A model generated the notes under the pieces. That model saw only the letters and a program-made list of their open reading frames with translations, did not search any database and was not told where the DNA came from. 27,225 nt of DNA from IMG/VR virus record IMGVR_UViG_2541047770_000002; one strand, written 5' to 3'. How positions within the stretch are numbered: the stretch's first letter is position 1; the number at the start of each line of letters is the position of its first letter. This DNA comes from a virus. Its lineage: Duplodnaviria > Heunggongvirae > Uroviricota > Caudoviricetes. Shown piece after piece: positions 1 to 27,225 of the stretch. Position numbers and translations under genes: made by a program.

Positions 1-1962
1 AACGCCGAAATATTTCAGCGCAGCCGCAAAGGCTTTATAGAGCAGGCCTGCCGGCGACCAGTTAATCAGCAACTTACCAGTTCCCACAATGCCGCCGTTA
101 AAGGCTTCCTGAATGTCAGCCCAGCGCTGTTTAAACCAACCACTGACAGCCCCCCAGTTGCGGTAGATAAGGTAAGCTGCTGCCGCGACAGCGGTGATAA
201 CGAGACCGATGGGATTCATCATCAGCGCTCGCCCAATCCAGAGAACGGCACGTGCAGCGCTCATAAAACCGCGAACGAGGCTGCCCGCCAGAACTTTGCT
301 GAGTTTCAGTCCTCCGCTGGTCAGTCGGCTGAATCCAGTGACAAGCCAGCGTAATTTGCCACCTTCTCCGAGTGCGGTAGTCAGTCGATGCCAGTTGGTC
401 CGGAGTAAAACAGCATTTTTCCAGACACTTACAAAGGGGGAAATAAGGAGATTCAGCCCCAGTTTGAGACCAACAGTCGCTATCTTAATCGCAAGGAGCG
501 CACTGATGAGCTTAAAAGCCCCACTGACAAATTGCGGGTGAGTCGCTACCCAGTGTTTTGCCCCCTGAATGAGTGGAAGCAGTTCCTGAGTCAAAGAAAT
601 AAAAGATGGAGCTAATTGATCGCCCAGCGTAATTGCCAGATCGCGACTGCTGACCATAAGTGTTTTAGTGGCTTCAAGGGGAGATTTCAGTCGCTGATCG
701 TAAGCACTGGCAAGCAAATCGTTATCCGCAGCCCTGAGAGCACCGGCACGGATCTCTCGATATCTGTCCATGTTGGCCAGCATCGGGCGGATAAATGCCA
801 TGACCTGCATATCCGCGAACATATCACCCAGACCAAAGTTTTTCGCCAGAGCCTGAAGTGCCTCATCTCTTGCCGTATCATTCTTTATTTTCATGGCTGA
901 TTTGAAGCCGGCCAGCGCTTCGGGGCTTTTGGCATTGAGGTAACGTTCTATAACACTCAACATCCCTTCAATCGGAGAGATCCCCGCAGCTTTATAACTC
1001 GCAATAGATCCCTGCAAATCAATACCCAGATCAGCAAACTGTTTCTGAGTATCGCGGGCAAAAATTTTGGTAAGAAAGTTTTTAAAATTATTGGCTGCTT
1101 CGTCGGTGGAACCTGCACCGATTTTTGCTATCTGGAGACTGGCCCCGATTTCAGCAACAGCCTCTTTTCCACTGGCAATACCCGCCATCATTGGGGCCAG
1201 GGACTGCATCCACTTGACCTGATCCGGGATTTCAAATGACCCCTGGTCACCGGCATAAGCCATAATATTCTGAACGGCACCAAAATCTCTGGCCGCACCT
1301 TTCAGGGAGTTTTGCCAGACTGCGGCCACTTTTGCCCAGTCCTGAGCAGACGTGCGTGTTGCCGTTGCCGCGCGGGCAATATCCGGCATCAGAAAACCGA
1401 TATCTGACACATTATCAATATTGTCGCTGATGAGTGAACCCACCGCCTCCTGCAGCTCATCCTGATACTGATTGTATTTAAGCGCCCAGCCTTTTATCTG
1501 TCCGGCAAGTCCATCCCGCGTTTTATTGTCATATTTTGCGGTGATCGACATATCAATCATTTTGTCCTGAAAAGACATGGACTGCTGAACGGCAGGGGAA
1601 ACCGTATGATAAACAGTCTGTGCCATGCCATACGCTTCAATCCCCTGACCATACAGCGCCATGCGGTTAGCTTTCAGCGCATCACTGGTAGCGGATGCCG
1701 CTGACAGACGGCGCTGCTGGCGCTCAATTTGCTCCATGGTGCGGCTTACCCGCAGCAGCTCGCTGTTGAGATGCTGCATCCGGGAAGAACCCAGTTGACC
1801 ATAACGTTCTGTTGCACGGGTTAAAGCGTTCTGACGTTCCTGCAGGCGGCGTGAGGTATCGCTCAGGGAATCAAGCGCACGGCGGGTACCGCTCATTGCA
1901 GAACGGAATGTGCTACCAATCATCCCGCCGATAACAACGCCGACTGAAAACTGTCCCGACAT
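1..1962 (-). CDS. Phage tail tape measure protein (N-terminal part; gene continues past window start)
   Basis: ATG at 1962 preceded by GGAGG; translation MSGQFSVGVVIGGMIGSTF... stays open to position 1 in this frame (checked by hand near 600-660 and 1090-1962); Ala/Gln-rich coiled-coil composition; sits after tail chaperone pair as in Mu-like and P2-like tails. Not in ORF track because no stop codon lies inside the window. Confidence 0.75.
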   Translation of the reverse strand, partial: MSGQFSVGVVIGGMIGSTFRSAMSGTRRALDSLSDTSRRLQERQNALTRATERYGQLGSSRMQHLNSELLRVSRTMEQIERQQRRLSAASATSDALKANRMALYGQGIEAYGMAQTVYHTVSPAVQQSMSFQDKMIDMSITAKYDNKTRDGLAGQIKGWALKYNQYQDELQEAVGSLISDNIDNVSDIGFLMPDIARAATATRTSAQDWAKVAAVWQNSLKGAARDFGAVQNIMAYAGDQGSFEIPDQVKWMQSLAPMMAGIASGKEAVAEIGASLQIAKIGAGSTDEAANNFKNFLTKIFARDTQKQFADLGIDLQGSIASYKAAGISPIEGMLSVIERYLNAKSPEALAGFKSAMKIKNDTARDEALQALAKNFGLGDMFADMQVMAFIRPMLANMDRYREIRAGALRAADNDLLASAYDQRLKSPLEATKTLMVSSRDLAITLGDQLAPSFISLTQELLPLIQGAKHWVATHPQFVSGAFKLISALLAIKIATVGLKLGLNLLISPFVSVWKNAVLLRTNWHRLTTALGEGGKLRWLVTGFSRLTSGGLKLSKVLAGSLVRGFMSAARAVLWIGRALMMNPIGLVITAVAAAAYLIYRNWGAVSGWFKQRWADIQEAFNGGIVGTGKLLINWSPAGLLYKAFAAALKYFGV

Positions 1963-2037
1963 AGTGGTTAACCTCCGGGGAAGGTGAAAAGACGTGAGGG
2001 GATAACGCAGAACAGCCGCTACTGGCGGCTGTCTGTA

Positions 2038-2295
2038 CTATGATTTGTCGCCGTACTCGCTTTTTATTTGCTCTTCAGCCTGCTCCAGCCACATCTCCAG
2101 ATCGTCAGTATCGAGGGCATCAATCTCCCCCGGCTGAAACCGGAACCATCTCGCCAGCAGCCCCTGCGCCTGCGTCAGCGCCCTGGTTGCTCTCACCCAT
2201 CCCCGTGATGAGCTGAAATCGTTTCTGTAACTGCAGGTAATCAGCCAGATCCATATTGTCGAGATCTTCCGGGAGAAGACCAGTACTGCGGGCAA
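2038..2295 (-). CDS. Second-frame ORF overlapping tail assembly chaperone (candidate frameshift extension, T-like)
   Basis: 85-codon ORF overlapping 2120..2295 of the chaperone gene in the +1 frame; acidic C-terminal tail; located between chaperone and tape measure as in conserved G/GT arrangement. Confidence 0.35.
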   Translation of the reverse strand: MPAVLVFSRKISTIWIWLITCSYRNDFSSSRGWVRATRALTQAQGLLARWFRFQPGEIDALDTDDLEMWLEQAEEQIKSEYGDKS

Positions 2296-2455
2296 TCAGC
2301 GGTTCGTCCCAGTCTGCCGGGTTTTTGCTGATTTTGCGCACCTGCTTCAGGTCTTTTACCGTCAGGCGTTTCAGTTCAACCAGCTCAATTCTGGTGCCTG
2401 CAGCAGTGGTGAAGGGATAAGACAATTTAAAAGTATCGGATGGGGTCTGTGACAT
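2120..2455 (-). CDS. Tail assembly chaperone (G-like)
   Basis: 111 aa, ATG at 2455 with AGGAG 7 nt upstream; position between tail tube and tape measure; overlapped by second-frame ORF. Confidence 0.55.
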   Translation of the reverse strand: MSQTPSDTFKLSYPFTTAAGTRIELVELKRLTVKDLKQVRKISKNPADWDEPLIARSTGLLPEDLDNMDLADYLQLQKRFQLITGMGESNQGADAGAGAAGEMVPVSAGGD

Positions 2456-2531
2456 GATTGTGCTCCTGTGTAAGTTCAGGGCAGTATGTCGGGAGAAGCG
2501 CGTGACGGATATTAAAGGAGATTAAGAAGAA

Positions 2532-2545
2532 GGGGCCGGAGCCCC
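2532..2545 (-). terminator. GC hairpin GGGGC-CGGA-GCCCC followed on minus strand by UUCUUCUUAAU; possible intrinsic terminator or attenuator inside tail operon
   Basis: Perfect 5-bp GC stem with 4-nt loop 7 nt downstream of the stop of ORF 2553..2834; T-rich tract follows in the minus-strand direction. Confidence 0.3.
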
Positions 2546-2552
2546 TGTGATG

Positions 2553-2834
2553 TCAGCAAGTGCGAAACCCCTTGCAGTTACGCAGGAAAGCGATGAGAAG
2601 CGTCTTTCCCTCAGATTTGCCGATGCCGGAGAACCAGTGGTCGGGAGGCTCCCATGCTTCAATCAAATCCGCCAGTTTGCGGGCCTTTGAACGTGTGCAG
2701 TCAATCGGGTCATTGGTTTTACGGGTATTAAAAAGGGTTTCCACCCCCGGAATATCAAGGAGGGTAAACCACGTACCATTTGACATGCCCAGTGCCGCAC
2801 ATCGTCCTCCTTTATCCGTCAGTTCAACACTCAC
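2553..2834 (-). CDS. Hypothetical tail-operon protein
   Basis: 93-codon ORF (GTG start at 2834 with GGGGG upstream, or ATG at 2786) filling the gap between tail tube and chaperone on the operon strand; no recognisable motif. Confidence 0.4.
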   Translation of the reverse strand: MSVELTDKGGRCAALGMSNGTWFTLLDIPGVETLFNTRKTNDPIDCTRSKARKLADLIEAWEPPDHWFSGIGKSEGKTLLIAFLRNCKGFRTC

Positions 2835-2836
2835 CG

Positions 2837-3358
2837 TCAGCCCCCGATATTGATACGGTAGTCAGTCAGTTGATCAACACCGCCGACCCGGAAGATGTTG
2901 GCCAGATAGTCCAGTTGCAGCAGCTCTTCACCATCCAGTACCTGTCTGATATACGTGCAGGTGAAGCTACTGGAGAACTCGGCGTTCTCGTGCTGTTTGA
3001 ACGTCCCCAGCGGGTTCTTCTTGAACATAATCGTCAGGAAGGTGACCAGCGGGATTTCGTCAATCAGCCCCTGCGAGCTGTAGCGCTGGACGCTGGAACG
3101 ACACTGCAGTGCCAGCGACCTGTACGGGTTCGCGGCAGACAGCATCGCATCGCGGTAAAAGCTGTTCCATTTGATTTCGCCTTCCAGTTTGTCAAAACCA
3201 GCCGGGAGTTCCACCTTACCCACCATCCCCAGCGCCTTGTGTTCCTGCATAATCATGGAGACATCGGGGAGTTTAACTTCCTCAGCCCGTCCCAGCAGGT
3301 TAGTACCATCCAGATAGATGTTGGCATTCGTGATGCGGTTTATCTCAATCTTTGACAT
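2837..3358 (-). CDS. Phage tail tube protein (contractile tail)
   Basis: 173 aa, start ATG overlaps sheath stop (TGATG); immediately downstream of sheath gene; size and position typical of Mu M / P2 FII-type tube proteins. Confidence 0.7.
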   Translation of the reverse strand: MSKIEINRITNANIYLDGTNLLGRAEEVKLPDVSMIMQEHKALGMVGKVELPAGFDKLEGEIKWNSFYRDAMLSAANPYRSLALQCRSSVQRYSSQGLIDEIPLVTFLTIMFKKNPLGTFKQHENAEFSSSFTCTYIRQVLDGEELLQLDYLANIFRVGGVDQLTDYRINIGG

Positions 3359-4785
3359 CAGTTGCCCCCTTTCAGGGTTAACAGGTATTCCGAGGTGATC
3401 TCAGTCTCAAACGTCAGTCGCTCCAGCGGCGGTGGTGGCGTATATTTGTAGCTCAGCAACAGGTGCCCGGCGGCCAGCTCCGTCTCCGGATTGCGGGCCG
3501 GATCAAACCAGCAACGGAAGCCCAGTACCGCACCATCACCAGTCATTTTGCGACCGTAGGCGTTGACCGACTCCGTCAGTGCATCAATCAGCGCCTGAGT
3601 AATCGGCATGTCGATGTACTGCTGGCTGAAATAACGAATGGACTCGTTGATCACATCACCGGTGCGGCGAACGTTCTCAAAGTTACGCATATGGGTGACC
3701 GTTGGCCATGCTGCCGTCCGGTTACCCCACAGACGAAGGCCGCTGCCGTAACTGCTGAATACCGTGGTGATCCCCTGTTCGTTAAGCAGGTTCACCTCAC
3801 TCTGCGGGTCATCAATCATCGCGGACAGCTGGCGCTCCACGCCGGTGATCCCCAGAATCTCCTGATTGGAGGATGACCACCAGTAGCCCTTGTCCAGATC
3901 GACTCTGGCACGCAGACCTGCTGCACGCTGGCTGAGCGGCTCCAGACGCTCTGTGTTTGTCACCGGGTCATATACCTTCACATGCGGATAGCACAGACGG
4001 ACGCGGTCGGAGCTGGTATTGAAGTTGATGGTGCCTTCCGGGCCACGACCTGCCAGAGCCTGTGCAAAGGTGGTACCGACAGGCGCATCAATGTAGGTTA
4101 CCGCGCCCAGCTTCTCTGCCATGGCGATAAGCTCAACTGCGACACTCTTCTGGGTGCAGAACACCGGCGCAATCAGAATTTTGGCGAAATAGCCGTACAG
4201 GTTGAAGCTGTCGTTAAGCAGCTTCATGCCGGTTCGGTTTCCGGCGCTGTTCACCCCGCCGATGATGTCCGCCGCAGTCACCTTCGACGGGTCCGCGTAC
4301 TCATAGCTCACCTTCACGCTGCCACCGGCCTCAATAGCCTTGCCCAGGTTCGTGAGCACACCCGCCTGCGCATCAACACGGTAGTCCGTGTTCGCCGTGT
4401 GGGAGGTGCTGCCTTCACTGTTTTTCACCACCACATTAGCGACAACCGGATGCGCCAGTCTGGCCTGCCCTGTCGATTTGTCAAAGGTAACCACCTCATC
4501 CTCGATCGCCGTTTTATGTTTCGCCGGGTCGAGGACGTTAATGACCAGAACGGTACCTGCACCATGGTCATAAATCGCATCCAGCGCCTGCGGAATGGTA
4601 AAGCCGGTGAACTGGCTGCCAAATGCCGCTGCGTCTTTCTCAGACAGGCACTGTACCAGCGTATTGACATCCCCCATCGGGGCGGTACCAATCAGGCCAA
4701 TAACGGCAGATTTCACCGTTTTAACCGGGCGGGCACCGTTTTCCACCTCAATGGTTTCGGGACCATGCAGATAGTTAGCTGCCAT
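3358..4785 (-). CDS. Phage tail sheath protein
   Basis: 475 aa, GGAGG 6 nt before ATG at 4785; size, position ahead of tube gene and sequence character match Mu L-type sheath proteins. Confidence 0.85.
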   Translation of the reverse strand: MAANYLHGPETIEVENGARPVKTVKSAVIGLIGTAPMGDVNTLVQCLSEKDAAAFGSQFTGFTIPQALDAIYDHGAGTVLVINVLDPAKHKTAIEDEVVTFDKSTGQARLAHPVVANVVVKNSEGSTSHTANTDYRVDAQAGVLTNLGKAIEAGGSVKVSYEYADPSKVTAADIIGGVNSAGNRTGMKLLNDSFNLYGYFAKILIAPVFCTQKSVAVELIAMAEKLGAVTYIDAPVGTTFAQALAGRGPEGTINFNTSSDRVRLCYPHVKVYDPVTNTERLEPLSQRAAGLRARVDLDKGYWWSSSNQEILGITGVERQLSAMIDDPQSEVNLLNEQGITTVFSSYGSGLRLWGNRTAAWPTVTHMRNFENVRRTGDVINESIRYFSQQYIDMPITQALIDALTESVNAYGRKMTGDGAVLGFRCWFDPARNPETELAAGHLLLSYKYTPPPPLERLTFETEITSEYLLTLKGGN

Positions 4786-5029
4786 GGGTGTCCTCCGTTT
4801 TCACTTCGCTGTCACTGCTGCTTCTGCGCTTTGGTGACTGCACAGCCGGTGTGCCGGCGGGTTTAGTCTCTTCAGGTACCGGCGTCAGATGTTTCAGCGC
4901 CACCAGTACCTTCACGTAGTCATGCTCCTCCGGCAGGGAAACCGTCTTCCCCGGCCAGAGCAGGATTTCGGTTCCGTCCGACAGCGTGACGCCGCTGGCC
5001 GGGCCGGAATAGCGGTATTCTTTCATCAC
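4775..5029 (-). CDS. Small hypothetical virion-module protein
   Basis: 84 aa ORF bridging gp37-like gene and sheath gene on the operon strand; overlaps sheath start by 11 nt. Confidence 0.45.
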   Translation of the reverse strand: MMKEYRYSGPASGVTLSDGTEILLWPGKTVSLPEEHDYVKVLVALKHLTPVPEETKPAGTPAVQSPKRRSSSDSEVKTEDTHGS

Positions 5030-5490
5030 TCGCTTTCCTCATAGTTCACTTCGGTTAACAGCGGGCCGGACGGTAAATCGCTGTCTTCGATAAAGACGCT
5101 TTCAGTCGCGAAGTCGAGGGCGTACTGCCACAGCCCCCTGACTTCACCGATAAACACCTCGCGGGTCAGCCAGATACGGCGGCGGCAGCCGGGCGGGGTG
5201 TGGCCACCGAGAATGCGGCGGACAGCATCCAGGACATTAATCGCCCCTTTTTTACCGTTGAGCTGGCGGAAGACCACCGTGACGCAGAGCTGGATAGTCT
5301 GAGACTGGATCACCGCACCGGTATCATCCGGCCTGTCAAAGCGCGAACCGGCATAGCTCAACAGCAACGCGCCAACCGGATGGTTCAGGCGATATTCAGC
5401 CGGTTTCTCCGGGAAGTACTCCACCTGCAGTTGCGGCAGCTTCTCGCGTAACCGGGCCAGTACCGCATCAAGGACGGGCAGAACGTTCAT
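5026..5490 (-). CDS. Mu gp37-like virion protein
   Basis: 154 aa; ATGA overlap with upstream gene; conserved position between head-completion genes and sheath in Mu-like late operons. Confidence 0.5.
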   Translation of the reverse strand: MNVLPVLDAVLARLREKLPQLQVEYFPEKPAEYRLNHPVGALLLSYAGSRFDRPDDTGAVIQSQTIQLCVTVVFRQLNGKKGAINVLDAVRRILGGHTPPGCRRRIWLTREVFIGEVRGLWQYALDFATESVFIEDSDLPSGPLLTEVNYEESE

Positions 5491-5936
5491 CAGTATTTCT
5501 CCAGTAAACCGTCACGACCGCCGAAAGTGGCCGGGCGACTGCGTACACGAAACTCGCCAGGCTCAGGCACATCTTTCTGAGTGGACGGCAGCCCCAGCGT
5601 GAGCCTGTTATCACGTAACTCCCTGAGTTGCCGCAGCGCTTCTTTGTGGTCATCCTTTACCGTATCCGGGAGGTCACCTTCCGGGCGGCGGGCGTAGAGC
5701 CGGTAACGGACCAGCGTGATGGCAATGTCCCGCAGAACAGTCGGTATCTCTGCCAGTGGCAGGATATAGCGTCCGCGCAGATGGGCATCAATCAGCTCGT
5801 CGGCATAGCGGATACAGCTGTCCACCACACGGGTATTCACTGTTGCAGGCGAGTCGAAGTCCATCTCTTCACTGGTGAGCTCGATAAGCGTCCGCTCCGG
5901 CACCTGCGCAAGCAAATCCTCCAGGGTGCAGTACAT
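5490..5936 (-). CDS. Mu gp36-like head-tail joining protein
   Basis: Start taken at internal ATG 5936 (MYCTLEDLL...) directly after the stop of the upstream gene (TGAcATG); the longer track ORF to 6098 would overlap the upstream gene. Confidence 0.5.
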   Translation of the reverse strand: MYCTLEDLLAQVPERTLIELTSEEMDFDSPATVNTRVVDSCIRYADELIDAHLRGRYILPLAEIPTVLRDIAITLVRYRLYARRPEGDLPDTVKDDHKEALRQLRELRDNRLTLGLPSTQKDVPEPGEFRVRSRPATFGGRDGLLEKY

Positions 5937-5937
5937 G

Positions 5938-6276
5938 TCACACCCCGCGCAGGATACGAATGACGTCGCCTTCACCCCCGGCTTCATCAAGTGCAATACC
6001 ACAGGATTTACCGTCGCCGGACTGCGGCACGGCTCTGGCCTGAGCATCTGACTGAACAGCCACACCACGGCTGACAGCGGCCCCGGCCTCGACAGCAATA
6101 ATGCCCAGAACGCTCACCGGCGTGCTGTCGCCGGTAACAGCATCCACTTCGGCAACCCCGAGCGCTGCGGCACCGGCTTTACAGGGGGTATTATCTGCCC
6201 CGACAAAACGCTGCTGTGCCAGTGCTGCCCCTGCCGTTACGGTTGTGATCAGAATGACCTGCTGAGTGGTTCCCAT
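5938..6276 (-). CDS. Small Ala/Gly-rich head-associated protein
   Basis: 112 aa ORF immediately downstream of major capsid gene on same strand; low-complexity Ala/Gly/Val composition. Confidence 0.4.
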   Translation of the reverse strand: MGTTQQVILITTVTAGAALAQQRFVGADNTPCKAGAAALGVAEVDAVTGDSTPVSVLGIIAVEAGAAVSRGVAVQSDAQARAVPQSGDGKSCGIALDEAGGEGDVIRILRGV

Positions 6277-6285
6277 AACGCCTCC

Positions 6286-7239
6286 TTATTTACTGATACC
6301 GGTAATGAGATACCCGGCATCGCCACCAACCACGGCGACTTTGTAGATATCGGTATAACGGCAGTACTTCACCTTGCCACCGGCTCCGTCGTATTTGTCG
6401 GCAACAGGCATCCCCTTACGACGCAGGGTGTAGCCGAAGGACGGCTCGTTCTCGTCCGCGCTGTCCGCCCCCGGCTGCGGTTTGCCGACATAGTGCAGCA
6501 TCAGATTGTCTCCCCAGATATCCGCCGGCACGCTGTTCTTATCCATTGCCGCTTTCATGGACGGCAGGGAGACCGGGGCACCGATGACGATCTCTTCGAT
6601 CTGAAAGAGGTCCTGCAGGATTTCTGTGGTGATGCGCTTGCGTTCGTTGGCTCCGATGGCGGCCTGAATCGCCGGGTGGAACTTCAGCAGCGCCATCACG
6701 CCGGCCCCCATGGTCATCAGGTTAGGACGCAGCCCCGTGGCCGTACGGACCGCTTCCATACCGGCTTCAATCACCCCGATGGGGTCCCCCTTACCACCGG
6801 CCCAGCGATCACTGGCTGTCAGTTTTTTGACGTGCCCGGTACGGTAGACCTTTTCATCCTGAGCCAGACGGGCAGCGATAAGTTCACGGCGCAGGTTCAC
6901 GCCATTCGTGGCGCGACGGATGGCCTTGCTCTCTTCGTTAAACATGGACTCCGCCTGCTCGCGATAGTCCACCGGCGCAGCCAGATCGTGTTCACCCAGC
7001 ACCAGGTCCAGCGTGCCTGTTTTTTCACGGACCAGAACATTGCTGTCCGCCCCGACGGCACGCTCGGTGTCATATTCCACAAAGGCGGTTTTCCCGAAGG
7101 TCGGTACACGCACGCCTTCCTTGTCCGTCAGCACGACGGGGAAAATACGTTCGCCGATGAATGCGGCATTTTTATAGCCACGGGCGATACTGGTCAGTAC
7201 CGGATCAACGACACGTTTACCTTTTAAGTAATCAGACAT
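6286..7239 (-). CDS. Major capsid protein (Mu T-like)
   Basis: 317 aa; AAGGAGA before ATG at 7239; follows protease/scaffold gene as in Mu I-T order. Confidence 0.75.
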   Translation of the reverse strand: MSDYLKGKRVVDPVLTSIARGYKNAAFIGERIFPVVLTDKEGVRVPTFGKTAFVEYDTERAVGADSNVLVREKTGTLDLVLGEHDLAAPVDYREQAESMFNEESKAIRRATNGVNLRRELIAARLAQDEKVYRTGHVKKLTASDRWAGGKGDPIGVIEAGMEAVRTATGLRPNLMTMGAGVMALLKFHPAIQAAIGANERKRITTEILQDLFQIEEIVIGAPVSLPSMKAAMDKNSVPADIWGDNLMLHYVGKPQPGADSADENEPSFGYTLRRKGMPVADKYDGAGGKVKYCRYTDIYKVAVVGGDAGYLITGISK

Positions 7240-7253
7240 GCTCTCTCCTTAAA

Positions 7254-8369
7254 TTACAGGCAGCGTGCGACAGCAGCCTCATAGCTGATGCCTTCTTTTT
7301 TGGACAGGGCCACTGCTTTCTGATGCAGGGCCAGACGCTCAGGATCGGCTTCCGCAAACTCTGCCACATCCACCTTCACCGTGTCGCCGACACGCTCTTT
7401 TGTGGCCTGTTCGGCGAAATTCATCACCGGCTCCCCGTCGGAGAGCAATGAACGAAAGGCGGTGGCCAGCGGTGTGCGGCTTTCCCCCTCAGCAAACTCC
7501 ACCGGCTTGTCGCCACCGGCGACGGCATCCAGCAGGGCAACCACCACGGAGGAGGCGCGGGGAGCCAGACGGCCCTCTGCGACCAGTTTTTCTGCAAAGG
7601 CCACATTGTCCTTATGCAGTTGCTCCTGTCTGACCTGTGCATCACGCGCATCGCGATCAGCAGCCTGCTGCTTCAGGCGGCGGTTCTCCTCCTGAAGGGC
7701 TTCAATCTCTTCTTTTGTCATCGATGATTCCTCGTTACTTGCGGAAGACGGCCCCGGGCCTGTCTCACTGAATTGTGCACCTGCTGCATCCTGCGACAGT
7801 GTGTCGCGGTACGCCTCTTCGCGCAGACTGTTGAGCTGCCATTCCGGCAGGACTTTTTCTGCCTCGTCCAGACTGAAGCGGGCGATCAGAAAATCGCGCA
7901 GCTTTCCCCACAGGGAGGCATTCGTGATGGCCTGCCAGTCGGCGAACTCCACCACACCTTCTTCCTGCTCACTGAAGGACACCTGTTTCAGCCCCTTGAC
8001 GGAAGGTGGCTGTGCCCCGAGAAAGCCCACATGGCGAAGGTAGAGCACGCCGGGCTTCGGATTGGACGGTGAATCCGGGAGGTAGAAAGAGGCGGACACT
8101 TTTTTGAATCGTCCGTCGGTGACCATCTCAGCAAACTGCGGGTCCAGCTGGGCAGGCTCTGCCATCAGATCGACGCCGCTGAGCGACAGGGCTTTCACCC
8201 AGCCCCACGCCGGGTCTTCCGTTCTGGGATGACCAATCACGAGTGGTGCTTCATGGACGGACGGGTCATAGGCTTTCACGCAGGCGGCAAGATCGTCTGG
8301 CGTGAACGGCAGTTTTTTGCCGTGCATATCGGTATGAGTACCGGCTTTAAAAATGTGAATGGCTGACAT
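7254..8369 (-). CDS. Head maturation protease / scaffold (Mu I-like)
   Basis: 371 aa; N-terminal domain followed by Glu/Ala/Gln-rich coiled-coil region (EEIEALQEENRRLKQQAADRDARDAQVRQEQ) typical of protease-scaffold fusion; precedes capsid gene. Confidence 0.75.
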   Translation of the reverse strand: MSAIHIFKAGTHTDMHGKKLPFTPDDLAACVKAYDPSVHEAPLVIGHPRTEDPAWGWVKALSLSGVDLMAEPAQLDPQFAEMVTDGRFKKVSASFYLPDSPSNPKPGVLYLRHVGFLGAQPPSVKGLKQVSFSEQEEGVVEFADWQAITNASLWGKLRDFLIARFSLDEAEKVLPEWQLNSLREEAYRDTLSQDAAGAQFSETGPGPSSASNEESSMTKEEIEALQEENRRLKQQAADRDARDAQVRQEQLHKDNVAFAEKLVAEGRLAPRASSVVVALLDAVAGGDKPVEFAEGESRTPLATAFRSLLSDGEPVMNFAEQATKERVGDTVKVDVAEFAEADPERLALHQKAVALSKKEGISYEAAVARCL

Positions 8370-8583
8370 TTTGCTGTCCCGCGTTATGTTGTCGGAGACA
8401 GTTTGTGAGAAATGCAGGCCCGGCGATTTTAATCTGCTTTAGAAAACATCAGGGGAGAAGGACAGGGAAAGCAATGCGGTGAACCGGAGGCGGTTATAAA
8501 ACAGAGGCTGTAAAGCCTTTATAAAGGTAATACAGCCCCTCATTCGCTGGCAATGATAAATCACCCGCCTGAAGAGAGAAAAC
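8370..8583 (-). promoter_or_regulatory. Non-coding gap inside late operon: likely terminator plus internal late promoter upstream of protease gene
   Basis: 214 bp without convincing ORF between G-like and I-like genes in an otherwise overlapping gene array; Mu has a C-dependent promoter before I at the equivalent position. Confidence 0.3.
8492..8522 (-). terminator. Putative intrinsic terminator after G-like gene
   Basis: On minus strand AAAGGCU-UUAC-AGCCUCU stem-loop followed by GUUUUAUAA. Confidence 0.3.
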
Positions 8584-9042
8584 TCAGCGACGGGCCGCTG
8601 ATTCAAGATGGCGGACAATGGTATCGAGGATGGGGATTACCACTTCAGGCTGTAGTTCTCCATCCCCCGTCACCGGCAGGAACGGGCGGGCCGGAAGTTC
8701 AACAGACTCATTACGCCCCGTTTTACCCCCGAACTGGTGAATGGCACCGTAAACAACGTTGGTCCCCACAACAGCCTGCCGGTCGTCATGGTCGGTTGAT
8801 ACTGACCCCATCAGACGCCCGGTATCCTGCAGTGTCTGCCCGTCACGTTCTTCCGCTGCCAGCGAGGGGATCCACCCCGGACGCCCCTCATCAAGAAAGT
8901 TAAACTGTGTTTCCGCCAGCAGGGTTCCGGCGATTTTGCGCATCGCGGGCTCCAGGTCTGTGGCAGCAAGATCCAGCGCACGGAGGCTCCGGCGCAGGGA
9001 TTTATCGTTAATGGTGATACTGACCAGGTTATCGGAAGCCAT
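8584..9042 (-). CDS. Virion morphogenesis protein (Mu G-like)
   Basis: 152 aa; GAGG 6 nt before ATG 9042; follows F-like gene as in Mu. Confidence 0.65.
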   Translation of the reverse strand: MASDNLVSITINDKSLRRSLRALDLAATDLEPAMRKIAGTLLAETQFNFLDEGRPGWIPSLAAEERDGQTLQDTGRLMGSVSTDHDDRQAVVGTNVVYGAIHQFGGKTGRNESVELPARPFLPVTGDGELQPEVVIPILDTIVRHLESAARR

Positions 9043-9044
9043 TG

Positions 9045-9866
9045 TTATCCTCTCAGTTCCTGTTGTGCCAGTGGCTGAAGCGTACCCTGATAGCGGGCCA
9101 GGTCGGGACGGTATGCTGCCCCCGGTGCATAAGACCAGCCGACGTCGGTGGTCACCTTCGTGGTGCCGGTATTAAAGGTGGCCACGTTCCGCATTTCGCC
9201 GGTTTTCTCTGAGACCAGTTTCAGTTCCTGGCCCATGGCAGAGCCGGAGCTGATAACCTTCAGGCCACGGGCACGTACATCCGCCGCACTCAGGGCAATC
9301 ACACTACAGCGGCAGCGCCAGCCGTTCGGCGGGTAAAATGCCTGCCAGAACGGGTCATCCCAGCGCAGCACCAGACCATGCAGCGCCAGATGGCTCCTGC
9401 GGGTATGGCTGTCGTTGATGCCGGTATACATCCAGTACGGCCTGTCGTCGACGTTTTCCATCTGTTCCGCCCAACGACCGGCGCTGTAGAGTACGGACAT
9501 ATTGGTGCGAAAGATGGTATCGAGCCGCCACGGACTGCCCTGCTGAATGGTGACCGGCTTACCCGTTACCGGGTCAGTCGTGTCACGTGGTCCCCACCAT
9601 CCCTTACGCTTCAGCACCGGCTCCAGCTCCTGCCGGAACCAGCGATCGGTTTTTCCTTCATCGACAGCCTGCTGCAGTGCCCCGCGAATATCTTCCAGGA
9701 TATCCAGGCGGGTCACTTTAGCAACGGTAAAGGCGCGGGCATGGGCCTCCTGCCACATTTCTTCCCAGTCCCAGGTAATCTGATACCCTTTGGACTTCAG
9801 GTAACTGACTGCCCGCTTCGGGGGAAGCGTCATGCAGTACGCCAGTTCAGCCGTTGTCACGCTCAT
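9045..9866 (-). CDS. Head morphogenesis protein (Mu F-like)
   Basis: ATG at 9866 (MSVTTAELAY...) with GGGGA upstream, overlapping portal 3' end by 20 nt; track start 9893 is a TTG. Position after portal matches Mu gene F. Confidence 0.75.
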   Translation of the reverse strand: MSVTTAELAYCMTLPPKRAVSYLKSKGYQITWDWEEMWQEAHARAFTVAKVTRLDILEDIRGALQQAVDEGKTDRWFRQELEPVLKRKGWWGPRDTTDPVTGKPVTIQQGSPWRLDTIFRTNMSVLYSAGRWAEQMENVDDRPYWMYTGINDSHTRRSHLALHGLVLRWDDPFWQAFYPPNGWRCRCSVIALSAADVRARGLKVISSGSAMGQELKLVSEKTGEMRNVATFNTGTTKVTTDVGWSYAPGAAYRPDLARYQGTLQPLAQQELRG

Positions 9867-11343
9867 GCAGACGTCCCCAGATATTTGCCACAAAGAGAAT
9901 ACGGGCCAGCCGTTCCTGCAGATCGTCCGTGTTCATCTGAGGGTAGAGCTCCGCCAGTTCGCCCAGCAGCTCAGTCGGGTTAACCCCGTTTTCGACCCGC
10001 TTAAACAGAGGTGCCAGGACGGGTTCCAGCGTGCCATTTAACACACCTCCGTTCATCAGAATGTCCAGCGCGTCGTCAAGCTGCTGCTGAGCCTGAATAT
10101 CGGCATCAATCGCCTCGGCAAATGACAGCGGCAGCATGTTATTCTGGCGTTCCGACGGTGATGTCTCGTCAATATCGCCGTCCTGCAGTTGGTACTCACG
10201 CTTAAAGTATTGCGGGGTCAGACGCAGACCCGCCCGGGTGAGTTTTTCGTCGCGGGTGGCGCGGGTGTCATCAATGGTCTCCTGTTCCCACATGGCCCAG
10301 ACCGGACACGGCACATCGCCGAAGTTCAGGGTGACCACCGTTCTGATAACCTGATTCACTGCTGCCTGAATTATGTCCGCATCCGCATCGCGGATATCAG
10401 CCGTTACCTCCAGCCCGGCCTGTGCAGAGGCCTTGTTACTGTTCGCTTCCGTGGTCTGATTCTGACCAAGTAATGCAATGGAGATCTCACTGCGTGACAG
10501 TGTGATCAGCTCGCGGAATACCTCGCTGCTGTCCGCCTTACCATCCGCGGCTTTGAGTTCGATGCTGCTGTCATCGGGGATGGCGGCCACCGCGTCCTCC
10601 ACCATCTGCTCCATGGAGTCCAGCAGTTTTTCAATCTCTGCATCATTTGCACCCCTCGGGTGCTTACCGATCACCCACGGGGAGCCAAACTTTTCGGCAA
10701 AGCGGAGCCAGAATTTCATCCCGCCTTTCTTGAAGGCGACCGGCCAGAAGCACATGGACAGGTCCGGGAAACCGTAAGGATTGTCATACGAGGCATCCTG
10801 TGCCGGCACCACGAATTTTGACGGTGACAGCAGCTCACCCTCCACACCCGCATCACGCGCCCGGAAGCGCAGGCAGTTGTCCGTATCAAACTGAAACCAC
10901 TCAGGCGGTTTGCCGACAATATCCGTCACTGCCCACGCCCTGACCGAACGGCCCCACATGATTTCACAGGGCTGATACCCGTAGAGCACGGCATCACTCA
11001 TCTCACCGATGATGCGGGACAGATCCAGATCGTCGAGCATGTCGCGGATGAAACGGAAGACCCGGGCAGAAGCGTGACCGCGCTCCAGTCCACGCTCCAG
11101 TGATTTGAGCGCTGCTTTACGTCTGCGGATACAGCCCCCAACCAGCGGGTCGGTGCGCAGTTCGCGGTAGATACGGATATCCCGTCCCTGAGCCTTGAGA
11201 ATGGGATCAGGATTGGGCAGATACATGCCCAGTCCGTAAAAGTCGATCGCGCGGCTGCGGGAGGCAATCTGCGCGGTCAGTGATTTCTGAGGCTCAGAAA
11301 AAGCAACAAATTCATCGGGTGAAACCCAGATACCCCTCGCCAT
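9847..11343 (-). CDS. Portal protein (Mu gp29-like)
   Basis: 498 aa; ATGA overlap with terminase large subunit stop; size and position between terminase and F-like gene. Confidence 0.8.
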   Translation of the reverse strand: MARGIWVSPDEFVAFSEPQKSLTAQIASRSRAIDFYGLGMYLPNPDPILKAQGRDIRIYRELRTDPLVGGCIRRRKAALKSLERGLERGHASARVFRFIRDMLDDLDLSRIIGEMSDAVLYGYQPCEIMWGRSVRAWAVTDIVGKPPEWFQFDTDNCLRFRARDAGVEGELLSPSKFVVPAQDASYDNPYGFPDLSMCFWPVAFKKGGMKFWLRFAEKFGSPWVIGKHPRGANDAEIEKLLDSMEQMVEDAVAAIPDDSSIELKAADGKADSSEVFRELITLSRSEISIALLGQNQTTEANSNKASAQAGLEVTADIRDADADIIQAAVNQVIRTVVTLNFGDVPCPVWAMWEQETIDDTRATRDEKLTRAGLRLTPQYFKREYQLQDGDIDETSPSERQNNMLPLSFAEAIDADIQAQQQLDDALDILMNGGVLNGTLEPVLAPLFKRVENGVNPTELLGELAELYPQMNTDDLQERLARILFVANIWGRLHERDNG

Positions 11344-12938
11344 CAGAATCCCTCCAGCATACGGGCCGCCTGACGACGACGGCGTGAGCTTGCCTTCACC
11401 GGCCCTTTGTTAATTTCACGGCTGGCGAAATACGCCAGCGCCAGTGCGATGGCTGAATCCCCGTGGCGTTTACCACCGTCAGCCTTTGCTTTTGAGCGTT
11501 GCTCCGGTACGCGGGGGACACCGTTCACCACCTGAACGGCCCGCAGGTCATCCAGTGTGTCTTCATCCTTTGGTAAGTCCACCAGGTTACCGTCTTCCAG
11601 TGCAGCTTTGACCGGAGGCATATGCTCCCGGTACCAGCCTTCGGTTGGCATCACCTGCTGAACCCGGCCGGAGCCGTAGCGCTGCATGGCGTATTCAGCC
11701 AGATAGGCACCATTACCACGGGCATCAAACGCTGCACCCAGCAGACCGGGCAGGCCATCCATCAGATACCAGGTGATTTGCTCCTGCTGTCTGAACGGCA
11801 CGTTACGCAGCTCCAGTACGAATGGCACGCGTCGTACCAGGTTCTTCTCCTGCAGCAGGGGATAGTCCACCGACAAATCACCGCTACGGCCAAAGTCGCG
11901 CCCCAGGAAAGAGCGGGCATCAGTGGGGAGTGCCTCCAGCAAGGGTTTCAGATACTCATCAAGCCAGTCCTGCGTCTCGCGGAAGCGAACCTCATCAGAC
12001 AGCAGTTCATAACCTTCCTTGCAGGTCAGACGCAATACCGGCGTATCAGCGGACATGCGGGACTCTATCAGGGCACGGGACAGCCAGGCACCGCCACCGT
12101 TGGCCGGAATACAGTCAAGCTCTTCGGATGCGCCGGCACCGTAGAATTTGTACACCGATGCCATCCAGGCCTGCTCGGATGCCTCCGACCATTCCTTCCC
12201 GGTGCGCAGACAGACGCGCCGGAACAGCCCCTCAGATACGGCTTCCCGGAAAGTGATGCGATGTATGCTGCCTCCCTGACGTCCGGCACGGATATCCCCG
12301 ATAAGCGTATTGAACGGATTGTCGTCACCGTCATGGGTGGAGATAACGCGTACCTTTCCCCCCCAGATAAGCATCGCCAGCGCCGCTTTCAGCAGTTCGT
12401 CCAGTTGCTCATGGAACGCCGCTTCGTCGATAACAATAATACCCTGACGGCCACGCAGGTTAGACGGGCGGCTGGAGAGCGCAACAATACGAAAGCCGGA
12501 GTCAGGAAATTTGATGGTGTAAGTCCTGATGTGTTTGTCGTCGTCGTCCTCTTCCCAGAATCCTTCTTCAATTTCACTGGCCGCATAGTTGAATGCCCGT
12601 GCCCACATCGCACACGCCTGAATGTATTCGACGGTCATGTCCTGGTTATAAGCGATGTAATACACATTCATCCCGCCTGCTGGCGCAGAAGAGGCGGCGG
12701 TCAGTACGTTATCGGATGCCTCAGCCCATGTAATACCGGTACGACGGCTCTTTTCTATCACCTTAAGCGGAGAGGTGTCTGCCACCCAGCGCTGCTGGTA
12801 AGGCAACAGAACGGGAGGAGCATCCAGCGCCGAGGTATCAGGCAAAACGGGAGCAAGGTTATTCCTCCCGTCCATGGGACTCATCCCTTCGGGGCCACCG
12901 CCAGCGGCGTTTAAAATCACTCCGGATGATTTTGTCAT
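11343..12938 (-). CDS. Terminase large subunit
   Basis: 531 aa; ATGA overlap with small-subunit gene; acidic nuclease-type C-terminal region; conserved position. Confidence 0.85.
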   Translation of the reverse strand: MTKSSGVILNAAGGGPEGMSPMDGRNNLAPVLPDTSALDAPPVLLPYQQRWVADTSPLKVIEKSRRTGITWAEASDNVLTAASSAPAGGMNVYYIAYNQDMTVEYIQACAMWARAFNYAASEIEEGFWEEDDDDKHIRTYTIKFPDSGFRIVALSSRPSNLRGRQGIIVIDEAAFHEQLDELLKAALAMLIWGGKVRVISTHDGDDNPFNTLIGDIRAGRQGGSIHRITFREAVSEGLFRRVCLRTGKEWSEASEQAWMASVYKFYGAGASEELDCIPANGGGAWLSRALIESRMSADTPVLRLTCKEGYELLSDEVRFRETQDWLDEYLKPLLEALPTDARSFLGRDFGRSGDLSVDYPLLQEKNLVRRVPFVLELRNVPFRQQEQITWYLMDGLPGLLGAAFDARGNGAYLAEYAMQRYGSGRVQQVMPTEGWYREHMPPVKAALEDGNLVDLPKDEDTLDDLRAVQVVNGVPRVPEQRSKAKADGGKRHGDSAIALALAYFASREINKGPVKASSRRRRQAARMLEGF

Positions 12939-13480
12939 GTGGCAATCCCCAGAATCTCGCGACGAAGCGCCTGTACTGCGTCGCTTGACAGTCCCCCCTT
13001 ACGGGCAATTTTCTCGGCGTTGCTGGCTGCCTGCTGCGCTCTGGCCCGTACTTCAGACTGGAACTTTTTGAGGTTGACGGACGCGCGGGACAGCGTAGCC
13101 ACATTCTTCGCCACCTTCGACAGCAGGGCCACGCGTTCTTTAGGATCGACTTCGCCTTCTTCCGCCTCCTGCAACTGGACAATACTCTCGAACAGCTCGG
13201 TCTGAATAAGGGCTATCACAGCCTCCGAACGCGCATCCTGATCGTCTGCTGCGCCTTCGGTCAGCATGCGGGCCGCTTCTGTTGCCGCACGGATAGCACC
13301 ATAGCGGCGCTCAATCTTCTGTCCATAGCGATGGATAGCGGATTTGCTGATGACGTACCCCCGCTCACGCAGCAGGGACTCCAGCTCGTTATACCCGCTG
13401 AAGCCGGATTCAGTCAGCGCCCGTTCAAGCCAGCGGCGCACATCTTCCGGCAGCTTTTCTATTGTGCTGCGTCTGGCCAT
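12935..13480 (-). CDS. Terminase small subunit-like protein (Mu gp27-like)
   Basis: 181 aa, basic N-terminus with HTH-like segment then coiled-coil; immediately upstream of and overlapping terminase large subunit. Confidence 0.6.
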   Translation of the reverse strand: MARRSTIEKLPEDVRRWLERALTESGFSGYNELESLLRERGYVISKSAIHRYGQKIERRYGAIRAATEAARMLTEGAADDQDARSEAVIALIQTELFESIVQLQEAEEGEVDPKERVALLSKVAKNVATLSRASVNLKKFQSEVRARAQQAASNAEKIARKGGLSSDAVQALRREILGIAT

Positions 13481-13791
13481 TATTCACTCCAGTACTTTTC
13501 CGGGCGGGCAATACCCGGACCACATTCCACGGTGTATTCCACCAGGTCTACGCCGAGGCGGGTCAGGTCAGCAAACCAGTCGCCAGAAGGTTTTTTCTCC
13601 AGATCAACCATTTTACGGTCAGCCAGATAATCCAGTTCGCGTCGCAGTTCCAGCGGTGTGGTGTCCGGGTAGATGGCACGGGACACATCCAGCAGCAGCG
13701 TCTCGCTGGCGGTGTAAGGGCGGGTCTTGTTCAGGGCAACCAGCAGACTCCAGCGCAGGGATTCGCGGCGTACCCGGGTAATATCGACCAT
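13480..13791 (-). CDS. Hypothetical protein (Mu gp26-position)
   Basis: 103 aa ORF coupled by TAATG overlaps to neighbours on operon strand. Confidence 0.45.
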   Translation of the reverse strand: MVDITRVRRESLRWSLLVALNKTRPYTASETLLLDVSRAIYPDTTPLELRRELDYLADRKMVDLEKKPSGDWFADLTRLGVDLVEYTVECGPGIARPEKYWSE

Positions 13792-14117
13792 TATTGACCT
13801 CCGGTATTGCGGTACTGCTGTACCACTTCCAGTTTGTTATAAAGCGCGTCCAGTTTGGCCTCAATGACTGTCTGGCCACGGATATAATCCTCTCGACGGA
13901 CATAATTCAGCGGTAAATCCGCTTTAAATCGCATAAATTCTTTTTCCAGCTCGCCCCAGTTGGAGGCGGATTGTTGCAGGGCCTGTTCAAGGGAGGCGAA
14001 TCGTGCCGCCTGGCGTTCTTCTGTTTTACTGAACAACCATTTGGCGAGCCCTCCCACAAACCCCATGAAGGTGAGCAGAAAACTCACCACCGTCCAGAAT
14101 TCAACCTGCAGTGTCAT
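13791..14117 (-). CDS. Membrane-anchored coiled-coil protein (Mu gp25-position)
   Basis: 108 aa; N-terminal hydrophobic helix (FWTVVSFLLTFMGFVGGLA) then coiled-coil; ATGA overlap with spanin gene. Confidence 0.45.
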   Translation of the reverse strand: MTLQVEFWTVVSFLLTFMGFVGGLAKWLFSKTEERQAARFASLEQALQQSASNWGELEKEFMRFKADLPLNYVRREDYIRGQTVIEAKLDALYNKLEVVQQYRNTGGQ

Positions 14118-14764
14118 TTCTGTAATCCTTCCCGTTCATCCAGTAACGCGTTTATCTGGTTCCGCCAGCGACGACATTGTCCTGCGTTGTCGATGATGTT
14201 GGCGAGAACGTCACGCTGGGAGACACCCGAATCGCGTAACCGGGTGTCAGTGGTTTCAGGTTGCCCGGTCGCTGTGCCAGAGCGGGTGCCAGCGGCGGCA
14301 ACTGAGTCTGAATGACCGGTGTCGACGGATGCGTTGTCATATCCGAGTGCGGCGTTGTACTGGCGCACGAAACCGCGAGTAAACACGCACTCAATGGGAT
14401 GGCTCTTACCTTTTTCATCAATCCAGCGCTGTGTGACATCGTTAATTTGCCCCTGTAGTTGTTTATTCCGGCTCTCCAGTTGAGCAATCTGCTCAAGATA
14501 ACCGGCTTCAGCCCGCTGCCCGGCGGCCACCTGCTCCTGATACCGTCTGGCCCAGGCCCGCAGCGCAGCATTCTCAAGCGTTGCCTGCTCCGTTTTGTAC
14601 GCGTCAAATGCTGACTGCAACTGACTGAGCGCGGTATCACCGTCACGCTTTGCAGAGTCATGACCACTTCTGTATCCCATGGCATACAGGCCGACCAGAA
14701 AGGCATTGATAAGAATGGCCAGCAGAATGCCGCGCCACGGCAGCTTTTTAACCAGATGCCACAC
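14114..14764 (-). CDS. Rz-like inner-membrane spanin (i-spanin)
   Basis: GTG start at 14764 preceded by GGGGAGG (8-nt spacer); short N-terminus, one TM helix (GILLAILINAFLVGLYAMGY), long periplasmic coiled-coil; directly after endolysin. Track start at 14866 would overlap endolysin by about 120 nt. Confidence 0.6.
   Translation of the reverse strand: MWHLVKKLPWRGILLAILINAFLVGLYAMGYRSGHDSAKRDGDTALSQLQSAFDAYKTEQATLENAALRAWARRYQEQVAAGQRAEAGYLEQIAQLESRNKQLQGQINDVTQRWIDEKGKSHPIECVFTRGFVRQYNAALGYDNASVDTGHSDSVAAAGTRSGTATGQPETTDTRLRDSGVSQRDVLANIIDNAGQCRRWRNQINALLDEREGLQK
14152..14418 (-). CDS. Rz1-like outer-membrane lipoprotein spanin (o-spanin), embedded in Rz gene in +1 frame
   Basis: ATG at 14418 gives MKKVRAIPLSACLLAVSCAS...: lipoprotein-type signal with Cys, proline-rich 88-aa product; wholly inside the i-spanin gene. 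Confidence 0.55.
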   Translation of the reverse strand: MKKVRAIPLSACLLAVSCASTTPHSDMTTHPSTPVIQTQLPPLAPALAQRPGNLKPLTPGYAIRVSPSVTFSPTSSTTQDNVVAGGTR

Positions 14765-15488
14765 AACTGCTGCCTCCCCATGTGAGATATCGCGGTGCCA
14801 GTTCGCGCAGGATGCGCTGCGGATAATGGCGGTTCTCCCGCCAGCTGGCCGCATTGCGTCCGGCATTCACCGTGGCGACATGTCCGAACCAGCGGGTGCT
14901 GTCCAGACCTTTCTGTGATGCAAGCCGCCTGTCCCGTTGTACCCAGCCCAGACCACCGTTATAGCCCGACAGTGTCATGGCCATACGCTCGCAGTCACTG
15001 GCGGCGCTGACACGCTGCCACAGCCAGCGGTCATAGCTGACCAGCGCCCGGATAGCCCATGCCGGATTAAACGGCTCACGACTGCTCAGCATCGGTATCA
15101 ACTGGCTTATCCAGTCGGCAGTGGCAGGCATGAACTGCGCCAGTCCCTGAGCGCCAGCCGGCGAGATCGCATCAGGTCGCCAGCCGCTTTCCTGATGCAG
15201 TTGCGCGGCGAAATCGGCCACCGGCGCAGACAGTCCCCATTCAAGCCGGGCATTACGGATCACATCATCGCGATACTGCAGCGCAGCCTGCGGAGGTTGT
15301 GCTGCGCATGCCTGGCTGAAAAAGCCGCCACACCAGAGCAACATTGCGACAAAGAATACCCATGCCATATGAACCAGAAAGGTCCCGGCGCGGACTGACG
15401 GGCGTTCGGTTCTGATGAAGACCCGAAAGGCTTCGAAAGCCAGTTTCAGGGACATGCATACAATCCAGGTGATCTGCGGCCAGTTCAT
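14748..15488 (-). CDS. Endolysin, soluble lytic transglycosylase (SLT) domain, with N-terminal hydrophobic SAR-like or signal segment
   Basis: Contains the SLT catalytic-region signature ...AQLHQESGWRPDAISPAGAQGLAQFMPATA...; hydrophobic stretch WVFFVAMLLWCGGFFSQACAA near N-terminus; start coupled to holin-like stop (TAATCATG). Alternative start at ATG 15368. Confidence 0.8.
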   Translation of the reverse strand: MNWPQITWIVCMSLKLAFEAFRVFIRTERPSVRAGTFLVHMAWVFFVAMLLWCGGFFSQACAAQPPQAALQYRDDVIRNARLEWGLSAPVADFAAQLHQESGWRPDAISPAGAQGLAQFMPATADWISQLIPMLSSREPFNPAWAIRALVSYDRWLWQRVSAASDCERMAMTLSGYNGGLGWVQRDRRLASQKGLDSTRWFGHVATVNAGRNAASWRENRHYPQRILRELAPRYLTWGGSSCVASG

Positions 15489-15490
15489 GA

Positions 15491-15841
15491 TTAAAGCCCC
15501 ATCGCAACAGCCAGGCAGACCGCTGCAACAATCAGTGCACGGCGAATTAACGCAGCAGAAAACACCAGGTGAAGGCCGGTCTGTACCGGGAAACGCCCTT
15601 CAGCCATCAGCCTGTCGTCATGTTTCAGGTACTGACCAGGACGGGCTTTGGGGAAGAGCGAACGGTCAAGCCAGTAACCCAGCACTGCTGCCAGCGTGAT
15701 GAGTGCCAGCTTGTAGATCACAACAGGCAGCTGCTGTGGTGAGACCAGAGCGATGGTGCCCAGCAACAGCACTGAGGTCAGCAGCCAGCCGCTGAGGCGA
15801 GGTTTTTTAACAGGGGGAATGAATTTTTTCAGGTTTTTCAT
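15491..15841 (-). CDS. Holin-like membrane protein
   Basis: ATG at 15841 with AAGGAGA 5 nt upstream; about 116 aa with three predicted TM helices; first gene of the lysis/late operon immediately upstream of endolysin. Confidence 0.5.
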   Translation of the reverse strand: MKNLKKFIPPVKKPRLSGWLLTSVLLLGTIALVSPQQLPVVIYKLALITLAAVLGYWLDRSLFPKARPGQYLKHDDRLMAEGRFPVQTGLHLVFSAALIRRALIVAAVCLAVAMGL

Positions 15842-15971
15842 GTGTGTCTCCTTATCTGGTGGAGACAGCATCACAAATACAGGGCGCGAAGGATTTTAAA
15901 GCGCGTTAAGAGAGCCGGGGATACGGGATGTGCAGGATAAACGATGAATTATTCACAGAGGAGAATACGAT
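15842..15971. promoter_or_regulatory. Divergent intergenic region: probable late-operon promoter (minus) and promoter/operator of gene 15972..16700 (plus)
   Basis: 130-bp non-coding gap between divergent start codons; contains small palindrome TGAATTATTCA at 15945..15955 resembling the half-sites of the repressor-ner operator. Confidence 0.3.
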
Positions 15972-16700
15972 ATGACGCAGACACTGAATCCGGTCATCAC
16001 TGTCACCGTGTCCGGTCCTGTGGGCAGCGGTAAAAGTTACATATTGGCGCGGATAGAGGAAGTGGTGAAACAGGAATTCGGAAACAGCGTCATTGTCGAC
16101 GCCGCAGACGTGGACGGTGAGCGCCGTATGAGTGGGGATGATCTGAGCACATGGCAGAAACCACGGGCTGGCACAGTGATCAGGCTGGAGGAATACACGG
16201 GACAGGGCCTGTTGTCATACGGCGAGGAGCGTATCTGTCGGACGAATGAGCTGCTGGATGTTATATGCCCCACGGGCCGGCAACCCTGGATACTGCCCGA
16301 TGCACTGCATGCCACCATTGCGGCACTGATGACAGTTTACGATCAGGAGCTGCTCATGAAGGAGTTACGTAAACTCACTGGTCAGTCAACAGAATGTTGT
16401 TCGTCCCCGAAGTACGGCAAACAGGAACACATCCCGATTAACCAGCCTCCCCGGTTCTTCGACGAATACCTTCTGACACCGGAAAATAAAGCTGAGCATG
16501 AAGAGATCAAAGCGGCGTTGTTCCGGGAAATCAGGAAGATTGCTGAAATGCAGTTGGGGGGCGGGCTGGACAGAGTGATGGCGAGAGGAGAATGGGCATC
16601 GCTGTTTGAAAGAGTTTCCCCGGAATTACTTCCCCTCGCACTGGCTATCGGGATTATGCAGACAGCGGATAAACCTCACTTACGTTCATTAAACACGTAA
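15972..16700 (+). CDS. Hypothetical protein with Walker-A-like motif (GPVGSGKS)
   Basis: 242 aa; strong RBS AGAGGAG 8 nt before ATG; N-terminal VTVSGPVGSGKSYIL motif; no further assignable domain by eye. Confidence 0.5.
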   Translation: MTQTLNPVITVTVSGPVGSGKSYILARIEEVVKQEFGNSVIVDAADVDGERRMSGDDLSTWQKPRAGTVIRLEEYTGQGLLSYGEERICRTNELLDVICPTGRQPWILPDALHATIAALMTVYDQELLMKELRKLTGQSTECCSSPKYGKQEHIPINQPPRFFDEYLLTPENKAEHEEIKAALFREIRKIAEMQLGGGLDRVMARGEWASLFERVSPELLPLALAIGIMQTADKPHLRSLNT

Positions 16701-17080
16701 CGCATAATCCGGGATACGCATTCAGCGATGACTGCATTTTCACCGGTTTTTACTGCATCCAGAAGTGACTCTTTAAATGGTACGGGCCGGGGCTGCAGAA
16801 AGGTCGGCATGGCATTGAGCAGACAGAGCGTTTTTTCCGTGAGGACGACATCAGCCGCTCCCACAGCCAGCAACTGAGAGTAACGAATATAGCTGTTATC
16901 CCGAAGCCATATCAGCGTATCAATAAAACACCGGCACTTTTTCTGGTCGTGATCAACCTGGTCCGGGATATCGAAAAAACCAGAATAAATCAAAACCTGA
17001 GGTGCCGGATGCGTGTTCAGTAATCGGCAGAATATTTTGCCGGTGAGTACATAAAAATCATCATTTAAGGAGTGCATCAT
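16676..17080 (-). CDS. Hypothetical protein (134 aa)
   Basis: ORF on late-operon strand, convergent 25-nt overlap with 15972..16700 and start codon overlapping the divergent start of 17079..17294; weak RBS (GGGGA). Coding status uncertain. Confidence 0.35.
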   Translation of the reverse strand: MMHSLNDDFYVLTGKIFCRLLNTHPAPQVLIYSGFFDIPDQVDHDQKKCRCFIDTLIWLRDNSYIRYSQLLAVGAADVVLTEKTLCLLNAMPTFLQPRPVPFKESLLDAVKTGENAVIAECVSRIMRYVFNERK

Positions 17081-17294
17081 GAATCCCCGATTAACGTTAA
17101 CAGAACATCAGCGCCGTGCTGAAGCAGTGAACAATGTTCTGGAAGATATTATCCGGTTATACCGCGGAGAACTGAGTGTCTGTCGTGCCGCTTTTCATTT
17201 TCAGGGAATACAAAAGCAGTTTGATACTTCTGTTTTTGCAGAAGGTATTACTTATGCCCTGGACCGGATAAGGTCAGAAAATCGCCCCGGATAA
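17079..17294 (+). CDS. Hypothetical small protein (71 aa)
   Basis: Near-ideal RBS AAGGAG with 6-nt spacer before ATG 17079; upstream of dam on same strand. Confidence 0.4.
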   Translation: MNPRLTLTEHQRRAEAVNNVLEDIIRLYRGELSVCRAAFHFQGIQKQFDTSVFAEGITYALDRIRSENRPG

Positions 17295-17348
17295 TCCCTA
17301 AACCACATTAACAGAAATCCCGCCATCCCTGCCGCATCATGAAAGAAC

Positions 17349-17380
17349 GACCAGCCCGGCACCCGAAAGCCGGGCTGGTC
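17349..17380. other. Perfect GC-rich hairpin (12-bp stem GACCAGCCCGGC, 8-nt loop)
   Basis: GACCAGCCCGGC-ACCCGAAA-GCCGGGCUGGUC 55 nt after stop of 17079..17294; no strong U-tract on plus strand, so either a weak terminator or a structured RNA/REP-like element. Confidence 0.4.
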
Positions 17381-17420
17381 ATCGCCCCACAGGAATGCGC
17401 TGTGAGCCGACCAAGGTTCA

Positions 17421-17466
17421 GTCAGTCTCGCGAGACCTGACCAGACTGCCATATTTTTTAATAATT
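17421..17466 (+). promoter_or_regulatory. Candidate dam promoter with overlapping palindromic operator
   Basis: Imperfect 21-bp palindrome GTCAG-TCTCGCGAGA-CCTGAC (17421..17441; central 10 bp perfectly palindromic) overlapping a -35-like TGACCA, 17-bp spacer, -10-like ATAATT, about 20 nt before the dam ATG. Confidence 0.3.
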
Positions 17467-17484
17467 GTAAAAGGCTTACAGATT

Positions 17485-18252
17485 ATGAAAATGCAGACAT
17501 TACCCATCGTGCCGTGGATTGGTGGCAAACGCCGCCTTGCAAAACACATTCTGCCGCTGTTTCCGGCGCATGAATGTTATGTGGAGCCGTTTTGTGGGGC
17601 AGCAGCGCTCTATTTTCTTAAGACACCCGGCAAGATCGAAGTCATCAATGATATCAACGGTGAACTGGTGAATCTGTACCGGGTGGTAAAGCATCACCTG
17701 GAAGAATTTGTCCGCCAGTTCAAATGGGCGCTGGTCAGCCGTCAGATCTACAAATGGCTGCAGATCACCCCGGAAGAAACACTGACGGATATCCAGCGTG
17801 CGGCACGGTTTTACTACCTTCAGAAGCAGGCGTTTGGCGGCAAGGTGGCAGAGCACAGCTTCGGTACCTCCACCACATCCCCGCCACGCTTCAACCTGCT
17901 GCGTATTGAAGAAGAACTGTCAGCGGCACACCTGCGGCTTTCCAGAACAGTCATAGAACACATGGACTGGCAACAGTGCATTGAGCGTTATGATCGTCCG
18001 CACACGCTGTTCTACTGCGACCCACCGTACCTGGGTACGGAAGGCTATGGTGTGGATTTTCCTGAAGGGAACTACTCGCGGCTGGCAGAGCTGGCCCGGT
18101 GCATCAGAGGAAAGATGATTATATCGGTCAACGATATCCCGGAAATGCGGCAGGTTTTTAACGGTCTGAACATTCACTGTGTGAAGGTCAACTACAGTCT
18201 TGCAGGAAAGGGAACACTACGGCGCGAACTTATTGTAAGTAATTTAGAGTAG
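17485..18252 (+). CDS. dam: DNA adenine (N6) methyltransferase, Dam family
   Basis: Translation aligns by eye with E. coli Dam motifs: PWIGGKRRL (vs KWAGGK), EPFCGAAALYF (vs EPFVGAGSVF), DINGELVNLY (vs DINSDLISLY), FYCDPPY catalytic motif. Start ATG 17485 (MKMQTLPIV...); track start 17395 is upstream in frame. Confidence 0.85.
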   Translation: MKMQTLPIVPWIGGKRRLAKHILPLFPAHECYVEPFCGAAALYFLKTPGKIEVINDINGELVNLYRVVKHHLEEFVRQFKWALVSRQIYKWLQITPEETLTDIQRAARFYYLQKQAFGGKVAEHSFGTSTTSPPRFNLLRIEEELSAAHLRLSRTVIEHMDWQQCIERYDRPHTLFYCDPPYLGTEGYGVDFPEGNYSRLAELARCIRGKMIISVNDIPEMRQVFNGLNIHCVKVNYSLAGKGTLRRELIVSNLE

Positions 18253-18277
18253 GCTCAGAAGGAGGTAAGTAGTCTTG

Positions 18278-18309
18278 CATAACAATGCACCTGATGGTGC
18301 ATTGTTATG
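18278..18309. terminator. Bidirectional terminator-type hairpin between convergent dam and membrane-protein gene
   Basis: 14-bp perfect inverted repeat CATAACAATGCACC / GGTGCATTGTTATG with 4-nt loop TGAT; 26 nt after dam stop and overlapping the stop of the minus-strand gene. Confidence 0.5.
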
Positions 18310-18742
18310 ATATCACTTTGATTATATTGAATAATCGCCTACCTGTTTGTAATAAACACAACATAGACATAACAACAAGCCCAATGAGAATAGCGGCTAC
18401 AATCTCTTGATGCTTACTTTGCAGCATCAACCCAATCAAACATGTCAACACCAACACTAGCAAAACTAAGCAAGTGTAGAATGCATCGGTCATCAGACGC
18501 TTGTAATGTCCGGTTTTTTGCATGTTTTTAAGTAACGGTTTATCAAGCAATGATGCAAGTAGTGCAATTGCTGTAATAATAAAACCTAACAACGTTGCAA
18601 AGACACTGGACAATGTAGTCATGAAGTTTGGGATTGCGGCTACTGGCATATGGGGCAACTTGAACCAGTAGAGAAAACCAATCCCACATCCAATCAATAA
18701 ACTAAGCAATAGGGCCGAGTTCATCTTCTCCAATATATGCAT
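18305..18742 (-). CDS. Small four-helix integral membrane protein, RexB-like in size, topology and position (homology unverified)
   Basis: ATG 18742 with GGGAGAG 5 nt upstream (alternatives 18766, 18724); about 145 aa with four hydrophobic helices; last gene of repressor-strand operon; AT-rich. From memory of lambda RexB (144 aa, 4 TM) there may be a shared TLSS-plus-hydrophobic motif, but this was not verified. Confidence 0.6.
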   Translation of the reverse strand: MHILEKMNSALLLSLLIGCGIGFLYWFKLPHMPVAAIPNFMTTLSSVFATLLGFIITAIALLASLLDKPLLKNMQKTGHYKRLMTDAFYTCLVLLVLVLTCLIGLMLQSKHQEIVAAILIGLVVMSMLCLLQTGRRLFNIIKVIS

Positions 18743-19595
18743 TGATACTCTCCCGGTTTTCAGCATACGCAGTATCGATTAGACGGTACATGGTTTCGGC
18801 TGGAGGGAAACGAGCGTCAGTAACTACCGATTGATAGGACGAAATACGCTCGGCAATCAAATCCACAGGATGGACAACACCATCAGCATCGAACACATCA
18901 ATTACAGCCTTTTTCGCCCCAAACTCGACTAACTCTTGCATAGCAAATTTTATATTCTGCTTAAGCCTACCATCACTATCGCCACGGCGAGTATTAATCC
19001 CCATTACAATTTGCATTGTATCGGCACCTGCATCACCAAGCAGTTGTAGTGTCTTTTGACTGAAATCAGTATCAGGGTAAAACTCAGGATTACGGGGGCG
19101 AGGAATCGTCAACTGGATTTTTTTCATTTTGACATCTCCTCTCATAAGCCTAGCGATTGCATCTTTTTCCAGCAAAGGTGCGGGCTTAACCTTTGAACCA
19201 AAGATAGTTGAAAGAAATGCACTAAAACGGCTTATACCACAAGCCATATGATTATAGTGCCAACCTATAACATTGATTCGAGGATAGAATACAAAGAAAT
19301 TGCGCTCAATGATCCCTTCATCCTTGGCAAGTGGAATAGGGGTAGACTGTTTCCCTGGTGCACCTTTATCCGGAATGTTCGAGTTGCGAAATTTTCTCAA
19401 CTCTCCACTAAAAGAACCATCCGCGCGTTTTTTCAACCCCCAAATTTCTCTAGTAAAACCCTCATGGTTTGAAGAGGAAGGGCTCTGTTTATCAATTACA
19501 GATTGAAAAGCATCTCCGAGATTTGCCAGCTGATCTGTGGCCTTAAACGATAGCTGATGAAACTCAATACGATAATTTCTCACATCACCACTCAT
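18702..19595 (-). CDS. Hypothetical 297-aa soluble protein in the rexA position (no recognisable family)
   Basis: ATG 19595 with AAGGA 8 nt upstream; no TM segments; AT-rich codon usage unlike phage backbone; 3' end overlaps start of the membrane-protein gene (operon). No similarity to lambda RexA apparent by eye. Confidence 0.6.
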   Translation of the reverse strand: MSGDVRNYRIEFHQLSFKATDQLANLGDAFQSVIDKQSPSSSNHEGFTREIWGLKKRADGSFSGELRKFRNSNIPDKGAPGKQSTPIPLAKDEGIIERNFFVFYPRINVIGWHYNHMACGISRFSAFLSTIFGSKVKPAPLLEKDAIARLMRGDVKMKKIQLTIPRPRNPEFYPDTDFSQKTLQLLGDAGADTMQIVMGINTRRGDSDGRLKQNIKFAMQELVEFGAKKAVIDVFDADGVVHPVDLIAERISSYQSVVTDARFPPAETMYRLIDTAYAENRESINAYIGEDELGPIA

Positions 19596-19717
19596 ACGAT
19601 TAATCCTTAACGCGGAAAGTTCAGATGGTTAGTGCAAACAGCACATCCTACTGTTTAAATCAGCGCATATAACGAAGAGGTTTGATAACCTTGTCAATTG
19701 TTCTCATTGGGAATAGA
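19596..19717 (-). promoter_or_regulatory. Intergenic region between repressor and 297-aa gene; candidate internal promoter
   Basis: Minus-strand consensus -35 TTGACA (plus 19692..19697) with imperfect -10 candidates 17-19 nt downstream; could allow expression independent of the repressor promoter. Confidence 0.25.
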
Positions 19718-20134
19718 TTAACCCACATTTTTTAACCGCTCAATCGTTGCGGATAATTCCTTCAGTTGTTTTTCCATCTCGATCACTCGCTGTTTTTCCG
19801 CAGCGCCTCGCAGAAGATCGTTACGAACCTCGGGGTCTAGCTGCTTTAAAAGCTCAAGCATAGTAAGGTCAGCTTGGCTAAACTGCACTTGCGTCGGAGT
19901 TACGTCTACTTCTTTTGATAAACCTTGTTTTCTACCTGTTAGCAACCAATCTAAAGAAACCCCCTTTTCTTCTGCGATGTTTATGCAAATTGCATAAGGC
20001 ACAGAATCACGCTTCCTCCAACTTGCAAGTGTCTGCCTATTGACGTTAAGCGCTCTTGCCAACTCACTATCATTCTCTGCTTGGAATAGTGACATTAACC
20101 GGGAAAGCACAGCGTTAACATCTTTGTTATTCAT
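19718..20134 (-). CDS. Prophage repressor, CI-type helix-turn-helix (no peptidase domain)
   Basis: 138 aa from ATG 20134 (track start 20149 is GTG); HTH segment LARALNVNRQTLASWRKRDSVPYAICINIAEEKGVSLDWLLTG typical of phage CI-type repressor N-terminal domains; divergent from the ner-A-B early operon. Confidence 0.7.
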   Translation of the reverse strand: MNNKDVNAVLSRLMSLFQAENDSELARALNVNRQTLASWRKRDSVPYAICINIAEEKGVSLDWLLTGRKQGLSKEVDVTPTQVQFSQADLTMLELLKQLDPEVRNDLLRGAAEKQRVIEMEKQLKELSATIERLKNVG

Positions 20135-20149
20135 TTTGCGTAATTCCAC

Positions 20150-20222
20150 TTGATTTATTTATTTTGAATAAGTACATTTATTCATATTGAGTACATGATA
20201 ACCCAACTGGAACTATCCGCAT
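20150..20222. promoter_or_regulatory. Repressor / early-operon operator-promoter region
   Basis: 20-bp palindrome TGAATAA-GTACAT-TTATTCA at 20165..20184 (perfect 7-bp arms); second GTACAT copy at 20191..20196; lies between divergent repressor and ner-like starts. Confidence 0.5.
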
Positions 20223-20447
20223 ATGAATAAACAACAAGTTCGGGCACGACTAGTTGAACGAGGCAGTAGCTTGCGCCAGTTCGCGCTTAACGCAGGCTAT
20301 GAGCCACGAACAGTCACACAGGCAGTCAGTCGCTGGGCTGGTAAAAGTGAACTACCACGTGGTCGTTTGACTTATCGGATTTTGCGAGATCTATCGGTTG
20401 CAATAGGTAAAGAAGTTACCCCCGGTATCCTTAAGGAGGTGTCATGA
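20223..20447 (+). CDS. ner: Ner-like DNA-binding protein (early-operon regulator)
   Basis: 74 aa; segment LRQFALNAGYEPRTVTQAVSRWAGKSELP resembles Mu Ner (LSALSRQFGYAPTTLANALERHWPKGEQ, from memory); first gene of operon ending in transposase and B. Confidence 0.65.
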   Translation: MNKQQVRARLVERGSSLRQFALNAGYEPRTVTQAVSRWAGKSELPRGRLTYRILRDLSVAIGKEVTPGILKEVS

Positions 20448-20752
20448 ATAAACCAAATACATCAAGCGCAGGTACCCGTATTTTGCGTGTTCTTAAGGCG
20501 TTACGTGGCCACGCTCTGAACGGTATCTCCAACGGTGAACTGGCGGCAGCACTGCACGAGTCACCAGCAAACATTAATCGGGCACTCAACACCCTCATTG
20601 AAGAAGGGCTGGCCCTGAAACTGGAGAATGGACGTTTTGCACCGGGCATCCAGTTACTGCAGATCGCCATGGCTCACAGTAACGAGATGGCACGAGCGCA
20701 GGATCGTATTAACGAAATCAACCAACGTGTCATTTCAGGTAGTCGTTTATAA
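20444..20752 (+). CDS. Small winged-helix DNA-binding protein (IclR-like HTH)
   Basis: 102 aa; ATG overlaps ner stop (ATGA), AAGGAGG upstream; pattern RILRVLKAL...ISNGELAAALHESPANINRALNTLIEEGLA resembles IclR-type N-terminal wHTH. Confidence 0.45.
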   Translation: MNKPNTSSAGTRILRVLKALRGHALNGISNGELAAALHESPANINRALNTLIEEGLALKLENGRFAPGIQLLQIAMAHSNEMARAQDRINEINQRVISGSRL

Positions 20753-20762
20753 GGAGTAATCA

Positions 20763-21674
20763 ATGGGACGTACCAAATCACCAATGTCCACTGATCTGAA
20801 TGCTGAGGTGCCGCTGTCTGATGATCTCAACATCAGTCTTAATACCATGGCACAACACCGCGTGGAGATCATGCAGCAGTTCGGCGATGGTCTGCCTTAT
20901 GAACGTGATCGCATTGTTCACGAAGCACGCTTTTATATGGCACAAAGTGCTGAGGCCATGCTAGAGGCAGGTAAACGACTGATAATACTGAAAGAAAATG
21001 AACCATATGGTGATTTCATAAATATTGTCGAGTCTGAATTATCAATGTCAAAGCGTACTGCACAGGTAATGATGCAGGCATCAATAAAATATTTATCACC
21101 ACAACTTGAGTCAAAAGCGCAGACGTTTGCGCTTTTAGGAAAAGCCAAATTATTCGAGTTAATGACGGAAGACGATGAAAACCTTGCCGAACTGGCTGAT
21201 GGTGGCACTGTTGCCGGCCTGACGCTTGACGACGTTGATCGCATGTCAGTACGCGAACTTCGCCAGGCCCTGCGCGAAGCGCGCGAAACCAACGCAGCAC
21301 AACAGCGCGTACTCGCCGATAAAAATGAAAAAATTGATTCTCTCTCTACCAGACTGGAAAAGAAATCCCGTATTCAGCCGCCTGAGCCTGATGAGGAGGT
21401 TAAGAAGCTGCGGGCGGAAGTGACAGCATTAGCGGTTGAGGCGGAATCTGCTATCGCCGTCCGACTGTCCAGCGCTTTTGAGACACTGTGCGCATATTGT
21501 GCTGAAAACATGATTGATACTCCCAGAGACTTCATGGCAGGCCTGGTCTGTCAACTGGAAAGCACAGCGCGTAGCCTGCGCTCCACATTTGACCTGCCGG
21601 ACGAGCCAACAGGCAATGCAGCGCCTTCATGGCTGACTGAGCCGACGCCACAGATTAACGGGCTGGAGGCATAA
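20763..21674 (+). CDS. Hypothetical coiled-coil early protein
   Basis: 303 aa, AAGGAG RBS; central coiled-coil region; a gene of similar character sits before the transposase in several Mu-like prophages (recollection, unverified). Confidence 0.5.
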   Translation: MGRTKSPMSTDLNAEVPLSDDLNISLNTMAQHRVEIMQQFGDGLPYERDRIVHEARFYMAQSAEAMLEAGKRLIILKENEPYGDFINIVESELSMSKRTAQVMMQASIKYLSPQLESKAQTFALLGKAKLFELMTEDDENLAELADGGTVAGLTLDDVDRMSVRELRQALREARETNAAQQRVLADKNEKIDSLSTRLEKKSRIQPPEPDEEVKKLRAEVTALAVEAESAIAVRLSSAFETLCAYCAENMIDTPRDFMAGLVCQLESTARSLRSTFDLPDEPTGNAAPSWLTEPTPQINGLEA

Positions 21675-21677
21675 CCA

Positions 21678-23447
21678 ATGAATGCTGCCCTGACTGAACG
21701 ACTGGTTTATGTCGCCCGCGCGGCACGTGACGCGGGGCATGGTAAACGCGGTGCAATATACGACGCTGCCTGTGCTGAACTTGGCATGTCCCGCGCCACT
21801 CTGCTGCGCAGGCTGAAGGAGGTCTCTGTGACTGATAAACGCAAAAAACGCGCCGATGCCGGGCGCAGCGCCCTGACCCGCGACGAAGCCGCGCTGATAT
21901 CTGCCACACTGCGTGAGGCCACCCGCAAGAACGGTAAGCGTCTCTATTCCATCGCAGATGCAGTGGAAACCCTGCGGGCTAACGGCTTTATCACCGCAGG
22001 CAGAACAGATGAAACCACCGGTGAGTTTTTCCCGTTGTCTGAAGATGCCATCAGCCGTGCTCTGCGTAACTATGGCCTGCACCCGGAACAACTGGATGCC
22101 CCTGCACCACATACCGAAGTGGCCAGTCTGCATCCCAATCATGTCTGGCAGATTGACGCCTCACTCTGCACGCTTTACTACCTGAGCAATGGACATAAAG
22201 GGCTGCAGGTGATGGACAGCGCGAAGTTCTACAAGAACAAGCCCGCTAACCTTGCCCGTATCGCCAGTGACCGCGTGTGGAGTTACGAGATTACCGACCA
22301 TGCCAGCGGCTGGATTTACGTTGAGTATGTGACGGGCGCGGAATCCGGTGAGAACCTGTGTTCTGTGCTTATCAACGCCATGCAGGAGCGTGGCGGCGCA
22401 GACGTGCTGCACGGCGTGCCGAAAATACTCTATCTCGACCCCGGCTCGGCAAACACCGCGGGTATGACGAAAAACATGTGCCGCTCACTGGGCATCGACC
22501 TGATAGCGCACAAGCCGCATAACGCCCGCGCCACCGGACAGGTGGAAAAGGCGCGGGACATTATCGAACGCAAGCTGGAGCCGGGTCTGAAGTTCCGGCC
22601 GGTTCACAGTCTGGAAGAACTCAACGCGCTGGCCGCGAAATGGCGCAGCCACTTTAACGCCACGGCTGTTCACAGCCGCCACGGTAAAACCCGCACGGAT
22701 ATCTGGCTGAAGATTACTGCTGAGCAGCTGAAAAAAGCGCCTCCCGTTGAGGTATGTCGTGAACTGGCTGTGGCGGCACCAGAACTCCGCAAAGTCACGC
22801 CAAAACTTCGTGTCTCGTTCCGGGGCACTGAATTTGACGTATCAACGGTACCGGGCGTACTGGTTGGTGAAAAACTGATGATTACCCGTAACCCATGGCG
22901 CAGCGATGTGGCACAGGTGGTTCTGACCGGTGAGGACGGCCACGAGACGTTCTTCCTGGTCGAAGAGGTCAGAAAGAACGAGTTTGGCTTTGCTGAAGGC
23001 GCGGCGGTATTTGGCGAAAGTTACAAAGCCCTGCCGGAAACCCCGGCACAGATGGCGGCAAAAGAAACCGAAGCGCTGGTTACCGGTACAGACAACGCCG
23101 CAGATGCAGCCGCCGCACGCAAGGCGAAGGCGCTGCCGTTCGGCGGGCGGCTTGACCCGTATAAACATATCGACGACACCACACTTCCGGCCTATATGCC
23201 GAAGCGTGGTCAGGCCTCTGACGTACGCGGGCCGCGCACTGAACAACGTCCCATGACTCATGTGGAGGCCGCGAAAGCCCTGCGCGATAAGTTCAGCGCC
23301 GACGGCCTTACCTGGACGCCGGAACATTACCGCCAGTTAACGGCACAGTACCCGGACGGCGTACCGGAAGCCGCACTGGATGAAGTCATGGCCACGCTGA
23401 CCACACCGGCCCGCAGCAGTGTTATCAGCATTGTTAACGGCAACTGA
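21678..23447 (+). CDS. DDE transposase (Mu A-like)
   Basis: 589 aa; GGAGG 9 nt before ATG; immediately followed by AAA+ ATPase partner; HVWQIDAS-type segment consistent with DDE integrase/transposase core. Confidence 0.8.
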   Translation: MNAALTERLVYVARAARDAGHGKRGAIYDAACAELGMSRATLLRRLKEVSVTDKRKKRADAGRSALTRDEAALISATLREATRKNGKRLYSIADAVETLRANGFITAGRTDETTGEFFPLSEDAISRALRNYGLHPEQLDAPAPHTEVASLHPNHVWQIDASLCTLYYLSNGHKGLQVMDSAKFYKNKPANLARIASDRVWSYEITDHASGWIYVEYVTGAESGENLCSVLINAMQERGGADVLHGVPKILYLDPGSANTAGMTKNMCRSLGIDLIAHKPHNARATGQVEKARDIIERKLEPGLKFRPVHSLEELNALAAKWRSHFNATAVHSRHGKTRTDIWLKITAEQLKKAPPVEVCRELAVAAPELRKVTPKLRVSFRGTEFDVSTVPGVLVGEKLMITRNPWRSDVAQVVLTGEDGHETFFLVEEVRKNEFGFAEGAAVFGESYKALPETPAQMAAKETEALVTGTDNAADAAAARKAKALPFGGRLDPYKHIDDTTLPAYMPKRGQASDVRGPRTEQRPMTHVEAAKALRDKFSADGLTWTPEHYRQLTAQYPDGVPEAALDEVMATLTTPARSSVISIVNGN

Positions 23448-23457
23448 GGAGGGAAAC

Positions 23458-24624
23458 ATGCTGGTACTGAAGCAGCAACTGAAAGAGGCCCGTATTCCAC
23501 AGGCGGTGGTGGCGAGAGCTGTCGATGTTTCTGAGGCCACGCTGGCCCAGATTGTGAATCATAACGCGTGGCCCCGCACCAGCCCCGGAGAAGTGCGCCG
23601 GCGTCTTGCGTCCTGGCTGGAAAGTCAGGGGATTGATACAACGAAGAGTTTTGATGCTGTACAGGGCGCGGCCACGCCCCGTACAGCGGGTACCACAGAT
23701 AAAACGAGCCTCAGTGAGGAAGAGAATATGTTACTCAAAAAACAGGTGTTATTTCCAGCAACCAAAAAAGCGTTTGGTCTTTTCCGTGACCCGTTCGCCG
23801 ACGAAGCCATGCAGGGTTCTGATGATGTGTTCACCACCCCGGACATTCGCTACGTGCGTGAGGCGCTGTACCAGACAGCCCGTCATGGTGGGTTTATGGC
23901 CGTCATCGGTGAGTCCGGTGCGGGTAAATCCACGCTGCGCCGCGACCTGACTGAACGTATCAACCGCGAGAATGCGCCGGTAATTGTTATCGAGCCATAC
24001 ATCATCGCTATGGAAGACAACGATGTGAAAGGGAAAACCCTGAAGGCAGCAGCTATTGCCGAAGCCATTATCAGTACCATCGCACCACTGGAAAGCATCA
24101 GACGCAGTCAGGACGCCCGTTTTCGCCAGTTGCATCGCGTCCTGAAAGACAGCAGCCAGGCGGGGTTCAGCCACGTTCTGGTGATTGAGGAGGCCCACAG
24201 TCTGCCCATTCCGACACTGAAACACCTCAAACGCTTTTTTGAGCTGGAGTCCGGTTTCAAAAAACTGCTGTCCATCGTGCTGATTGGCCAGCCGGAACTG
24301 GCGACAAAACTGTCTGAACGCAATATGGAAGTCCGTGAAGTCGTTCAGCGCTGTGAGGTGGTCGAACTTCTGCCTCTGGACAATAACCTTGAAGAATTTC
24401 TGACGTTCAAACTGCAACGGGCCGGTAAACAGCTGACGGACATTATGGACGCCGGTGCAGTGGATGCCATACGTGCCCGCCTGAGCAATCCGGGAAGTCA
24501 CCGTAAAAATATGGTCAGCCTGCTGTATCCGCTGGCCGTCAGTAACCTGGTAATAGCCGCCATGAATCTGGCCGCTGAAATCGGGGTTCCACAGGTCAAC
24601 GCTGACGTTGTCAAAGGGGTTTAA
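23458..24624 (+). CDS. Transposition target-DNA activator ATPase (Mu B-like, AAA+)
   Basis: ATG 23458 with GGAGGG RBS directly after transposase stop; N-terminal HTH-like segment then Walker A GESGAGKST and Walker B-like HVLVIEEAH. Confidence 0.8.
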   Translation: MLVLKQQLKEARIPQAVVARAVDVSEATLAQIVNHNAWPRTSPGEVRRRLASWLESQGIDTTKSFDAVQGAATPRTAGTTDKTSLSEEENMLLKKQVLFPATKKAFGLFRDPFADEAMQGSDDVFTTPDIRYVREALYQTARHGGFMAVIGESGAGKSTLRRDLTERINRENAPVIVIEPYIIAMEDNDVKGKTLKAAAIAEAIISTIAPLESIRRSQDARFRQLHRVLKDSSQAGFSHVLVIEEAHSLPIPTLKHLKRFFELESGFKKLLSIVLIGQPELATKLSERNMEVREVVQRCEVVELLPLDNNLEEFLTFKLQRAGKQLTDIMDAGAVDAIRARLSNPGSHRKNMVSLLYPLAVSNLVIAAMNLAAEIGVPQVNADVVKGV

Positions 24625-24643
24625 TAATGAAATCCACCACAGG

Positions 24644-24810
24644 TGCGTATTTTCATGAAAGGAGATCACTCAATAACTTCCATCGAGATCGGGTAATAAC
24701 ATTTGAACAGATCGCTGAATAACATCGATGGAGATCACTTTTGACTCATTTTGTTATTCAGTGATCTCCATCAATGTTATTGGAACTTCACAGGTGTGTT
24801 GATCTGTATC
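24644..24810. repeat. Left terminal inverted repeat region of IS with multiple internal repeats
   Basis: GGAGATC-containing motifs at 24661, 24685, 24730 and inverted at 24763; six GATC sites within about 160 bp. Confidence 0.6.
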
Positions 24811-24836
24811 TTTTGCCATTCCGGTAAAGGATACCT

Positions 24837-26378
24837 ATGCCAACAGTTCCAATTTCTATGAGAAAACTTAAAGAAATTCTTAGGCTTAAATACGGTGTTG
24901 GACTCAGCCATCGACAAATTGGTCGTAGTCTTGCAATCTCCCCTTCCGTTGTATCCAGATATGCTAATCGGGCGGCTCAACTTGGCATAAAGCAGTGGCC
25001 CTTACCTACAGGATGGGATGATACAAAACTAAAACATGCGTTCCTTCAGACCCAGGTTAAGATGAAGAAGCACTCTCTGCCTGACTGGGCTACAGTACAC
25101 CGGGAACTGCGTAATAAATGCGTGACGCTGCAGCTACTCTGGGAAGAATACTGTGAGCGTAATCCAGGCGGTTTTTACAGCTATAACCATTACTGCCGGA
25201 TGTACCGTGAATGGCTCAAAACCACTTCACCATCAATGCGTCAGGTACATAAAGCTGGCGAAAAACTTTTCGTTGATTACTGTGGACCTACCGTTGGCGT
25301 TACCGACCCTGAGACCGGAGAAATAAAAACTGCTCAGGTCATCGTAGCTGTTCTCGGGGCATCAAGTTACACATGGGCAGAGGCCACCTGGTCTCAGCAG
25401 CTTGAAGACTGGGTGATGAGTCATGTTCGCTGCTTCCAGTGGTTGGGTGGCGTTCCTGAACTTGTTGTTCCGGACAATCTGAAAAGCGCCACATCCAGGG
25501 CATGTAAGTATGATCCTGACGTTAACCCTACCTACCAGCAGATGCTTGAGCATTATAATGTCGCAGTTTTGCCTGCGCGGCCACGTAAACCGAAAGATAA
25601 AGCCAAAGCTGAAGTTGGCGTTCAGGTTGTTGAACGCTGGATCATGGCCCGAATCAGGCATGAGATCTTCTACAGCCTTGCATCGCTTAATCAGCGCATT
25701 CGGGAGTTGCTGGAAAGACTGAATAACAAAATAATGCAGAAGTTGGGTTATTCACGTGCAGAACTCTTCATCCAGCTTGATAAACCCGCACTGAAGCCTC
25801 TTCCTGAAGCCAGTTACAGTTACACCCTGGTGAAGAAAGTCAGAGTTCATGCCGATTACCACGTGGAAATCGACAAACATTACTACTCGGTTCCATGTTC
25901 GCTGTTAGGCCAGCAACTGGAAGCATGGATCTCCGGAGAACTGGTAAGACTCTTCAATCAGGGGCAGGAGGTTGCTGTGCACCCGCGCAAGCGTACTTAT
26001 GGCTACAGTACCCGCAACGAGCACATGCCTGAAGCTCATCGACAGCATGCCACCTGGACGCCAGAGCGTCTTCTGGAATGGGCGGGGCACATAGGCAGTG
26101 AAACTCATAGTTATGTGCTTCATATACTGAACTCTCGTCCACATCCGGAACAAAGCTATCGCTTCTGCCTTGGACTCCTGAACCTTCATAAAAAATACAG
26201 TAAAGCCAGACTTAATGCAGCATGTGCAAGAGCTCTGAAAACAAAGGTATGGCGTCTGTCAGGTATTAAATCGATCCTGGAAAAAGGTCTGGATAAACAA
26301 CCTGTTCAGGATCCAAAACCAGATCTGTTATCCACGATGGAACACGAAAACGTACGCGGCAGTGAGTATTACCACTGA
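24837..26378 (+). CDS. istA: IS21-family transposase IstA
   Basis: 513 aa; N-terminal HTH (GLSHRQIGRSLAISPSVVSRY), DDE-type core; followed 11 nt later by istB. Confidence 0.85.
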   Translation: MPTVPISMRKLKEILRLKYGVGLSHRQIGRSLAISPSVVSRYANRAAQLGIKQWPLPTGWDDTKLKHAFLQTQVKMKKHSLPDWATVHRELRNKCVTLQLLWEEYCERNPGGFYSYNHYCRMYREWLKTTSPSMRQVHKAGEKLFVDYCGPTVGVTDPETGEIKTAQVIVAVLGASSYTWAEATWSQQLEDWVMSHVRCFQWLGGVPELVVPDNLKSATSRACKYDPDVNPTYQQMLEHYNVAVLPARPRKPKDKAKAEVGVQVVERWIMARIRHEIFYSLASLNQRIRELLERLNNKIMQKLGYSRAELFIQLDKPALKPLPEASYSYTLVKKVRVHADYHVEIDKHYYSVPCSLLGQQLEAWISGELVRLFNQGQEVAVHPRKRTYGYSTRNEHMPEAHRQHATWTPERLLEWAGHIGSETHSYVLHILNSRPHPEQSYRFCLGLLNLHKKYSKARLNAACARALKTKVWRLSGIKSILEKGLDKQPVQDPKPDLLSTMEHENVRGSEYYH

Positions 26379-26389
26379 TACGGGATCCA

Positions 26390-27139
26390 ATGATGAATCA
26401 TCTTTACGAACAACTGACCGCACTTAAACTCACCGGCTTCCGTGATGCGCTTAAAAAGCAACTTGCTCAGCCGGGCACATACCAGGAGCTGGGCTTCGAA
26501 GAACGCCTGTCATTACTGACAGCAGAAGAACTAACCTGCCGTGAAAACAGGAAGGCAGAGCGTCTGATCAAACATGCACGGTTCAGACTTAATGCTGAGT
26601 TATCAAAGCTGGATTATCGTAACAATAGAGGGCTGGACAGGGCCCTCATCCGTTCACTCAGTCAGGGAAACTGGTTAACCCTGAAACAAAATATTTTACT
26701 GACCGGGGCCACCGGCAGCGGTAAAACGTTCCTGGCATGTGCACTTGGTCATAATGCCTGCCGACAGGGATACAAGGTCTACTATTATCGCCTTAAAGCG
26801 CTGATGGAACAGTGCTATCAGGGGCATGCTGATGGAAGATACAGCAAACTTTTGACCAGGCTGAATAATAGCGATCTGCTGCTTCTGGATGACTGGGGGC
26901 TGGAACCTCTCTCATCAGAACAGCGTAGCGACCTGCTGGAAATAGTGGATCTGATGTACCAACGAGGCTCAATCATCGTAGTGAGCCAGTTGCCGGTGGA
27001 AAACTGGTACAAAATGATCGGAGACTCCACACATGCGGATGCCATCCTAGATCGACTGGTTCATGGCAGTATCAAGATCGAACTTAAAGGAGAATCAATG
27101 CGGAAAATACAATCTCCGTTGACCGAAGGAGATCAGTGA
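26390..27139 (+). CDS. istB: IS21-family helper ATPase IstB
   Basis: 249 aa; Walker A LLTGATGSGKTFLACALG, Walker B LLLLDDWG; canonical IstB size. Confidence 0.85.
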   Translation: MMNHLYEQLTALKLTGFRDALKKQLAQPGTYQELGFEERLSLLTAEELTCRENRKAERLIKHARFRLNAELSKLDYRNNRGLDRALIRSLSQGNWLTLKQNILLTGATGSGKTFLACALGHNACRQGYKVYYYRLKALMEQCYQGHADGRYSKLLTRLNNSDLLLLDDWGLEPLSSEQRSDLLEIVDLMYQRGSIIVVSQLPVENWYKMIGDSTHADAILDRLVHGSIKIELKGESMRKIQSPLTEGDQ

Positions 27140-27164
27140 AGGTAATTTAAAAACGGTTCTGTGA

Positions 27165-27224
27165 AAGTGACACGAACCGATCTCCATCGATGTTACTCAC
27201 CGATCTCCTTCACGGTAATACGCA
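27165..27224. repeat. Right terminal inverted repeat region of IS
   Basis: Reverse complement TTGCGTATTACCGTGAAGGAGATCGGTGAGTAACATCGATGGAGATCGG aligns with left end (24643..24700). Confidence 0.6.
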
Positions 27225-27225
27225 A

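Follow-up and report, generated by a model that had tools for sequence, protein, structure and literature searches.

A stretch of 27,225 nucleotides of viral DNA, here called the window and analysed over its full length, carries early transposition genes and late structural genes that point away from each other. Is this divergence the native order of a transposable phage, or has a Mu-like genome been rearranged, joined to a neighbor or misassembled? An earlier note, made from the sequence alone, had set the layout against that of Mu and pointed to BcepMu-like phages, with their divergent arms and SLT endolysin; its alternative was a rearrangement, possibly IS-mediated. We conclude with high confidence that the window holds 24.6 kb from the interior of an E. 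coli prophage of ~38.2 kb, a BcepMu-type transposable myovirus, together with a copy of ISEc12 in its early arm, and that the divergent arms are native and inherited. The back-to-back layout itself is already known, being published and family-wide.

Two divergent arms and the switch between them

The ORF listing, family scans and the RefSeq annotation of a 100%-identical prophage confirm an early operon that runs rightward and lysis, head and tail genes that run leftward from a switch holding dam and accessory genes. The late genes occupy the minus strand without interruption from 15841 down to position 1, and the early transposition operon occupies the plus strand at 20223-24624. The sign of the GC skew flips near 15 kb, matching the change of coding strand. 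The late arm joins Mu-like head and packaging genes to P2-like contractile tail genes:

1-1962, minus: tape measure, promoter-proximal part, truncated by the window start (the RefSeq tape measure CDS at 3251-6463 of the EC5654 prophage locus, L003)
2120-2455, minus: tail assembly protein (tail chaperone; RefSeq name)
2553-2834, minus: small ORF of the tail region
2837-3358, minus: tail tube (67% amino acid identity to BcepMu gp40)
3358-4785, minus: tail sheath (76% amino acid identity to BcepMu gp39)
4775-5029, minus: small ORF of the tail region
5026-13480, minus: head and head-completion block, colinear with BcepMu gp27-gp38 at 44-67% identity; contains gp37-like, gp36-like and DUF2190 genes (head/head completion) and the next seven features
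6286-7239, minus: capsid-like gene
7254-8369, minus: protease/scaffold-like gene
8584-9042, minus: G (matches BcepMu and Mu)
9045-9866, minus: F (matches BcepMu and Mu)
9847-11343, minus: portal, DUF935 (matches BcepMu and Mu)
11343-12938, minus: TerL (matches BcepMu and Mu; Mu 49%)
12935-13480, minus: TerS/Mu gp27 (Pfam Phage_Mu_Gp27, E 1e-56)
13480-13791, minus: small gene of the lysis cassette
13791-14117, minus: small gene of the lysis cassette
14114-14764, minus: Rz-like spanin (PHROG E 7e-92; 32% identity to BcepMu gp23)
14748-15488, minus: SLT transglycosylase endolysin with a hydrophobic N-terminus (Pfam SLT, E 1.8e-14; 61% to gp22)
15491-15841, minus: holin (Pfam Holin_2-3, E 1.5e-41; 50% identity to BcepMu gp21)

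BcepMu gp39 and gp40 carry the annotation P2 FI and FII. A ~261-bp internal tandem repeat of the tape measure gene covers window positions 1-146, with further copies at 4241 and 3980 of the EC5654 locus. Holin, SLT endolysin and Rz-like spanin come first in the arm, in the cassette order of BcepMu gp21-26; inspection of the protein sequences of the cassette identified no embedded Rz1 in the spanin gene.

The 4.3 kb switch (15972-20134) holds dam, five accessory genes and a CI-type repressor. Its GC content is lower (0.42-0.52 vs 0.56-0.60), and its gene content differs among relatives.

15972-16700, plus: accessory gene, 242 aa
16676-17080, minus: accessory gene, 134 aa
17079-17294, plus: accessory gene, 71 aa
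17485-18252, plus: dam, D12-class DNA adenine methyltransferase (Pfam MethyltransfD12, E 1e-29; PADLOC MTase_II, E 1e-112; 'DNA adenine methylase' in RefSeq)
18305-19595, minus: two overlapping accessory genes, 145/153 aa and 297 aa, of low GC (0.42-0.44)
19718-20134, minus: CI-type prophage repressor (Pfam Phage_CI_repr, E 1.2e-17; PHROG transcriptional repressor)
20127-20193: three 16-nt direct repeats TTATTYATWTTGNRTA at the 88-bp divergent intergenic region, found by repeat search

The 242-, 134- and 71-aa genes match only PHROGs 3787, 2266 and 4490, all of unknown function; they are kept in phage PhiKM and missing from KP12. The overlapping pair has no family in Pfam, NCBIfam or PADLOC, and this stretch is swapped for other DNA in PhiKM, KP12 and Ecol_656. 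None of the five accessory genes could be given a function from Pfam, NCBIfam, PHROGs or PADLOC, and none had a BcepMu counterpart in tblastn. BcepMu has a simpler switch; here the 242-aa gene, the 71-aa gene and dam run counter to the late genes. The repressor, divergent from the early operon, is the positional counterpart of BcepMu gp17, with no BLAST-detectable similarity between the two. It faces a small HTH ORF on the plus strand, so that the lysogeny control pair (the gp16/gp17 equivalents) sits at the interface of the arms. The early arm follows:

20223-20447, plus: BcepMu gp16-like small HTH (TIGR04111 BcepMu_gp16, E 7e-7, below the curated cut-off)
20444-20752, plus: HTH regulator
20763-21674, plus: DUF3102 protein
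21678-23447, plus: rve DDE transposase, Tn552/IS1604-type (68% to BcepMu gp09 over 581 aa, E 0; Pfam rve)
23458-24624, plus: ExeA/AAA_22 ATPase, MuB analog, directly downstream of the transposase gene (59% to BcepMu gp08; Pfam AAA_22, E 4e-20)
24627-24643, plus: first codons of a small gene, cut by the IS (270 nt in relatives; L003 29128-29397)
24644-27224, plus: ISEc12, IS21 family (99.7-99.8% identical to annotated ISEc12 copies)
24837-26378, plus: istA of ISEc12 (Pfam rve and Mu-transpos_C_2 in the element)
26390-27139, plus: istB of ISEc12 (Pfam IstB_IS21 in the element)

The window does not span the whole prophage: about 9.8 kb at the tail end is missing, as is about 3.8 kb of early-arm sequence that takes in gam to gemA, Mor and the prophage end.

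Relation to BcepMu, B3-like phages and Mu

The comparison with BcepMu was borne out by alignment and annotation. In tblastn searches, BcepMu (AY539836) was matched by 19 of 20 late ORFs and 4 of the 6 early ORFs tested, strictly colinearly and in the same relative orientation, with amino acid identities of 31-76% (for instance sheath 76%, transposase 68%, SLT 61% and ATPase 59%). The early matches fall on gp12, gp10, gp09 and gp08 in order (34%, 40%, 68% and 59%), and blastn returned 10 colinear HSPs over both arms in a single orientation. In the BcepMu annotation, gp01-13 are minus-strand genes, and the plus strand then carries the repressor gp17, the holin, SLT and Rz/Rz1 genes, the head genes and the P2-like tail genes. 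Two divergent clusters with lysogeny control at their interface are the layout described for BcepMu in PMC2771037.

BcepMu (Summer et al. 2004) and phiE255 share with the window prophage the divergent clusters with lysogeny control genes between them, a late arm headed by holin, SLT endolysin and Rz, a Mu-like terminase, portal, F and G, a P2-like sheath and tube, and a Tn552/IS1604-type rve transposase followed by an ExeA-type ATPase. They also share TG...CA ends with paired (G/C)(A/C)GATAWWT motifs and a single Mor/C-family gene by one end. The family traits found thus comprise the gp09-type transposase, the ExeA ATPase, the divergent clusters, the lysis cassette, the mix of Mu head and P2 tail and, in relatives, the ends. 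BcepMu differs in its host, which belongs to another bacterial class, in its switch cargo (gp13-20 vs dam and five unknown genes) and in an acyltransferase at its tail end. The E. coli relatives carry an invertase and an invertible tail-fiber cassette, whereas BcepMu is without a tail-fiber inversion system according to PMC2771037.

At the nucleotide level the likeness to BcepMu is patchy: 9.3 of the 24.6 kb of the prophage part (about 38%) align, at 65-76% identity, which falls short of a strict genus criterion. The usual genus guideline is about 70% nucleotide identity over the genome. Membership in Bcepmuvirus together with BcepMu thus appears doubtful on strict nucleotide grounds, while GenBank places PhiKM under that genus.

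Divergence extends beyond the closest relatives. Homologs of the window transposase and TerL lie on opposite strands in every phage record common to both match tables, including BcepMu, phiE255, other Burkholderia phages, Ralstonia YO107_2, KP12, PhiKM and about 20 Pseudomonas B3-like phages. Phage B3 and its kin encode a homologous transposase (57% identity) on the strand opposite TerL, but they are siphoviruses with unrelated tail genes. In the literature, cited here through PMC2771037 and PMC5977238, the early operon of this layout is described as inverted with respect to Mu and D3112.

Mu (AF083977) likewise transposes replicatively and has TG...CA ends; its repressor gene diverges from the early operon, and its early genes come in the same order: regulator, transposase and ATPase, then gam, gemA and Mor. 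It also has a homologous TerL (49%), portal, F and G, and several late promoters, one of them between G and I. Its early and late genes are nevertheless co-directional, with only c on the minus strand, and the contrast originally drawn with Mu is correct. Only the four head genes TerL, portal, F and G match Mu in tblastn; the early genes have no match there, and MuA and MuB show no detectable relation to the window transposase and ATPase. The Mu endolysin is a lysozyme-type SAR enzyme rather than an SLT enzyme, its tail genes are its own whereas those of the window are P2-like, and it has both Mor and C where relatives of the window prophage have one Mor/C-family gene. Target duplications of Mu are 5 bp, compared with 6 bp in these relatives. 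The prophage thus lies outside Muvirus (Mu, D108, SfMu), as no early gene matches Mu and the arms diverge. The block of repressor and early operon is inverted, relative to the late genes and ends, in comparison with Mu; this is an ancient family trait, not a recent event, and is linked to a transposase different from that of Mu. The main value of the analysis is a correct annotation of the prophage as BcepMu/B3-type with a native divergent layout, neither a scrambled Mu nor two prophages.

Relatives, prophage ends and rival explanations

Window positions 1-24644 are 100.000% identical to a prophage in the complete chromosome of E. coli EC5654 (NZ_CP095086.1), which extends on to Mor and to an invertase and tail fibers. 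Escherichia phage PhiKM (PQ738613) is of the same type and layout and 99.0-99.6% identical outside the immunity region; the Klebsiella phage KP12 contig (OM835952), also of this type and layout, is about 85% identical. PhiKM, KP12 and Ecol_656 carry other repressors and accessory genes at the switch and are therefore probably heteroimmune mosaic variants. The junction segment matches 643 of 5426 complete E. coli genomes (about 12%), ST131 strains included; of 30 such matches taken from evenly spaced rows, 29 extend colinearly across both arms.

Prophage ends and host flanks were located in relatives, one of them 100% identical to the window. All three independent insertions examined at both ends have TG...CA ends and a 6-bp target duplication: beside nagE (GAGAAG), splitting rlmI (AAAAGC) and splitting wcaJ (GCTATG). 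The duplications adjoin the invertase-side and Mor-side ends, which form a matched TG...CA inverted pair with paired GAGATAWWT/GCGATAAAT motifs arranged as in the BcepMu ends. A fourth copy of the prophage lies within an elf fimbrial gene.

Two different prophages lying side by side could account for the lower GC content and variable gene content of the switch. Yet in three genomes the halves of one interrupted host sequence, with the 6-bp duplications, flank the whole ~38 kb unit. Because TG...CA ends and duplications bound the whole prophage in relatives, it is a single mobile unit. Moreover, no integrase or transposase gene occurs in the late arm and no structural gene in the early arm, and both arms follow the gene order of one sequenced virion genome, that of BcepMu, which leaves a pair of adjacent prophages very improbable. 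Both prophage ends and the Mor gene lie outside the window, and the single-unit argument rests on the relatives.

A recent flip of one arm in a phage of canonical Mu order, possibly IS-mediated, is just as improbable. An IS21-family element is indeed present, but ISEc12, the only IS in the window, lies 4.4 kb from the switch and inside the early arm, 19 bp past the stop codon of the ATPase gene, whereas the switch itself contains neither an IS nor long inverted repeats. The early genes, moreover, are not Mu genes. The flip is refuted because IS-free relatives keep the identical layout (EC5654, A31, E94, EE72d, Ecol_656, PhiKM, KP12 and BcepMu); in the EC5654 prophage, Ecol_656, PhiKM and KP12, ISEc12 is absent after the ATPase gene. 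No relative with canonical Mu order was found. Least probable of all is an assembly chimera at the arm junction. The window starts in the tape-measure tandem repeat and ends one base past the IS, which suggests short-read contig breaks; these repeats, however, lie at the window edges, away from the switch, and positions 1-24644 occur without a mismatch in a complete chromosome, with the junction in hundreds of complete genomes.

ISEc12 has TG...CA ends and terminal inverted repeats (TGCGTATT...) at both ends. Comparison of the ends of three other copies revealed short target duplications, with which the flank ACAGG agrees. The element is unrelated to the phage architecture and landed in the early arm as a simple insertion. 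Megablast matches to other ISEc12 copies appeared to begin 13-19 bp before the IS end, as if the IS were longer or its flank shared; on alignment they proved to reflect flank similarity by chance or target preference (CACAGG, CACGG). Ecol_656 was likewise dismissed as a genome with the same prophage-IS junction, its ISEc12 lying outside the prophage, and the junction was found in no complete genome of the collection.

Predicted regulation of the two arms

The working model draws on anatomy and on Mu biology. The CI-type repressor gene and the early promoter would face each other over the 88-bp region, where the three 16-nt repeats are candidate operators around that promoter. Once repression is lifted, rightward transcription would yield the gp16-like HTH, the second HTH, the DUF3102 protein, and the rve transposase and ExeA-type ATPase as functional analogs of MuA and MuB. 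In intact copies the transcript would run on via gam and gemA to the single Mor/C-family activator at the prophage end. If this activator works in trans, the late genes need not be downstream, and their leftward transcription would start behind the repressor gene, at promoters that precede the holin and the protease-like gene:

15893-15908, minus: candidate late promoter/activator site TAACGCGCTTTAAAAT, upstream of the holin
8426-8441, minus: candidate second late promoter/activator site TAAAGCAGATTAAAAT, within the 214-bp spacer that precedes the protease/scaffold-like gene

The two 16-mers are related, and in BcepMu TAAAGCCGATTAAAAG occurs upstream of both the holin and gp32. The 8426-8441 site is placed as is the late promoter P_I of Mu, between G and I. 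These motifs suggest a late promoter role. As the 16-mer pattern was built from the very sites that it matches, exact matches are not independent evidence, and only recurrence at the homologous BcepMu positions counts. A hand-built degenerate pattern found no site beyond its own source site, the short core TTTAAWATC had three matches, one on the wrong strand, and a generic scan of the switch for sigma-70 promoters and terminators found no more than in shuffled controls.

In this lineage about 12.8 kb separate the repressor-operator region from the closer of the two phage ends, and the gene for the late activator is the distal one of the early arm. Control of the late genes must therefore act in trans, and any arrangement of ends and enhancer must differ from that in Mu. 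This regulatory point of the layout is already in the literature and opens no new question.

The insertion of ISEc12 interrupts the early transcript ahead of gam, gemA and the Mor-type activator. As a result, the prophage may have lost the means to turn on its late arm, while this copy may retain a repressor-controlled transposase and ATPase. We tentatively suggest, as a possibility somewhat short of even, that the ISEc12-bearing copy is locked in, possibly still transposing, with a late arm that is not inducible, and that the shared 16-mer is a conserved Mor-type activator site. If so, such a site upstream of the holin and of the protease-like gene would explain how an activator encoded at the prophage end drives an arm that points the opposite way.

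Layout of the two arms and relationship to BcepMu

The late genes and the early operon lie on opposite strands, on either side of a switch region that also holds the repressor.

Gene map (window coordinates)
1-15841, minus strand: late genes in an unbroken run; from position 1, tape measure (cut by the window start), tail chaperone, tube, sheath, head-completion genes, capsid-like, protease/scaffold-like, G, F, portal, TerL, TerS, two small genes, Rz-like spanin, SLT transglycosylase and holin
15972-20134, both strands: switch, with three unknown genes (+, -, +), D12-class dam (+), two low-GC unknown genes (-) and CI-type repressor (-)
20223-24624, plus strand: early operon, with a small HTH gene, a second HTH regulator, DUF3102, an rve-type DDE transposase and an AAA_22/ExeA-type ATPase
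24644-27224: IS21-family element

An ORF listing, family scans and the annotation that RefSeq gives for an identical prophage all agree on this map. Repressor and early operon are divergent and separated by 88 bp, and the flip in coding strand coincides with a flip in GC skew. Thus, the earlier observation of a leftward late arm and a rightward early operon is confirmed. The contrast it drew with Mu (AF083977) is also sound, the repressor gene c being the only Mu gene on the other strand.

Among deposited phages, megablast finds Escherichia phage PhiKM (PQ738613), filed under Bcepmuvirus, with a 99.4% match, and the Klebsiella "KP12" contig at ~85%. Protein comparison with BcepMu (AY539836) gave matches for 19 of 20 tested late ORFs and for four of six early ORFs; the sheath is 76% identical, the transposase 68%, TerL 63%, the SLT enzyme 61% and the ATPase 59%. 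These matches are strictly colinear and the relative orientation of both arms is the same; the same ORF set matches Mu only by TerL, portal, F and G. Whole-genome alignment to BcepMu by blastn, a check that the earlier note had named, gave ten colinear HSPs that place window 2836 to 24368 on BcepMu 24481 to 3722 in a single orientation, with no internal inversion between the two genomes. Membership of the BcepMu-like family is clear. Nucleotide identity to BcepMu by blastn is only 65-76%, in patches, and hence membership of the same genus, strictly taken, is doubtful.

In the BcepMu annotation, the bottom strand carries gp01 (Mor/C) to gp13, including the gp09 transposase and the gp08 ATPase, and the top strand carries the gp17 repressor followed by holin, SLT, Rz/Rz1, head genes and P2-like tail genes. 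A published description of BcepMu likewise places genes 1-13 on the bottom and 17-52 on the top strand, with lysogeny control at the interface of the two clusters followed by a holin-endolysin-Rz-Rz1 cassette; it assigns the transposase to the Tn552/IS1604 family, unrelated to MuA, and calls the tail P2-like (PMC2771037). Together with the colinear matches, this supports the earlier note's reading of the window as BcepMu-like, with divergent arms and an SLT endolysin.

The window differs from BcepMu in its switch cargo (dam and five unknown genes), which has no BcepMu counterpart and includes three genes oriented against the late direction, and in its repressor, which has no detectable similarity to gp17. 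Furthermore, E. coli prophages of this type carry at their tail end a serine invertase with oppositely oriented tail-fibre/tail-fibre-assembly cassettes (L004 8244-10092 in strain EC5654; L013 6179-8869 in A31; L014 3573-5343 in EE72d), an invertible arrangement that BcepMu lacks according to the same description (PMC2771037) and that resembles the G-segment host-range switch of Mu. All features that differ from BcepMu are already present in deposited, annotated records. Relative to Mu, the block of repressor and early operon is inverted with respect to the late genes and ends, which puts the control region ~12.8 kb from the nearest end, compared with ~1 kb in Mu.

The divergent layout goes together with this type of transposase. 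Every phage record that appears in both of our tblastn tables has transposase and TerL on opposing strands; among them are BcepMu, phiE255, other Burkholderia phages, a Ralstonia phage, KP12, PhiKM and ~20 Pseudomonas B3-like phages. Of 5426 complete E. coli genomes, 643 have a match to the junction segment 13500-23450. Thirty rows were taken at even intervals from the ranked matches, and in 29 of them both arms are matched in colinear order. Coverage of the segment drops to 53-77% in the sampled matches because the switch cargo varies. No relative with a Mu-like gene order was seen. The divergent architecture has been described before in BcepMu-like and B3-like transposable phages, and it occurs commonly in E. 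coli.

The KP12 record, named "Klebsiella phage KP12 clone KP12_2" (OM835952.1), stands under Vequintavirinae, but the contig is that of a temperate transposable phage of BcepMu type; its probable source is a prophage that was assembled together with a lytic phage.

Prophage ends and the ISEc12 insertion

Two arms of opposite polarity might belong to two adjacent prophages, or might reflect an IS-mediated rearrangement, as the earlier note had considered. Window 1-24644 is 100.000% identical to NZ_CP095086.1 3482034-3506677 of E. coli EC5654 (L003 4502-29145), with zero mismatches over 24,644 bp; hence, the source strain is very closely related, and the IS is its only difference here. Past the window, the EC5654 early arm continues with gam, gemA and a Mor-family gene up to the host gene nagE, and the late arm continues with baseplate and tail-fibre genes and then the invertase. 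This prophage measures 38,199 bp, starts with TGATGCGCCGCGCGATAAATG..., ends with ...CAAGTCTAATCA and is bordered by a 6-bp duplication, GAGAAG. The same unit interrupts rlmI in strain A31 (duplication AAAAGC) and wcaJ in EE72d (GCTATG), and in E94 it is located in an elf fimbrial gene. Paired GAGATAWWT/GCGATAAAT motifs are present at the prophage ends, with the spacing seen at the ends of BcepMu. Shared ends, duplications at separate host sites and paired end motifs indicate that the two arms move as one transposable unit. Two adjacent prophages are refuted by the whole ~38-kb unit with matched ends and target duplications in EC5654, A31 and EE72d.

The IS-mediated alternative has a candidate in the element at 24644-27224, a complete ISEc12 (IS21 family) with TG...CA ends, terminal inverted repeats and 99.7-99.8% identity to annotated copies. 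However, the switch is 4.4 kb away, and relatives without the IS share the layout. ISEc12 is therefore irrelevant to the architecture and this alternative is rejected.

The 6-bp target-site duplications of the E. coli relatives (L003/L004, L010/L013 and L012/L014, the prophage ends in EC5654, A31 and EE72d) differ from those of Mu, which are 5 bp. In EC5654, the prophage has inserted beside nagE, into the loop of a hairpin that resembles a terminator.

ISEc12 is inserted after codon 6 of a small gene downstream of the B-like ATPase gene. The window ends one base beyond the right end of the element, and that base is consistent with the expected duplication ACAGG. Given a simple insertion with the remaining early arm intact, the right flank would read ACAGGTATCAACC...; the prophage-ISEc12 junction is absent from every complete E. 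coli genome in the collection searched. The insertion should be polar, probably separating the early transcript of this copy from gam, gemA and Mor, and the prophage copy may be defective for late-gene activation. The target flanks of four ISEc12 copies compared (L007-L009 and window 24634-24643) are alike (CACAGG, CAACAGG, CACATGA and CACGG), which suggests a target preference; BLAST alignments over-extend into the flanks because of this similarity.

The window start (1-146) falls inside a ~261-bp tandem repeat of the tape-measure gene (L003 3980-4647), whose other copies are 95% and 92% identical, and the PhiKM sequence is interrupted by a sequencing gap at this place. Both look like short-read assembly breaks.

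Cargo of the switch and candidate control signals

Two overlapping genes of 145/153 aa and 297 aa adjoin the repressor at 18305-19595 (minus strand; GC 0.42-0.44) and have no match in Pfam, NCBIfam or PADLOC. Switch content varies as a mosaic among the E. coli relatives: in PhiKM, KP12 and the related prophage of Ecol_656, the stretch 18210-20186 or further is substituted by other DNA, with different repressors and cargo. The region at 18305-19595 looks like a spot for mosaic cargo and immunity, and its genes are possibly superinfection-exclusion or defence cargo. Between holin and dam, three small genes on alternating strands (15972-17294; 242 aa, with a weak P-loop-like match, 134 aa and 71 aa) are kept in PhiKM and many E. 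coli prophages and absent from KP12 and BcepMu.

The 88-bp region between repressor and early operon harbors three 16-nt direct repeats at 20127-20193 (TTATTYATWTTGNRTA; copies TTATTCATTTTGCGTA, TTATTTATTTTGAATA and TTATTCATATTGAGTA), which are likely operators. The holin and the protease-like gene are preceded by related 16-mers, TAACGCGCTTTAAAAT and TAAAGCAGATTAAAAT (15893-15908 and 8426-8441, both minus), and BcepMu has TAAAGCCGATTAAAAG at both homologous places (L005 11486-11501 and 18813-18828). The motif TAAMGCNSWTTAAAAK occurs upstream of both genes in the E. coli prophage as well as in BcepMu, with a weaker form ahead of the tail chaperone gene at 2508-2516 (minus). The Mu late promoter P_I has its positional counterpart in the gap that separates G from the protease-like gene. 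In intact copies, the early arm has a Mor/C-family gene at its distal end. We infer that the 16-mers are candidate late-promoter sites on which a Mor-type activator would act; since such an activator diffuses, the late arm could point away from the early arm.

A version of the motif with two mismatches, TAAACCACATTAACAG, lies upstream of dam at 17299-17314 (plus), outside the dam segment alignable with KP12. This copy of the motif hints that dam could be a late gene, by analogy with mom in Mu.

Follow-up and report, generated by a model that had tools for sequence, protein, structure and literature searches.

A putative +1 frameshift on a UUU_C site in the gene encoding the tail assembly chaperone of a BcepMu-like Escherichia coli prophage

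The chaperone locus and its overlapping frame

The window, i.e. the whole stretch of viral DNA analysed here (IMGVR_UViG_2541047770_000002; 27,225 nucleotides), carries in the part considered below a series of genes that are all located on the minus strand:

3358-4785, minus strand: tail sheath gene
2837-3358, minus strand: tail tube gene (PF04985)
2553-2834, minus strand: ORF of 93 aa with unknown function, intercalated between the tube and chaperone genes
2120-2455, minus strand: frame-0 tail assembly chaperone ORF of 111 aa (ATG at 2455, stop codon TGA at 2122-2120)
2213-2434, minus strand: TAC_7 domain (aa 8-81, Pfam coordinates), common to the predicted short and long products
2038-2295, minus strand: whole open +1-frame ORF (TTG at 2295, stop codon TAG at 2040-2038)
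1962, minus strand: ATG of the tape measure gene

The 111-aa ORF was assigned by Pfam to PF10109 (Phage_TAC_7, “E, or 41 or 14”) with an E value of 5.5e-21 and 74.8 bits against a cutoff of 25, over aa 8-81, in agreement with its earlier description as a tail chaperone from the sequence alone. It is situated between the tail tube (2837-3358) and tape measure (ATG at 1962) genes, and the tail of the short product after the TAC_7 domain is Gly/Ala-rich and poorly conserved. A search of NCBIfam gave no match for either the chaperone or the extension part.

In descending coordinates, codons of the chaperone start at positions equal to 1 modulo 3 and those of the second ORF at positions equal to 0 modulo 3, the latter thus being in the +1 (= -2) frame. 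The overlap reported previously was therefore confirmed, with the ORF at 2455-2120 overlapped by the one open from 2295 to 2038. The ATG placed by the sequence-only reading at 2295 was not, since 2295-2293 reads TTG and, ahead of the chaperone stop codon, the +1 frame contains no ATG; the sole candidate starts in this frame of the window are TTG 2295 and GTG 2196. It should be added that an alternative-frame ORF of 85 codons is unremarkable by its size, as chance antisense ORFs in the window reach 137-294 aa, and the case for the +1 ORF consequently rests on its relatives.

The segment is 99.7% identical to that of Escherichia phage PhiKM, classified in Bcepmuvirus, and was present in 632 of 5,426 complete E. 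coli genomes at a coverage of at least 80% (641 of 5,426 if any match is counted). The 111-aa product is named ‘phage tail assembly protein’ by PGAP and ‘tail protein E’ in PhiKM. No joined CDS is annotated here, and PGAP and the phage records carry just the 111-aa (or 104-aa) protein. In the four records inspected (PGAP, PhiKM, KP12 and BcepMu), the short chaperone alone is annotated, or the extension is entered in other database records as an ORF of its own. Such +1 ORFs are elsewhere listed by NCBI as separate ‘GpE family phage tail proteins’ of 45-52 aa, phrog_8286 exemplifies their treatment as genes of their own, and no public annotation of a chaperone fused to the extension was found.

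Conservation of the extension and the change of coding frame

Related loci were collected from GTDB species genomes (41) and IMG/VR (80), together with BcepMu and 12 variants of its clade, a Pseudomonas phage clade, a Ralstonia phage and a Citrobacter prophage. Altogether they amounted to approximately 85 unique sequences in four clades (Enterobacterales, BcepMu, Pseudomonas and Ralstonia phages), which are phylogenetically related, so that the counts overstate their independence. The extension in the window has the following features:

2041-2214, minus strand: +1-frame part that the shift is predicted to bring into translation, 58 aa, SSSRGWVRATRALTQAQGLLARWFRFQPGEIDALDTDDLEMWLEQAEEQIKSEYGDKS
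2197-2199, minus strand: TGG, invariant Trp codon of the +1 frame, at which conservation of the extension starts
2059-2157, minus strand: GpE-like part of the extension, with homology to P2 E' (PF06528)

The frame of the extension was +1 throughout the 41 genome loci, the 80 IMG/VR loci and the BcepMu, Ralstonia and Pseudomonas phages examined; the peptide is encoded in every collected relative except for two indel-bearing assemblies. Among the relatives examined, the ORF always overlaps the 3' end of the chaperone gene and is never separated from it. The conservation of the overlap, on which the sequence-only reading had made its proposal depend, thus extends to all four clades. Chaperones of different clades share only about 30-45% identity, and yet the +1 peptide is conserved at the protein level, with the pattern F-x(2-5)-W-...-LLARWFRFQP(S/G)E(I/L)D.L..(D/E)(D/E).E.WL..A..QIK..., which in BcepMu and Pseudomonas phages takes the form ...LLLVLK(I/M)QPSEIAELDMDDYWHW.... 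Counted from the Phe codon, the extension measures 75-79 aa in BcepMu and 55-61 aa in the other three clades. Neither the codon nor the residue of the +1 Trp varies among 82 unique family sequences, and this Trp is also invariant in an 18-sequence alignment of the four clades. The -1 frame was rejected as the frame of the extension, as it carries stop codons and no conserved peptide.

The extension resembles the frameshift-encoded part of P2 gpE+E'. PF06528 (Phage_P2_GpE) was matched by 16 of 18 representative family extensions with a best E value of 6.4e-6, and an hhalign comparison of the family profile with P2 E' gave a probability of 84.7% and an E value of 6.7e-6. The window's own peptide scored below the Pfam cutoff (E 0.0015-0.035, 14-18 bits against 23), the match on the predicted fusion covering aa 100-132 with an E value of 0.0015. 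Furthermore, phrog_10636 matches both the window peptide and P2 E'. For the chaperone part, hhalign of the family alignment against the single sequence of P2 gpE returned no match, and Pfam profile coordinates were used for the comparison; P2 gpE itself matches PF10109 with an E value of 1.5e-12.

To locate the change of coding frame, distinct codons and residues were counted per codon column in both frames for the 82 unique family sequences, and all single-base variants were classified. From the TAC_7 domain to Phe80, synonymous changes were enriched in frame 0 (synonymous/non-synonymous 109/178 observed vs 124/407 possible, p 1.6e-5) and not in frame +1 (56/228 vs 122/406). From the +1 Trp codon (2199-2197) to the position of the G run, enrichment was found in frame +1 (36/57 vs 45/159, p 0.005) and not in frame 0 (15/78 vs 53/151). 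Of the variants synonymous in one frame only, the domain had 46 for +1 and 99 for frame 0, against 36 and 15, respectively, in the overlap region (Fisher p 2.3e-6 for the comparison of the two regions). No preference for either frame was seen in the five linker codons that separate Phe80 from the Trp codon. By this comparison of sequences, purifying selection passes from frame 0 to frame +1 between F80 and the Trp six codons on (codons 80-86).

Conservation among the relatives lifts the +1 ORF above chance, and these data support its being a real, E'-like coding extension of the chaperone that would be reached by a +1 shift.

The shift site and competing explanations

Two features are needed for what follows:

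2215-2221, minus strand: proposed +1 slip site CGA_UUU_C (CGA 2221-2219; UUU 2218-2216, Phe80; C 2215)
2127-2131, minus strand: G5 run, read in the +1 frame within the Pro-Gly-Glu codons CCG GGG GAG

Stop codons in both frames delimit the place of a shift. Upstream, a TGA interrupts the +1 frame four codons before the Phe codon (F) in Ralstonia and Pseudomonas phages (L128, L129) and five codons before it in another relative (L008). Downstream, frame 0 ends with a TAA at F+9 in the Citrobacter prophage, where the extension is intact, and at F+15 in the group of L041. In many other relatives, frame 0 stops well before the G-run position. A homologous shift must therefore lie within F-3..F+8; it is quite likely that both frames are joined by a shift in this interval, between codons 77 and 88. 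By comparison alone the exact codon could be any of these, and the sole invariant element among them is UUU followed by C.

The Phe codon was TTT in 83 of 83 unique sequences and the next base was C in 76 of 76. In each of the nine other two-fold codons conserved at 90% or more, both synonyms occurred, the less frequent one in 7-40 sequences. Elsewhere, TTC is favoured over TTT as Phe codon, by 73:17 in BcepMu structural genes and 13:1 in the pieces of Pseudomonas phages. An exact-pattern scan of IMG/VR likewise returned 115 contigs with the TTT form ...CARAAACGATTTCA and 0 with the TTC form ...CGATTCCA. The site column falls eight codons after the Asp of LAD(Y/S), at the same place in the BcepMu, Pseudomonas and Ralstonia clades.

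The flanking codons are more variable. TTT is preceded by the rare CGA in 71 of 76 unique sequences and by CGG in 2. The 12 BcepMu-clade variants have (T/G)C(C/T)_TTT_CG(C/T), the Pseudomonas clade has GTG_TTT_CGG or ACG_TTT_CAA, and the Ralstonia phage CGA_TTT_CTG. In frame 0, the A site is occupied by CAG, a common codon, in the window and most relatives from Enterobacterales. In all BcepMu- and Pseudomonas-clade variants but one (L156, with CAA), and also in the L041 group, the codon is CGC, CGT or CGG.

Around CAG AAA CGA TTT CAG, no feature of the RF2 (prfB) type was seen, i.e. neither a stop codon nor an SD-like sequence. RNAalifold on 13 diverse sequences gave -3.25 kcal/mol, with no downstream structure within 60 nt of the site and no covariation.

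Several other sequences were considered as shift sites and rejected. An RF2-like shift at GTT_TAG after the SD-like GAGGTG, in the clade with 104-aa chaperones, would come where the +1 frame is already in use upstream: substitutions in GCT GCT GGC GAG (L015, L017, L035, L037, L041) are silent in +1 and change the residue in frame 0, and this site was dismissed because these changes follow the +1 frame. The likeness of P2 GGT AAG GTG GTC GGT TTT TTG to the family's GGC GAG GTG GTT TCG was considered coincidental, the +1 frame again being in use upstream. The G4 run GCA_GGG_GCT is not conserved as a common site, with GGC in many relatives.

On the strength of these alignments, we consider it probable that the long chaperone is made by a +1 slip of tRNA-Phe on CGA_UUU_C (2221-2215). 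Most ribosomes would stay in frame 0 and produce the 111-aa chaperone, consisting of TAC_7 and the tail. A minority would slip with CGA in the E site and UUU in the P site; the peptidyl-tRNA-Phe (anticodon GAA) would leave UUU and re-pair on UUC at 2217-2215, a G-C pair replacing the G.U pair. Decoding would then resume at AGC in the +1 frame and proceed to the TAG at 2040-2038. The predicted long product, MSQ...LQKRF-SSSRGWVRATRALTQAQGLLARWFRFQPGEIDALDTDDLEMWLEQAEEQIKSEYGDKS, has 138 aa and would comprise the TAC_7 domain (aa 1-80), a linker of about 15 aa starting at ...F-SSSRGW and, at the C-terminus, a helical segment that is GpE-like. If lambda G/GT and P2 E/E+E' are taken as a guide, both forms may bind the tape measure protein, and the C-terminal segment of the rare long form may recruit tube subunits.

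The efficiency of shifting is probably low, because neither an SD-like element nor a conserved 3' structure was found; CAG is not a rare codon, and beyond UUU_C nothing was seen to account for programming. A low efficiency would suit a ratio of the G/GT type, but is no evidence for it. In sum, we infer ribosomal +1 slippage of tRNA-Phe, its low efficiency and the function of the long form.

The +1 ORF might instead be an independent small gene for a GpE-like protein of 45-58 aa, starting in the window from GTG 2196, which we regard as unlikely. Gene callers and NCBI do annotate such ORFs apart, under the name ‘GpE family phage tail protein’ and with 45-52 aa, the GTG is preceded at a few bases by an SD-like GGGGA, and many relatives have an ATG 12-17 codons past the Phe codon. 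The start codons are, however, not conserved in position, SD-like sequences occur in few relatives, and four of them (L020, L021, L082, L112) have no ATG, GTG or TTG in the open +1 stretch ahead of the QP.E motif. Moreover, most candidate starts come after the invariant Trp; the ORF keeps to the +1 frame and to its overlap with the 3' end of the chaperone gene in every case; and P2 E' is annotated solely within the E+E' fusion, from the E start (PMC3091744). An independent gene had also been envisaged by the sequence-only reading, with the supposed ATG as its start; that version fails with the misread codon.

Should the frames be joined by a +1 shift, it might occur at another codon within F-3..F+8, in the window for instance at GGG_A (2206-2203), just before the Trp codon. 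There, tRNA-Gly(UCC) could re-pair to GGA, and the five codons from UUU_C to Trp, being free of frame-specific selection, do not discriminate between sites. This codon, however, varies among relatives (GGG, GGC, AGC, GGA, TTC and others), and UUU_C alone is invariant across all clades with conservation at a synonymous position, so that a shift elsewhere in the interval seems distinctly unlikely.

The sequence-only reading had placed the shift on the run CC-GGGGG-AG, which does lie at 2127-2131 within the last chaperone codons, GCC GGG GGA GAT TGA, approximately 29 codons downstream of the proposed CGA_UUU_C site. A +1 or Mu-like -2 movement on GCC_GGG_GGA would give the junction ...VSAG(G)EIDALDTDDLEMWLEQAEEQIK, with one Gly for +1 and two for -2, and would add about 29 acidic residues (EIDALDTDD...). 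The verified -2 site of phage Mu, CGG_GGG_CGA, is also a G5 run (PMC5009743), frame-0 ribosomes in the window phage do reach the run, 2-3 codons ahead of the stop, and tRNA-Gly could re-pair after either movement. However, in the sister clade with 104-aa chaperones (KP12, L007-L015, L017), frame 0 reads GAG GTG GTT TAG ATT TCA GCC GGG GGA GAT TGA: its TAG stands six codons upstream of the same run, so that frame-0 ribosomes never reach it there, and the +1 ORF is preserved. The G run is absent from most other relatives, which have QPSE (CCG AGT GAG).

Over some 23 codons before the run, furthermore, purifying selection already acts on the +1 frame. For the Arg in RWF-R-F, the codon varies between CGG, AGA and CGC, all Arg in +1, where frame 0 gives P, stop or S; CTG CTG changes to TTA CTG, CTA CTG or CTC CTG, keeping Leu-Leu in +1 and turning A into V, T or P in frame 0. 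The homology to PF06528 begins at LLARWF, also upstream of the run, and a shift on the run would give a product devoid of LLARWFRFQP, the initial third of the segment homologous to GpE. The run is accounted for by the Pro-Gly-Glu codons of the +1 frame; judged by these alignments, it is a coding sequence and not a conserved shift site, and a shift there appears very improbable. The earlier observation was thus confirmed in part and its interpretation supported in part: the frame and the +1 direction, rather than the usual -1, agree with the peptide conserved in four clades, and the site and the size of the tail were wrong.

It should also be added that the G5 run is a hot spot of one-base indels in public assemblies (L016, L126, P0007, P0009). 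Fused database proteins of 135-194 aa (P0004-P0009, P0016, P0023, P0028, P0041, P0060, P0113) have the two frames joined at differing places, as do the loci L016, L034 and L126; several are from error-prone assemblies, and all were set aside as indels or assembly errors.

Finally, a chance alternative-frame ORF without a product, of the kind that is common and long in the window, is effectively refuted by the conservation of the +1 peptide across clades, the synonymous bias of its substitutions and its homology to P2 E' in Pfam and HHalign.

Relation to known frameshift systems

That this gene pair is subject to frameshifting, with +1 and -2 among the cases, belongs to textbook knowledge. To our knowledge, bacteria have few well-supported sites of programmed +1 shifting, of which prfB is the main example, and UUU-pyrimidine sites were reportedly found by Schwartz and Curran in 1997 to be prone to +1 shifting in E. 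coli.

The closest counterpart of the proposed CGA_UUU_C system is P2 gpE/gpE+E'. In both, PF10109 in frame 0 is followed by a PF06528-like segment in an alternative frame, and the pair is placed between an FII-type tube gene and the tape measure gene. The products have 91/142 aa in P2 and 111/138 aa in the window (138 being predicted), and TAC_7 and GpE span aa 8-82 and 100-132 of the window fusion against 7-85 and 104-139 of E+E'. The window extension does not reach the gathering score of PF06528. At the end of TAC_7, P2 shifts on a Phe UUU, and the window would do likewise, F84 of P2 corresponding to about profile position 77 and F80 of the window to about 74. The two differ in direction and in signal: P2 slips -1 on T_TTT_TTG, whereas the window would slip +1, has no U6G heptamer and has UUU_C, with a proposed P-site slippage of a single tRNA. 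In Pasteurella phage AFS-2018a, the homologous extension is in the -1 frame, i.e. both directions occur within the family. Because the -1 site of P2 is also a Phe UUU at the end of TAC_7, the lineage of the window looks like a P2-type pair with a changed direction. By these sequence likenesses, the locus is very probably the gpE/gpE+E'-type pair of a BcepMu-like E. coli prophage, in a forward-slipping variant.

Within the same lineage, BcepMu gp41 (a TAC_7 protein) and gp42 (a +1-frame GpE-like ORF) are direct homologues of the window pair. The GenBank record AY539836 pairs gp42 with gp43 as the analogues of lambda G/T, whereas our comparison pairs gp41 with gp42; gp43 has no counterpart in the window.

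Phage Mu gp41/Mu_56 is similar in that the chaperone is upstream of the tape measure gene, the long form is in the +1 (= -2) frame and a G5 run is present, that of the window lying near the chaperone stop. In the window family, the G run lacks conservation and, in relatives, comes after frame-0 stops. Mu gp41 belongs to PF23746 (Gp41_Mu, E 9e-35) and is marginal for PF10109, and its extension is not GpE-like; for the window protein Pfam gave PF10109 only, and PF23746 was not reported.

As to mechanism, tailed phages use -1, -2 or +1 shifts at this gene pair, with -2 in Mu, according to the review of Atkins et al. (PMC5009743). For influenza PA-X, a +1 slip of tRNA-Phe on UCC_UUU_CGU has been shown by mass spectrometry (PMC3498833), and UUU_CGN has been proposed as the +1 motif of amalgaviruses (PMC5052127). 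As in these viruses, the window would have UUU in the P site followed by C, from where tRNA-Phe could move to UUC with no obligatory 3' structure. The BcepMu clade, with (T/G)CC_TTT_CG(C/T), and the Pseudomonas clade, with GTG_TTT_CGG, match UUU_CGN literally; the window differs from the eukaryotic viruses by its bacterial ribosome, its common A-site codon CAG and the CGA in the E site.

No description of a +1 UUU_C site for the family of the window was found in the papers searched, though an earlier mention is possible (Xu et al. 2004, Baranov et al. 2006). The novelty lies in this specific, conserved +1 site, its resemblance to the PA-X motif and the widespread erroneous annotation, and the system is not of a new kind. 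On balance, we favour a conserved, stimulator-less programmed +1 frameshift on (CGA/UCC)_UUU_C as the source of the long chaperone across BcepMu-like and related myophages and prophages. For the lineage as a whole, with hosts in Enterobacterales, Burkholderia, Pseudomonas and Ralstonia, we likewise lean towards reading UUU_C as a bacterial counterpart of the PA-X/amalgavirus UUU_CGN class. The place of the site, within about three profile positions of that of P2, suggests that the slippery Phe codon is ancestral and that the direction was switched by a change of flanking bases.

For annotation, the prophage segment is concerned in 641 of 5,426 complete E. coli genomes, and the BcepMu record pairs the wrong ORFs. 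The conserved UUU_C with its near-invariant rare E-site CGA would offer a simple natural system for P-site slippage and E-site effects in E. coli. Homologous chaperone pairs would shift by -1 (P2, Pasteurella phage AFS-2018a) or by +1 (the lineage of the window) at nearly the same place, which would illustrate how the G/GT strategy is retained while its mechanism drifts.

The codon preceding the proposed slip site

2219-2221, minus strand: rare arginine codon CGA, directly 5' of the proposed slip codon

This codon is nearly invariant, being CGA in 71 of the 76 enterobacterial and Ralstonia sequences and CGG in two more; another invariant arginine of the same gene is encoded by four different codons. 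Judging from sequence conservation, the near-invariance of CGA may reflect an E-site effect on slippage.

Neighbouring ORF and RNA structures

2553-2834, minus strand: 93-aa ORF (phrog_1239), intercalated between the tail tube gene and the chaperone gene
2531-2546, minus strand: terminator-like hairpin AGGGGCTCCGGCCCCT with TCTTCTT, 3' of the 93-aa ORF
2012-2035, minus strand: stable stem-loop ACAGCCGC-CAGTA-GCGGCTGT, directly 3' of the +1 ORF stop

Since no gene occupies the corresponding position in the Citrobacter locus (L132) or in that of BcepMu, the 93-aa ORF looks like a moron-type insertion within the tail operon. The stem-loop is placed in the 75-nt spacer preceding the tape measure ATG (1962), and a 91-nt fold of its region gave z = -3.3; the counterpart in the sister-clade phage KP12 retains the stem and has a different loop. 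It was rejected as a classical terminator because it lacks a U-tract.

Variant copies and a homologue with another reported role

In several public assemblies (loci L016 and L126; proteins P0007 and P0009) the G5 homopolymer (2127-2131), which the sequence-only reading had proposed as the shift site, has one-base indels that result in apparent in-frame 138-aa 'fusions' (...SAGEIDAL...) or in broken extensions. These indels are probably sequencing or assembly errors; they could also be genuine slippage mutations. In several symbiont prophage loci, from Symbiopectobacterium and Apirhabdus (L042, L044, L045, L025, L034), the chaperone or the extension is disrupted by early stops or by indels, examples being a 26-aa chaperone and a 121-aa run-on extension, and by their sequences these copies look like decaying prophages.

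Bg_9562, a Burkholderia gladioli prophage protein of Phage_TAC_7, the Pfam family of the window chaperone, was reported to be a secreted antifungal effector (PMC5581363), a moonlighting role that would be surprising for a homologue of a tail chaperone.

Gene pairing in BcepMu and shift direction within the family

In the GenBank annotation of BcepMu AY539836 (L005, 4603-5364), the slippage pair likened to lambda G/T is gp42/gp43. By homology and conservation gp42 (+1 frame, GpE-like) is tied instead to gp41 (TAC_7), with TCC_TTT_CGC as the predicted junction; the BcepMu extension differs from those of the enterobacterial family by an insertion of about 20 aa. Pasteurella phage AFS-2018a MH238466 (L130, about 868-1400) encodes a TAC_7 chaperone with a homologous, unannotated extension, VAWWFGWNVSEIEQMTLDELSTWLEQANRQIK, which lies in the -1 frame, and a single protein family therefore has both shift directions.

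Follow-up and report, generated by a model that had tools for sequence, protein, structure and literature searches.

A gene for a membrane-anchored protein with a long periplasmic domain, the i-spanin, and a smaller gene for a lipoprotein, the o-spanin, that lies within it in another reading frame very probably make up a two-component spanin of a BcepMu-like Escherichia coli prophage, with the embedded form of spanin gene architecture. The two genes are on the minus strand of a 27,225-nucleotide stretch of viral DNA (IMG/VR record IMGVR_UViG_2541047770_000002, Caudoviricetes), the whole of which is referred to here as the window. The assignment is supported by the geometry of the two genes, by localisation signals, by homology to spanins that have already been catalogued and by selection on both reading frames. 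The pair is an ordinary but real phage lysis device of a known kind, and the value of describing it lies mainly in annotation; it raises no new question about lysis.

Genes of the lysis cassette and their products

The pair is carried by a transposable, Mu-type E. coli prophage that is BcepMu-like, and of 5426 complete E. coli genomes 637 (~12%) contain this prophage. Identity to Escherichia phage PhiKM, which is classed as a Bcepmuvirus, is 99.5% in the region. Around the pair the genes run in the order holin, SLT endolysin, spanin pair, membrane protein, Mu gp26-like protein and Mu gp27. The host (E. coli) is Gram-negative, and the two genes directly upstream of the pair are those for the Holin_2-3 holin and the SLT endolysin; elsewhere the window has genes for tail sheath, major head, portal, terminase and transposase. 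The holin gene (15491–15841, minus strand) encodes 116 amino acids from the ATG chosen by RefSeq, where the product is called 'putative holin', and it matches PF13272 Holin_2-3 (1.5e-41) and PHROG 1528 (7.5e-55). The endolysin gene (14748–15488, minus strand) encodes an SLT lytic transglycosylase (PF01464, 1.8e-14; PHROG 669 endolysin, 3.8e-69) with a hydrophobic segment near the N-terminus, at residues 37–62.

A decaying prophage remnant, in which the cassette genes would be intact by descent yet out of use, is very unlikely. Many E. coli genomes do carry the element as a prophage, the gp27-like gene of strain 510016 is interrupted by IS100 and one homologue (L067) has a truncated i-spanin, but a near-identical sequence was deposited as phage PhiKM from uropathogenic E. 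coli, the structural and transposition genes in the window are intact and the purifying selection seen on both spanin frames extends across genera.

Downstream of the pair a 108-residue membrane protein (13791–14117) resembles Mu gp25 only in its position and its N-terminal transmembrane topology. The Mu gp25-type releasin is a DUF2730 protein (PMC9239132), and a Pfam search of the 108-residue protein gave no match to DUF2730, even at E-values of up to 10.

The i-spanin gene (14114–14764, minus strand) runs from a GTG start to a TGA stop and encodes 216 amino acids. At its start it shares 17 nt with the end of the endolysin gene, and in the sequence ATGA its stop codon overlaps the start codon of the gene that follows. 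The o-spanin gene (14152–14418, minus strand) has 88 codons followed by TAA. It begins at an offset of 346 nt within the GTG-started i-spanin gene and is therefore in the +1 frame, and since it ends 38 nt short of the end of the outer gene it is fully embedded. The proposal in the initial annotation that the i-spanin gene wholly contains an 88-codon +1 ORF is thus borne out, with 14152–14418 inside 14114–14764.

As predicted, the i-spanin fits the two-component class, with one N-terminal transmembrane domain and a largely helical periplasmic domain. The 19-residue Kyte-Doolittle hydropathy maximum of 2.15 falls at residues 12–30 (GILLAILINAFLVGLYAMG; 14675–14731, minus strand), and because the basic residues K6, K7 and R11 precede this segment it is predicted to act as an N-in/C-out signal anchor. 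In an AF2 model built from a single sequence (mean pLDDT 64.6) there are two helices, one at residues 10–118, within which the transmembrane segment falls, and a C-terminal one at residues 183–215 (14120–14218, minus strand), which contains Cys197. Between them is a low-confidence linker rich in G, S, T and P (residues 121–179; 14228–14404, minus strand), with pLDDT below 50 at residues 121–165, 167–170 and 173–179 and with P/G/S/T making up as much as 50% of residues 151–180. Block-mean pLDDT is 53 over residues 181–190 and 71–79 over residues 191–216; the confidence of the model was too low for a fold search, so it served for secondary structure only. The periplasmic cysteines of the i-spanin are two, C126 and C197. 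At least one subunit has a periplasmic cysteine in 507 of 528 spanin systems (PMC6139136), and here it is these two residues of the i-spanin that provide it.

The o-spanin precursor reads MKKVRAIPLSACLLAVS↓CASTTP..., where the arrow marks the predicted cleavage before Cys18. It passes a lipobox rule like that of PROSITE PS51257, which takes K/R in the n-region, no charge from −10 to −1 and [AGS] at −1, with the Cys here at position 18. The lipobox itself, L-A-V-S-C, covers residues 14–18 (14365–14379, minus strand); its Ala at −3 is outside the narrow consensus [LVI][ASTVI][GAS]C but is allowed by the PROSITE rule. Cys18, where the mature protein would begin and which is predicted to be lipidated, is invariant among homologues, and in the alignments LAAG↓C (B3) and LSA↓C (BcepMu) stand opposite the lipobox. 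The suggestion that the embedded ORF carries a lipoprotein signal holds under the pattern rule. The Ala at +2 leaves the protein without an inner-membrane retention signal.

The mature o-spanin has 71 residues, among them 11 Pro, 12 Thr and 8 Ser, and has no cysteine other than the lipidated one. It had been described as proline-rich; the mature part is rich in Pro, Thr and Ser together, and Pro accounts for 15% of the E. coli o-spanin, compared with 25% of lambda Rz1. A unimolecular spanin of the T1 gp11 type is not indicated, as no hydrophobic segment is found at the C-terminus of the o-spanin and the i-spanin lacks a lipobox.

Start codons of the two genes

The frame of the i-spanin belongs to a maximal ORF (14114–14866, minus strand) of 250 amino acids counted from its ATG, with the GTG codon at 14764–14762 in frame. 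The initial annotation preferred this GTG, on account of a strong Shine-Dalgarno sequence, and we agree. A candidate Shine-Dalgarno sequence GGGGAGG (14773–14779, minus strand) has its GGAGG (14777–14773) separated from the GTG by 8 nt, RefSeq makes the same choice of start (WP_000264664.1, identical coordinates) and the same GTG stands in 61 of 63 enteric loci. GGGGAGG or GGGGGGG is conserved upstream of the GTG in the enteric homologues; this stretch also encodes the C-terminus of the endolysin, so its conservation alone is no proof of a Shine-Dalgarno sequence.

Initiation at the ATG at 14866 would give a 250-residue protein with a 34-residue N-terminal extension. While the frame is open from 14866 and the MPDAM... 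reading is kept in many close relatives, 13 homologues, including the KP12, Pantoea stewartii and Buttiauxella loci, have a TGA seven codons before the GTG with no intervening ATG, and the Erwinia tracheiphila frame has just four open codons ahead of an ATG, which falls at the LPWR position. The endolysin gene uses the DNA of the extension, in another frame, as its 3' end, the PHROG 1403 profile begins at the GTG, as does the RefSeq call, and the ATG at 14866 has merely a poor GGTG 2 nt upstream. The longer protein is in our judgement extremely unlikely, and residues of the i-spanin are numbered here from the GTG.

The o-spanin has a second in-frame ATG at 14439, from which the ORF has 95 codons (MSHSAGLMKKVR...) with the same architecture and an unchanged mature lipoprotein. 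Ribosome-binding sites are weak at both candidate starts, and both ATGs are within a nearly invariant stretch, so conservation cannot choose between them. Use of the ATG at 14439 instead of that at 14418 is possible, though somewhat doubtful. Residue 1 of the 95-residue form aligns with residue 1 of BcepMu gp24 (MSRANT...; BLASTP), Pseudomonas-type homologues begin MSR or MYR 26–28 residues ahead of the Cys, and AGGGG lies 11 nt upstream. However, the first seven residues of this form contain no K or R, whereas the MKKVR of the form begun at 14418 is a textbook n-region, and BcepMu gp24 likewise has an internal Met at the corresponding place. We refer below to the 88-codon form from 14418.

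Constraint on two overlapping frames

The embedded lipoprotein ORF is retained in all complete homologues examined (~90 loci, with i-spanin identities of 30–100%); this comparative set came mostly from a scan of viral contigs, a scan of genome contigs having given only 8 loci. All of the 63 enteric loci preserve it unbroken, with 88 codons, and each complete homologue with an i-spanin identity of 30–42% has an equivalent ORF.

Nucleotide diversity at the first, second and third i-spanin codon positions was 0.147, 0.096 and 0.277 upstream of the o-spanin, 0.188, 0.049 and 0.076 over o-spanin residues 19–64, and 0.061, 0.070 and 0.191 over residues 65–88. Over residues 19–64 the most variable position is therefore codon position 3 of the o-spanin. 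These residues form the conserved o-spanin core (14227–14364, minus strand; motif LPPLAPALAQRPGNLKPLTPGYA), the DNA of which is mainly the DNA of the i-spanin linker, and across them amino-acid identity is 0.892 in the o-spanin frame against 0.793 in the i-spanin frame, the minimum for the latter. Identity in the i-spanin frame is 0.907 over the overlapped part of the C-terminal helix. Chi-square tests on the variable sites gave p = 0.04 and 0.02, values that are modest and that treat the sites of related sequences as independent.

Judged from these alignments, purifying selection acts on both frames, and the pair is a clean example of the sharing of constraint between two overlapping genes. 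In the region of the o-spanin signal peptide both frames are nearly frozen, over core residues 19–64, which correspond to the i-spanin linker, the o-spanin frame dominates the constraint, and at the C-terminal helix of the i-spanin the i-spanin frame dominates again while the o-spanin tail varies freely.

The +1 ORF could instead be an untranslated by-product of the codon and amino-acid composition of the i-spanin, which would then act alone or with some other outer-membrane factor. When the i-spanin codons were resampled synonymously, a +1 ATG ORF of at least 88 codons arose in 22% of versions, so length alone is weak evidence that the frame is coding, and a by-product would also be in keeping with the weak ribosome-binding sites and with a +1 frame that in this allele is open for 203 codons, most of it clearly non-coding because homologues carry stops there. 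However, a lipoprotein-like ORF arose in only 0.44% of the resampled versions, and the ORF, the lipobox and an RPG..L[TIV]P.Y motif persist at 30–42% i-spanin identity. In the core the diversity shifts to the +1 phase and the o-spanin frame is there more conserved than the i-spanin frame, and a scan of the six frames of the window for an alternative found no second ORF with a lipoprotein signal in or near the cassette. A by-product is hardly credible on this evidence. The evidence that decides in favour of the ORF is comparative, namely the retention of the ORF and the shift in the codon phase of diversity.

Two longer readings of the +1 frame were rejected as coding. One is the 203-codon open stretch, in which KP12-type and PhiKM homologues have stops before the o-spanin start, and the other is a 209-residue ORF headed by an ATG at 14781, which is not conserved.

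Known spanins, proposed function and annotation

The i-spanin matches PHROG 1403 'Rz-like spanin' at 6.8e-92, with residues 3–216 on positions 4–212 of the 212-position profile, and BcepMu gp23 at 1e-10 (BLASTP). A tblastn search with the i-spanin matched ORF27 of phage B3, an 'Rz-like spanin', and 56 other phages, with B3 and its relatives at 1e-7 to 1e-9. The o-spanin matches BcepMu gp24 at 6e-6 (BLASTP), and its profile aligns with a BcepMu/B3 o-spanin profile over 68 columns (hhalign 97.2%, E 3.7e-11). From these similarities we assign the pair to the known spanin family of BcepMu gp23/gp24 and B3, which gains from it an enteric clade with good sampling. Among the embedded two-component spanins catalogued by Kongari et al. 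2018 (PMC6139136) are BcepMu/phiE255 and the B3 group.

No significant PHROG match was found for the o-spanin, nor for BcepMu gp24 or the B3 o-spanin. Matches of the three to other spanin PHROGs were weak (E 0.016–0.59) and all fell short of the PHROG default cut-off of 0.001, so this o-spanin family is not represented in PHROG. A search of 5.8 billion clusters with the o-spanin returned only 7 odd or fragmentary calls. Pfam and NCBIfam searches with both proteins gave a sub-threshold OmpH match as the only result for the i-spanin and no Pfam match for the o-spanin. As the Pfam Rz and Rz1 families gave no match, the pair is an analogue of lambda Rz/Rz1 and not a member of that family; the earlier label 'Rz/Rz1-type' is apt for the architecture and the predicted function but does not extend to membership in the lambda Rz/Rz1 Pfam families.

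BcepMu gp23/gp24 uses the +1 frame as here, and in both of these Mu-like genomes the pair comes after a holin gene and an SLT endolysin gene. The o-spanin occupies 0.51–0.94 of the i-spanin length in BcepMu (Table S4, PMC6139136) and 0.53–0.94 here, and the distance to the i-spanin end is 38 nt in BcepMu (Table S4, PMC6139136) as it is here. The two pairs are only about 32–35% identical, however, and differ in size and cysteines: the i-spanin has 216 residues and two periplasmic cysteines in E. coli but 199 and one in BcepMu, and the o-spanin has 71 mature residues and no periplasmic cysteine in E. coli but 56 and one in BcepMu gp24.

The B3 group comprises Pseudomonas phage B3 together with JBD18, JBD25 and JBD67. 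B3 ORF27 and the E. coli i-spanin are 31–33% identical over >90% of their length and have the same neighbours (holin, transglycosylase, membrane protein, gp26-like and gp27-like proteins). The B3 o-spanin, which is unannotated, has 102 residues and one periplasmic cysteine, and it shares a CA[ST]T.P start and the motif PPAL.QRPG...LTP.Y with the E. coli +1 ORF. As far as we found, the BcepMu and B3 pairs were themselves assigned by bioinformatics only.

While Tom33-type, BcepMu and enteric o-spanins are embedded, the B3-type gene runs 7 nt beyond the i-spanin stop and is therefore strictly overlapped. The cysteine layout also differs, with two in the enteric i-spanin and none in the o-spanin compared with one in each subunit in BcepMu and Pectobacterium. 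We would give about even chances that this is a single homologous family in which the boundary between embedded and overlapped has been crossed, the capacity for disulfides has moved and constraint has been handed between frames. If so, the o-spanin core would be written into the disordered i-spanin linker, and the last 24 residues may be hardly more than read-through.

The experimentally established mechanism on which function is argued here is that of lambda Rz/Rz1 (PMC6139136). In lambda, as here, the i-spanin gene encloses the whole of the o-spanin gene, which uses the +1 frame and runs from near the middle of the enclosing gene to ~0.9 of that gene's length. Rz likewise consists of a transmembrane segment followed by helix, linker and helix, its periplasmic cysteines number two, and Rz1 is a Pro-rich lipoprotein with no predicted structure. 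The proteins differ in size (216 and 71 mature residues here, 153 and 40 in lambda), the E. coli o-spanin lacks the cysteine that forms the Rz1 homodimer disulfide, and no sequence homology between the two pairs is detectable (Pfam Rz, Rz1). Mu gp23/gp23.1 is another spanin pair of a transposable phage, between the endolysin and the gp25–27 region, and its likeness to the E. coli pair is one of placement. Genetic work showed that lysis requires it, and lambda RzRz1 can take its place (PMC9239132); for D108, a relative of Mu, the pair is entered as overlapped and not as embedded (Table S4, PMC6139136). Mu lacks a holin and its endolysin is a lysozyme-type SAR enzyme, in contrast to the SLT enzyme and the Holin_2-3 protein of the E. 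coli cassette.

By analogy with lambda Rz/Rz1, T4 PseT.3/PseT.2 and Mu gp23/gp23.1, we infer that both proteins are expressed, that the o-spanin is lipidated and that the two form a complex which brings about membrane fusion. From a short N-terminus in the cytoplasm the i-spanin would cross the inner membrane once, as a helix, and continue in the periplasm as a long helix, a flexible linker and a C-terminal helix, and the product of the inner gene, the o-spanin, would be a small prolipoprotein that is exported, lipidated at Cys18 and cut from its signal by signal peptidase II. The two proteins would bind to each other at their ends in the periplasm and reach across it through the meshes of the peptidoglycan. 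Destruction of the peptidoglycan by the holin and the SLT endolysin would leave the complexes free to collapse, and this collapse would fuse the inner and outer membranes as the final step of lysis.

The expectation that gene callers miss the embedded ORF proved correct, in that RefSeq, PhiKM and KP12 annotate the outer gene only. The o-spanin gene is annotated in none of the records checked, and a collection of 15 billion proteins contains neither the exact 88-residue nor the exact 95-residue sequence. Such omissions are common among catalogued spanins, 196 of 528 o-spanins being unannotated (PMC6139136). The outer gene is misnamed 'lipoprotein', while the true lipoprotein is predicted to be the product of the inner gene; to rename the outer gene 'i-spanin' and add an embedded 'o-spanin' CDS would fix a systematic error. 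The cluster to which the i-spanin belongs has 822 member sequences, labelled 'lipoprotein' or 'hypothetical protein'.

Geometry and products of the two genes

The maximal open reading frame named by the initial annotation (14114-14866) is present on the minus strand, as are all genes of the spanin region, and from its in-frame GTG (14764-14762) it yields an i-spanin gene of 651 nt encoding 216 aa (14114-14764). The embedded ATG ORF assigned to the o-spanin (14152-14418, minus strand, 88 codons plus TAA) starts at offset 346 of this outer gene and is therefore in the +1 frame, and because it ends 38 nt short of the outer gene's end it is fully embedded. Its N-terminus, MKKVRAIPLSACLLAVS with CASTTP following the predicted cleavage site, has a basic n-region, an h-region without charge and a lipobox cysteine at position 18, and in a pattern check it matched a PROSITE-PS51257-like lipoprotein rule; the alanine at +2 means that it carries no inner-membrane retention signal. 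The mature protein of 71 aa contains 11 Pro, 12 Thr and 8 Ser. The initial description of a proline-rich, lipoprotein-signal ORF is confirmed as written, with two refinements: proline makes up 15%, and an additional in-frame ATG (14439) would give a 95-codon form. BcepMu and Pseudomonas-type homologues begin MSR..., which favours 14439, and the MKKVR n-region favours 14418; each of the two ATGs has a weak ribosome-binding site. The mature lipoprotein is identical from either.

In the i-spanin a hydrophobic segment (residues 12-30) is preceded by K6, K7 and R11. A single-sequence AF2 model (mean pLDDT 64.6) contains a long helix (10-118), a low-confidence region (121-179) and a second helix (183-215), so that hydropathy and model together resemble the transmembrane, helix, linker, helix layout of lambda Rz (PMC6139136). 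There are two periplasmic cysteines, C126 and C197.

Relationship to catalogued embedded spanins

Against PHROG 1403, 'Rz-like spanin', the i-spanin scores 6.8e-92 (residues 3-216 against profile positions 4-212 of 212), and against BcepMu gp23, with the sequence from the PMC6139136 supplement, 1e-10 (BLASTP). Searching with tblastn gave 57 further, more distant phage homologues (29-34% identity), mostly Pseudomonas B3-like, several of which are labelled 'Rz-like spanin' or 'putative Rz lysis protein'; the B3 ORF27 record describes it as similar to Rz and Rz1 of BcepMu. BcepMu gp24 and B3 o-spanin sequences came from Table S1 of the same survey. The window o-spanin matches gp24 at 6e-6 (BLASTP), and hhalign of ten enteric o-spanins against a BcepMu/B3/Pseudomonas-type o-spanin profile gave a probability of 97.2% (E 3.7e-11) over 68 columns, taking in the lipobox and the common motif LPP.L..RP....L.P.Y. 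The embedded gene spans 0.53-0.94 of i-spanin length, nearly equal to the 0.51-0.94 of the BcepMu entry, and the 38-nt distance from its stop to the i-spanin end is identical (PMC6139136).

BcepMu/phiE255 and the B3 group are both catalogued as embedded two-component spanins (PMC6139136), and on sequence grounds the pair is an unannotated addition to this family. The initial observation and its interpretation are both supported, the term "Rz/Rz1-type" holding for embedded architecture and predicted function but not for sequence membership: the pair is a predicted functional analogue of lambda Rz/Rz1 and lies outside those sequence families. In the survey B3 is classed as embedded, and no family is said to combine embedded with other architectures (PMC6139136). 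Unlike the window o-spanin, that of B3 (locus L005, 1456-2067) overruns the i-spanin stop by 7 nt and is strictly overlapped; the Tom33-type (L006/L013/L077), BcepMu and enteric versions, all homologous to the B3 type, are embedded.

Conservation in two frames and choice of start codon

When the i-spanin codons were resampled synonymously with window codon usage (20,000 versions), 22% contained a +1-frame ATG ORF of at least 88 codons, and only 0.44% a lipoprotein-like one; ORF length by itself is weak evidence for coding. The +1 frame of the window allele is open for 203 codons (14152-14781, minus strand), which occurred in 0/20,000 resamplings. This stretch was rejected as a coding unit: the part 5' of the o-spanin start is not conserved, and most of the 203 codons are non-coding because close homologues (PhiKM, KP12-type) have +1-frame stops there. 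The decisive evidence is therefore comparative.

We compared 63 enteric loci sharing 71-100% identity in the i-spanin (among them E. coli, Klebsiella phage KP12, Pantoea, Buttiauxella and Erwinia) with about 30 further loci sharing 30-42%. Every complete locus of both groups carries the +1 lipoprotein ORF, which is 88 codons long throughout the enteric set. Among 41 distinct enteric sequences, mean pairwise diversity at i-spanin codon positions 1/2/3 is 0.147/0.096/0.277 5' of the overlap, the normal pattern in which position 3 varies most. Over the o-spanin signal peptide it falls to 0.008/0.003/0.039, with both frames almost frozen; over the core (residues 19-64) it is 0.188/0.049/0.076, peaking at o-spanin position 3, and over the tail (residues 65-88) 0.061/0.070/0.191, again in i-spanin phase. 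Enteric amino-acid identity in the core is 0.892 in the o-spanin frame versus 0.793 in the i-spanin frame, and in the tail 0.747 versus 0.907. [quoted passage not shown] Chi-square tests on variable-site counts gave p = 0.04 and 0.02, indicative only because related sequences were treated as independent. Together, ORF conservation, codon-position diversity and amino-acid identity show that selection acts on both frames. In one locus (L067, IMGVR_UViG_2898975184_000011, 1501-2091) the i-spanin stops 17 codons early, being a damaged copy or else a protein shortened naturally, and the intact o-spanin frame continues beyond this stop.

The initial preference for GTG 14764, with a strong Shine-Dalgarno, over the upstream ATG is upheld. 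GGAGG (14777-14773, minus strand, within GGGGAGG) lies 8 nt 5' of the GTG, a codon shared by 61 of the 63 enteric loci; the exceptions are the Erwinia locus and L024, unscored, with Arg instead of Trp after the start. The purine-rich box is also kept in enteric loci, although this conservation is not proof by itself because the same stretch encodes the endolysin C-terminus. A TGA seven codons 5' of the GTG in 13 homologues, with no ATG in between, argues more strongly for it. In Erwinia tracheiphila the reading frame is open from just four codons ahead of an ATG at the LPWR position, and both RefSeq WP_000264664.1 and the PHROG 1403 profile start at the GTG. ATG 14866 is therefore rejected.

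Annotation, probable mechanism and lysis cassette

The outer gene is the only one annotated in RefSeq, PhiKM and KP12, as 'lipoprotein' or 'putative lipoprotein', and its i-spanin cluster of 822 member sequences is labelled entirely 'lipoprotein' or 'hypothetical protein'. No lipobox is present in the outer protein, and it is the +1 frame of the DNA encoding this misnamed 'lipoprotein' (WP_000264664.1) that carries the lipoprotein signal. Neither the 88-aa nor the 95-aa o-spanin has an exact match among 15 billion proteins, and a homology search gave only seven matches, all odd or fragmentary calls. That gene callers often miss such an ORF thus applies here, and fits the 196 of 528 o-spanins unannotated in the survey (PMC6139136). 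The pair is of value chiefly for annotation, where it allows a systematic error to be put right in a prophage that is common in E. coli.

Beyond the geometry, localisation signals, homology and two-frame selection established for the pair, its action would follow that seen in experiments with lambda, T4 and Mu (PMC6139136, PMC9239132): the o-spanin would be lipidated, sorted to the outer membrane and bound to the i-spanin, an inner-membrane protein, at its periplasmic end, and once holin and SLT enzyme had removed the peptidoglycan the complex would fuse the two membranes. In 62/63 enteric loci the i-spanin has two periplasmic cysteines and the o-spanin none, in contrast to the o-spanins of BcepMu, B3 and Pectobacterium, which have a periplasmic cysteine. 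Counts for i-spanin and o-spanin are one and one in BcepMu and Pectobacterium, and two and one in Tom33-type phages. The enteric o-spanin is within known variation because 124/526 o-spanins have no periplasmic cysteine (PMC6139136), and through its i-spanin the pair has the at least one expected of spanins. Between clades, the subunit bearing the homodimer disulfide may have changed.

Upstream of the pair, also on the minus strand, are a Holin_2-3 holin (15491-15841) and an SLT lytic transglycosylase, the endolysin (14748-15488); downstream are a 108-aa membrane protein (13791-14117, minus strand), a protein of 103 aa and a homologue of Mu gp27. Elsewhere in the window are genes for tail sheath, major head protein, protease, portal, terminase and transposases. 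Escherichia phage PhiKM (classed Bcepmuvirus) is 99.5% identical to the region, KP12 and Phi06_2974 B about 88%, and the interval 14114-14866 is present in 637/5426 complete E. coli genomes. Gene order, PhiKM identity and this frequency show that the region is the lysis cassette of a BcepMu-like transposable prophage that is common.

The ATG of the 108-aa protein overlaps the i-spanin stop (ATGA), and an N-terminal transmembrane segment (residues 7-25) precedes a helical, charged remainder. It occupies the position of gp25, the releasin, in Mu; a releasin role is unsupported, with no DUF2730 match at any E value up to 10. The protein's PHROG 462 label is 'lipoprotein', yet it has no cysteine. 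The endolysin has a 36-residue basic N-terminal extension and then a hydrophobic segment (about residues 37-62) ending ...SQACA/AQPP, which may be a SAR domain or else a signal that is cleaved off; a start at internal Met41 would yield a plain signal peptide. In E. coli 510016 (L001, NZ_CP025851, 2887-3753) an IS100 insertion cuts the gp27-like (DUF3486) gene, so some prophage copies are defective. The phage transposase (21678-23447) belongs to PHROG 310, and a second transposase-like gene (513 aa, PHROG 1157) followed by a 249-aa ORF (24837-27139, plus strand) may represent either an independent insertion element or a second transposition protein of the phage.

Follow-up and report, generated by a model that had tools for sequence, protein, structure and literature searches.

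How can two genes whose start codons overlap on opposite strands both be real, and how would a phage express them when no DNA is left between them? The question is raised by a short region of the window analysed here, i.e., the whole 27,225-nucleotide stretch of the IMG/VR virus record IMGVR_UViG_2541047770_000002, which is a BcepMu-like transposable prophage of E. coli. Between the holin gene and dam, this prophage carries, in this order, a 242-aa gene with a Walker A motif (plus strand), a 134-aa ORF (minus strand) and a 71-aa ORF (plus strand). A preliminary description of the sequence had reported these three ORFs, all of which are present as described. Prophage hotspots are a source of new defence and counter-defence genes, and the switching of their cargo between lysogeny and the lytic cycle is mostly obscure; the pair formed by the last two ORFs is common in E. 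coli and has so far been labelled just “hypothetical”.

Organization of the Cluster

The features of the region are as follows.

15875..15971, unstranded: divergent control region between holin and the 242-aa gene (sequence read; partly conserved with Serratia L007)
15960-15963: GGAG Shine-Dalgarno of the 242-aa gene, within the preceding region
15972..16700, plus strand: 242-aa modular protein gene (phrog_3787)
16676..16700, unstranded: convergent 3' overlap of the 242-aa and 134-aa genes
16676..17080, minus strand: 134-aa protein gene (predicted winged helix, hereafter wH; phrog_2266)
17066..17071, plus strand: AAGGAG Shine-Dalgarno of the 71-aa gene
17075..17081, unstranded: CATCATG junction, minus-strand ATG(s) and plus-strand ATG with 2 nt in common
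17079..17294, plus strand: 71-aa protein gene (phrog_4490), fast-evolving partner of the wH gene
17084..17088, minus strand: GGGGA Shine-Dalgarno-like element of the 134-aa gene (sequence read)
17349..17380, minus strand: perfect 12-bp hairpin with a T-rich tail
17485..18252, plus strand: dam, D12-class adenine methylase (PF02086, E 8e-30)

The holin gene, first of the late/lysis operon, lies on the minus strand and adjoins the region at 15875..15971, in which a sigma-70 scan gave no strong match. The plus-strand unit runs from the 242-aa gene through the 71-aa gene to dam, its downstream neighbour in the same orientation, and the 134-aa gene is the sole antisense gene within it. An Rfam search of positions 15400-20500 gave no match.

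All three proteins match PHROG profiles over their full length (phrog_3787, E 2.5e-169, for the 242-aa protein; phrog_2266, E 2.6e-44, for the 134-aa protein; phrog_4490, E 7.2e-53, for the 71-aa protein), each annotated “unknown function”, and RefSeq labels all three genes as hypothetical proteins. Searches of Pfam, NCBIfam and PADLOC found nothing above threshold for any of the three, and in tblastn searches of phage records the 242-aa and 71-aa proteins matched PhiKM only.

The cluster region was found in 599 of 5426 complete E. coli genomes (about 11%), and the corresponding pair of P2-like phages (P2-type pair) is carried by about 2% of complete E. coli genomes. The holin-dam slot is variable, KP12 having one unrelated gene there and EC32 other genes and no dam; in addition, the 134-aa gene is deleted or frameshifted in natural variants. 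These differences agree with the accessory, moron-like character proposed beforehand. The three ORFs, which form a compact accessory cassette of the BcepMu-like prophage, are genuine prophage accessory genes, uncharacterised and none of them spurious.

The Start-Codon Junction

The junction reads gtgCATCATGaat. The plus-strand ATG occupies 17079-17081 and the minus-strand ATG 17078-17080, giving a start overlap of 2 nt (17079-17080); a second in-frame minus-strand ATG (17075-17077) would, if used, leave a 1-nt gap instead. The back-to-back overlap given earlier at 17077..17081 is borne out, its coordinates having been approximate. The 71-aa gene has a consensus Shine-Dalgarno sequence, AAGGAG, 7 nt before its ATG and within codons 4-5 of the 134-aa ORF, a feature absent from the earlier reading; its equivalents are GGAGG in Serratia, AGGAG in L014, a third BcepMu-like prophage, GGAG in the distant loci L033 and L034, and GAGG in the P2 type. 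On the opposite strand, the GGGGA element lies within codons 2-4 of the 71-aa ORF; the ribosome-binding site of either gene, thus, sits in the first codons of its partner. Within the small gene of the P2-type set, synonymous divergence is lower at the 5' end, 0.23 over the first 8 codons as opposed to 0.53-0.73 over the remainder. At the other end of the 134-aa gene, the convergent overlap with the 242-aa gene, which the earlier reading did not contain either, measures 25 nt, with equivalents of 37 nt in Serratia and 4 nt in L014.

Since there is no intergenic space between the starts, promoters must be located inside or past the partner gene, a logic already present in the preliminary description, which stands and generalises to the other lineages. 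Moreover, with overlapping starts and, for both genes, a Shine-Dalgarno placed inside the opposite ORF, any leadered mRNA is antisense to the partner's 5' coding region; the 5' ends of the two divergent transcripts are bound to overlap, as in a face-to-face switch. Consensus and PWM scans for sigma-70 promoters in either ORF (six loci; 24-sequence consensus) returned weak, non-conserved candidates only. The hairpin at 17349..17380 looks like a terminator for leftward transcription and would bound on the right the stretch in which a promoter of the 134-aa gene can lie; Serratia and L014 have an equivalent hairpin and T-run 3' of the small gene. No plus-strand terminator-like site is predicted from the 242-aa stop to the 71-aa start.

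Conservation of the Head-to-Head Pair

The wH gene and a small gene, with shared CATG starts, are a conserved module in at least two unrelated temperate phage families. The conserved core consists of a wH gene of about 135-155 aa and a small gene of about 63-85 aa, their starts abutting on opposite strands. The CATG head-to-head geometry with a 63-85-codon partner occurs in seven lineages: E. coli, Serratia (L007), L014, the P2-like phages, and L012, L033 and L034, which are distant loci. Together with an intact small ORF, the overlap is present in Serratia and L014, in 42/42 P2-like IMG/VR contigs, in prophage L040 and in the phages ST147-VIM1phi7.1, Midge and FSL SP-004; the three distant loci have it as well, at wH identities down to about 30%. 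Such an arrangement is far beyond chance. An orientation rule also holds in all seven lineages (7/7), the wH gene being the only antisense gene in a co-directional array and the small gene being the next gene of that array.

The module occupies the holin-dam slot of BcepMu-like phages, the gpA-gpQ defence hotspot of P2-like phages and, once, a holin/endolysin site in a P2-like late operon, which shows that it is mobile between phage genomic sites. The dam gene is not a member of the conserved pair: there is no dam beside the pair in L014 or in P2-like phages. The gpA-gpQ region of P2 is a published defence hotspot, where the P2-type pair is listed only as “hypothetical” (PMC9122126); its neighbours there are reverse transcriptase, Fic, DUF262-like and metallo-beta-lactamase-fold genes, and 13 of the 42 P2-type loci have variable, defence-like cargo 3' of the wH gene and in its direction. 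We considered whether the FRIK944 system tested in that study was this pair and rejected the idea; it is a P4-hotspot cytidine deaminase.

The two genes can also be found apart. Two independent natural deletions of the wH gene leave the small gene alone, and both spare precisely the final stretch ahead of the small-gene ATG, 51 nt in L005 and 36 nt in L039; conversely, distant wH homologs in L011, L015, L032 and L035/36 have no head-to-head partner. Between a Klebsiella phage and Midge, nucleotide identity is 64% for the small gene and 89% for the wH gene, a step at the junction that may reflect recombination there rather than co-evolution.

Coding Status of the Overlapping ORFs

Judged from their substitution patterns, purifying selection acts on both the wH and the small ORF, which are conserved protein genes. 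In the annotated frame, the P2-type loci give an average pN/pS of 0.13 for the wH gene and 0.33 for the small gene; the range of values obtained is 0.055-0.2 in individual pairs for the wH gene and 0.28-0.33 for the small gene; in a six-frame test, a low pN/pS with no internal stop was obtained in the annotated frame only, the other frames showing pN/pS > 1, internal stops, or both. The 42 P2-type loci encode 31 distinct small proteins, every one intact at 63-64 codons. The preliminary description had suspected that one ORF may be spurious and had named constraint in one of the two alone as a telling observation; no such restriction was seen, and the suspicion is not supported, both ORFs being under purifying selection (pN/pS 0.13 and 0.33, annotated frame only).

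A spurious call of the 134-aa or the 71-aa ORF could be argued from the PhiKM record, whose depositors left the 134-aa ORF unannotated, from the small ORF having been overlooked by gene callers in L012, L033, L034 and L040, and from polymorphism within E. coli, which is sparse, with weak codon-position signals that are weakly frame-specific. Against this, the wH gene has a confident fold, a deep family and the low pN/pS given above, and the small gene combines frame-specific purifying selection, 31 intact alleles, a consensus Shine-Dalgarno and cross-genus homologs. We give a spurious ORF hardly any probability, and this explanation is already effectively refuted. What these omissions reveal is an annotation gap, the small ORF or the 134-aa ORF being absent from several records and gene calls.

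The 134-aa Protein

By structure comparison, the 134-aa protein models as a winged-helix fold with an H1-S1-(H2)-H3-S2-S3 wing topology. The preliminary description had seen no clear HTH in this ORF, a reading that the model does not support, and had placed it in the position of the late activator C of Mu; the Mor/C-family activator of this phage type is encoded elsewhere, at the far end of the early operon (L001 30457-30846; in PhiKM, the Mor-family gene “Mup21” at 20740-21129). Membership of the Mor family was likewise rejected, as no Pfam family matches the protein at E up to 0.1.

Structure comparison of the model yielded many MarR/PadR/IclR-type matches, at sequence identities of 7-19%; the regulator families of Pfam/NCBIfam match neither the 134-aa protein nor any of the 31 family members scanned. 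In contrast to MarR, PadR, the IclR N-domains and the Z-DNA-binding Zalpha/Zbeta domains, the protein is matched by no family profile, has a variable loop at the canonical place of HTH helix 2 and shows no conserved basic recognition surface; the scores of protein-binding winged helices (kleisin, cullin, RPA32) are on a par with those of DNA-binding ones. Because the conserved residues of the “recognition helix” (helix 3) are hydrophobic and the protein is about neutral, DNA binding is, in our reading, not evident. The UniRef label “DUF2513” on the Serratia homolog was not reproduced by Pfam. A BFVD fold search with the model gave nothing at E < 0.001, profile scans of genome and viral contigs with the wH alignment or P0051 found nothing, and a literature search on the protein accessions, phrog_2266 and DUF2513 found nothing relevant.

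The Small Protein

The 71-aa protein is probably all-helical, judging by eye from its residue pattern alone. Its 73-aa Serratia homolog is 31% identical (E 3e-11), and pairwise similarities connect it stepwise to the small ORFs of L014, L034 and L033; wH-gene deletion variants retain an intact 71-aa gene. At least two sequence families, phrog_4490 and phrog_2454, are represented among the small partners, and hhalign between them gives a probability < 2% and no homology even with L033 and L034 added, so that a common function is an assumption; PDB profile searches with both families gave chance-level matches only.

Two other ideas were dropped. A dam-specific controller (C-protein-like) does not fit a pair that occurs with no dam in L014 and P2-like phages. 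A dN/dS > 1 of the 71-aa gene against L037 was an artefact; P0039, P0040 and P0045, apparent homologs at 72-77%, are frameshifted reads of a low-quality contig.

The 242-aa Protein

The GPVGSGKS motif (residues 15-22, nt 16014-16037) agrees with the Walker A pattern GxxxxGK[ST] and is invariant in 13 homologs. The first ~50 aa, to which the motif belongs, form a module with the order strand, Walker A, helix, strand. Next come a middle segment (aa 51-124), which natural variants can do without, and a helical C-terminal domain (aa ~170-235, nt ~16480-16676), the portion of the protein that accompanies the pair in BcepMu-like phages. In PDB profile searches, the match is confined to residues 4-48, which resemble the Walker-A region of ABC transporters (IrtB, E 0.007); Pfam gives sub-threshold P-loop matches only, and across Pfam, NCBIfam and PDB-profile searches the matches end at residue ~50 and stay below family cut-offs. 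Profile and sequence searches found no Walker B, Q-loop, signature motif or H-loop. These results support the earlier statement that the motif comes with no full NTPase fold, no complete NTPase domain being recognisable in profile searches. The AF2 model, built from a shallow alignment, is too poor for use (mean pLDDT 43; <30 for residues 1-80, ~70 for residues 180-230).

Length variants of 182, 141 and 158 aa occur, and there are natural variants in which just the ~50 N-terminal residues are retained and unrelated sequence follows. The 89-aa Serratia protein aligns only to aa 177-228 (46% identity) and has no Walker-A part, and the 258-aa protein of L014 aligns to both ends. The P-loop module is missing from Serratia and from every P2-type locus, and it occurs with other partners in L004 and L038, the latter being the one distant locus found by a P-loop profile scan of contigs. 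Judging from these alignments, the Walker-A module is an optional add-on, whose similarity to an ABC ATPase domain is limited to the first ~45 residues of the latter. Indeed, the likeness to ABC-type ATPases (transporter NBDs; the OLD/GajA/AriA defence class) lies in residues 4-48 with their “G-x-V-x-I-D-G-x-D” start; the module differs in being ~50 aa long, fused to unrelated C-termini and unstructured in the AF2 model. Modular and encoded upstream in the plus-strand unit, the 242-aa protein is unlikely to be an autonomous NTPase; “ABC transporter ATPase”, the RefSeq name of its short variants, should not be used for this P-loop protein.

Possible Mode of Expression and Alternative Explanations

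The pair is probably wired for expression of one gene at a time. Our best explanation, which we infer tentatively and to which we would give a little less than an even chance, is an antisense-embedded moron, with the wH and small proteins expressed mutually exclusively. The wH gene would be a moron with its own promoter, active in the lysogen and situated within the small ORF or just past it; in some P2-like phages, it would head a transcript running on into cargo (Fic, metallo-beta-lactamase-fold, DUF262-like). Once the surrounding unit is transcribed (here the 242-aa gene, the 71-aa gene and dam; in P2-like phages an early/SOS or late operon), polymerases would traverse the wH gene antisense and generate the small-gene mRNA. 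Convergent transcription, together with complementary 5' ends over both ribosome-binding sites, would produce mutual exclusion, amounting to a hard-wired toggle, with wH made while the unit is off and the small protein while it is on. The latter, which is small and evolves fast, would most likely be a protein-binding antagonist, or a lytic-phase counterpart, of the wH function.

Such a toggle is supported by the reality of both genes, their conserved geometry, the orientation rule, the ribosome-binding sites in partner codons, the two wH deletions that spare 51 and 36 nt, the lack of a predicted plus-strand terminator-like site before the 71-aa start and the defence-like cargo 3' of wH. It has to contend with promoter scans devoid of strong or positionally conserved sigma-70 candidates in either ORF, with unrelated small-protein families, the identity step at the junction and the weak codon-position signals within E. 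coli, and with a wH protein for which DNA binding is not evident; the loci with one gene alone also indicate that coupling is not obligatory. We find it unlikely that the device is a self-contained toggle moved between hotspots, in which wH and cargo would be ON in the lysogen and the small protein ON lytically, serving as a dedicated off-switch or antidote that neutralises a wH-dependent function at induction. If true, it would be a portable lysogeny/lysis sensor for accessory cargo, a toggle type previously unrecognised. If the zero-spacing antisense design does enforce exclusion, it would constitute an unusually compact regulatory device and offer a handle for predicting which hotspot genes are expressed in lysogens.

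Several alternatives to this antisense toggle have to be weighed. The pair could be a classical divergent regulator-target pair, in which wH would be a DNA-binding protein similar to MarR/PadR, repressing or activating from a junction operator; it would autoregulate and also govern the small gene, together with dam or the cargo. The geometry would then only reflect an operator and promoters packed into coding sequence. The winged-helix fold with its many MarR/PadR/IclR-type matches fits this, as does the place of wH as first gene ahead of variable cargo in some P2-like phages; an 18-bp near-palindrome, CGGCAGAATATTTTGCCG (17025-17042), also lies 37-54 nt upstream of the small-gene ATG and is largely retained in the L005 deletion. 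However, this near-palindrome is absent from L014 and the P2 type and coincides with a conserved GKIF coding motif, and neither the regulator-family searches nor the variable helix-2 region and hydrophobic helix 3 favour such a regulator, which we hold to be rather improbable. It could also be that there is no functional coupling at all, i.e., that two or three unrelated morons were brought together and that the overlaps result from genome compaction, a reverse-oriented moron having been put into an operon and then trimmed to zero spacing. The genes found apart, the P-loop module with other partners, the two unrelated families of small partners and the discontinuous divergence at the junction all point that way. 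Drift would be expected to vary the spacing, so that the exact 2-nt CATG overlap, maintained in seven lineages and at three locations even where both proteins have diverged to about 30% identity or are no longer recognisably similar, counts against it, and both independent wH deletions end just upstream of the small-gene translation signals; we regard an absence of coupling as unlikely too.

A multi-gene defence, exclusion or TA-like system, with the P-loop protein as sensor/ATPase, wH as effector or adaptor and the small protein as antidote, is suggested by the variable slots beside defence-type genes and by the fast evolution of the small partner. However, PADLOC-DB v2 (2023 library) holds no match for the wH or small protein and only weak P-loop-region matches for the 242-aa protein (E 0.002-0.06); no catalytic, toxin or antitoxin domain was found, and the P-loop module has the restricted distribution described above. 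Unlike the co-transcribed genes of type II TA systems, the wH and small genes diverge, and wH decays or disappears while the small gene stays, which is the reverse of antitoxin addiction. We consider such a system very doubtful.

Comparison with Known Systems

The closest regulatory parallels to the antisense toggle are the switches of temperate phages of the same hosts, P2 C/Cox (Pc/Pe) and 186 CI/Apl (pL/pR), in which face-to-face promoters yield 5'-overlapping transcripts and interference favours one state. Their promoters and operators lie in a true intergenic region, and their products are DNA-binding lysogeny regulators. The likeness lies in divergent genes with promoters facing each other; the wH/small pair differs in having no intergenic DNA, in being accessory and mobile, and in encoding proteins unrelated to C, Cox, CI or Apl. 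Moreover, the promoters of P2 and 186 are known, whereas those of our pair are putative.

In acr-aca loci, a small effector and an HTH regulator are co-transcribed in one operon, in temperate phages including Mu-like ones. The wH/small pair resembles them in that a small, fast-evolving, non-enzymatic protein is encoded beside a (w)HTH-fold protein in accessory regions; it differs in that its genes are divergent and mutually antisense, and its proteins have no apparent sequence relation to known Aca or Acr families.

Phage morons, a concept of Hendrix and colleagues cited in PMC9122126, are independently transcribed accessory genes in late or early operons. The wH gene shares with them its solitary reverse orientation, its dispensability, its variable presence between conserved phage genes and its frequent location at defence hotspots, and it is presumably active in the lysogen. 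Classical morons, however, have their promoter and terminator in flanking non-coding DNA, whereas the wH gene is accompanied by a start-overlapping partner on the opposite strand, in the direction of the host operon.

Genomic Context of the Three ORFs

The window is a BcepMu-like transposable prophage. Its positions 1-24644 match E. coli EC5654 (NZ_CP095086) at 100% identity, and positions 15400-18300 share 98.8% identity with Escherichia phage PhiKM, genus Bcepmuvirus. Read in the orientation of the window, the gene order is as follows.

Structural and lysis operon: minus strand; SLT endolysin and holin (15491-15874) come last
Three ORFs under study, between holin and dam:
15972-16700, plus strand: 242-aa ORF with GPVGSGKS motif
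16676-17080, minus strand: 134-aa ORF
17079-17294, plus strand: 71-aa ORF
17485-18252: dam (PF02086)
Between dam and repressor: two hypothetical genes, minus strand
19718-20134, minus strand: repressor
Early operon: ner-like HTH, DUF3102, transposase A and B/ExeA, plus strand

In this prophage type, the early operon carries the Mor/C-family activator gene at its far end, so that the 134-aa ORF, previously placed in the late-activator (Mu C) position, does not occupy it in any functional sense.

Directly behind the B/ExeA gene (23458-24624) lies an IS21-family element (24645-27225), with an IstA-like ORF (513 aa, 24837-26378; rve and Mu-transpos_C_2 domains) and an IstB ORF (249 aa, 26390-27139; PF01695, E 2e-67); the NZ_CP095086 prophage is without it and otherwise identical. 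Since the insertion separates the distal early genes, including Mor, from the early promoter, the window copy may be defective. The two genes between dam and the repressor form a low-GC (38-45%) minus-strand cassette (18305-19595) encoding a 297-aa protein (phrog_7651; no Pfam match) and an overlapping 145/153-aa protein, by eye of multi-pass membrane appearance. Other genes are found at this position in the related prophages L004, L005 and KP12, so that this interval is, from its gene content, a second variable slot; the cassette is a candidate lysogen-expressed exclusion/defence module. A perfect 13-bp hairpin (CATAACAATGCAC / GTGCATTGTTATG, 18279-18312) lies between the convergent dam and membrane-protein genes and overlaps the membrane-protein gene's stop; it probably serves as terminator of dam.

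Three Genuine Genes Around a Start-Codon Junction

The three ORFs and the GPVGSGKS motif were found where the preliminary description had placed them. At the junction (gtgCATCATGaat), the plus-strand ATG of the 71-aa gene (17079-17081) overlaps the minus-strand ATG of the 134-aa gene (17078-17080), which has a second in-frame ATG at 17075-17077. Missed earlier were a consensus AAGGAG 7 nt upstream of the 71-aa ("small") gene, within codons 4-5 of the 134-aa ORF, a GGGGA element of the 134-aa gene within codons 2-4 of the small ORF, and a 25-nt convergent overlap between the 242-aa and 134-aa genes.

The products each belong to a PHROG family annotated "unknown function", and no routine function could be assigned to any of them from homology searches. 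The 134-aa protein has a homolog in Serratia at 53% identity, and searching 1.8 billion representatives turned up about 30 relatives that match over the full length (25-38% identity), on whose alignment AlphaFold2 gave a model with pLDDT 87.1 and pTM 0.81. It is a winged-helix (wH) protein and not a Mu C analogue; it matched none of the regulator sequence families searched, the helix-2 region is a variable loop in the family alignment, and the conserved residues (F9, P25, W58-L59, L80-T81, L88, P92) look structural. The 71-aa protein has a Serratia homolog (31% identity, E 3e-11) and is tied by a similarity chain (pairwise BLAST, eight proteins) to the small ORFs of loci L014, L034 and L033. 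The E. coli copies of the region are too uniform to give a sharp selection test; in P2-type relatives, pN/pS was 0.055-0.13 for the wH gene and 0.28-0.33 for the small gene, low values and absence of internal stops coinciding in the annotated frames only. Both overlapping genes are thus constrained, and the suggestion that one ORF may be spurious has to be abandoned for all three. In PhiKM, the 134-aa gene (31079-31456) is wholly unannotated.

The wH ORF contains an 18-bp near-palindrome (CGGCAGAATATTTTGCCG, 17025-17042), which precedes the ATG of the small gene by 37-54 nt. Its core CAGAATATTTTGCC, which contains a rare ATA codon, is identical in Serratia although the wH proteins share only 53% identity, and the wH deletion of L005 terminates precisely at its left edge. 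The sequence may act as an operator or a -10 element, or simply be the conserved GKIF coding motif.

The 242-aa protein is a mosaic. For residues 1-50 (strand, GPVGSGKS, helix, "SVIVDAADVD"), the only matches are to the start of ABC nucleotide-binding domains (IrtB, E 0.007) and, below threshold, to P-loop models; residues 51-124 are absent from 182-aa variants; residues ~125-242 are replaced in 141-aa and 158-aa variants named "ABC transporter ATPase", beside a different cassette. The Serratia counterpart is the C-terminal domain only (89 aa, 46% identity to residues 177-228), and L014 encodes a full-length homolog (258 aa). The ~50-aa N-module "IEIIVSGPVGSGKSHVLALIERALRAEYGRDVCIVSPDLDAERQ" recurs in a 130-aa protein with an unrelated C-terminus from an unrelated high-GC prophage (L038, 6004-6396; Enterobacterales bacterium JBKYML010000002.1); small phage proteins seem to reuse this minimal Walker-A module as an N-terminal unit. 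AlphaFold2 gave no usable model of the 242-aa protein (pLDDT 43); its earlier reading as a Walker A without full NTPase fold holds to the extent that sequence methods allow.

A Widespread Mobile Two-Gene Module

The same head-to-head arrangement of a wH gene and a small gene was found in other lineages.

Start-codon geometry of the pair across lineages (wH identity; small ORF; shared start sequence)
Serratia BcepMu-like prophages (L007-L010): 53% to window; 73 aa; CATCATG
L014, another BcepMu-like prophage: 36% to window; 69 aa; CATG
P2-like ST147-VIM1phi7.1, Midge, FSL SP-004 and prophage L040: ~31% to window; 63-64 aa; CATG
P2-like IMG/VR contigs (42/42): 76-99% to Midge protein; 63-64 codons; CATG
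L012, L034, L033: ~30% to window; 74, 66 and 85 codons, respectively; CATG

The 42 P2-like contigs encode 31 distinct small proteins, all intact. Gene finders missed the small ORFs of L012, L034 and L033; in L033 (2754-3468), the gene caller got the strand wrong for a 77-aa ORF and began the wH gene at a GTG two codons too far upstream. The small ORF is also uncalled in L040 (2323-2953), as in L012 (287-887) and L034 (511-1127). A conserved peptide at the wH N-terminus (…S-N-I/L-E/D-x-F-N…) encodes the small gene's Shine-Dalgarno sequence on the opposite strand. The small partners belong to at least two sequence families, phrog_4490 and phrog_2454, between which no homology was detectable.

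The start-codon overlap is not a local accident but marks a mobile two-gene module that is widespread, and this is what the analysis adds. The original observation is confirmed and extended; of its interpretation, the accessory cassette stands, as this is what the cluster is, and the spurious ORF and Mu C analogue fall.

In all seven lineages (7/7), the wH gene is the sole gene opposing a co-directional array, of which the small ORF is the next gene.

Orientation of the pair in its arrays
BcepMu-like prophages: P-loop or C-domain gene > [wH antisense] > small gene > dam
P2 hotspot (gpA-gpQ locus): gpA > DinI-like > [wH antisense] > small gene
L033, within a P2-like late operon: holin > [wH antisense] > small gene > endolysin
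L012, L034: every neighbour on the small-gene strand

Two independent natural wH deletions make the small gene the array's next gene, keeping before its ATG exactly the last 51 nt (L005, L027, L028) or 36 nt (L039); in L006, the wH gene is frameshifted. Variable cargo follows the wH gene in the same direction in 13 of the 42 P2-type loci, encoding a metallo-beta-lactamase-fold, Fic, DUF262-like or Sel1-like protein or one of unknown type, the DUF262-like (from the N-terminal sequence) and Sel1-like calls being made by eye. A reverse-transcriptase gene adjoins the wH gene on the other strand in a further 11.

This reverse transcriptase (316 aa; RVT_1 E 1e-5, under the Pfam gathering cut-off) comes with an overlapping HTH gene, and the two adjoin the pair directly in L029 (3556-4792), L083 (4762-5998) and these 11/42 IMG/VR loci; carriers include E. 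coli O157:H7 FRIK944 and Klebsiella phage ST147-VIM1phi7.1 (annotated "polymerase"). Together they are probably a retron- or DRT-type defence unit. The gpA-gpQ locus of P2-like phages is a defence hotspot (Rousset et al., PMC9122126), and the FRIK944 alleles of both proteins (WP_000042038, WP_000551925) are "hypothetical" in the supplementary tables of that study.

Proposed Expression of the Pair

Since the starts overlap and either gene has its ribosome-binding site within its partner, a leadered mRNA must run antisense to the partner's 5' coding region. The wH promoter would have to lie in the small ORF or just past it, in a space bounded on the right by a perfect 12-bp hairpin (17349-17380) that looks like a terminator of leftward transcription; a hairpin after the small gene is common to the window, Serratia and L014. 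The motif CTGTGAGCCGACC (17400-17412) comes after this hairpin, and hairpin plus CTGTGAGYCRACC are kept after the small gene in Serratia (L007, ~5700-5780) and L014 (~4720-4790), even without dam. Facing the hairpin is a weak promoter-like site that points leftward (17491 to 17464) and might conceivably yield a short RNA antisense to the dam leader.

Transcripts of the small gene could start at a promoter within the wH ORF or reach it by read-through out of the upstream array; no plus-strand terminator was predicted in 16701-17078, and scans identified no conserved promoters for the pair. Under either route transcription would be convergent, so that mutually exclusive expression would be expected, with the wH protein and any cargo made while the surrounding lytic unit is off and the small protein made while it is on. 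In P2-type loci, the small gene shows a synonymous divergence of 0.23 over its first 8 codons against 0.53-0.73 over the rest, as would fit a second role of this stretch. Small proteins of the pair lack a consistently basic character and evolve at two to ten times the rate of the wH protein, which suggests that they bind protein rather than DNA. We put forward both the module function and this toggle as hypotheses; the convergent transcription proposed for the pair would resemble that of P2 Pe/Pc and 186 pR/pL, both of which are convergently transcribed.

Follow-up and report, generated by a model that had tools for sequence, protein, structure and literature searches.

The imperfect palindrome upstream of a phage-borne DNA methyltransferase gene, which a first-pass annotation had taken for an operator, is stem P3 of a conserved and apparently undescribed folded RNA leader. 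We analysed a window of 27,225 nucleotides (the whole stretch of viral DNA, numbered from its first letter) and consider it probable, taking the evidence as a whole, that it carries an orphan D12-class methylase cassette with a late-type promoter, a folded leader and two-state translational control. The leader extends over about 140 nt (17345-17484) and is composed of the helices P0, P1 and P2, which form a three-way junction, followed by P3 and a small P4. The coordinates of these elements and of the features that surround them are collected in Table 1.

Table 1. Features of the methylase cassette and its flanks, in window coordinates.
Feature	Position	Strand	Description
(Y)TAA-N6-TTAA dyad, TAAAC-CAC-ATTAA	17299-17311	+	candidate late (Mor/C-type) activator site; left edge of the module
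-10-like CATCAT	17335-17340	+	20 nt downstream of the TTAA motif; no -35
P0 5' strand, GAAC	17345-17348	+	pairs with 17416-19; closes the three-way junction around P1 and P2
P1 hairpin	17349-17360/17369-17380	+	12 bp, perfect, 8-nt loop; the upstream hairpin of the first-pass annotation
P2 hairpin	17388-17404	+	CACAG, 7-nt loop, CTGTG
Anti-initiation-region segment, CTGTGAGCC	17400-17408	+	P2 3' strand plus AGCC
Junction motif, CCAAGG	17411-17416	+	nearly invariant across the alignments
P0 3' strand, GTTC	17416-17419	+	partner of 17345-17348
P3 hairpin, GTCAG-TCT-[CGCG]-AGA-C-CTGAC	17421-17441	+	the palindrome of the first-pass annotation
AGACTGCC	17443-17450	+	local version of AGCCUAMC, a conserved motif that follows P3
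P4 U-run/A-run hairpin	17454-17472	+	just 5' of the Shine-Dalgarno; loop holds AATAAT, the '-10' of the first-pass annotation
Translation-initiation region	17470-17484	+	Shine-Dalgarno AAAGG at 17470-74; GGCTTACAG at 17473-81
Orphan D12-class N6-adenine DNA methyltransferase gene	17485-18252	+	ATG at 17485, stop at 18250-18252, 255 aa
Downstream hairpin	18278-18291/18296-18309	.	14 bp, perfect; between the convergent methylase gene (+) and a 153-aa ORF (-)

The gene product matches the Pfam family PF02086 (D12 N6-adenine methyltransferase) with E=8e-30 and 104.8 bits against a cut-off of 22, its residues 11-238 aligning to profile positions 1-252 of 253. The DPPY tetrapeptide of motif IV lies at residues 179-182 (nucleotides 18019-18030), and AdoMet motif I reads FCGAA (residues 36-40), its F, G and AA pair being the same in every aligned family member. 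This family spans 63-100% identity across Proteobacteria, with proteins of 253-264 aa and the DPPY at about residue 177-179. The ATG at 17485 is also the start used by the RefSeq annotation of the EC958 orthologue; a longer reading frame from 17395 was rejected as an over-extension. The description of the methylase as prophage-borne and standing alone was borne out: no cognate restriction endonuclease gene adjoins it, searches with Pfam, PADLOC and PHROGs found no restriction or nuclease domains in the neighbours of 71, 134, 242, 153 and 297 aa, and PADLOC recognised no defence system in the two-gene insert downstream of the gene. The enzyme would have an anti-restriction role, modifying DNA late in infection.

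The earlier placement of this enzyme in the Dam family holds for its D12 class and its DPPY motif, but not for Dam proper. It shares the fold class and the catalytic motifs of EcoDam and DpnM (phmmer E=2.5e-16 and 1.2e-17, respectively) and passes the broad subfamily model TIGR00571 (116.5 bits, cut-off 114.85), whereas it falls far short of NF008152, the NCBIfam equivalog model for E. coli Dam (71.5 bits, cut-off 441). When aligned by HMMER against 2G1P, where the loop alignment is uncertain, residues K9, N120, L122, R124 and P134 of EcoDam, which we take to be the GATC-contact residues of the EcoDam-DNA structure, correspond to P, G, K, A and S/P, and R137 and Y138 correspond to R and F (the same uncertainty applying). 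Within the window GATC occurs at 0.67 times the expected frequency, a mild depletion. Judged from its sequence, the enzyme is not a GATC Dam orthologue, and GATC specificity should not be assumed for it. For testing its activity, DpnI/MboI digestion may be unsuitable, because GATC specificity is not supported.

Another group of possible relatives are Hia5, Hin1523 and Nma1821, the non-specific m6A methyltransferases of Mu-like prophages (Drozdz et al. 2012, PMC3299994). The likeness lies in their being D12-related DPPY enzymes, found downstream of com in the slot of mom and silent in lysogens (PMC3299994). Judged against SuMu_53 as a proxy for the Hia5 type (com-linked, COG3392, 277 aa, DPPY near residue 192), the window enzyme belongs to a different subfamily, BLASTP between the two proteins giving E=0.02 with matches at the motifs only. 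The non-specific activity of Hia5 is therefore not transferable to the window enzyme. The Hia5 subfamily from Mu-like prophages is a standard reagent for chromatin footprinting. M.EcoMIV, a D12-class orphan on an EC958 prophage and possibly, though not certainly, the counterpart of the window's methylase, shows hardly any transcription in the lysogen, and neither it nor its homologues above 65% identity have a known recognition site (PMC4659465). The region at 1.08-1.165 Mb of HG941718, examined for M.EcoMIV/EC958_1101, holds no prophage.

The window itself is a BcepMu-like transposable prophage and shows 97.9% nucleotide identity to Escherichia phage PhiKM (genus Bcepmuvirus), in whose record a transposase, Gam, GemA and a C-type late activator are annotated; it covers part of the prophage only, and the activator gene lies outside it. 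Among relatives with unrelated left flanks, homology starts exactly at 17299, which we take as the left edge of the methylase module, and the homology of PhiKM and EC958 to the window stops near 18210. The best explanation is that promoter, leader and gene form a mobile cassette at about 17299-18252, and it is in this comparative sense only that the methylase is the independent unit that had been proposed. The window cassette is matched in 546 of 5,426 complete E. coli genomes. In EC958 a repressor gene lies directly 3' of the orthologous methylase gene. Many Mu-like phages among the relatives have a Com zinc-ribbon ORF directly 5' of the methylase gene, and in many contigs of relatives, of about 33-38 kb, the methylase gene sits at the contig end. 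These arrangements are best explained if many related Mu-like phages carry the same enzyme in the slot held by mom in Mu, often right after com. The window has no Com-like small ORF (CxxC...CxxC) outside the transposase gene.

The unit had also been described as bounded by strong hairpins on both sides. Both hairpins are real and perfect (12 and 14 bp), and they are the only inverted repeats in the window with arms of at least 12 nt (17349-17380 and 18278-18309, with shuffles giving 0), but the upstream one is not a boundary. It has no U-tract, it lies 3' of the likely promoter, and in relatives whose left flanks are unrelated it still accompanies the methylase gene; on these grounds its role as a boundary or terminator was rejected. 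The downstream hairpin is a possible terminator; it was not called by the terminator scan, and it lies within the segment that is missing from PhiKM/EC958.

Where transcription begins bears directly on the proposed operator, which was thought to overlap a promoter. The imperfect 21-nt palindrome is present at 17421-17441, as had been reported, with the perfect core TCTCGCGAGA at 17426-17435; perfect 10-bp palindromes number 24 in the window against 26.6 +/- 4.8 in shuffles, i.e. chance level. The promoter-like match that overlaps its right arm, CTGACC-17-AATAAT (17437-17465), scores 9/12, and such matches also occur as often as expected by chance (7 in 5.2 kb vs 7.1 expected). Neither its -35 nor its -10 is conserved in relatives, so that this part of the earlier proposal falls. 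From the arrangement of motifs, the promoter most likely lies upstream, at 17299-17340, with transcription predicted to start at about 17345-17347. The site motif, counted as TAAAS-N3-RTTAA with at most one mismatch, occurs 10 times against 2.6 expected (0 of 100 shuffles); other intergenic copies, at 15897(+) and 8429(-), lie upstream of other operons, and the arrangement TTAANAG-N20-CAKNAT is repeated at 15906-15938. Across relatives TTAA and the -10 stay 20-21 nt apart, and it is the distance to P0 that changes; the site is common to the divergent lysis and methylase units. The enriched motif is placed as expected for an activator dyad centred near -40 to -50. The copies before other phage operons fit Mor/C-type late activation, and a phage activator of this type would switch on the cassette promoter via (Y)TAA-N6-TTAA. 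The late promoters of Mu (Pmom, Plys, PI, PP) similarly lack a -35 and have a dyad site placed 5' of a -10-like hexamer, the window phage's own site being repeated before several late operons, and the C-type activator annotated in PhiKM has a parallel in the C dependence of Pmom (PMC3378877). In contrast to Mu, the (Y)TAA-N6-TTAA of the window is a putative site and its promoter has no GATC/OxyR layer. Reporter constructs beginning at the palindrome would miss the real promoter.

The evidence for a folded leader comes from two sets of relatives, A1, an unfitted MAFFT alignment of 51 sequences from which a covariance model was built, and A4, made of leaders from independent GTDB genome loci fetched only through the protein. 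In A1, 81.9% of cells pair, compared with 32-42% when partners are slid, and 28 of the 31 pairs show changes on both sides. None of 500 shuffles of A1 reached the observed percentage paired, the both-side-changed pairs and cells or the covariation score, and further pair types were reached in 10 of 500, controls that on A1 and A4 alike ignore phylogeny, many matches being close relatives. The independent set behaves in the same way, with 83.5% of cells paired (34-44% when slid) and all 31 pairs changed on both sides. The covariance model matches 69 of 80 IMG/VR viral loci; among the independent GTDB genome loci it matches 65 of 80. Every full-length match lies on the coding strand and ends where the methylase gene or com begins. 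In the reverse test, the P2 motif scanned alone gave 96 matches, 82 of them with the methylase N-terminal motif 60-120 nt downstream. Compensatory helices and a fixed strand and position thus mark the element, on comparative grounds, as a conserved structured cis-regulatory RNA leader.

One could ask whether there is any functional element at all, the hairpins reflecting instead the shared ancestry of a recently spread cassette, given the many close relatives among the matches and shuffle controls that are blind to phylogeny. We find this hardly credible, since the methylases that follow the leader have diverged as far as 63% identity in hosts from the beta-, gamma- and deltaproteobacteria, each stem changes its sequence while pairing is kept, and sliding of the partners, which preserves relatedness, cuts pairing from 82-84% to 32-44%. 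Rfam 15 gave no match at gathering score in the window and, at E up to 10, only noise in 17200-17600, and our literature searches turned up no account of an RNA motif preceding methylase or com genes in phages. A strand test of G.U against A.C favours the + strand for P3, and P1 has more A.C than G.U. In one contig, L208, a diverged 5' half of the leader precedes a non-methylase (tailspike-like) late gene, so the element may not be specific to methylases, and Haemophilus phage SuMu has a weak leader match upstream of com.

Each helix shows its own pattern of variation. P0 is paired in 85-90% of cells, with double changes in 5 of 6 pairs on A1 and 6 of 6 on A4, and its compensatory variants include GAGC/GCTC, CAGC/GCTG, AGAGGGC/GCCCTCT, AGGAAGC/GCTTCCT, CAGGGC/GCCCTG and CGGTGC/GCACCG; in the window it has 4 bp only, the predicted start falls inside its 5' strand, and it may be clipped by that start site. 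All 13 modelled pairs of P1 are changed on both sides, with 82-86% of cells paired and a conserved A.C near the base. P2 is paired in 96-98% of cells, and its variants include GCAG/CTGC, CACTG/CAGTG, CACCG/CGGTG and CAUGUG/CACAUG. The CCAAGG of the junction can pair with the AGCCU motif 3' of P3 in an alternative fold. The AGACTGCC element is complementary both to the upstream CCAAGGCU and to AGGCUU at the Shine-Dalgarno; with its upstream partner 78% of cells pair, with little variation to test. P4, found mainly in the enterobacterial group, has the arms UUUUCA/UGAAAA in many relatives and UUUUCG/CGAAAA in L098, and on A1 it is paired in 66% of cells with weak covariation.

At the place of P3, relatives have other hairpin sequences, and every P3 pair is changed on both sides. 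This bears on the proposed operator, a site for a dimeric repressor lying over the -35 of a sigma-70 promoter, CTGACC-17-AATAAT. Besides the 9/12 match over the right arm of the palindrome, it could be argued for an operator that P3 variants are nearly always perfect palindromes including the four central bases, as expected for a two-fold symmetric DNA site. The half-sites, however, are not conserved between phages with 80-90% identical methylases, and between almost identical relatives 2 nt are inserted at the centre (CCTACGTAGG vs CCTACCGGTAGG), which would change the spacing of half-sites. No second copy of the palindrome with fewer than 3 mismatches exists in the window, the palindrome is unlike the repressor/early-promoter (c/ner) control region, identical P3 sequences occur in prophages with different immunity repressors, and the palindrome lies inside a larger element whose other helices co-vary. 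Together with a promoter match at chance level whose -10 and -35 are not conserved, this makes an operator very improbable; what close relatives keep is the potential to form a hairpin, while the sequence varies.

The symmetry of P3 nevertheless goes further than pairing alone. In 49 of 58 distinct variants its apex, loop bases included, forms a perfect palindrome 8 nt or more in length, whereas a self-complementary 4-nt loop would be expected in only 1/16 of cases. A perfect palindrome that includes the loop is needless for a simple RNA hairpin and hints at a constraint at the DNA level or between molecules. P3, and possibly P1, could then be shaped by a cruciform, a symmetric protein or homodimerisation of the RNA, on top of the hairpin role or replacing it. 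The excess of A.C over G.U in P1 on the + strand, and the U-rich run that follows P1 on the - strand, are also in line with such a constraint. We nonetheless hold it to be unlikely, if worth keeping in view: there is no conserved half-site, P3 is part of an orientation-specific element tied to the ribosome-binding site, the loops of P1 and P2 are ordinary, and template-switch ('quasipalindrome correction') mutation could, as we reason, yield perfect palindromes that have no function.

A role in translation is suggested by a second pairing partner of the P2 3' strand. The segment CTGTGAGCC (17400-08) can pair with the P2 5' strand or with GGCTTACAG, which lies between the Shine-Dalgarno and the ATG and overlaps the former, the latter complementarity extending over 9 bp including one G.U, so the leader would have two near-isoenergetic folds. 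Cognate duplex energies across relatives have a mean of -10.85 kcal/mol, compared with -8.19 +/- 0.34 for permuted partners (0 of 5000 permutations, in a register-free comparison), and the long-range pairs are compensatory in CUGUGAGCC/GGCUUACAG, CUGCAAGCC/GGCUUGCA and CGGUGAACC/GGUUCAC, and further in CACAUGAGCC/GGCUCAUG and CUGUGAGCU/AGCUCAC. When folding was left unconstrained, at least 6 of 16 relatives had the long-range helix at minimum energy; most of the others, the window among them, had P2. A column-based count of the alternative helix, an extended P3 and P4 on A1 gave 75% paired against 22-48% with slid partners, with covariation in the same columns no better than in shuffles. In one com-type clade, with CUGCGUUU as the P2 3' strand, the alternative helix is weak or absent. 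A specificity-swap ddG test against the window sequence did not discriminate, all comparisons coming out negative owing to the strength of the duplex that the window itself forms.

The complementarity between leader and ribosome-binding region is conserved, which suggests control at the RNA level. Since the leader can hide the ribosome-binding site, the methylase is probably gated at translation and not by a repressor. In the junction fold the initiation region would be free and translation possible, and in the long-range fold the initiation region would be occluded and translation off. The balance could be tipped by co-transcriptional (kinetic) folding, by a phage late protein, by a ligand or by RNA dimerisation via the self-complementary P3 apex. 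The expectation in the first-pass annotation that expression is regulated through the upstream sequence is very probably right.

The leader might instead act on transcription or in trans, as an attenuator, as a put-like antitermination RNA situated right behind a late promoter or as a stand-alone phage small RNA of about 110 nt ending at the U-run 17454-17459. It begins at the predicted start site, its enterobacterial members have a U-run at most 12 nt after P3, and both the diverged 5' half before the tailspike-like gene in L208 and the weak match upstream of com in SuMu would be compatible with such a role. We judge it quite unlikely all the same. The U-run is 6-12 nt from the stem, is missing in most non-enterobacterial members and is more readily understood as the 5' arm of P4, whose partner is the A-run ahead of the Shine-Dalgarno, and neither a trans-acting RNA nor an antiterminator needs a co-varying complementarity to the initiation region. 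An intrinsic terminator or attenuator made of P3 and the U-run was rejected, as the U-run does not follow immediately, the terminator scan did not call it and the P4 pairing is preferred.

Returning to two-state control of translation, we hypothesise, tentatively and without expecting every part of it to hold, that the leader represents a new and widespread class of bistable riboregulators specific to mom-slot operons in transposable and related temperate phages of beta-, gamma- and deltaproteobacteria. Its three-way junction would sense a trans-acting signal and free the ribosome-binding site of the methylase only in lytic growth; candidate signals would be a phage late protein, SAM or SAH, or the concentration of the RNA itself through homodimerisation of the P3 apex.

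In its logic the proposed switch can be compared with com/mom of phage Mu. Mom is a cytotoxic late function whose transcription needs the activator C and whose translation needs Com (PMC3378877). Both systems concern a DNA-modification gene of a transposable phage, expressed late (as predicted for the window), with an initiation region that RNA pairing can sequester and an adjacent hairpin that decides the outcome (PMC6483171; PMC3378877), and in many relatives of the window enzyme com lies directly upstream of the methylase. Unlike Mu, the window is without a Com-like ORF, and where com is present the leader sits 5' of com, not between com and the methylase. Mu has a short leader only, with no match to the window leader, whose three-way junction, palindromic hairpin and sequences are unrelated to it. 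In the leader of the MS2 maturation gene, the Shine-Dalgarno is sequestered over a long distance while a transient decoy hairpin delays this pairing ('delayed RNA folding'). From general knowledge, this leader and the platforms of translational riboswitches resemble the window leader in that the anti-initiation segment is alternatively held in a small local hairpin (here P2) and two folds are near-isoenergetic; they have no sequence or structural homology to the window leader, which has no Rfam match.

Orphan methylases of phages influence the methylome of the host and aid escape from restriction. The leader, apparently an RNA motif that Rfam lacks, covaries clearly and has hundreds of examples, and is therefore well suited to structure probing and to an effector search. 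For the phages that carry it, the leader would provide a concrete mechanism for keeping potentially toxic prophage methylases silent and then expressing them late.

In the region of the methylase gene, the first-pass annotation had described hairpins on both sides of the gene and an imperfect 21-bp palindrome read as an operator in its promoter. Both hairpins are perfect, and they are the sole inverted repeats of such size in the window (shuffled sequences held none), the upstream one being stem P1 of a conserved leader. The palindrome is present as well, but its core is one of 24 perfect 10-bp palindromes in the window, at the level of shuffled sequences (26.6 +/- 4.8). The operator reading did not hold up: the promoter-like match overlapping the palindrome (9/12) is of a kind found 7 times in the region and 7.1 times in shuffles, and the sequence of the palindrome is not conserved. 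When 80 IMG/VR relatives were aligned over the 110-190 nt preceding the methylase gene, other hairpins stood at the same place (GTCATCGATGAC, GTTCTCGAGAAC, CCTACGTAGG, CTGATGGCCATCAG and many more), and the conserved block also took in the upstream hairpin and a small hairpin, CACAG-N7-CTGTG, lying between it and the palindrome. A further, long-range stem (P0) pairs a purine-rich stretch 5' of the first hairpin with the bases right after a near-invariant CCAAGG, with the compensatory variants GAAC/GTTC, GAGC/GCTC, CAGC/GCTG, AGAGGGC/GCCCTCT, AGGAAGC/GCTTCCT, CAGGGC/GCCCTG and CGGTGC/GCACCG. The alignments identify the palindrome as one stem, P3, of a conserved structured leader.

Standard pairs fill 81.9% of cells in an unfitted MAFFT alignment of 51 non-identical sequences; sliding the 3' partners by 1-3 columns lowers this to 32-42%. 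Both-side changes were seen in 28 of the 31 pairs. None of 500 shuffles matched the percentage paired, the pairs and cells with both-side changes, or the covariation score, while the observed value for further pair types was reached by 10 of 500. A covariance model from this alignment recovered the leader at 69 of 80 viral loci, on the coding strand every time; in phages carrying the zinc-ribbon gene com, the leader lies upstream of com instead of separating it from the methylase gene. In an independent set of 80 loci from GTDB species-representative genomes, chosen via the protein alone, 65 matched the model at E<0.01, with matches ending at the methylase start or, where com intervenes, 150-330 nt upstream; 83.5% of cells were paired (34-44% when slid) and both-side changes occurred in all 31 pairs. 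Scanning viral contigs with the P2 motif only gave 96 matches, 82 of them followed at 60-120 nt by the N-terminal motif of the methylase and the remainder mostly truncated contigs or chance matches. At the level of sequence, these comparisons demonstrate both the structure of the leader and its association with the methylase gene. The leader had no match in phage Mu, no family in Rfam 15 matched it, and literature searches found no description of it; the result of interest is a conserved leader RNA, apparently new to description.

Of 58 distinct P3 variants, 49 have an apex that forms a perfect palindrome of even length, no shorter than 8 nt, in which the four "loop" bases are self-complementary too (chance expectation 1 in 16), unlike the ordinary loops of P1 and P2. 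A sequence-specific repressor operator at P3 is unlikely, since the palindrome has no second copy in the window and no relation to the repressor/early-promoter region, P3 is shared unchanged by prophages whose immunity regions differ, and a 2-nt central insertion separates near-identical relatives. P3 may still be under some two-fold symmetric constraint, with RNA homodimerisation, a cruciform or a mutational bias from template switching as candidates. The earlier observation is partly confirmed, and of its interpretation a regulated phage methylase keeps support whereas a palindromic operator in the promoter does not. In P1, A.C oppositions outnumber G.U on the coding strand, and one A.C near the base of the stem is conserved (GACC...GGCC, seen in roughly half of the members). 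Read on the minus strand, the hairpin has a U-rich stretch after it (GUUCUUUC), and P1 might double as a minus-strand terminator.

Comparison across the family also demonstrates complementarity of the P2 3' strand to the ribosome-binding region. CTGTGAGCC (17400-08), consisting of this strand and the next four bases, is complementary to GGCTTACAG (17473-81), a target that shares bases with the Shine-Dalgarno (AAAGG, 17470-74) and stops 3 nt short of the ATG. This pairing and P2 exclude each other, and the ribosome-binding region would be hidden by it. The two segments change together, as CUGCAAGCC/GGCUUGCA, CUGCAAGUC/GGCUUGCAG, CUGCGAGCC/GGCUCGCA and CGGUGAACC/GGUUCAC, and further as CAGGUGAGC/GCUCACC, CACAUGAGCC/GGCUCAUG and CUGUGAGCU/AGCUCAC. 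In a register-free test of 48 representatives with distinct P2 strands, the mean duplex energy was -10.85 kcal/mol for cognate segments versus -8.19 +/- 0.34 for permuted partners, and none of 5000 permutations equalled the observed value. A column-based count of the alternative helices gave 75% paired versus 22-48% when slid, with covariation not above shuffles; one com-type clade has little complementarity between the two regions, and a G.U/A.C strand test on the leader had a mixed outcome. Unconstrained minimum-energy folds contain the long-range helix in at least 6 of 16 relatives and P2 in most others, the window included, and because they split in this way the two leader states appear close in energy. 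In the modelled long-range fold the conserved CCAAGGCU and AGCCUA motifs would pair, lengthening P3, and a U-run/A-run hairpin (P4) would adjoin the Shine-Dalgarno, which would account for both motifs and the U-run. A terminator tail was also considered for the U-run, which is better seen as an arm of P4 in this fold.

Relatives with unrelated left flanks become alignable from exactly TAAAC-NNN-RTTAA (17299-17311 in the window), followed after 20-21 nt by a -10-like CAKNAT (CATCAT, 17335-40). The motif (Y)TAA-N6-TTAA is enriched in the window, with 10 occurrences at no more than one mismatch versus 2.6 expected (0 of 100 shuffles), and several relatives have a single copy where the lysis operon and the methylase gene diverge. 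The recurring module probably marks the late-activator regulon of the phage. Its layout upstream of the methylase gene is that expected for a -35-less promoter dependent on the Mor/C-type late activator of the phage; the activator gene lies outside the window. The predicted promoter would resemble Pmom of Mu in depending on a late activator (PMC3378877). A transcript starting where predicted, at about 17347, would lose part of the window phage's short P0. Four relatives (L043, L045, L046, L056) are without the structured leader; their methylase genes are preceded by 4-5 GATC sites within ~60 nt, an arrangement recalling the Dam/OxyR-controlled GATC cluster of Mu Pmom.

Features of the methylase locus and its surroundings in the window
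Feature	Position	Strand	Remarks
Motif (Y)TAA-N6-TTAA, exact	8429	-	intergenic, before late structural operon
Motif (Y)TAA-N6-TTAA, exact	15897	+	intergenic, before 242-aa gene; same N20-CAGGAT arrangement
Promoter-like module	15897-15938	+	(Y)TAA-N6-TTAA, ~20 nt, CAKNAT
Promoter-like module	8429-8441	-	same
Promoter-like module	17299-17340	+	same
Similar to lysis-leader hairpin below, CTGTCTCCG...CGGGACAG	about 8372-8400		before gene starting 8369
Hairpin GTCTCC-N9-GGAGAC	15849-15869	-	leader of first lysis gene; Shine-Dalgarno in 3' arm
Late genes	up to 15874	leftward	
Three small function-unassigned genes	15972-17294		242 aa phrog_3787, 134 aa phrog_2266 (minus strand), 71 aa phrog_4490; between lysis operon and methylase cassette
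Stem P0	17345-48 with 17416-19	+	
Stem P1, upstream hairpin	17349-17380	+	12-bp stem
Stem P2	17388-17404	+	
Stem P3, 21-nt palindrome	17421-17441	+	imperfect
Methylase gene	17485-18252	+	ATG to stop, 255 aa
Downstream hairpin	18278-18309		14-bp stem
Two-gene insert	18305-19595	-	between methylase gene and repressor, region 18210-19700
Insert ORFs	18305-18766, 18702-19595	-	153-aa multi-pass membrane protein phrog_8552; 297-aa phrog_7651
CI-type repressor	19718-20149	-	
Early/transposition operon	start 20223	rightward	

That the gene encodes a Dam-family enzyme with DPPY was borne out (Pfam PF02086, D12-class N6-adenine DNA methyltransferase, whole domain, E=8e-30; DPPY at residues 179-182, motif I, FCGAA, at 36-40); a GATC-specific Dam is not supported. 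The start coincides with that of the orthologue of strain EC958 in RefSeq, which disagrees with a longer ORF from 17395, rejected as an over-extension. The protein scores barely above the cut-off of subfamily TIGR00571 (116.5 versus 114.85 bits) and far short of that of the E. coli Dam equivalog model (71.5 versus 441); its sequence places it in the broad Dam/D12 class. The closest solved structures are DpnM (E=1.2e-17) and EcoDam (E=2.5e-16). In alignments to these solved relatives, EcoDam K9, N120, L122 and R124, which we take to be the GATC-reading residues of the EcoDam-DNA structure, are replaced by P, G, K and A, so GATC specificity is not to be assumed. GATC is moderately rare in the whole window (94 observed versus 140 expected under a second-order Markov model, ratio 0.67), and CTAG (0.64) and TATA (0.61) are depleted to a similar degree. 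The family has 75% mean column identity among 20 diverse members and occurs in beta-, gamma- and deltaproteobacteria and many temperate phages; as prophage orphan methylases go, the gene is ordinary and very common. A possible counterpart is the prophage-borne D12-class orphan M.EcoMIV of EC958, which has no homologue above 65% identity with a known site and is transcribed at very low level in the lysogen (Forde et al., PMC4659465).

The window and Escherichia phage PhiKM (genus Bcepmuvirus) share 97.9% identity over 16900-18210; genes for a DDE transposase, an ExeA-like ATPase, Gam, GemA and a C-type late activator are listed in the PhiKM record, along with those for lysis, head and tail. The methylase cassette was matched in 546 of 5,426 complete E. 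coli genomes, ST131 strain EC958 among them, with at least 80% of the query covered in 497. In several relatives it directly abuts the lysis operon, so the three small genes upstream represent a variable cargo region. PhiKM and EC958 are without the two-gene insert and have the immunity region directly after the methylase gene; homology to them stops near 18210, the junction falling within the final ~40 nt of the gene. Neither insert ORF had a match in Pfam or PADLOC, and the pair could be prophage cargo, e.g. for superinfection exclusion or defence.

A large group of relatives has the Com zinc-ribbon ORF immediately upstream of the methylase gene, and in many contigs of ~33-38 kb the gene lies at the very end, the position of mom in Mu. 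FluMu-type prophage methyltransferases in the mom slot (Hin1523, Hia5, Nma1821) are non-specific m6A enzymes (Drozdz et al., PMC3299994) of a subfamily different from the window enzyme; the com-linked enzyme of Haemophilus phage SuMu, a Hia5-type proxy, shows motif-level similarity only (E=0.02). SuMu, with its methylase of another subfamily, has a weak leader-model match just upstream of com (L164, 718-878, E=0.0065), and another contig carries a diverged 5' half of the leader before a 570-aa beta-helix (tailspike-like) gene (L208, 4797-4971, minus strand). Because of these matches, the leader may go with the late operon and not with one enzyme family. The hairpin before the first lysis gene is kept with variation in relatives, and other late leaders may likewise sequester ribosome-binding sites.

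We propose that the activator-dependent promoter at 17299-17340 drives the methylase as a late gene, whose leader would adopt either a P0-P1-P2 junction, leaving the initiation region free, or a state in which the P2 3' strand is clamped on that region; promoter, direction of effect and effector are those we infer. In the maturation gene of MS2 the Shine-Dalgarno is sequestered over a long distance, with a transient decoy hairpin, and the logic of the proposed switch would be the same, as would that of com/mom control in Mu. Such a switch would prevent a DNA-modifying, potentially harmful enzyme from being translated at the wrong time.

Follow-up and report, generated by a model that had tools for sequence, protein, structure and literature searches.

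The stretch of DNA analysed here, called the window in the following, comprises 27,225 nucleotides and represents an E. coli prophage of the transposable, BcepMu-like kind. It is 100% identical to E. coli EC5654 over 24.6 kb. In RefSeq, the identical prophage is annotated with an integrase catalytic-domain protein (the 589-aa transposase), an ExeA-family ATPase, Gam, Mor, a DUF935 portal, and a gp16-family protein, and the Pfam families found on a Pectobacterium relative give the same picture. Insertions were located at three host sites, beside nagE, within rlmI, and within phoA, and this use of unrelated sites is like that of transposable phages. The prophage family was detected in 635 E. coli genomes, and the slot behind the repressor occurs in about 12% of complete genomes, ST131 strains included. 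The same arrangement as in the window is found with 99–100% identity in 23 complete E. coli genomes, for which reason an origin of its AT-rich island from leftovers of a second phage or from an artefactual join in the assembly was rejected. The features of this island and of its surroundings are collected in Table 1.

Table 1. Features in and around the AT-rich island (positions in the window)
Feature	Position	Strand	Remarks
Module 1, lysis/lysogeny switch	19699-20443		CI-like repressor, operator region with three repeats, ner/Cro-like gene
Module 2, cargo behind the repressor, same orientation	18210-19698		297-aa DUF6731 protein (by transitive homology) and 145-aa membrane protein
Last 14 codons of Dam-like DNA adenine methylase gene (17485-18252)	18210..18252	+	Left edge of the exchange
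Hairpin, perfect 14 bp, between convergent methylase and membrane genes	18277..18309	.	Overlaps stop codon of membrane gene
RexB-like partner, 145-aa predicted inner-membrane protein	18305..18742	-	Four predicted helices (hydropathy)
RexA-like protein, 297 aa	18702..19595	-	Divergent DUF6731 member (by transitive homology)
Spacer between repressor and RexA-like gene, 122 nt	19596..19717	-	Module junction 19698/19699; TTGACA (- strand) 19692-19697
CI-like immunity repressor, 138 aa	19718..20134	-	Pfam Phage_CI_repr E 1.2e-17; PHROG repressor families
Divergent promoter/operator region	20127..20222	.	Three direct copies of TTATTYATWTTG at 20127, 20155, 20178
Putative early promoter	20150-20155 (TTGATT), 17 nt, 20173-20178 (TACATT)		Operator half-palindrome in spacer
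Ner/Cro-like early regulator, 74 aa	20223..20447	+	Right-hand gene of exchanged module; phrog_8503 E 1e-34
Milder AT-rich shoulder, about 49% G+C, backbone genes	20444..21185	+	IclR-type HTH protein, 102 aa; first half of DUF3102 protein

The switch region

With the early regions of the Mu c-ner and BcepMu type the prophage shares a repressor and a ner-like gene which diverge around a short operator region, and a transposase and a B-like ATPase which come after the switch. The ner-like protein gave a weak match to the BcepMu_gp16 family and another weak one to HTH_35. Unlike in Mu, the late genes of this prophage family lie on the other strand and are transcribed away from the switch, and we know of no rex-like cargo behind the Mu repressor. 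The features of an immunity module were all found, namely a CI-type HTH (E 1e-17), three operator-like repeats, a ner-like gene, and blockwise replacement among relatives. The repressor, which would have 143 aa if GTG at 20149 is its start, carries an HTH at its N-terminus and a coiled-coil-like tail at its C-terminus and, unlike in the lambda system, is devoid of an S24 peptidase (cleavage) domain.

Repeats as well as inverted repeats were detected in the operator region. Besides the three exact matches to TTATTYATWTTG in this region, allowing up to one mismatch yielded four matches in the window, a number reached in none of 100 shuffles. As the hexamers assigned to the early promoter score below the threshold of the promoter scan, this promoter is a putative one; in the alignment of the prophages L004 and L005 a TTGACA-16-TACAAT element faces the hexamers of the window, and the spacer of this element holds a different palindrome. 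For the promoter of the repressor gene itself, consensus matching gave no position. In the gap that separates the repressor gene from the RexA-like gene neither a stable structure (z = -0.31) nor, by scan, a terminator was found, so that read-through from the repressor promoter into the cargo genes is plausible. A portable promoter was also sought upstream of the cargo pair, where the DNA is not conserved across contexts.

Exchange and composition of the AT-rich island

In the relatives AST216 and 2014EL-1343-2 homology to the window ends at 18209 and returns at 20444, and a different 836-bp repressor/ner module is found between these points. As homology is lost exactly at these positions, the exchangeable block ranges from 18210 to 20443 and includes the ner/Cro-like gene. 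An earlier note on this DNA had proposed a comparison with related prophages, and the immunity region indeed turned out to be swapped between otherwise collinear genomes. At least five size classes of slot occupants exist among the 635 E. coli genomes. The left edge of the exchange falls into the methylase gene (Pfam MethyltransfD12, E 1e-29): positions 18210–18304 are 93.7% identical to a Limnobaculum prophage (L013), as compared to 81.8% for the remaining methylase gene.

The earlier note had also described positions 18253–20222 as an AT-rich island coinciding with the immunity region, and both statements were borne out. The G+C content of this segment is 0.412, compared to 0.548 elsewhere in the window, and the repressor and the operator-like repeats are located there. 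Only 92 of 25,256 sliding windows of equal length are as low in G+C, all of them at the island, with the minimum at 18227. The 60-mer 19201–19260, which had been estimated at about 35% by eye, has exactly 35.0% G+C. The 63% cited for the sheath gene is inside the range of its 60-mers (45–65%) but above the mean of the gene (57.3%). Outside the island the phage has 55–58% G+C, and the E. coli host about 51%.

The island differs from the rest of the prophage in codon usage as well as in sliding-window G+C, the two checks which the note had suggested. GC3 is 0.44 for the membrane gene, 0.36 for the 297-aa gene, 0.41 for the repressor, and 0.36 for the ner-like gene, whereas 22 core phage genes show a mean of 0.634 (sd 0.05, minimum 0.543; Mann-Whitney p = 6.7e-5). 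For synonymous codon usage the difference amounts to chi2 = 436 (df 41, p = 1e-67), and the adaptation to backbone codon usage ranges from 0.34 to 0.52 for island genes as compared to 0.63 to 0.80. The limits of the island have to be corrected. The left edge is sharp, with G+C change points at 18110–18226, tens of bases from the recombination breakpoint. The right edge is stepped, with G+C rising from 41% to about 49% near 20240 and from 49% to 58% near 21185, and the ner-like gene with its low GC3, which had been omitted, is part of the island.

The low G+C content is not restricted to this particular block. All alleles of the slot are AT-rich (0.42–0.45 G+C vs 0.55–0.57 in the flanks). In 26 loci, which are not phylogenetically independent, the cargo pair lies about 9 G+C points under its flanks with a single exception, and G+C of pair and flanks correlates with r = 0.89 over flanks spanning 37–70% G+C. 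Such a steady offset across contexts indicates that being AT-rich relative to its surroundings is a lasting trait of the cassette, rather than just the result of a recent low-GC import. Taken alone, the compositional island is ordinary phage mosaicism, and its AT-richness is probably a sign of belonging to a flexible, exchangeable phage gene pool.

It could also be that the AT-richness is mostly a by-product of encoded content and relaxed selection, caused by the hydrophobic codons of the membrane protein, promoter and operator DNA, and the drift of weakly expressed accessory genes under a universal mutation bias towards AT, in which case it would be uninformative on origin or regulation. GC1 (0.39) and GC2 (0.32) are lowest in the membrane gene, the operator region of 88 bp is highly AT-rich, and the pair is AT-shifted in all but one of the 26 loci whatever the host, all of which would be expected from such a by-product. 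So would the backbone segment 20444–21185, which is conserved with 87–95% identity in relatives with other immunity modules and is AT-shifted too, so that AT-richness is not confined to the swapped DNA. However, GC3 is reduced to the same degree in the genes of the repressor and of the soluble 297-aa protein, hence amino-acid content is no explanation, and the left edge of the island lies within tens of bases of the recombination breakpoint. An origin mostly as a by-product is considered rather unlikely. As to what the genes are, this reading is compatible with the best explanation, and it is a rival only in regard to what caused the composition.

The earlier note had further suggested that the immunity cassette was acquired as a unit. 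This part could not be upheld. The Limnobaculum prophage has the same gene order as the window and flanks with 80–82% identity, but towards this same prophage the cargo is 94–96% and the repressor 74% identical. A repressor and ner gene of about 85% identity occur with other cargo in 39 E. coli genomes and two phage records, and the homology to prophages with other cargo starts at 19699. Conversely, the cargo pair is found elsewhere behind a different repressor or on the opposite side of the methylase, in lambdoid prophages beside the late regulator Q, and in a nonphage island together with toxin-antitoxin and anti-restriction genes. Most members of the prophage family, including those of ST131, lack the pair and have the slot without cargo. 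As judged from these alignments, the island is a mosaic of two separately exchanged modules.

A single immunity cassette, made up of the repressor and two passenger genes, imported once from a low-GC donor, and quieted or tuned by nucleoid proteins of the H-NS type on account of its AT-richness, is improbable in the light of these histories. An island of 41% G+C within a phage of 55–58%, the lack of the entire block 18210–20443 in some collinear relatives, and the common gene order with Limnobaculum would be in accordance with one import. Against it stand the unequal identities of cargo and repressor, which come from one pairwise comparison, the combination of this repressor type with other cargo and of the cargo with other repressors or places, and the constant offset between pair and flanks, which misfits one low-GC donor in contexts of 37–70% G+C. 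For nucleoid proteins at the switch of a transposable phage there is a precedent, as the early promoter of phage Mu is a target of both H-NS and IHF. In the window, however, the high-affinity H-NS motif is not enriched (18 matches compared to 16.6 expected, three of them in the island) and the IHF consensus gave no match. In addition, the repressor must be expressed in the lysogen, which argues against blanket silencing.

The two cargo proteins

Searches of both cargo proteins against Pfam, PADLOC, NCBIfam, and PHROGs yielded matches only to PHROGs of unknown function. Even at E <= 10 the 297-aa protein, called the A protein in the following, matched neither Pfam PF15969, nor the PADLOC RexA model, nor PHROG 12654, while lambda RexA as the positive control was recovered with E 9e-110 by PADLOC and E 6e-163 by PHROGs. 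The A protein also gave no hit to DUF6731 (Pfam PF20505, gathering cut-off 27 bits); relatives with 73% and 47% identity to it scored 32.5 and 53.5 bits, respectively. A profile built from homologues of the A protein recovers 1,051 clusters, and PF20505 was present in 139 of 150 sampled. By such transitive homology the A protein is a divergent DUF6731 member. A literature search found no functional study of any DUF6731 protein.

The relation to RexA emerged from the fold. RexA, the structure of which is available as PDB 8TWQ (PMC11077077), is the best PDB match of the A protein by two methods, with a Foldseek E value of 7.7e-8 at a probability of 1.0, and fold comparison assigned the two-domain RexA/RdgC fold to the A protein. 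Sequence identity in the structural alignment is only 13%. Comparison of the profile of the A family to that of RexA yielded E 1.5e-4 over 219 collinear columns with a probability of only 51%, and single-sequence hhalign comparisons to lambda RexA and RexB were weak (P 0.013–0.046), though collinear. None of 150 family representatives had a Pfam RexA match, and a PDB sequence search with the A-family profile gave no hits. The RexA/RdgC fold is also found in RdgC and in kinetochore proteins and thus serves proteins without a defence role. RdgC is a chromosomal, stand-alone modulator of recombination with no membrane partner, and neither RdgC nor the NA37/NdpA-type proteins show sequence similarity to the A protein.

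The gene of the 145-aa membrane protein, the B protein, starts within the A gene with an overlap of 41 nt, a GGGAGAG ribosome-binding site precedes its ATG at 18742, and RefSeq contains the identical 438-nt gene call. Positive charge resides on the C-terminus and on the loop that joins helix 2 to helix 3, so that both termini are predicted to be inside the cell. A small four-helix membrane protein, by predicted topology, immediately downstream of the A protein is thus present here as in RexAB. In a search for related loci built on a 17-sequence alignment, a B partner adjoined the DUF6731 gene in 33 of 33 loci (11 of 11 genome and 22 of 22 viral loci) with A protein identities of 28–100%. Closer relatives of the B protein share the motif TLLGFxIT...D[KR]xLxxNMxKTGH[YF].

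That the B protein is a homologue of RexB is not established by sequence comparison. It had no match in Pfam, PADLOC, or NCBIfam, RexB models included. It matches phrog_8552 and phrog_17119 (the latter with E 5e-5), and lambda RexB weakly touches phrog_17119 (E 0.034). Aligned by hhalign to the RexB family it reached P = 0.011 and a probability of 3.9% over only 32 collinear columns in helix 2. A single-sequence AF2 model was poor (pLDDT 65), and a BFVD fold search yielded noise (best E 3). At the end of the B gene, the hairpin at 18277..18309 has a folding energy of -23 kcal/mol (z-scores of -5.3 and -3.9 for the - and + strands, respectively), and none of 200 shuffles folds as well. It is probably a terminator or a stabiliser of the 3'-end; the terminator scan did not call it, as it has no T-run on the - strand.

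A proposed RexAB-like role for the cargo pair

The likeness to lambdoid immunity regions, which the earlier note had mentioned, is closer than had been claimed, as the two genes downstream of the repressor look like the counterpart of rexA and rexB. With lambda cI-rexA-rexB the locus shares the order of repressor, A (297 vs 279 aa), and B (145 vs 144 aa) on one strand, which faces away from the divergent cro or ner-like gene, and the fold of the A protein. Even the G+C content is alike (42.4% for lambda rexB-cro vs 42.1% here). Differences are that rexA and rexB of lambda are 15 nt apart, whereas the two genes of the window overlap, and that the lambda pair is on a lambdoid and the window pair on a transposable Mu/BcepMu-type phage.

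Similar pairs have been studied experimentally. RexABpp (PP_5643/PP_5644) of the Pseudomonas putida prophage P1 provides anti-phage defence, and overexpression of its A protein leads to membrane damage (PMC12894663). By description it resembles the pair of the window in that it is prophage-borne, follows a CI-like repressor gene, and has a membrane partner with four helices and no detectable RexB homology; it differs in two intervening genes and in larger proteins (A about 37.5 kDa with tag, B >181 residues) (PMC12894663). The Rex-like pairs of actinobacteriophages, Sbash gp30/31, CarolAnn gp44/43, and Butters gp30/31, exclude heterotypic phages and, again by description, pair a soluble protein with a membrane protein, both encoded in the prophage beside the immunity repressor (PMC11077077, PMC12894663). 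They differ in Gram-positive hosts and in A proteins of 337–372 aa, and in Butters the roles are reversed.

The cargo looks like a distant, unannotated relative of RexA/RexB. The explanation favoured here, with a fair degree of confidence, is that of a two-module mosaic island in a BcepMu-like prophage, the cargo pair of which works like lambda RexAB. From this likeness we infer the following course. Transcripts of the pair would arise in the lysogen through read-through from the repressor promoter, from a promoter at the module junction, or both. The A protein, cytoplasmic and DNA-binding, would sense a superinfecting phage and trigger the B protein, and loss of membrane integrity with growth arrest would abort the infection. 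In addition, the A protein might bias the phage's own switch, like RexA. In the window the pair is beside and co-oriented with the repressor, with no terminator in the 122-nt gap. In other elements it is not next to a repressor, so that expression in the lysogen is not guaranteed.

It is doubtful that the pair has a purpose other than defence, with the A protein as a DNA-binding accessory of the life cycle, for switch modulation, transposition, or RdgC-like control of recombination, and the membrane protein as an anchor or as an unrelated factor of superinfection exclusion or lysis timing. RexA acts on the lambda switch without RexB and binds DNA non-specifically (PMC11077077), the fold is common to RdgC and kinetochore proteins, and the place beside the switch of a transposable phage suits a regulatory role. 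However, the occurrence of the pair in lambdoid prophages beside Q and in a nonphage island indicates that it is portable and not tied to the regulation of one phage, and its lack in most members of the prophage family that it is dispensable for the phage. Coupling to the membrane protein in all 33 loci with overlapping frames is moreover the signature of a sensor and effector.

The RexAB-like reading can tentatively be extended beyond the window. DUF6731 proteins with their overlapping four-helix partner would then form a large unrecognised RexAB-type branch of abortive infection, and in this phage the pair may also feed back on the phage's switch, as RexA does in lambda. The branch would number no fewer than 1,051 clusters (50% identity), always paired, carried by lambdoid and transposable prophages and genomic islands of Enterobacterales, more distant Gammaproteobacteria, and viral contigs. 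The deficit of about 9 G+C points would in this extension be due to selection, for example by nucleoid-protein control of a potentially toxic effector, and not to history.

Should the pair prove to be a working Rex-type system, E. coli and its relatives would provide a large, diverse, and easily cloned family for comparative work on how RexA senses infection and how RexB is triggered, two questions of 70 years' standing, and the PADLOC and Pfam RexA/RexB models used in standard defence annotation would overlook such systems. In BcepMu-like E. coli prophages, the slot that follows the repressor would then be a cargo hotspot worth mining. In E. coli FAM21845 this slot is occupied by an NA37 protein, followed by a protein weakly matching the Kiwa membrane protein KwaA.

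Composition of the island and exchange of the slot

The sliding-window profile revealed a G+C trough of 39–44% at about 18.0–20.5 kb in surrounding phage DNA of 55–60%, in line with the earlier note, which had described an AT-rich island coinciding with the immunity region. The island, 18253–20222, has 41.2% G+C as compared to 54.8% in the remainder of the window and is the lowest interval of equal length, the minimum starting at 18227. A 60-mer sampled for that note at about 35% G+C was computed to have exactly 35%, and the value of about 63% quoted for the sheath gene lies inside the range of its 60-mers (45–65%) but not at the gene average, which is 57.3%. GC3 is 0.36–0.44 in the four island genes versus a mean of 0.634 and a minimum of 0.543 in 22 core phage genes (p = 6.7e-5, Mann-Whitney test), island and backbone genes differ in synonymous codon usage (chi2 = 436, df 41), and adaptation to backbone codon usage is 0.34–0.52 versus 0.63–0.80. 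G+C and codon adaptation are thus significantly different from the rest, and the compositional island is a correct and significant observation. Its left edge is sharp (18110–18226) and its right edge stepped (about 20240, then about 21185), the backbone genes at 20444–21185, though conserved, being likewise mildly AT-shifted.

A lambdoid-like swap of the immunity region among otherwise collinear prophages, which had also been suggested, was indeed found. In AST216 and 2014EL-1343-2, both collinear relatives, alignment to the window ends at 18209 and resumes at 20444; the 836 bp between these breaks contain another repressor and another small DNA-binding gene but lack cargo. As homology ends and restarts at these positions, the exchangeable block is 18210–20443, to which the final 14 methylase codons and the ner-like gene belong. 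Five or more size classes exist for the stretch from the methylase to the DUF3102 gene, the most frequent one lacking cargo, and all slot alleles looked at are AT-rich (42–45% G+C versus 55–57% in the flanks).

Features of the window, with strand and basis or remarks
Feature	Position	Strand	Remarks
Mu-type head, tail, lysis genes	from ~15.9 kb leftward	-	RefSeq annotation, family scans
242-aa protein	within 15913-17339		N-terminal P-loop GPVGSGKS; weak PADLOC matches Csx3, mad8
134-aa protein and 71-aa protein	within 15913-17339	opposite (134-aa)	both genes AT-rich, 44-46% G+C
Cargo module	18210-19698
B gene, 145-aa product	18305-18742		ATG start after GGGAGAG; 41-nt overlap with A gene
A gene, 297-aa product	18702-19595	-
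Switch module	19699-20443
ner-like gene, IclR-type HTH, DUF3102, 589-aa DDE transposase, ExeA-type ATPase	from 20.2 kb	+	RefSeq annotation, scans
IS21-family element	24645-27225		istA 24837-26378, istB 26390-27139

Separate histories of switch and cargo

The 88-bp divergent region of the switch contains three TTATTYATWTTG repeats and a probable early promoter, TTGATT-17-TACATT, with an operator half-site within the spacer. Only part of the repressor DNA of the relatives E. coli FAM21845 (L004) and L005 aligns to that of the window, with about 78% identity over the promoter-distal part, and a palindrome ACACAC..GTGTGT replaces TTATTTATTTTGAATAA while the -35 and -10 hexamers on either side are conserved (window 20100–20260). 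Here, in compact form, operator specificity has changed while the module type has stayed the same. As the promoter-spacer palindrome differs, relatives with an about 85% identical repressor/ner module are, judged from sequence, probably heteroimmune.

Acquisition of the immunity cassette as a unit, proposed in the earlier note, is contradicted by the distribution of its parts. Repressor/ner modules about 85% identical to 19699–20443 were found in 39 E. coli genomes, Klebsiella phage KP12 and phage Phi06_2974, with other cargo behind them, in some a 175-aa protein and in others a 401-aa protein together with an NA37 nucleoid-associated protein. The cargo pair of the window, in turn, occurs in different surroundings. 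A Pectobacterium prophage of this type has it downstream of an unrelated repressor; in Serratia it lies across the methylase gene, on the side of the 15913–17339 slot; lambdoid prophages have it beside the Q antiterminator; and in a Citrobacter island it is accompanied by CbtA/CbeA and anti-restriction genes. In a Limnobaculum prophage (L013) with the same gene order, 18210–19595 is 94–96% identical to the window, as compared to 74% for the repressor, 79% for the operators, 84% for ner and 80–82% for the flanking backbone. These unequal identities indicate a recent exchange of the cargo, separate from the repressor.

The slot behind the related repressor of FAM21845 (L004 2734–4949) encodes an NA37/NdpA-type protein (Pfam E 1e-80), and the 401-aa protein downstream of it has, at its C-terminus, a weak PADLOC match (E 8e-5) to KwaA, the membrane protein of Kiwa. 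With a DNA-binding protein first and a possible membrane protein second, this slot may again contain a sensor/effector cargo.

The AT-richness accords better with a standing property of exchangeable accessory genes than with one import event from a low-GC donor, because across 26 loci, which are not independent samples, with flanks of 37–70% G+C, pair and flanks are correlated in G+C content (r = 0.89, slope 0.74), the pair averaging 9 points less; the Citrobacter island, with equal values, is the only locus where it is not lower. Scans of the window for H-NS and IHF motifs yielded no sequence support for nucleoid-protein binding, through which silencing had been suggested.

A predicted RexAB-type pair

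The A protein has no direct match in Pfam, PADLOC or NCBIfam; its relatives at 40–76% identity carry DUF6731, a family of which no mention was found in the literature searched. A profile of these relatives retrieved 1,051 clusters (50% identity), almost all with lengths of 280–300 aa. With an AlphaFold2 model of A (pLDDT 75, pTM 0.73), Foldseek independently ranked RexA first (E 7.7e-8) and RdgC third, and the family profile of A (150 sequences) matched that of RexA (30 sequences) with an E of 1.5e-4 and a probability of 51% over 219 collinear columns, nearly the whole length of both proteins. Remote homology of A to RexA, as seen in model and profiles, is well supported but not proven.

B has positive charge at the C-terminus and in the loop that joins helices 2 and 3, from which both termini are predicted to be inside the cell. 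A partner of 140–157 aa follows the DUF6731 gene in each of the 11 genome loci and 22 viral contigs surveyed, at A-protein identities as low as 28%, and the closer B relatives share the motif TLLGFxIT...D[KR]xLxxNMxKTGH[YF]. Homology of B with RexB is weakly suggested by hhalign (P = 0.011 over one helix) and by weak matches of both B and lambda RexB to phrog_17119.

The order, orientation and sizes of lambda cI-rexA-rexB are reproduced by repressor, A and B of the window; RexB has 144 aa and four helices, B 145 aa and four hydrophobic helices, and the lambda rexB-cro stretch has 42.4% G+C. The two unnamed cargo genes are probably a RexAB-type pair. PADLOC recognised lambda RexA and RexB as positive controls and gave no match for A and B, which belong to a large uncharacterised family overlooked by current defence annotation.

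In the lysogen, the repressor would be made from a promoter within the divergent region. No terminator-like element was found between the repressor and A genes by terminator scan and folding, and a TTGACA at the junction of the two modules argues for probable co-expression of the pair with the repressor. Transcription might be closed by a strong hairpin at 18277–18309 (perfect 14 bp, 4-nt loop, no T-run on the - strand), which overlaps the B stop codon between convergent genes and folds far better than shuffles (z = -5.3).

The prophage and its second variable slot

Bases 1–24,644 are 100% identical to the prophage of E. coli EC5654 (L001), an intact copy in which Gam and Mor come after the ExeA-type ATPase; a weak match links the ner-like protein to the BcepMu gp16 family. 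The prophage family occurs in about 635 of 5,426 complete E. coli genomes. Insertions were located beside nagE (L001), inside rlmI and inside phoA (strains L020, L021; right ends, three strains), the latter two sites interrupting the host gene, and these differing sites point to transposition, as for a transposable phage.

Directly after the ExeA-type gene of the window comes the IS21-family element, in place of the Gam-to-Mor part that completes the early operon in the EC5654 prophage, which is otherwise identical. In strain E1433 the transposase gene is interrupted by another element, IS100; insertion sequences are inactivating copies of this prophage. In EC5654 the prophage is intact except for Gam (L001 29025–29555), an annotated pseudogene with an internal stop.

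The tape-measure gene contains a tandem repeat: window 1–146 has two further copies in L001 3580–3986, 92–95% identical and spaced by 261 nt. A second variable cargo slot, 15913–17339, separates the lysis genes from the methylase gene, and this entire stretch is missing in L004, L005 and L013.

What the first reader, a model, noticed from the sequence alone, without database searches (positions are those of the whole stretch)
18305..19717. Repressor-linked two-gene module in the lambda rexA-rexB position: candidate lysogen-expressed exclusion or abortive-infection system
Directly downstream of the CI-type repressor, on the same strand, lie a 297-aa soluble protein with no family I can recognise and a ~145-aa protein with four predicted TM helices. 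Their coding regions overlap (operon) and a strong hairpin closes the unit. This is the gene order, strand, size pattern and membrane topology of lambda cI-rexA-rexB, where a sensor plus a membrane channel kill the cell on superinfection. The large protein shows no visible similarity to lambda RexA, so if the analogy holds it would be a new sensor paired with a RexB-like effector. A possible internal TTGACA promoter lies in 19596..19717.
Basis: partly seen in the sequence, partly recalled or inferred. Interest (0 to 1): 0.8.

Follow-up and report, generated by a model that had tools for sequence, protein, structure and literature searches.

The report
Remote RexAB-like prophage exclusion gene pair
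Just after the repressor gene of a Mu-like E. coli prophage sit two overlapping genes, a distant structural relative of lambda RexA and a four-helix membrane protein, that most likely form a Rex-type system for aborting infection by other phages; the pair belongs to a widespread family that nobody has characterised.

Summary
On the minus strand a CI-type repressor (19718-20149) is followed by a 297-aa soluble protein (A, 18702-19595). A 145-aa four-TM protein (B, 18305-18742) overlaps A by 41 nt, and a 14-bp hairpin (-22.8 kcal/mol) closes the unit.

B has the size and the predicted N-in/C-in topology reported for RexB. Its conserved basic central loop recalls the conserved central loop of Sbash gp31. 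Sequence homology to RexB is only marginal.

All 34 A-family loci (28-100% identity) carry B immediately downstream. They sit in cargo slots of BcepMu-like, lambdoid, P2-like and Mu-like prophages, often directly after the repressor. Related E. coli prophages mostly lack the pair.

The proposed TTGACA promoter is not supported. Function is inferred, not shown. This is a new member of the RexAB kind, missed by the PADLOC, Pfam and NCBIfam models.

The parts
19718..20149 (-). Prophage repressor gene. 143 aa from GTG at 20149; RefSeq start at 20134 gives 138 aa. Transcribed divergently from the ner-like and transposase early operon.
   Evidence: Pfam Phage_CI_repr E 1.2e-17 and PHROG transcriptional repressors. 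RefSeq calls it a helix-turn-helix domain-containing protein.
19596..19717 (-). 122-nt spacer between the repressor gene and gene A. No terminator is predicted and it has no unusual structure. It contains a TTGACA at 19692-19697 with no acceptable -10 element.
   Evidence: Fold z = -0.22. No promoter or terminator is called on the minus strand. The hexamer is not conserved in a 94%-identical relative, and the region is unrelated in L006 and L008.
18702..19595 (-). Gene A, 297 aa, soluble. A remote RexA homologue of the DUF6731 / phrog_7651 family and the proposed sensor/activator.
18305..18742 (-). Gene B, 145 aa, with four TM helices. N-terminus, basic central loop and C-terminus are predicted cytoplasmic. 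Proposed RexB-like membrane effector. It overlaps gene A by 41 nt; an alternative upstream ATG lies at 18766.
   Evidence: Hydropathy and K+R counts. AF2 shows four long helices at pLDDT 59. phrog_8552 E 3.8e-7 and phrog_17119 E 7.7e-5; lambda RexB touches phrog_17119 weakly at E 0.034. Conserved GTLLGF...D..L..NM.KTGH motif. A B homologue is present downstream of A in all 34 loci.
18279..18308 (.). Perfect 14-bp hairpin with a 4-nt loop, overlapping B's stop codon. It sits between B and the convergent Dam methylase gene. Probably a bidirectional transcript end or stabiliser; it has no U-tract.
   Evidence: dG -22.8 kcal/mol, z -6.4, 0 of 200 shuffles as stable. Arm coordinates. Not called by the terminator scan.

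Best explanation
This is a RexAB-type two-component superinfection-exclusion or abortive-infection module, carried as optional cargo by a BcepMu-like transposable prophage of E. coli.

Shown here:
- A is a cytoplasmic protein with the RexA/RdgC-like fold.
- B is a small four-TM inner-membrane protein with a conserved, basic central loop predicted to be cytoplasmic.
- The two genes overlap, which suggests translational coupling and fixed stoichiometry.
- They are always inherited together.
- In the window they lie 122 nt downstream of the repressor gene on the same strand, with no predicted terminator between.

Inferred, by analogy with lambda RexAB, Sbash gp30/31 and P. putida RexABpp:
- The pair is co-transcribed with the repressor in lysogens.
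- A, probably a DNA-binding dimer, senses a protein or a DNA-protein intermediate made by a superinfecting phage.
- A then engages B's central loop.
- B opens or oligomerises into a channel. The membrane depolarises, ATP falls, and the infected cell stops growing before the invader can replicate.

For: Profile: DUF6731 against the RexA family gives E 2.4e-4 over 251 colinear columns. With 150 sequences it gives E 2.8e-4 and score 35.0, against a maximum of 20.4 in 30 block-shuffles and 17.9 reversed. The secondary-structure order (N-terminal beta-rich domain, inserted alpha/beta domain, C-terminal helices) fits the split globular plus dimerisation domain layout of RexA.

Partner: B has four TM helices. 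K+R counts are 1/1/5/1/3 across N-terminus, loop 1, central loop, loop 3 and C-terminus, which predicts N-in/C-in. That is the topology predicted for Sbash gp31, and RexB likewise has four predicted TM domains (PMC6426596). B's invariant residues cluster at the end of TM2 and in the central loop. In Sbash gp31 the invariant positions also cluster in the central loop, where R70A and D73A abolish defence.

Coupling: 34 of 34 loci, down to 28% A identity, have B downstream and overlapping.

Context: the pair lies directly after the repressor in the window clade. It also lies directly after S24 CI-type repressors with a divergent cro in L012, L035 and Pseudomonas phage AUS531phi. One or two genes intervene in L005, L006 and L008, as in RexABpp. 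Elsewhere it sits antisense between Q and the lysis genes of lambdoid prophages, next to portal/terminase in P2-like prophages, and within Mu-like head genes.

Accessory status: the prophage backbone is in 635 of 5426 E. coli genomes and the module in 23. Sister prophages have an empty slot or other cargo. GC is 42% against about 58% in the structural genes.

Against: - There are no functional data for this family.
- A does not hit the RexA HMMs of Pfam or PADLOC, nor the DUF6731 HMM itself, even at E 10.
- B against RexB is marginal: hhalign E 0.007, probability 5%, 41 columns. The score is 22.3 against a shuffle maximum of 17.5.
- B's model has low confidence (pLDDT 59), and lambda RexB is not among its top 50 BFVD matches.
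- No sequence link to Sbash gp30/31 was found.
- Four-TM bundles are common.
- Lysogenic expression is inferred only from orientation and the absence of a predicted terminator.
- The hairpin lacks a U-tract.
Confidence: 0.7

Rival explanations
1. Butters-type inverted logic. A, the RexA-like cytosolic protein, is itself the growth-arresting effector. B only tethers and silences it at the membrane until infection releases it.
For: Mycobacteriophage Butters gp30/gp31 is described as Rex-like with exactly this reversal (PMC12894663 discussion). The strict A-B coupling and overlapping genes suit a toxin/sequestrator pair as well as a sensor/channel pair.
Against: Three of the four other described Rex-like systems (RexABpp, CarolAnn gp44/gp43, Sbash gp30/gp31) resemble lambda in having the membrane protein as effector. 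B's most conserved part is a cytoplasmic loop plus TM2, like the functionally essential loop of Sbash gp31. Nothing in A resembles a known toxin domain.
Confidence: 0.1
2. A mainly acts on DNA. It could modulate the repressor switch, as lambda RexA does independently of RexB, or act as an RdgC-like recombination modulator of the transposable phage. On this view B is an accessory anchor and the pair is not primarily an anti-phage system.
For: Lambda RexA binds DNA non-specifically and biases the bistable switch toward lysis independently of RexB (PMC11077077 abstract). RdgC is the second-best fold match. A BFVD 'recombination-associated protein' matches at E 1.2e-3. The module is linked to the repressor in several lineages.
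Against: The module also occurs far from any repressor: beside Q, beside P2 portal genes and inside Mu-like head operons. It is missing from most sister prophages, so it cannot be integral to the switch. The membrane partner is invariably retained.
Confidence: 0.08
3. A different membrane-linked accessory function. Candidates are an injection-blocking superinfection-exclusion protein pair, a prophage-addiction (toxin-antitoxin-like) pair, or a lysis regulator.
For: The pair combines a small membrane protein with a cytoplasmic partner in prophage cargo slots. No biochemical evidence exists for channel activity.
Against: The RexA-like fold of A points specifically to Rex. The prophage already has its own holin, transglycosylase and lipoprotein lysis cassette. 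There are no PADLOC or Pfam toxin-antitoxin matches.
Confidence: 0.07

Closest known systems
Bacteriophage lambda RexA/RexB (Pfam PF15969/PF15968; PDB 8TWQ)
   Same: - Gene order: repressor, then A (279 vs 297 aa), then a four-TM B (144 vs 145 aa), all on the lysogenic strand.
- A's predicted fold is closest to RexA, with RdgC second, and the profile alignment is colinear.
- B has the same number of helices and the same predicted topology.
- Both are prophage accessory genes.
   Different: - There is no BLAST or HMM similarity; these are different Pfam families.
- A and B overlap by 41 nt here, whereas lambda-family rexA and rexB are separated by 12-33 nt.
- The carrier is a transposable BcepMu-like phage whose repressor lacks an S24 domain.
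- No PLIT-like internal promoter was detected.
- B's conserved motif (GTLLGF...KTGH) differs from RexB's (YGYM...), with only a faint in-register resemblance.
Pseudomonas putida prophage P1 RexABpp (PP_5643/PP_5644; Sci Rep 2026, PMC12894663)
   Same: - A four-TM partner with no detectable RexB homology.
- A position downstream of a CI-like repressor, there separated by two genes exactly as in relatives L005 and L006.
- An experimentally anti-phage system with RexB-dependent membrane damage.
   Different: - RexApp-His is 37.5 kDa, so the protein is roughly 30 residues longer than A.
- RexBpp is at least 181 aa, against 134-157 aa for the B family.
- I could not obtain the PP_5643 sequence, so whether it belongs to DUF6731 is undetermined.
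Mycobacteriophage Sbash gp30/gp31 and Gordonia phage CarolAnn gp44/gp43
   Same: - A two-gene Rex-like prophage defence with a soluble protein and a four-TM protein.
- Genes 30 and 31 overlap by 41 nt, like A and B.
- The conserved central cytoplasmic loop of the membrane protein is essential.
- A 165-aa Sbash protein is the fourth-best BFVD match of the B model (prob 0.95, TM 0.51). That length matches annotated gene 31 (498 nt), but the identity rests on length alone.
   Different: - Actinobacterial phages; gp30 is 372 aa.
- No sequence or profile similarity to A or B.
- The B model is low-confidence, so the structural match is weak evidence.
RdgC (recombination-associated protein, PDB 2OWL)
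   Different: RdgC is a chromosomal housekeeping gene with no membrane partner. A is prophage cargo strictly paired with B.

Membership tests
Lambda RexA family (Pfam PF15969 / PADLOC PDLC02339) | Significant match to the family HMM | tested here: not met
   No Pfam hit even at E 10 and no PADLOC hit at E 1. Lambda RexA itself scores 1e-97 and 9e-110 against the same libraries.
Lambda RexA family (fold level) | RexA fold: split globular beta-rich domain interrupted by an alpha/beta dimerisation domain, related to RdgC | tested here: met
   [not shown]
Lambda RexA family (biochemistry) | Stable dimer that binds DNA non-specifically | not testable with these tools
   Needs SEC-MALS and EMSA as in PMC11077077.
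Lambda RexB family (Pfam PF15968 / PADLOC PDLC02340) | Significant match to the family HMM | tested here: not met
   No RexB hit for B or three homologues at E 10, and none in PADLOC.
Lambda RexB family (architecture) | About 145 aa, four TM helices, both termini and the central loop cytoplasmic | tested here: met
   Four hydropathy peaks, K+R counts of 1/1/5/1/3, and four long AF2 helices. Compared with the four predicted TM domains of RexB and the predicted topology of Sbash gp31 in PMC6426596.
Lambda RexB family (homology) | Detectable common ancestry with RexB | tested here: inconclusive
   BLASTP E 0.47 in register. hhalign E 0.007, probability 5%, 41 columns over TM2 and the loop. Score 22.3 against a maximum of 17.5 in 30 shuffles. 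Both touch phrog_17119: B at 7.7e-5 and RexB at 0.034.
RexAB-type system (functional class) | Co-oriented A-then-B gene pair carried by a temperate phage and oriented with, or linked to, the repressor | tested here: met
   Seen in the window. All 34 loci show the paired order. Direct repressor linkage occurs in the window clade, L012, L035 and AUS531phi.
RexAB-type system (functional class) | Both genes required to exclude a superinfecting phage; membrane depolarisation on trigger | not testable with these tools
   Requires plaque and membrane-potential assays.
Pfam DUF6731 (PF20505) | Match to the PF20505 HMM above the gathering score (27 bits) | tested here: not met
   The window protein gives no hit at E 10.
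Pfam DUF6731 (PF20505) | Full-length homology to proteins that pass the PF20505 threshold | tested here: met
   P0007 scores 53.5 bits on PF20505 and is 47% identical (E 2.1e-80) to A over 97% of its length. AUS531phi protein scores 48.9 bits. NCBI names relatives 'DUF6731 family protein'.
PHROG phrog_7651 (A) and phrog_8552 (B), both 'unknown function' | HMM match | tested here: met
   E 1.5e-19 over 284 residues for A; E 3.8e-7 over 136 residues for B.
Kiwa (KwaA four-TM + KwaB DUF4868) and other PADLOC systems | HMM match of either protein to a known defence component | tested here: not met
   No PADLOC family at E up to 1 for A, B or the repressor. The gene order (soluble protein first) also differs from Kiwa; that order is recalled from memory.

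The most novel reading that the evidence does not exclude
DUF6731 plus its unnamed four-TM partner may be the largest and most mobile branch of the RexAB superfamily. The profile search found at least 1051 clusters at 50% identity. The pair sits in cargo slots of four unrelated temperate-phage architectures across Gammaproteobacteria, and current defence-finding HMMs do not detect it. If so, Rex-type abortive infection is a common prophage strategy rather than a lambda curiosity with five described examples. The invariant GTLLGF...D..L..NM.KTGH loop of B would then define the long-sought site where a RexA-like sensor gates the membrane effector.
Probability: 0.5. Interest if true: 0.6.

Novelty: new member of a known kind. 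Interest (0 to 1): 0.5.

Why it matters
RexAB was the first abortive-infection system recognised, about 70 years ago. Its trigger and gating mechanism are still unresolved, and a 2026 paper counts only five Rex-like systems described.

This work ties a whole domain-of-unknown-function family (DUF6731) and an unnamed membrane-protein family to RexA and RexB. That gives a functional hypothesis for more than a thousand protein clusters now labelled 'hypothetical' in E. coli, Salmonella, Serratia, Pectobacterium, Pseudomonas, Shewanella, Vibrio and other prophages.

It also gives comparative material. Invariant residues in A and in B's central loop can guide dissection of how a RexA-like sensor activates its membrane partner.

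Finally, it exposes a blind spot in PADLOC and Pfam-based defence annotation.

Tried and rejected
- Direct sequence routes to RexA and RexB gave nothing: BLASTP, phmmer or hmmsearch of A and the A1/A2 profiles against PDB sequences (only chance-level eIF2-alpha hits at E 0.12), Pfam, NCBIfam and PADLOC.
- Kiwa and other known two-gene systems with TM partners were rejected because PADLOC gave no hits.
- The internal TTGACA promoter was rejected.
- A terminator between the repressor and A was rejected.
- The search for related loci with the broad alignment A2 failed for lack of a conserved stretch. The narrower A1 worked.
- Testing whether P. putida RexApp (PP_5643) belongs to DUF6731 failed. 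The sequence is not in the paper or its supplement. Primer-derived 19-21-mers found nothing in viral contigs or the first metagenome scan. The second metagenome scan gave only four chance matches with ORFs of 6-17 codons. No fetched protein carries its N- or C-terminal peptides.
- Sbash gp30/31 compared with the A and B profiles showed no signal.
- The B structure model is too weak (pLDDT 59) for a firm fold assignment. Its BFVD ranks (the partner protein of the same uncultured phage first, a 165-aa Sbash protein fourth, lambda RexB absent from the top 50) are treated only as hints.
- Literature searches for DUF6731 and PF20505 returned nothing.
Full report
**What is in the window.**
The 27-kb window is 100% identical to a prophage found in 23 of 5426 complete E. 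coli genomes. In CP095086 the annotation shows a BcepMu-like transposable phage. A leftward late operon runs from holin, SLT and lipoprotein through Mu-type portal, head, sheath, tube and tape-measure genes. A rightward early operon carries an IclR-type HTH gene, DUF3102, an rve transposase, an ExeA/MuB-like ATPase, gam, gp16 and Mor.

The finding lies between these two operons, in a stretch whose GC falls to about 42% against about 58% in the structural genes.

On the minus strand lie:
- the repressor (19718-20149; Phage_CI_repr E 1.2e-17);
- a 122-nt spacer;
- gene A (18702-19595, 297 aa);
- gene B (18305-18742, 145 aa at the RefSeq start, which has a good GGGAGAG Shine-Dalgarno);
- a perfect 14-bp hairpin (18279-18308, -22.8 kcal/mol, z -6.4). 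The hairpin overlaps B's stop codon and faces the end of a convergent Dam methylase gene.

A and B overlap by 41 nt. RefSeq calls both 'hypothetical protein'. TTGACA at 19692-19697 has no usable -10 element and is not called by the sigma-70 scan. It is TCGACG in a 94%-identical relative, and the upstream region is unrelated where the module has other neighbours. The spacer has no terminator and no unusual structure, so read-through from the repressor promoter is the simplest expectation.

**Gene A is a remote RexA homologue.**
A has no hit in Pfam, NCBIfam or PADLOC, none among PDB sequences, and BLASTP against lambda RexA gives E 2.4. It does match phrog_7651, annotated 'unknown function' (E 1.5e-19).

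Its closest relatives are 40-81% identical and come from Serratia, Pectobacterium, Citrobacter, Scandinavium, Salmonella, E. coli and E. marmotae. They are annotated DUF6731 (PF20505). A profile search of 1.84 billion cluster representatives found 1051 proteins at E < 1e-3 and 126 at E < 1e-30, almost all 280-310 aa. Named members include Shewanella, Pseudoalteromonas and Vibrio.

Profile-profile comparison of DUF6731 with a RexA-family alignment gives a colinear, nearly full-length alignment: E 2.4e-4 over 251 columns. With 150 sequences it gives E 2.8e-4 and score 35.0 over 216 columns. Thirty block-shuffled RexA alignments reached at most 20.4 over at most 81 columns, and the reversed alignment 17.9.

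The HH probability is only 41-44%, so the case rests on two independent methods agreeing, not on either alone. My reading is that A is not a new sensor paired with a RexB-like effector. It is a RexA-superfamily protein too diverged for ordinary searches.

**Gene B looks like RexB but homology is not proven.**
B has four hydropathy peaks. Its K+R distribution is 1/1/5/1/3 across N-terminus, loop 1, central loop, loop 3 and C-terminus. That predicts cytoplasmic termini and a cytoplasmic basic central loop. This matches the topology predicted for Sbash gp31, and RexB likewise has four predicted TM domains (PMC6426596). AF2 gives four long helices plus a short loop helix, but at pLDDT 59.

Across 17 partners (26-90% identity) the invariant residues cluster at the end of TM2 and in the central loop (GTLLGF.IT...D..L..NM.KTGH), plus a C-terminal G.R. 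This parallels Sbash gp31, whose invariant positions lie in the central loop and where R70A and D73A abolish defence.

Against RexB the signal is faint but consistent:
- BLASTP E 0.47 with the helices in register;
- hhalign E 0.007, probability 5%, 41 columns over TM2 and the loop;
- score 22.3 against a maximum of 17.5 in 30 shuffles;
- both proteins touch phrog_17119 (B 7.7e-5; RexB 0.034).

In BFVD the best match of the B model is a protein of the uncultured phage 'Siphoviridae sp. ctylc9'. The same virus supplies the best match of the A model (E 4.8e-15). Rank 4 is a 165-aa Sbash protein whose length equals annotated gene 31. Lambda RexB is not in the top 50. I rate homology to RexB as inconclusive and analogy as well supported.

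**The pair is one unit.**
I collected loci from NCBI and Logan assemblies, GTDB genomes, IMG/VR and GenBank phages. In every one of 34 loci scanned with A- and B-family HMMs, a B homologue starts inside or within 7 nt of the end of an A homologue (28-100% identity). Pseudomonas phage AUS531phi shows the same arrangement.

The two proteins diverge in parallel. A identities of 97, 76-80, about 45, 35 and 32% go with B identities of about 97, 70-74, 33-35, 28 and 26%. Lambda-family rexA and rexB are instead separated by 12-33 nt. Sbash genes 30 and 31 overlap by 41 nt, like A and B.

**Where the pair lives.**
1. Directly after the repressor on the same strand. This holds in the window clade of BcepMu-like prophages (gap 93-123 nt). 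It also holds in two lineages with S24 CI-type repressors and a divergent cro (L012 Alloalcanivorax, gap 83 nt; L035, gap 107 nt), and in Pseudomonas phage AUS531phi (CI, 45-nt gap, A, B).
2. After the repressor but with one or two other genes, or the methylase gene, between (L005, L006/L022/L024, L008). P. putida RexABpp has the same layout.
3. In many lambdoid prophages, between antiterminator Q and the lysis genes and antisense to them.
4. Next to the portal and terminase genes of P2-like prophages (L036, L037). From memory, this is the tin/old cargo position.
5. Inside the head-gene block of high-GC Mu-like phages (L038, L039).

The backbone of the window's prophage occurs in 635 of 5426 E. 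coli genomes but only 23 carry the module. The common variant has the methylase and repressor genes back to back (L046). Another variant carries unrelated cargo in the slot (L047).

The module is therefore mobile, dispensable cargo. It is typically oriented for expression in the lysogen, which excludes a virion, replication or lysis role.

**Mechanism.**
Shown here: the RexA-like fold of A, the topology and conserved loop of B, overlapping genes, strict co-inheritance, and prophage cargo placement with recurrent repressor linkage.

Inferred from lambda RexAB, Sbash gp30/31, CarolAnn gp44/43 and P. putida RexABpp (PMC11077077, PMC6426596, PMC12894663): the pair is co-transcribed with the repressor. 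A, probably a DNA-binding dimer, detects a product of a superinfecting phage. A then acts on B's central loop, and B depolarises or permeabilises the membrane so that the infection aborts.

Confidence that this is a RexAB-type module is about 0.8. Confidence that it works by that mechanism is about 0.55. I give 0.7 overall.

The rivals are:
- Butters-type reversed roles, where A is the effector and B the sequestrator;
- a mainly DNA- or switch-directed role for A;
- some other membrane-linked accessory function.

**Comparison and novelty.**
PADLOC contains RexA and RexB models that recognise the lambda proteins (9e-110 and 8.6e-61). Those models find neither the window's proteins nor the validated Sbash pair, so a negative defence-finder result carries little weight here.

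No paper in the searchable library mentions DUF6731 or PF20505. The 2026 P. putida paper counts five Rex-like systems described so far. That system is the nearest precedent: it has similarly remote similarity to RexA, a four-TM partner without RexB homology, and the same repressor-plus-two-genes layout. I could not obtain the PP_5643 sequence to test whether it belongs to DUF6731.

I classify the finding as a new member of a known kind: a previously unrecognised and apparently large sequence family of RexAB-type modules. It is moderately interesting (0.5). The kind is not surprising, but the result is useful because it assigns a testable function to a widespread DUF and offers comparative leverage on the unsolved RexA-to-RexB gating step.

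Noticed in passing
window 1-27225; L001 (NZ_CP095086.1 3480233-3522333): The window is a BcepMu-like transposable prophage. The early operon (HTH, DUF3102, rve transposase, ExeA-like ATPase, gam, gp16, Mor) and the late operon diverge from a central immunity/cargo region. In CP095086 the early end abuts nagE, and gam is annotated as a pseudogene with an internal stop.
   Followed up: partly
L046 (NZ_CP098195.1) and L047 (NZ_CP118407.1), slot equivalent to window 18253-19717: The slot downstream of the repressor is variable cargo. The backbone is in 635 of 5426 E. coli genomes and the A-B pair in 23. The common variant has nothing between the methylase and repressor genes. Another variant carries an unrelated pair (328 aa with one hydrophobic segment, plus 203 aa) and a DUF2441 gene.
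   Followed up: partly
window 15972-17294: Three further unannotated accessory genes lie between the lysis cassette and the Dam methylase gene. One is a 242-aa P-loop protein (GPVGSGKS; phrog_3787; weak AAA_30/KAP hits and weak PADLOC Csx3-AAA/mad8 hits). The second is an overlapping antisense 134-aa protein (phrog_2266). The third is a 71-aa protein. They could be another cargo module.
   Followed up: partly
window 17395-18252 (+): An orphan D12-class Dam methyltransferase gene (PADLOC MTase_II 1.4e-112) converges on gene B and shares the 18279-18308 hairpin. In Serratia relative L008 it lies between the repressor and the A-B pair instead, so it is not part of the module.
   Followed up: partly
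L003, L004, L009-L011, L026-L034, L040: In lambdoid prophages the A-B pair (about 45% identity) sits between antiterminator Q and the lysis genes, antisense to late transcription. This implies its own promoter and possible transcriptional interference with pR'-type late transcripts.
   Followed up: no
L045 (Sbash KP027201) 4934-6509; L014-L018; L002: Sbash defence genes 30 and 31 overlap by 41 nt, the same overlap as A and B in the window. Lambda-family rexA and rexB are always separated by 12-33 nt.
   Followed up: yes
L039 1927-3189: The Mu-F-like head morphogenesis protein of a high-GC Mu-like phage carries a C-terminal PBECR3 (Barnase/EndoU/ColicinE5-D/RelE-like) nuclease domain (E 5.6e-7).
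   Followed up: no
A2 profile positions 210-287 (A residues ~205-285): The C-terminal third of the DUF6731 profile gives weak hits to eIF2-alpha chains in the PDB (E 0.12-0.35). This is probably chance.
   Followed up: no
window 20223-20447 (+): A 74-aa ORF divergent from the repressor has a weak HTH_35 hit (E 0.007), which suggests a Ner/Cro-like protein. CP095086 does not annotate it, while sister prophages annotate a 62-aa 'DNA-binding protein' at the same place.
   Followed up: no

Follow-up and report, generated by a model that had tools for sequence, protein, structure and literature searches.

Putative repressor operators in the divergent control region of a BcepMu/B3-like prophage of Escherichia coli

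RESULTS

Gene content of the immunity region

The DNA analyzed here, referred to as the window, is a stretch of 27,225 nucleotides (IMG/VR record IMGVR_UViG_2541047770_000002). This 27-kb window was identical to part of several E. coli chromosomes and was located wholly within a Mu-like myovirus prophage (BcepMu/B3-like transposable) of this species. Tail, head and lysis genes were encoded on the minus strand in the left of the window, and the immunity and early region was on the right. The nearest deposited phages were Klebsiella phage KP12 and Escherichia phages Phi06_2974 B and PhiKM (classified Bcepmuvirus); Pseudomonas phage B3 and related phages were matched more weakly. Parts of the region were matched in 633 of 5426 complete genomes and the exact immunity type in 23; BcepMu/B3-like transposable prophages are common in E. 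coli. The following genes were identified in the immunity and early region.

19718 to 20134, minus strand: repressor gene, 138 aa; Pfam PF07022 (Phage_CI_repr), 64.5 bits against a cutoff of 22
20223 to 20447, plus strand: first early gene, 74-aa Ner-like protein; phrog_8503 at 1e-34; BcepMu gp16 family
20444 to 20752, plus strand: second early gene, 102-aa winged-helix (IclR-type HTH) regulator; Pfam HTH_IclR, 27.1 bits against a cutoff of 22; phrog_1368 at 4e-44
Further early genes: a DUF3102 protein, an rve-domain transposase and an AAA+ (ExeA-type) B protein

The repressor and Ner-like genes were separated by a gap of 88 bp (20135 to 20222; 30% G+C), lying between ATG codons at 20134 (minus strand) and 20223 (plus strand). 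The Ner-like ORF (20223 to 20447) is left unannotated by RefSeq at the identical E. coli locus (NZ_CP095086.1), and the gene caller missed it in one relative, L075; the frame was intact in both, and the gene is annotated in other genomes. A 79-codon ORF was present antisense to the winged-helix gene (20431 to 20670, minus strand). Further to the right, the gene for Gam, a host-nuclease inhibitor (24924 to 25454), carries a pseudogene flag and an internal stop in the RefSeq annotation of the identical locus, and for this reason the prophage may be partly defective. A cluster of long inverted repeats was detected at 24654 to 24781, inside a small ORF downstream of the transposase B gene (RefSeq CDS 24627-24896). 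This cluster had three related copies, the best pair being AATAACATCGATGGAGATCACT and AGTGATCTCCATCAATGTTATT (22 nt, 95% complementary); each copy contained GATC, and the prophage encodes a Dam methylase (17485 to 18252).

Properties of the repressor and the Ner-like protein

The PF07022 match of the repressor spanned residues 8 to 69. A profile of the repressor family matched PDB entry 2FJR (186 CI), the best PDB sequence match, with an E value of 3.7e-6 over residues 8 to 82 only. An AF2 model contained a five-helix N-terminal HTH domain, a disordered linker (residues ~70 to 82) and a long C-terminal helix (residues 101 to 137). A homologue of the 186 CI C-terminal domain, which forms a 14-mer wheel, was not found in the repressor, the PDB match ending at residue 82. 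Pfam detected no peptidase domain (S24), and there was no DNA-binding domain of the Mu Repc/MuA type, all matches being to HTH families of the CI/XRE type. None of the deposited phages carried this repressor, the best match being 40% identical.

The AF2 model of the 74-aa protein had four helices (pLDDT 94), and its best Foldseek matches in PDB were EnrR structures 7f9i and 7f9h, with a probability of 0.93 to 0.97 and a TM score of 0.60 to 0.65 but an E value of 0.14. The protein scored below the cutoffs of Pfam HTH_35 (Mu Ner/Nlp; 16.7 bits against 25, E = 0.007) and TIGR04111 (BcepMu gp16; 29.1 bits against 34), and Mu Ner was not matched in PDB sequence searches with either the single sequence or a profile. 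Homologues in the databases are named "BcepMu gp16 family." The protein is distantly Ner-like; because both cutoffs were missed, this term is fair for its position and general fold and does not denote established membership of the Ner family.

The 20-bp palindrome and its conservation

The initial annotation had described a near-perfect 20-bp palindrome between the divergent repressor and ner-like genes and, with a second GTACAT core 19 bp away, had proposed it as the likely set of binding sites controlling the lysogeny/lytic decision. The palindrome TGAATAAGTACATTTATTCA was confirmed at 20165 to 20184, inside the 88-bp gap, and reads TGAATAA-GTACAT-TTATTCA. Its 7-bp arms were perfectly complementary and its centre, GTACAT, was asymmetric, so that 8 of 10 pairs were symmetric over the 20-mer. 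The second GTACAT was located at 20191 to 20196, 19 bp from the first when measured from start to start; GTACAT occurred 10 times in the window. The palindrome was the sole perfect 7+7 inverted repeat in the gap. Perfect inverted repeats of at least 7 bp with a spacer of 0 to 10 bp were, however, obtained in 6.6% of dinucleotide and 8.5% of mononucleotide shuffles of the gap, and significance of the palindrome by itself was rejected. The palindrome pattern with up to three mismatches had three matches in the window against 0.71 expected. Because shuffles so often equalled the palindrome, its weight rests on conservation in related loci.

A search with the repressor yielded a graded series of homologues, from 93% down to ~45% identity, and 16 further loci of the same repressor type were compared. 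These were from Escherichia, Citrobacter, Salmonella, Klebsiella, Serratia, Pectobacterium, Limnobaculum, Pseudocitrobacter and Pseudomonas, and the recognition helix VNRQTL(A/G)SW was present in all 16. An alignment of the gap contained a series of invariant or near-invariant blocks: the TTG of a -35-like TTGA, then TTAtT, aATAA-gtac-TTAttC (the palindrome), TG..TACA...TaaC, and GGAaC before the early ATG. Within the palindrome, the inner bases of the arms, ATAA and TTAT, were invariant in the 17 loci, and variation was observed at the outer two arm positions, which were broken in 4 to 5 of 13 distinct sequences, and in the 6-bp centre. There were no compensatory changes between the arms in the 13 distinct sequences, and the covariation score was below the shuffled mean. 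Variants of the first GTACAT among the loci were GTACAC, GTGCAC, GTACGA and ATAGGC. The two AGTACAT copies were also considered as a conserved direct repeat, for example as Ner sites, and this was rejected because the first copy varied independently of the second.

Predicted promoters and the block shared across immunity types

E. coli MS20655 (L003), a relative with a different repressor HTH, has a rightward promoter match, TTGACA-16-TACAAT (11/12), which could be aligned base for base with TTGATT-17-TACATT in the window. The window's own promoter had a match of 8/12, which is below the scan threshold, and was unreported by the scan. On the basis of this alignment and of conservation, TTGATT-17-TACATT is predicted to be Pe, the early promoter, from which transcription would start near 20185. 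The elements of this part of the gap are as follows.

20150 to 20155, plus strand: predicted Pe -35 box TTGATT; TTG invariant in 17 loci
20173 to 20178, plus strand: predicted Pe -10 box TACATT, 17 bp after TTGATT; TAnnnT conserved in 17 loci; includes most of the first GTACAT
20189 to 20213: immunity-independent block GAGTACATGATAACCCAACTGGAAC; conserved in KP12 and MS20655 despite their different repressor HTH domains
20200 to 20195, minus strand: TATCAT, candidate -10 box of a leftward repressor promoter

With Pe assigned to TTGATT-17-TACATT, the first GTACAT would essentially be its -10 box. No match to the IHF consensus was seen beside the -35 box on inspection by eye. The shared block at 20189 to 20213 contained the second GTACAT and the conserved GGAAC before the Ner-like ATG, and may hold a site of the Ner-like or the winged-helix protein. 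The second GTACAT core of the initial annotation was thus present at the distance given for it, but it lacked TGAATAA/TTATTCA arms and was part of a block kept by heteroimmune phages.

The minus-strand TATCAT element conforms to TAnnnT, with T, A and the final T invariant in the 17 loci, and is a candidate for the -10 box of a leftward repressor promoter that would face Pe. A conserved -35 box for this candidate was found neither in the promoter scan nor in the 17-locus alignment, and the leftward promoter stays tentative for this reason. If real, it would have three of the operators described below in its transcribed leader, an awkward arrangement for a maintenance promoter. Phage Fc02, of the B3 family, has a repc-ner gap of 106 bp in which the predicted promoters pC2 and pE overlap; its lysogenic repressor transcript originates from a distal promoter, pC1, lies antisense to the early genes and carries coding sequences for small exclusion proteins (PMC9936078). 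By analogy with Fc02, distal transcription of the repressor may apply here too.

A 17-bp dyad at four fixed positions

In a locus-by-locus listing of inverted repeats, TTATT-N7-AATAA was found twice, over the repressor start codon and in the spacer left of the palindrome. The full recurring unit was TTATTCA-N3-TGAATAA. With up to two mismatches, the 17-mer TTATTCANNNTGAATAA had only four matches in the 27 kb of the window (starting at 19981, 20127, 20155 and 20178), all within 214 bp, and these were designated O_D, O_A, O_B and O_C.

19981 to 19997: O_D, TTATGCAAATTGCATAA; perfect dyad within the repressor gene, codons 46 to 51
20127 to 20143: O_A, TTATTCATTTTGCGTAA; over the repressor ATG; right half degenerate here and perfect in some relatives
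20155 to 20171: O_B, TTATTTATTTTGAATAA; fills the spacer of predicted Pe; differs from the consensus at one position; its right half forms the left arm of the palindrome
20178 to 20194: O_C, TTATTCATATTGAGTAC; from the last base of the predicted Pe -10 box to about +10; left half consensus, right half degenerate; two mismatches

When up to three mismatches were permitted, there were seven matches against 0.57 expected, and seven were reached in none of 100 shuffles; the three additional 3-mismatch matches (15949, 18318 and 26852) were judged to be chance and were rejected as extra sites. The centre of O_B was 23 bp from that of O_C, with O_A 28 bp to the left of O_B and O_D 146 bp to the left of O_A. 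Among distinct D, A and B sequences the half-site consensus was TTAT[T/G][C/T][A/G], positions 1 to 3 being TTA in 42/42 and position 4 being T in 39/42.

A search for the 17-mer in 3 kb from each of 14 enteric relatives, whose repressors were 48 to 93% identical, detected matches at -153, -7, +21 to +23 and +44 to +46 from the repressor ATG, with six stray 3-mismatch matches elsewhere. O_D was at -153 in 14/14 of these relatives. O_B was at +21 to +23 in all of them and took the perfect form TTATTCATTTTGAATAA in L006 and L077. The TGAATAA-N6-TTATTCA arrangement, by comparison, occurred once per locus, at the junction of O_B and O_C.

Several features limit how individual sites can be read. 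In the window, O_A has two mismatches in one half, and its left half, like the whole of O_D, is also under coding constraint. The gap is very AT-rich, and TTATT/AATAA is partly typical of AT-rich promoter DNA. The first T of the half-site, invariant elsewhere, is lost in the right half of O_C (TGAGTAC), and this half is uncertain because it is also conserved in heteroimmune phages; the second GTACAT overlaps both this half and the candidate TATCAT element, inside the shared block. O_C may therefore amount to no more than one half-site, and the N6 pairing would then gain in plausibility. Because the 17-mer is the repeated unit, the palindrome is most likely the junction of two operators, composed of the O_B right half, the Pe -10 core and the O_C left half. 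O_B and O_C flank the predicted Pe core, whose position follows from the 11/12 promoter of the relative and from conservation.

The heptamer TGAATAA/TTATTCA occurred 14 times in the window against ~2.6 expected. The repressor, Ner-like and winged-helix genes all begin with ATGAATAA (20127 to 20134, 20223 to 20230 and 20444 to 20451), and of these gene-start heptamers only that of the repressor was conserved within an operator, and most same-immunity relatives have ATGAACAAA at the Ner-like start. For this reason TGAATAA at the Ner-like start codon (20224 to 20230) was rejected as a fifth half-site. An 11-nt perfect inverted repeat, TTTATTCATAT and ATATGAATAAA, connects the O_C left half (20177 to 20187) to the Ner-like start codon (20221 to 20231). 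It was full-length only in the window, L074 and L075, and it too was rejected as part of an operator, since other same-immunity loci have ATGAACAAA at that start. In a transcript begun upstream of 20177, this repeat could occlude the Ner-like start codon.

Constraint on the intragenic site O_D

O_D lies at the codons for PYAICI (repressor codons 46 to 51), the start of helix 4, directly after the recognition helix. Over these six codons the summed synonymous diversity in the 17 loci was 0.09, compared to an average of ~0.38 per codon elsewhere, and a permutation test for any 6-codon run as low gave P = 5e-5. Among the frozen codons are CCT, TCA and ATA, which the phage's own large genes use as minor codons. 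Codons 1 to 3 of the repressor, which form the left half of O_A, had zero synonymous variation. The frozen synonymous sites at codons 46 to 51, on minor codons, and at codons 1 to 3 indicated selection on the DNA itself.

Exchange of the dyads with the repressor HTH

The dyads were compared with the regulators of heteroimmune relatives. In MS20655, the Ner-like protein was identical to that of the window at 73 of 74 residues and the winged-helix protein was 97% identical. The C-terminal 81 aa of the repressor were 78% identical, whereas residues 1 to 57 were unrelated (XRE-type HTH). The DNA from O_D to the O_C left half was replaced, up to the base before GAGTACAT, and the 17-mer dyad was not found in 7 kb of MS20655. 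This locus has a dyad of its own in the promoter spacer, and its repressor gene repeats 11 bases of that dyad at about -160. KP12 exhibited the same pattern with its own motifs. Both relatives combine an unrelated HTH and different dyads with other regulators that are 97 to 99% identical. As the dyads were absent where the HTH had been swapped, even though the Ner-like and winged-helix proteins were near-identical, the dyads travel with the repressor HTH and not with those proteins.

A smaller change was observed in L012, L013 and L017, in which VNRSTLGNW replaces VNRQTLASW. At the A and B positions these loci had dyads that kept the 7-3-7 form but differed in sequence, being TTTCCCAAAATTGGAAA and TCCCATAATGGGA in L012. 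Upstream of position 2501 in the same three loci, the A and B dyads were of the TTTCCCA type, compared to C and D half-sites of the TTACACA/TTACACG type. This mix suggested that two half-site classes may exist in one phage. The HTH of 186 CI binds two distinct recognition sequences. The boundaries of the swap (window 19900-20190 against L003 2700-2980) were near the SLDWLLTG codons and just before GAGTACAT. These comparisons suggest that the HTH coding part, the intragenic operator, the promoter spacer and the operators of the gap are exchanged together as a single immunity module.

DISCUSSION

The same dyad was repeated several times in the immunity region, and the sites changed together with the DNA-binding domain of the repressor in heteroimmune relatives (MS20655, KP12 and the L012 group). 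It is very probable, on this comparative evidence, that the region is the operator set of this prophage's repressor, placed over the early promoter in the manner of the lambda, 186 and Mu immunity regions. We consider it probable that this set consists of the 17-bp dyads flanking the Pe -10 box, with the palindrome as a two-site junction. A repressor dimer would bind the 17-bp dyads TTATTCA-N3-TGAATAA, and repressor occupying O_B and O_C would deny RNA polymerase access to Pe. With Pe blocked, the transposase operon would be silent, as would the genes for the Ner-like protein and the second regulator. O_A and O_D would probably add cooperativity or looping and autoregulation. The 23-bp distance between O_B and O_C leaves the -10 hexamer between the right half of the former and the left half of the latter, and these two half-sites, opposed in this way, form the palindrome. 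The proposal that a binding-site set of the switch lies here thus held in that the arms are in the divergent control region, have inner bases invariant in 17 loci and flank the predicted -10 box, and its link to the repressor is consistent with the absence of the TTATTCA-N3-TGAATAA set from a relative with a different repressor HTH.

The earlier reading of the 20-bp palindrome as the binding unit has to be weighed against this arrangement. It would have one dimer bound to TGAATAA-N6-TTATTCA over the -10 box, the other TTATTCA-like motifs being accessory or incidental. The palindrome is the only perfect 7+7 repeat in the gap and is centred on the predicted -10 box, and the inner five bases of both arms are near-invariant in enteric relatives. 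Moreover, the right half of O_C is poor, so that its left half may pair with the right half of O_B, and the flexible linker of the repressor could permit variable half-site spacing (13 bp as well as 10 bp). The recurring unit is nevertheless the N3 17-mer, present at four fixed places, whereas the N6 form occurs once per locus and leaves O_D and O_A without a partner; L012 keeps N3-type dyads at A and B with no N6-type pair around the -10 box, and the outer arm positions are the ones that break in the distinct sequences. Half-site centres are separated by 13 bp in the N6 form and by 10 bp in the 17-mer, and one rigid dimer could not use both. We regard a single 20-bp operator as unlikely. Binding of the motifs by a protein other than the repressor, whether the Ner-like protein, the winged-helix early protein or an AT-preferring host nucleoid protein, is in our view very unlikely. 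The near-identity of the Ner-like (99%) and winged-helix (97%) proteins in MS20655, which is without the dyad set, and the co-variation of the dyads with the repressor HTH argue against either early protein, and a role of the Ner-like protein at the arms is not supported. A sequence-tolerant nucleoid protein would leave unexplained both the invariant half-site positions 1 to 3 and the synonymous freezing at O_D. In Mu, Ner does bind in the c-ner gap, which counts in favour of a binding protein other than the repressor, as does the 30% G+C of the DNA. EnrR, the best fold match of the Ner-like protein, is ~45% identical to Mu Ner and binds AT-rich DNA (PMC9023278).

Two further explanations dispense with a binding protein. 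The palindrome could have arisen by chance from AT-rich promoter DNA and coding constraint (Met-Asn-Lys starts and the PYSICI motif) and have no operator function. About 7% of gap shuffles give an equal inverted repeat, and the ATGAATAA starts of three genes demonstrate that coding can make the heptamer. Chance is extremely unlikely to account for a four-site pattern in 14 divergent loci with almost no matches elsewhere, for synonymous sites frozen on minor codons, and for replacement of the whole set together with the HTH domain. An RNA hairpin in the repressor mRNA leader or the early mRNA has a negligible probability and was rejected because the stem is weak and compensatory changes are lacking. 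The 7-bp stem folded by the minus-strand RNA is worth -4.1 kcal/mol and the 31-nt piece has a z-score of -2.6, but all pairs of the stem are A-U save one G-C. The 66-nt leader had a z-score of only -1.6, the early 5' region had no excess structure, and the absence of compensatory changes in 13 distinct sequences, with a covariation score below the shuffled mean, also counts against the hairpin.

On the preferred reading of repressor-bound 17-bp dyads, the role of O_D is a separate question, and the putative intragenic operator in the HTH coding sequence is the most interesting detail of the region. A tentative possibility, which we hold with some doubt, is a switch of four sites, one of them (O_D) embedded in the coding sequence of the repressor's own DNA-binding domain, in which the repressor would loop or wrap the start of its own gene in the style of 186 CI, coupling repression of the lytic promoter with autoregulation. 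O_D and O_A are separated by 146 bp, or about 14 turns of the helix. Heteroimmune relatives seem to have the same layout built from other sequences. If such a switch exists, the HTH coding sequence and the operator embedded in it would be exchanged, and would co-evolve, as one piece of DNA.

A description of operators in BcepMu/B3-like phages was not found in the literature, where only predicted promoters are available for B3 and Fc02; the work on Fc02 and B3 defined no operators (PMC9936078). An operator consensus and map would allow the immunity groups of these prophages to be predicted from sequence and would supply direct targets for tests of induction control.

The region resembles several known switches in part. 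In lambda, the 17-bp operators OR1, OR2 and OR3 are situated between repressor and lytic genes that diverge, and in heteroimmune relatives the HTH and operators are swapped as a module. The dyads described here are likewise 17 bp long, are 23 to 28 bp apart from centre to centre, overlap the core of the predicted lytic promoter and are swapped with the HTH. Unlike lambda, the repressor has no S24 peptidase domain, one putative operator is intragenic, and the candidate repressor promoter faces the lytic promoter, whereas those of lambda are back to back. Phage 186 CI binds three proximal operators at pR, two helical turns apart, and the distal sites FL and FR (PMC3675496). The likeness to 186 comprises a homologous N-terminal HTH, several close putative dyad operators over the predicted lytic promoter and a distal site. 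It ends at residue 82 of the repressor, beyond which there is no similarity and a long C-terminal helix is predicted in place of the wheel domain of 186 CI; the distal site is intragenic and 146 bp away, compared to ~300 bp in 186, and the operator sequences are unrelated as far as could be told.

In Mu, PcM and Pe govern the lysis-lysogeny decision (PMC3820752). The prophage shares with Mu its transposable nature and a repressor gene divergent from a small Ner-like first early gene that is followed by transposase genes. It differs in having a repressor HTH of the 186 CI type and not of the type of Repc, which binds O1 to O3 in Mu, a gap of 88 bp, and a Ner-like protein that falls under the Pfam Ner-family cutoff. 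The DUF3102 gene matches B3 and Fc22, and a short gap with opposed, overlapping predicted promoters before a ner-like gene is also a feature of the B3 family (PMC9936078), but the repressor is of another type, and tblastn with the repressor of the window gave no match to B3 or Fc02. Lactococcal phage TP901-1 has a different host and is a different type of phage. It also has a non-cleavable HTH repressor with a helical oligomerisation domain, and sites OR and OL with a distal OD in a neighbouring gene (PMC7250872). Overall, these comparisons indicated an ordinary kind of phage immunity switch, which leaves the general understanding of phage switches unchanged and to which the region adds a compact example with a putative intragenic distal operator.
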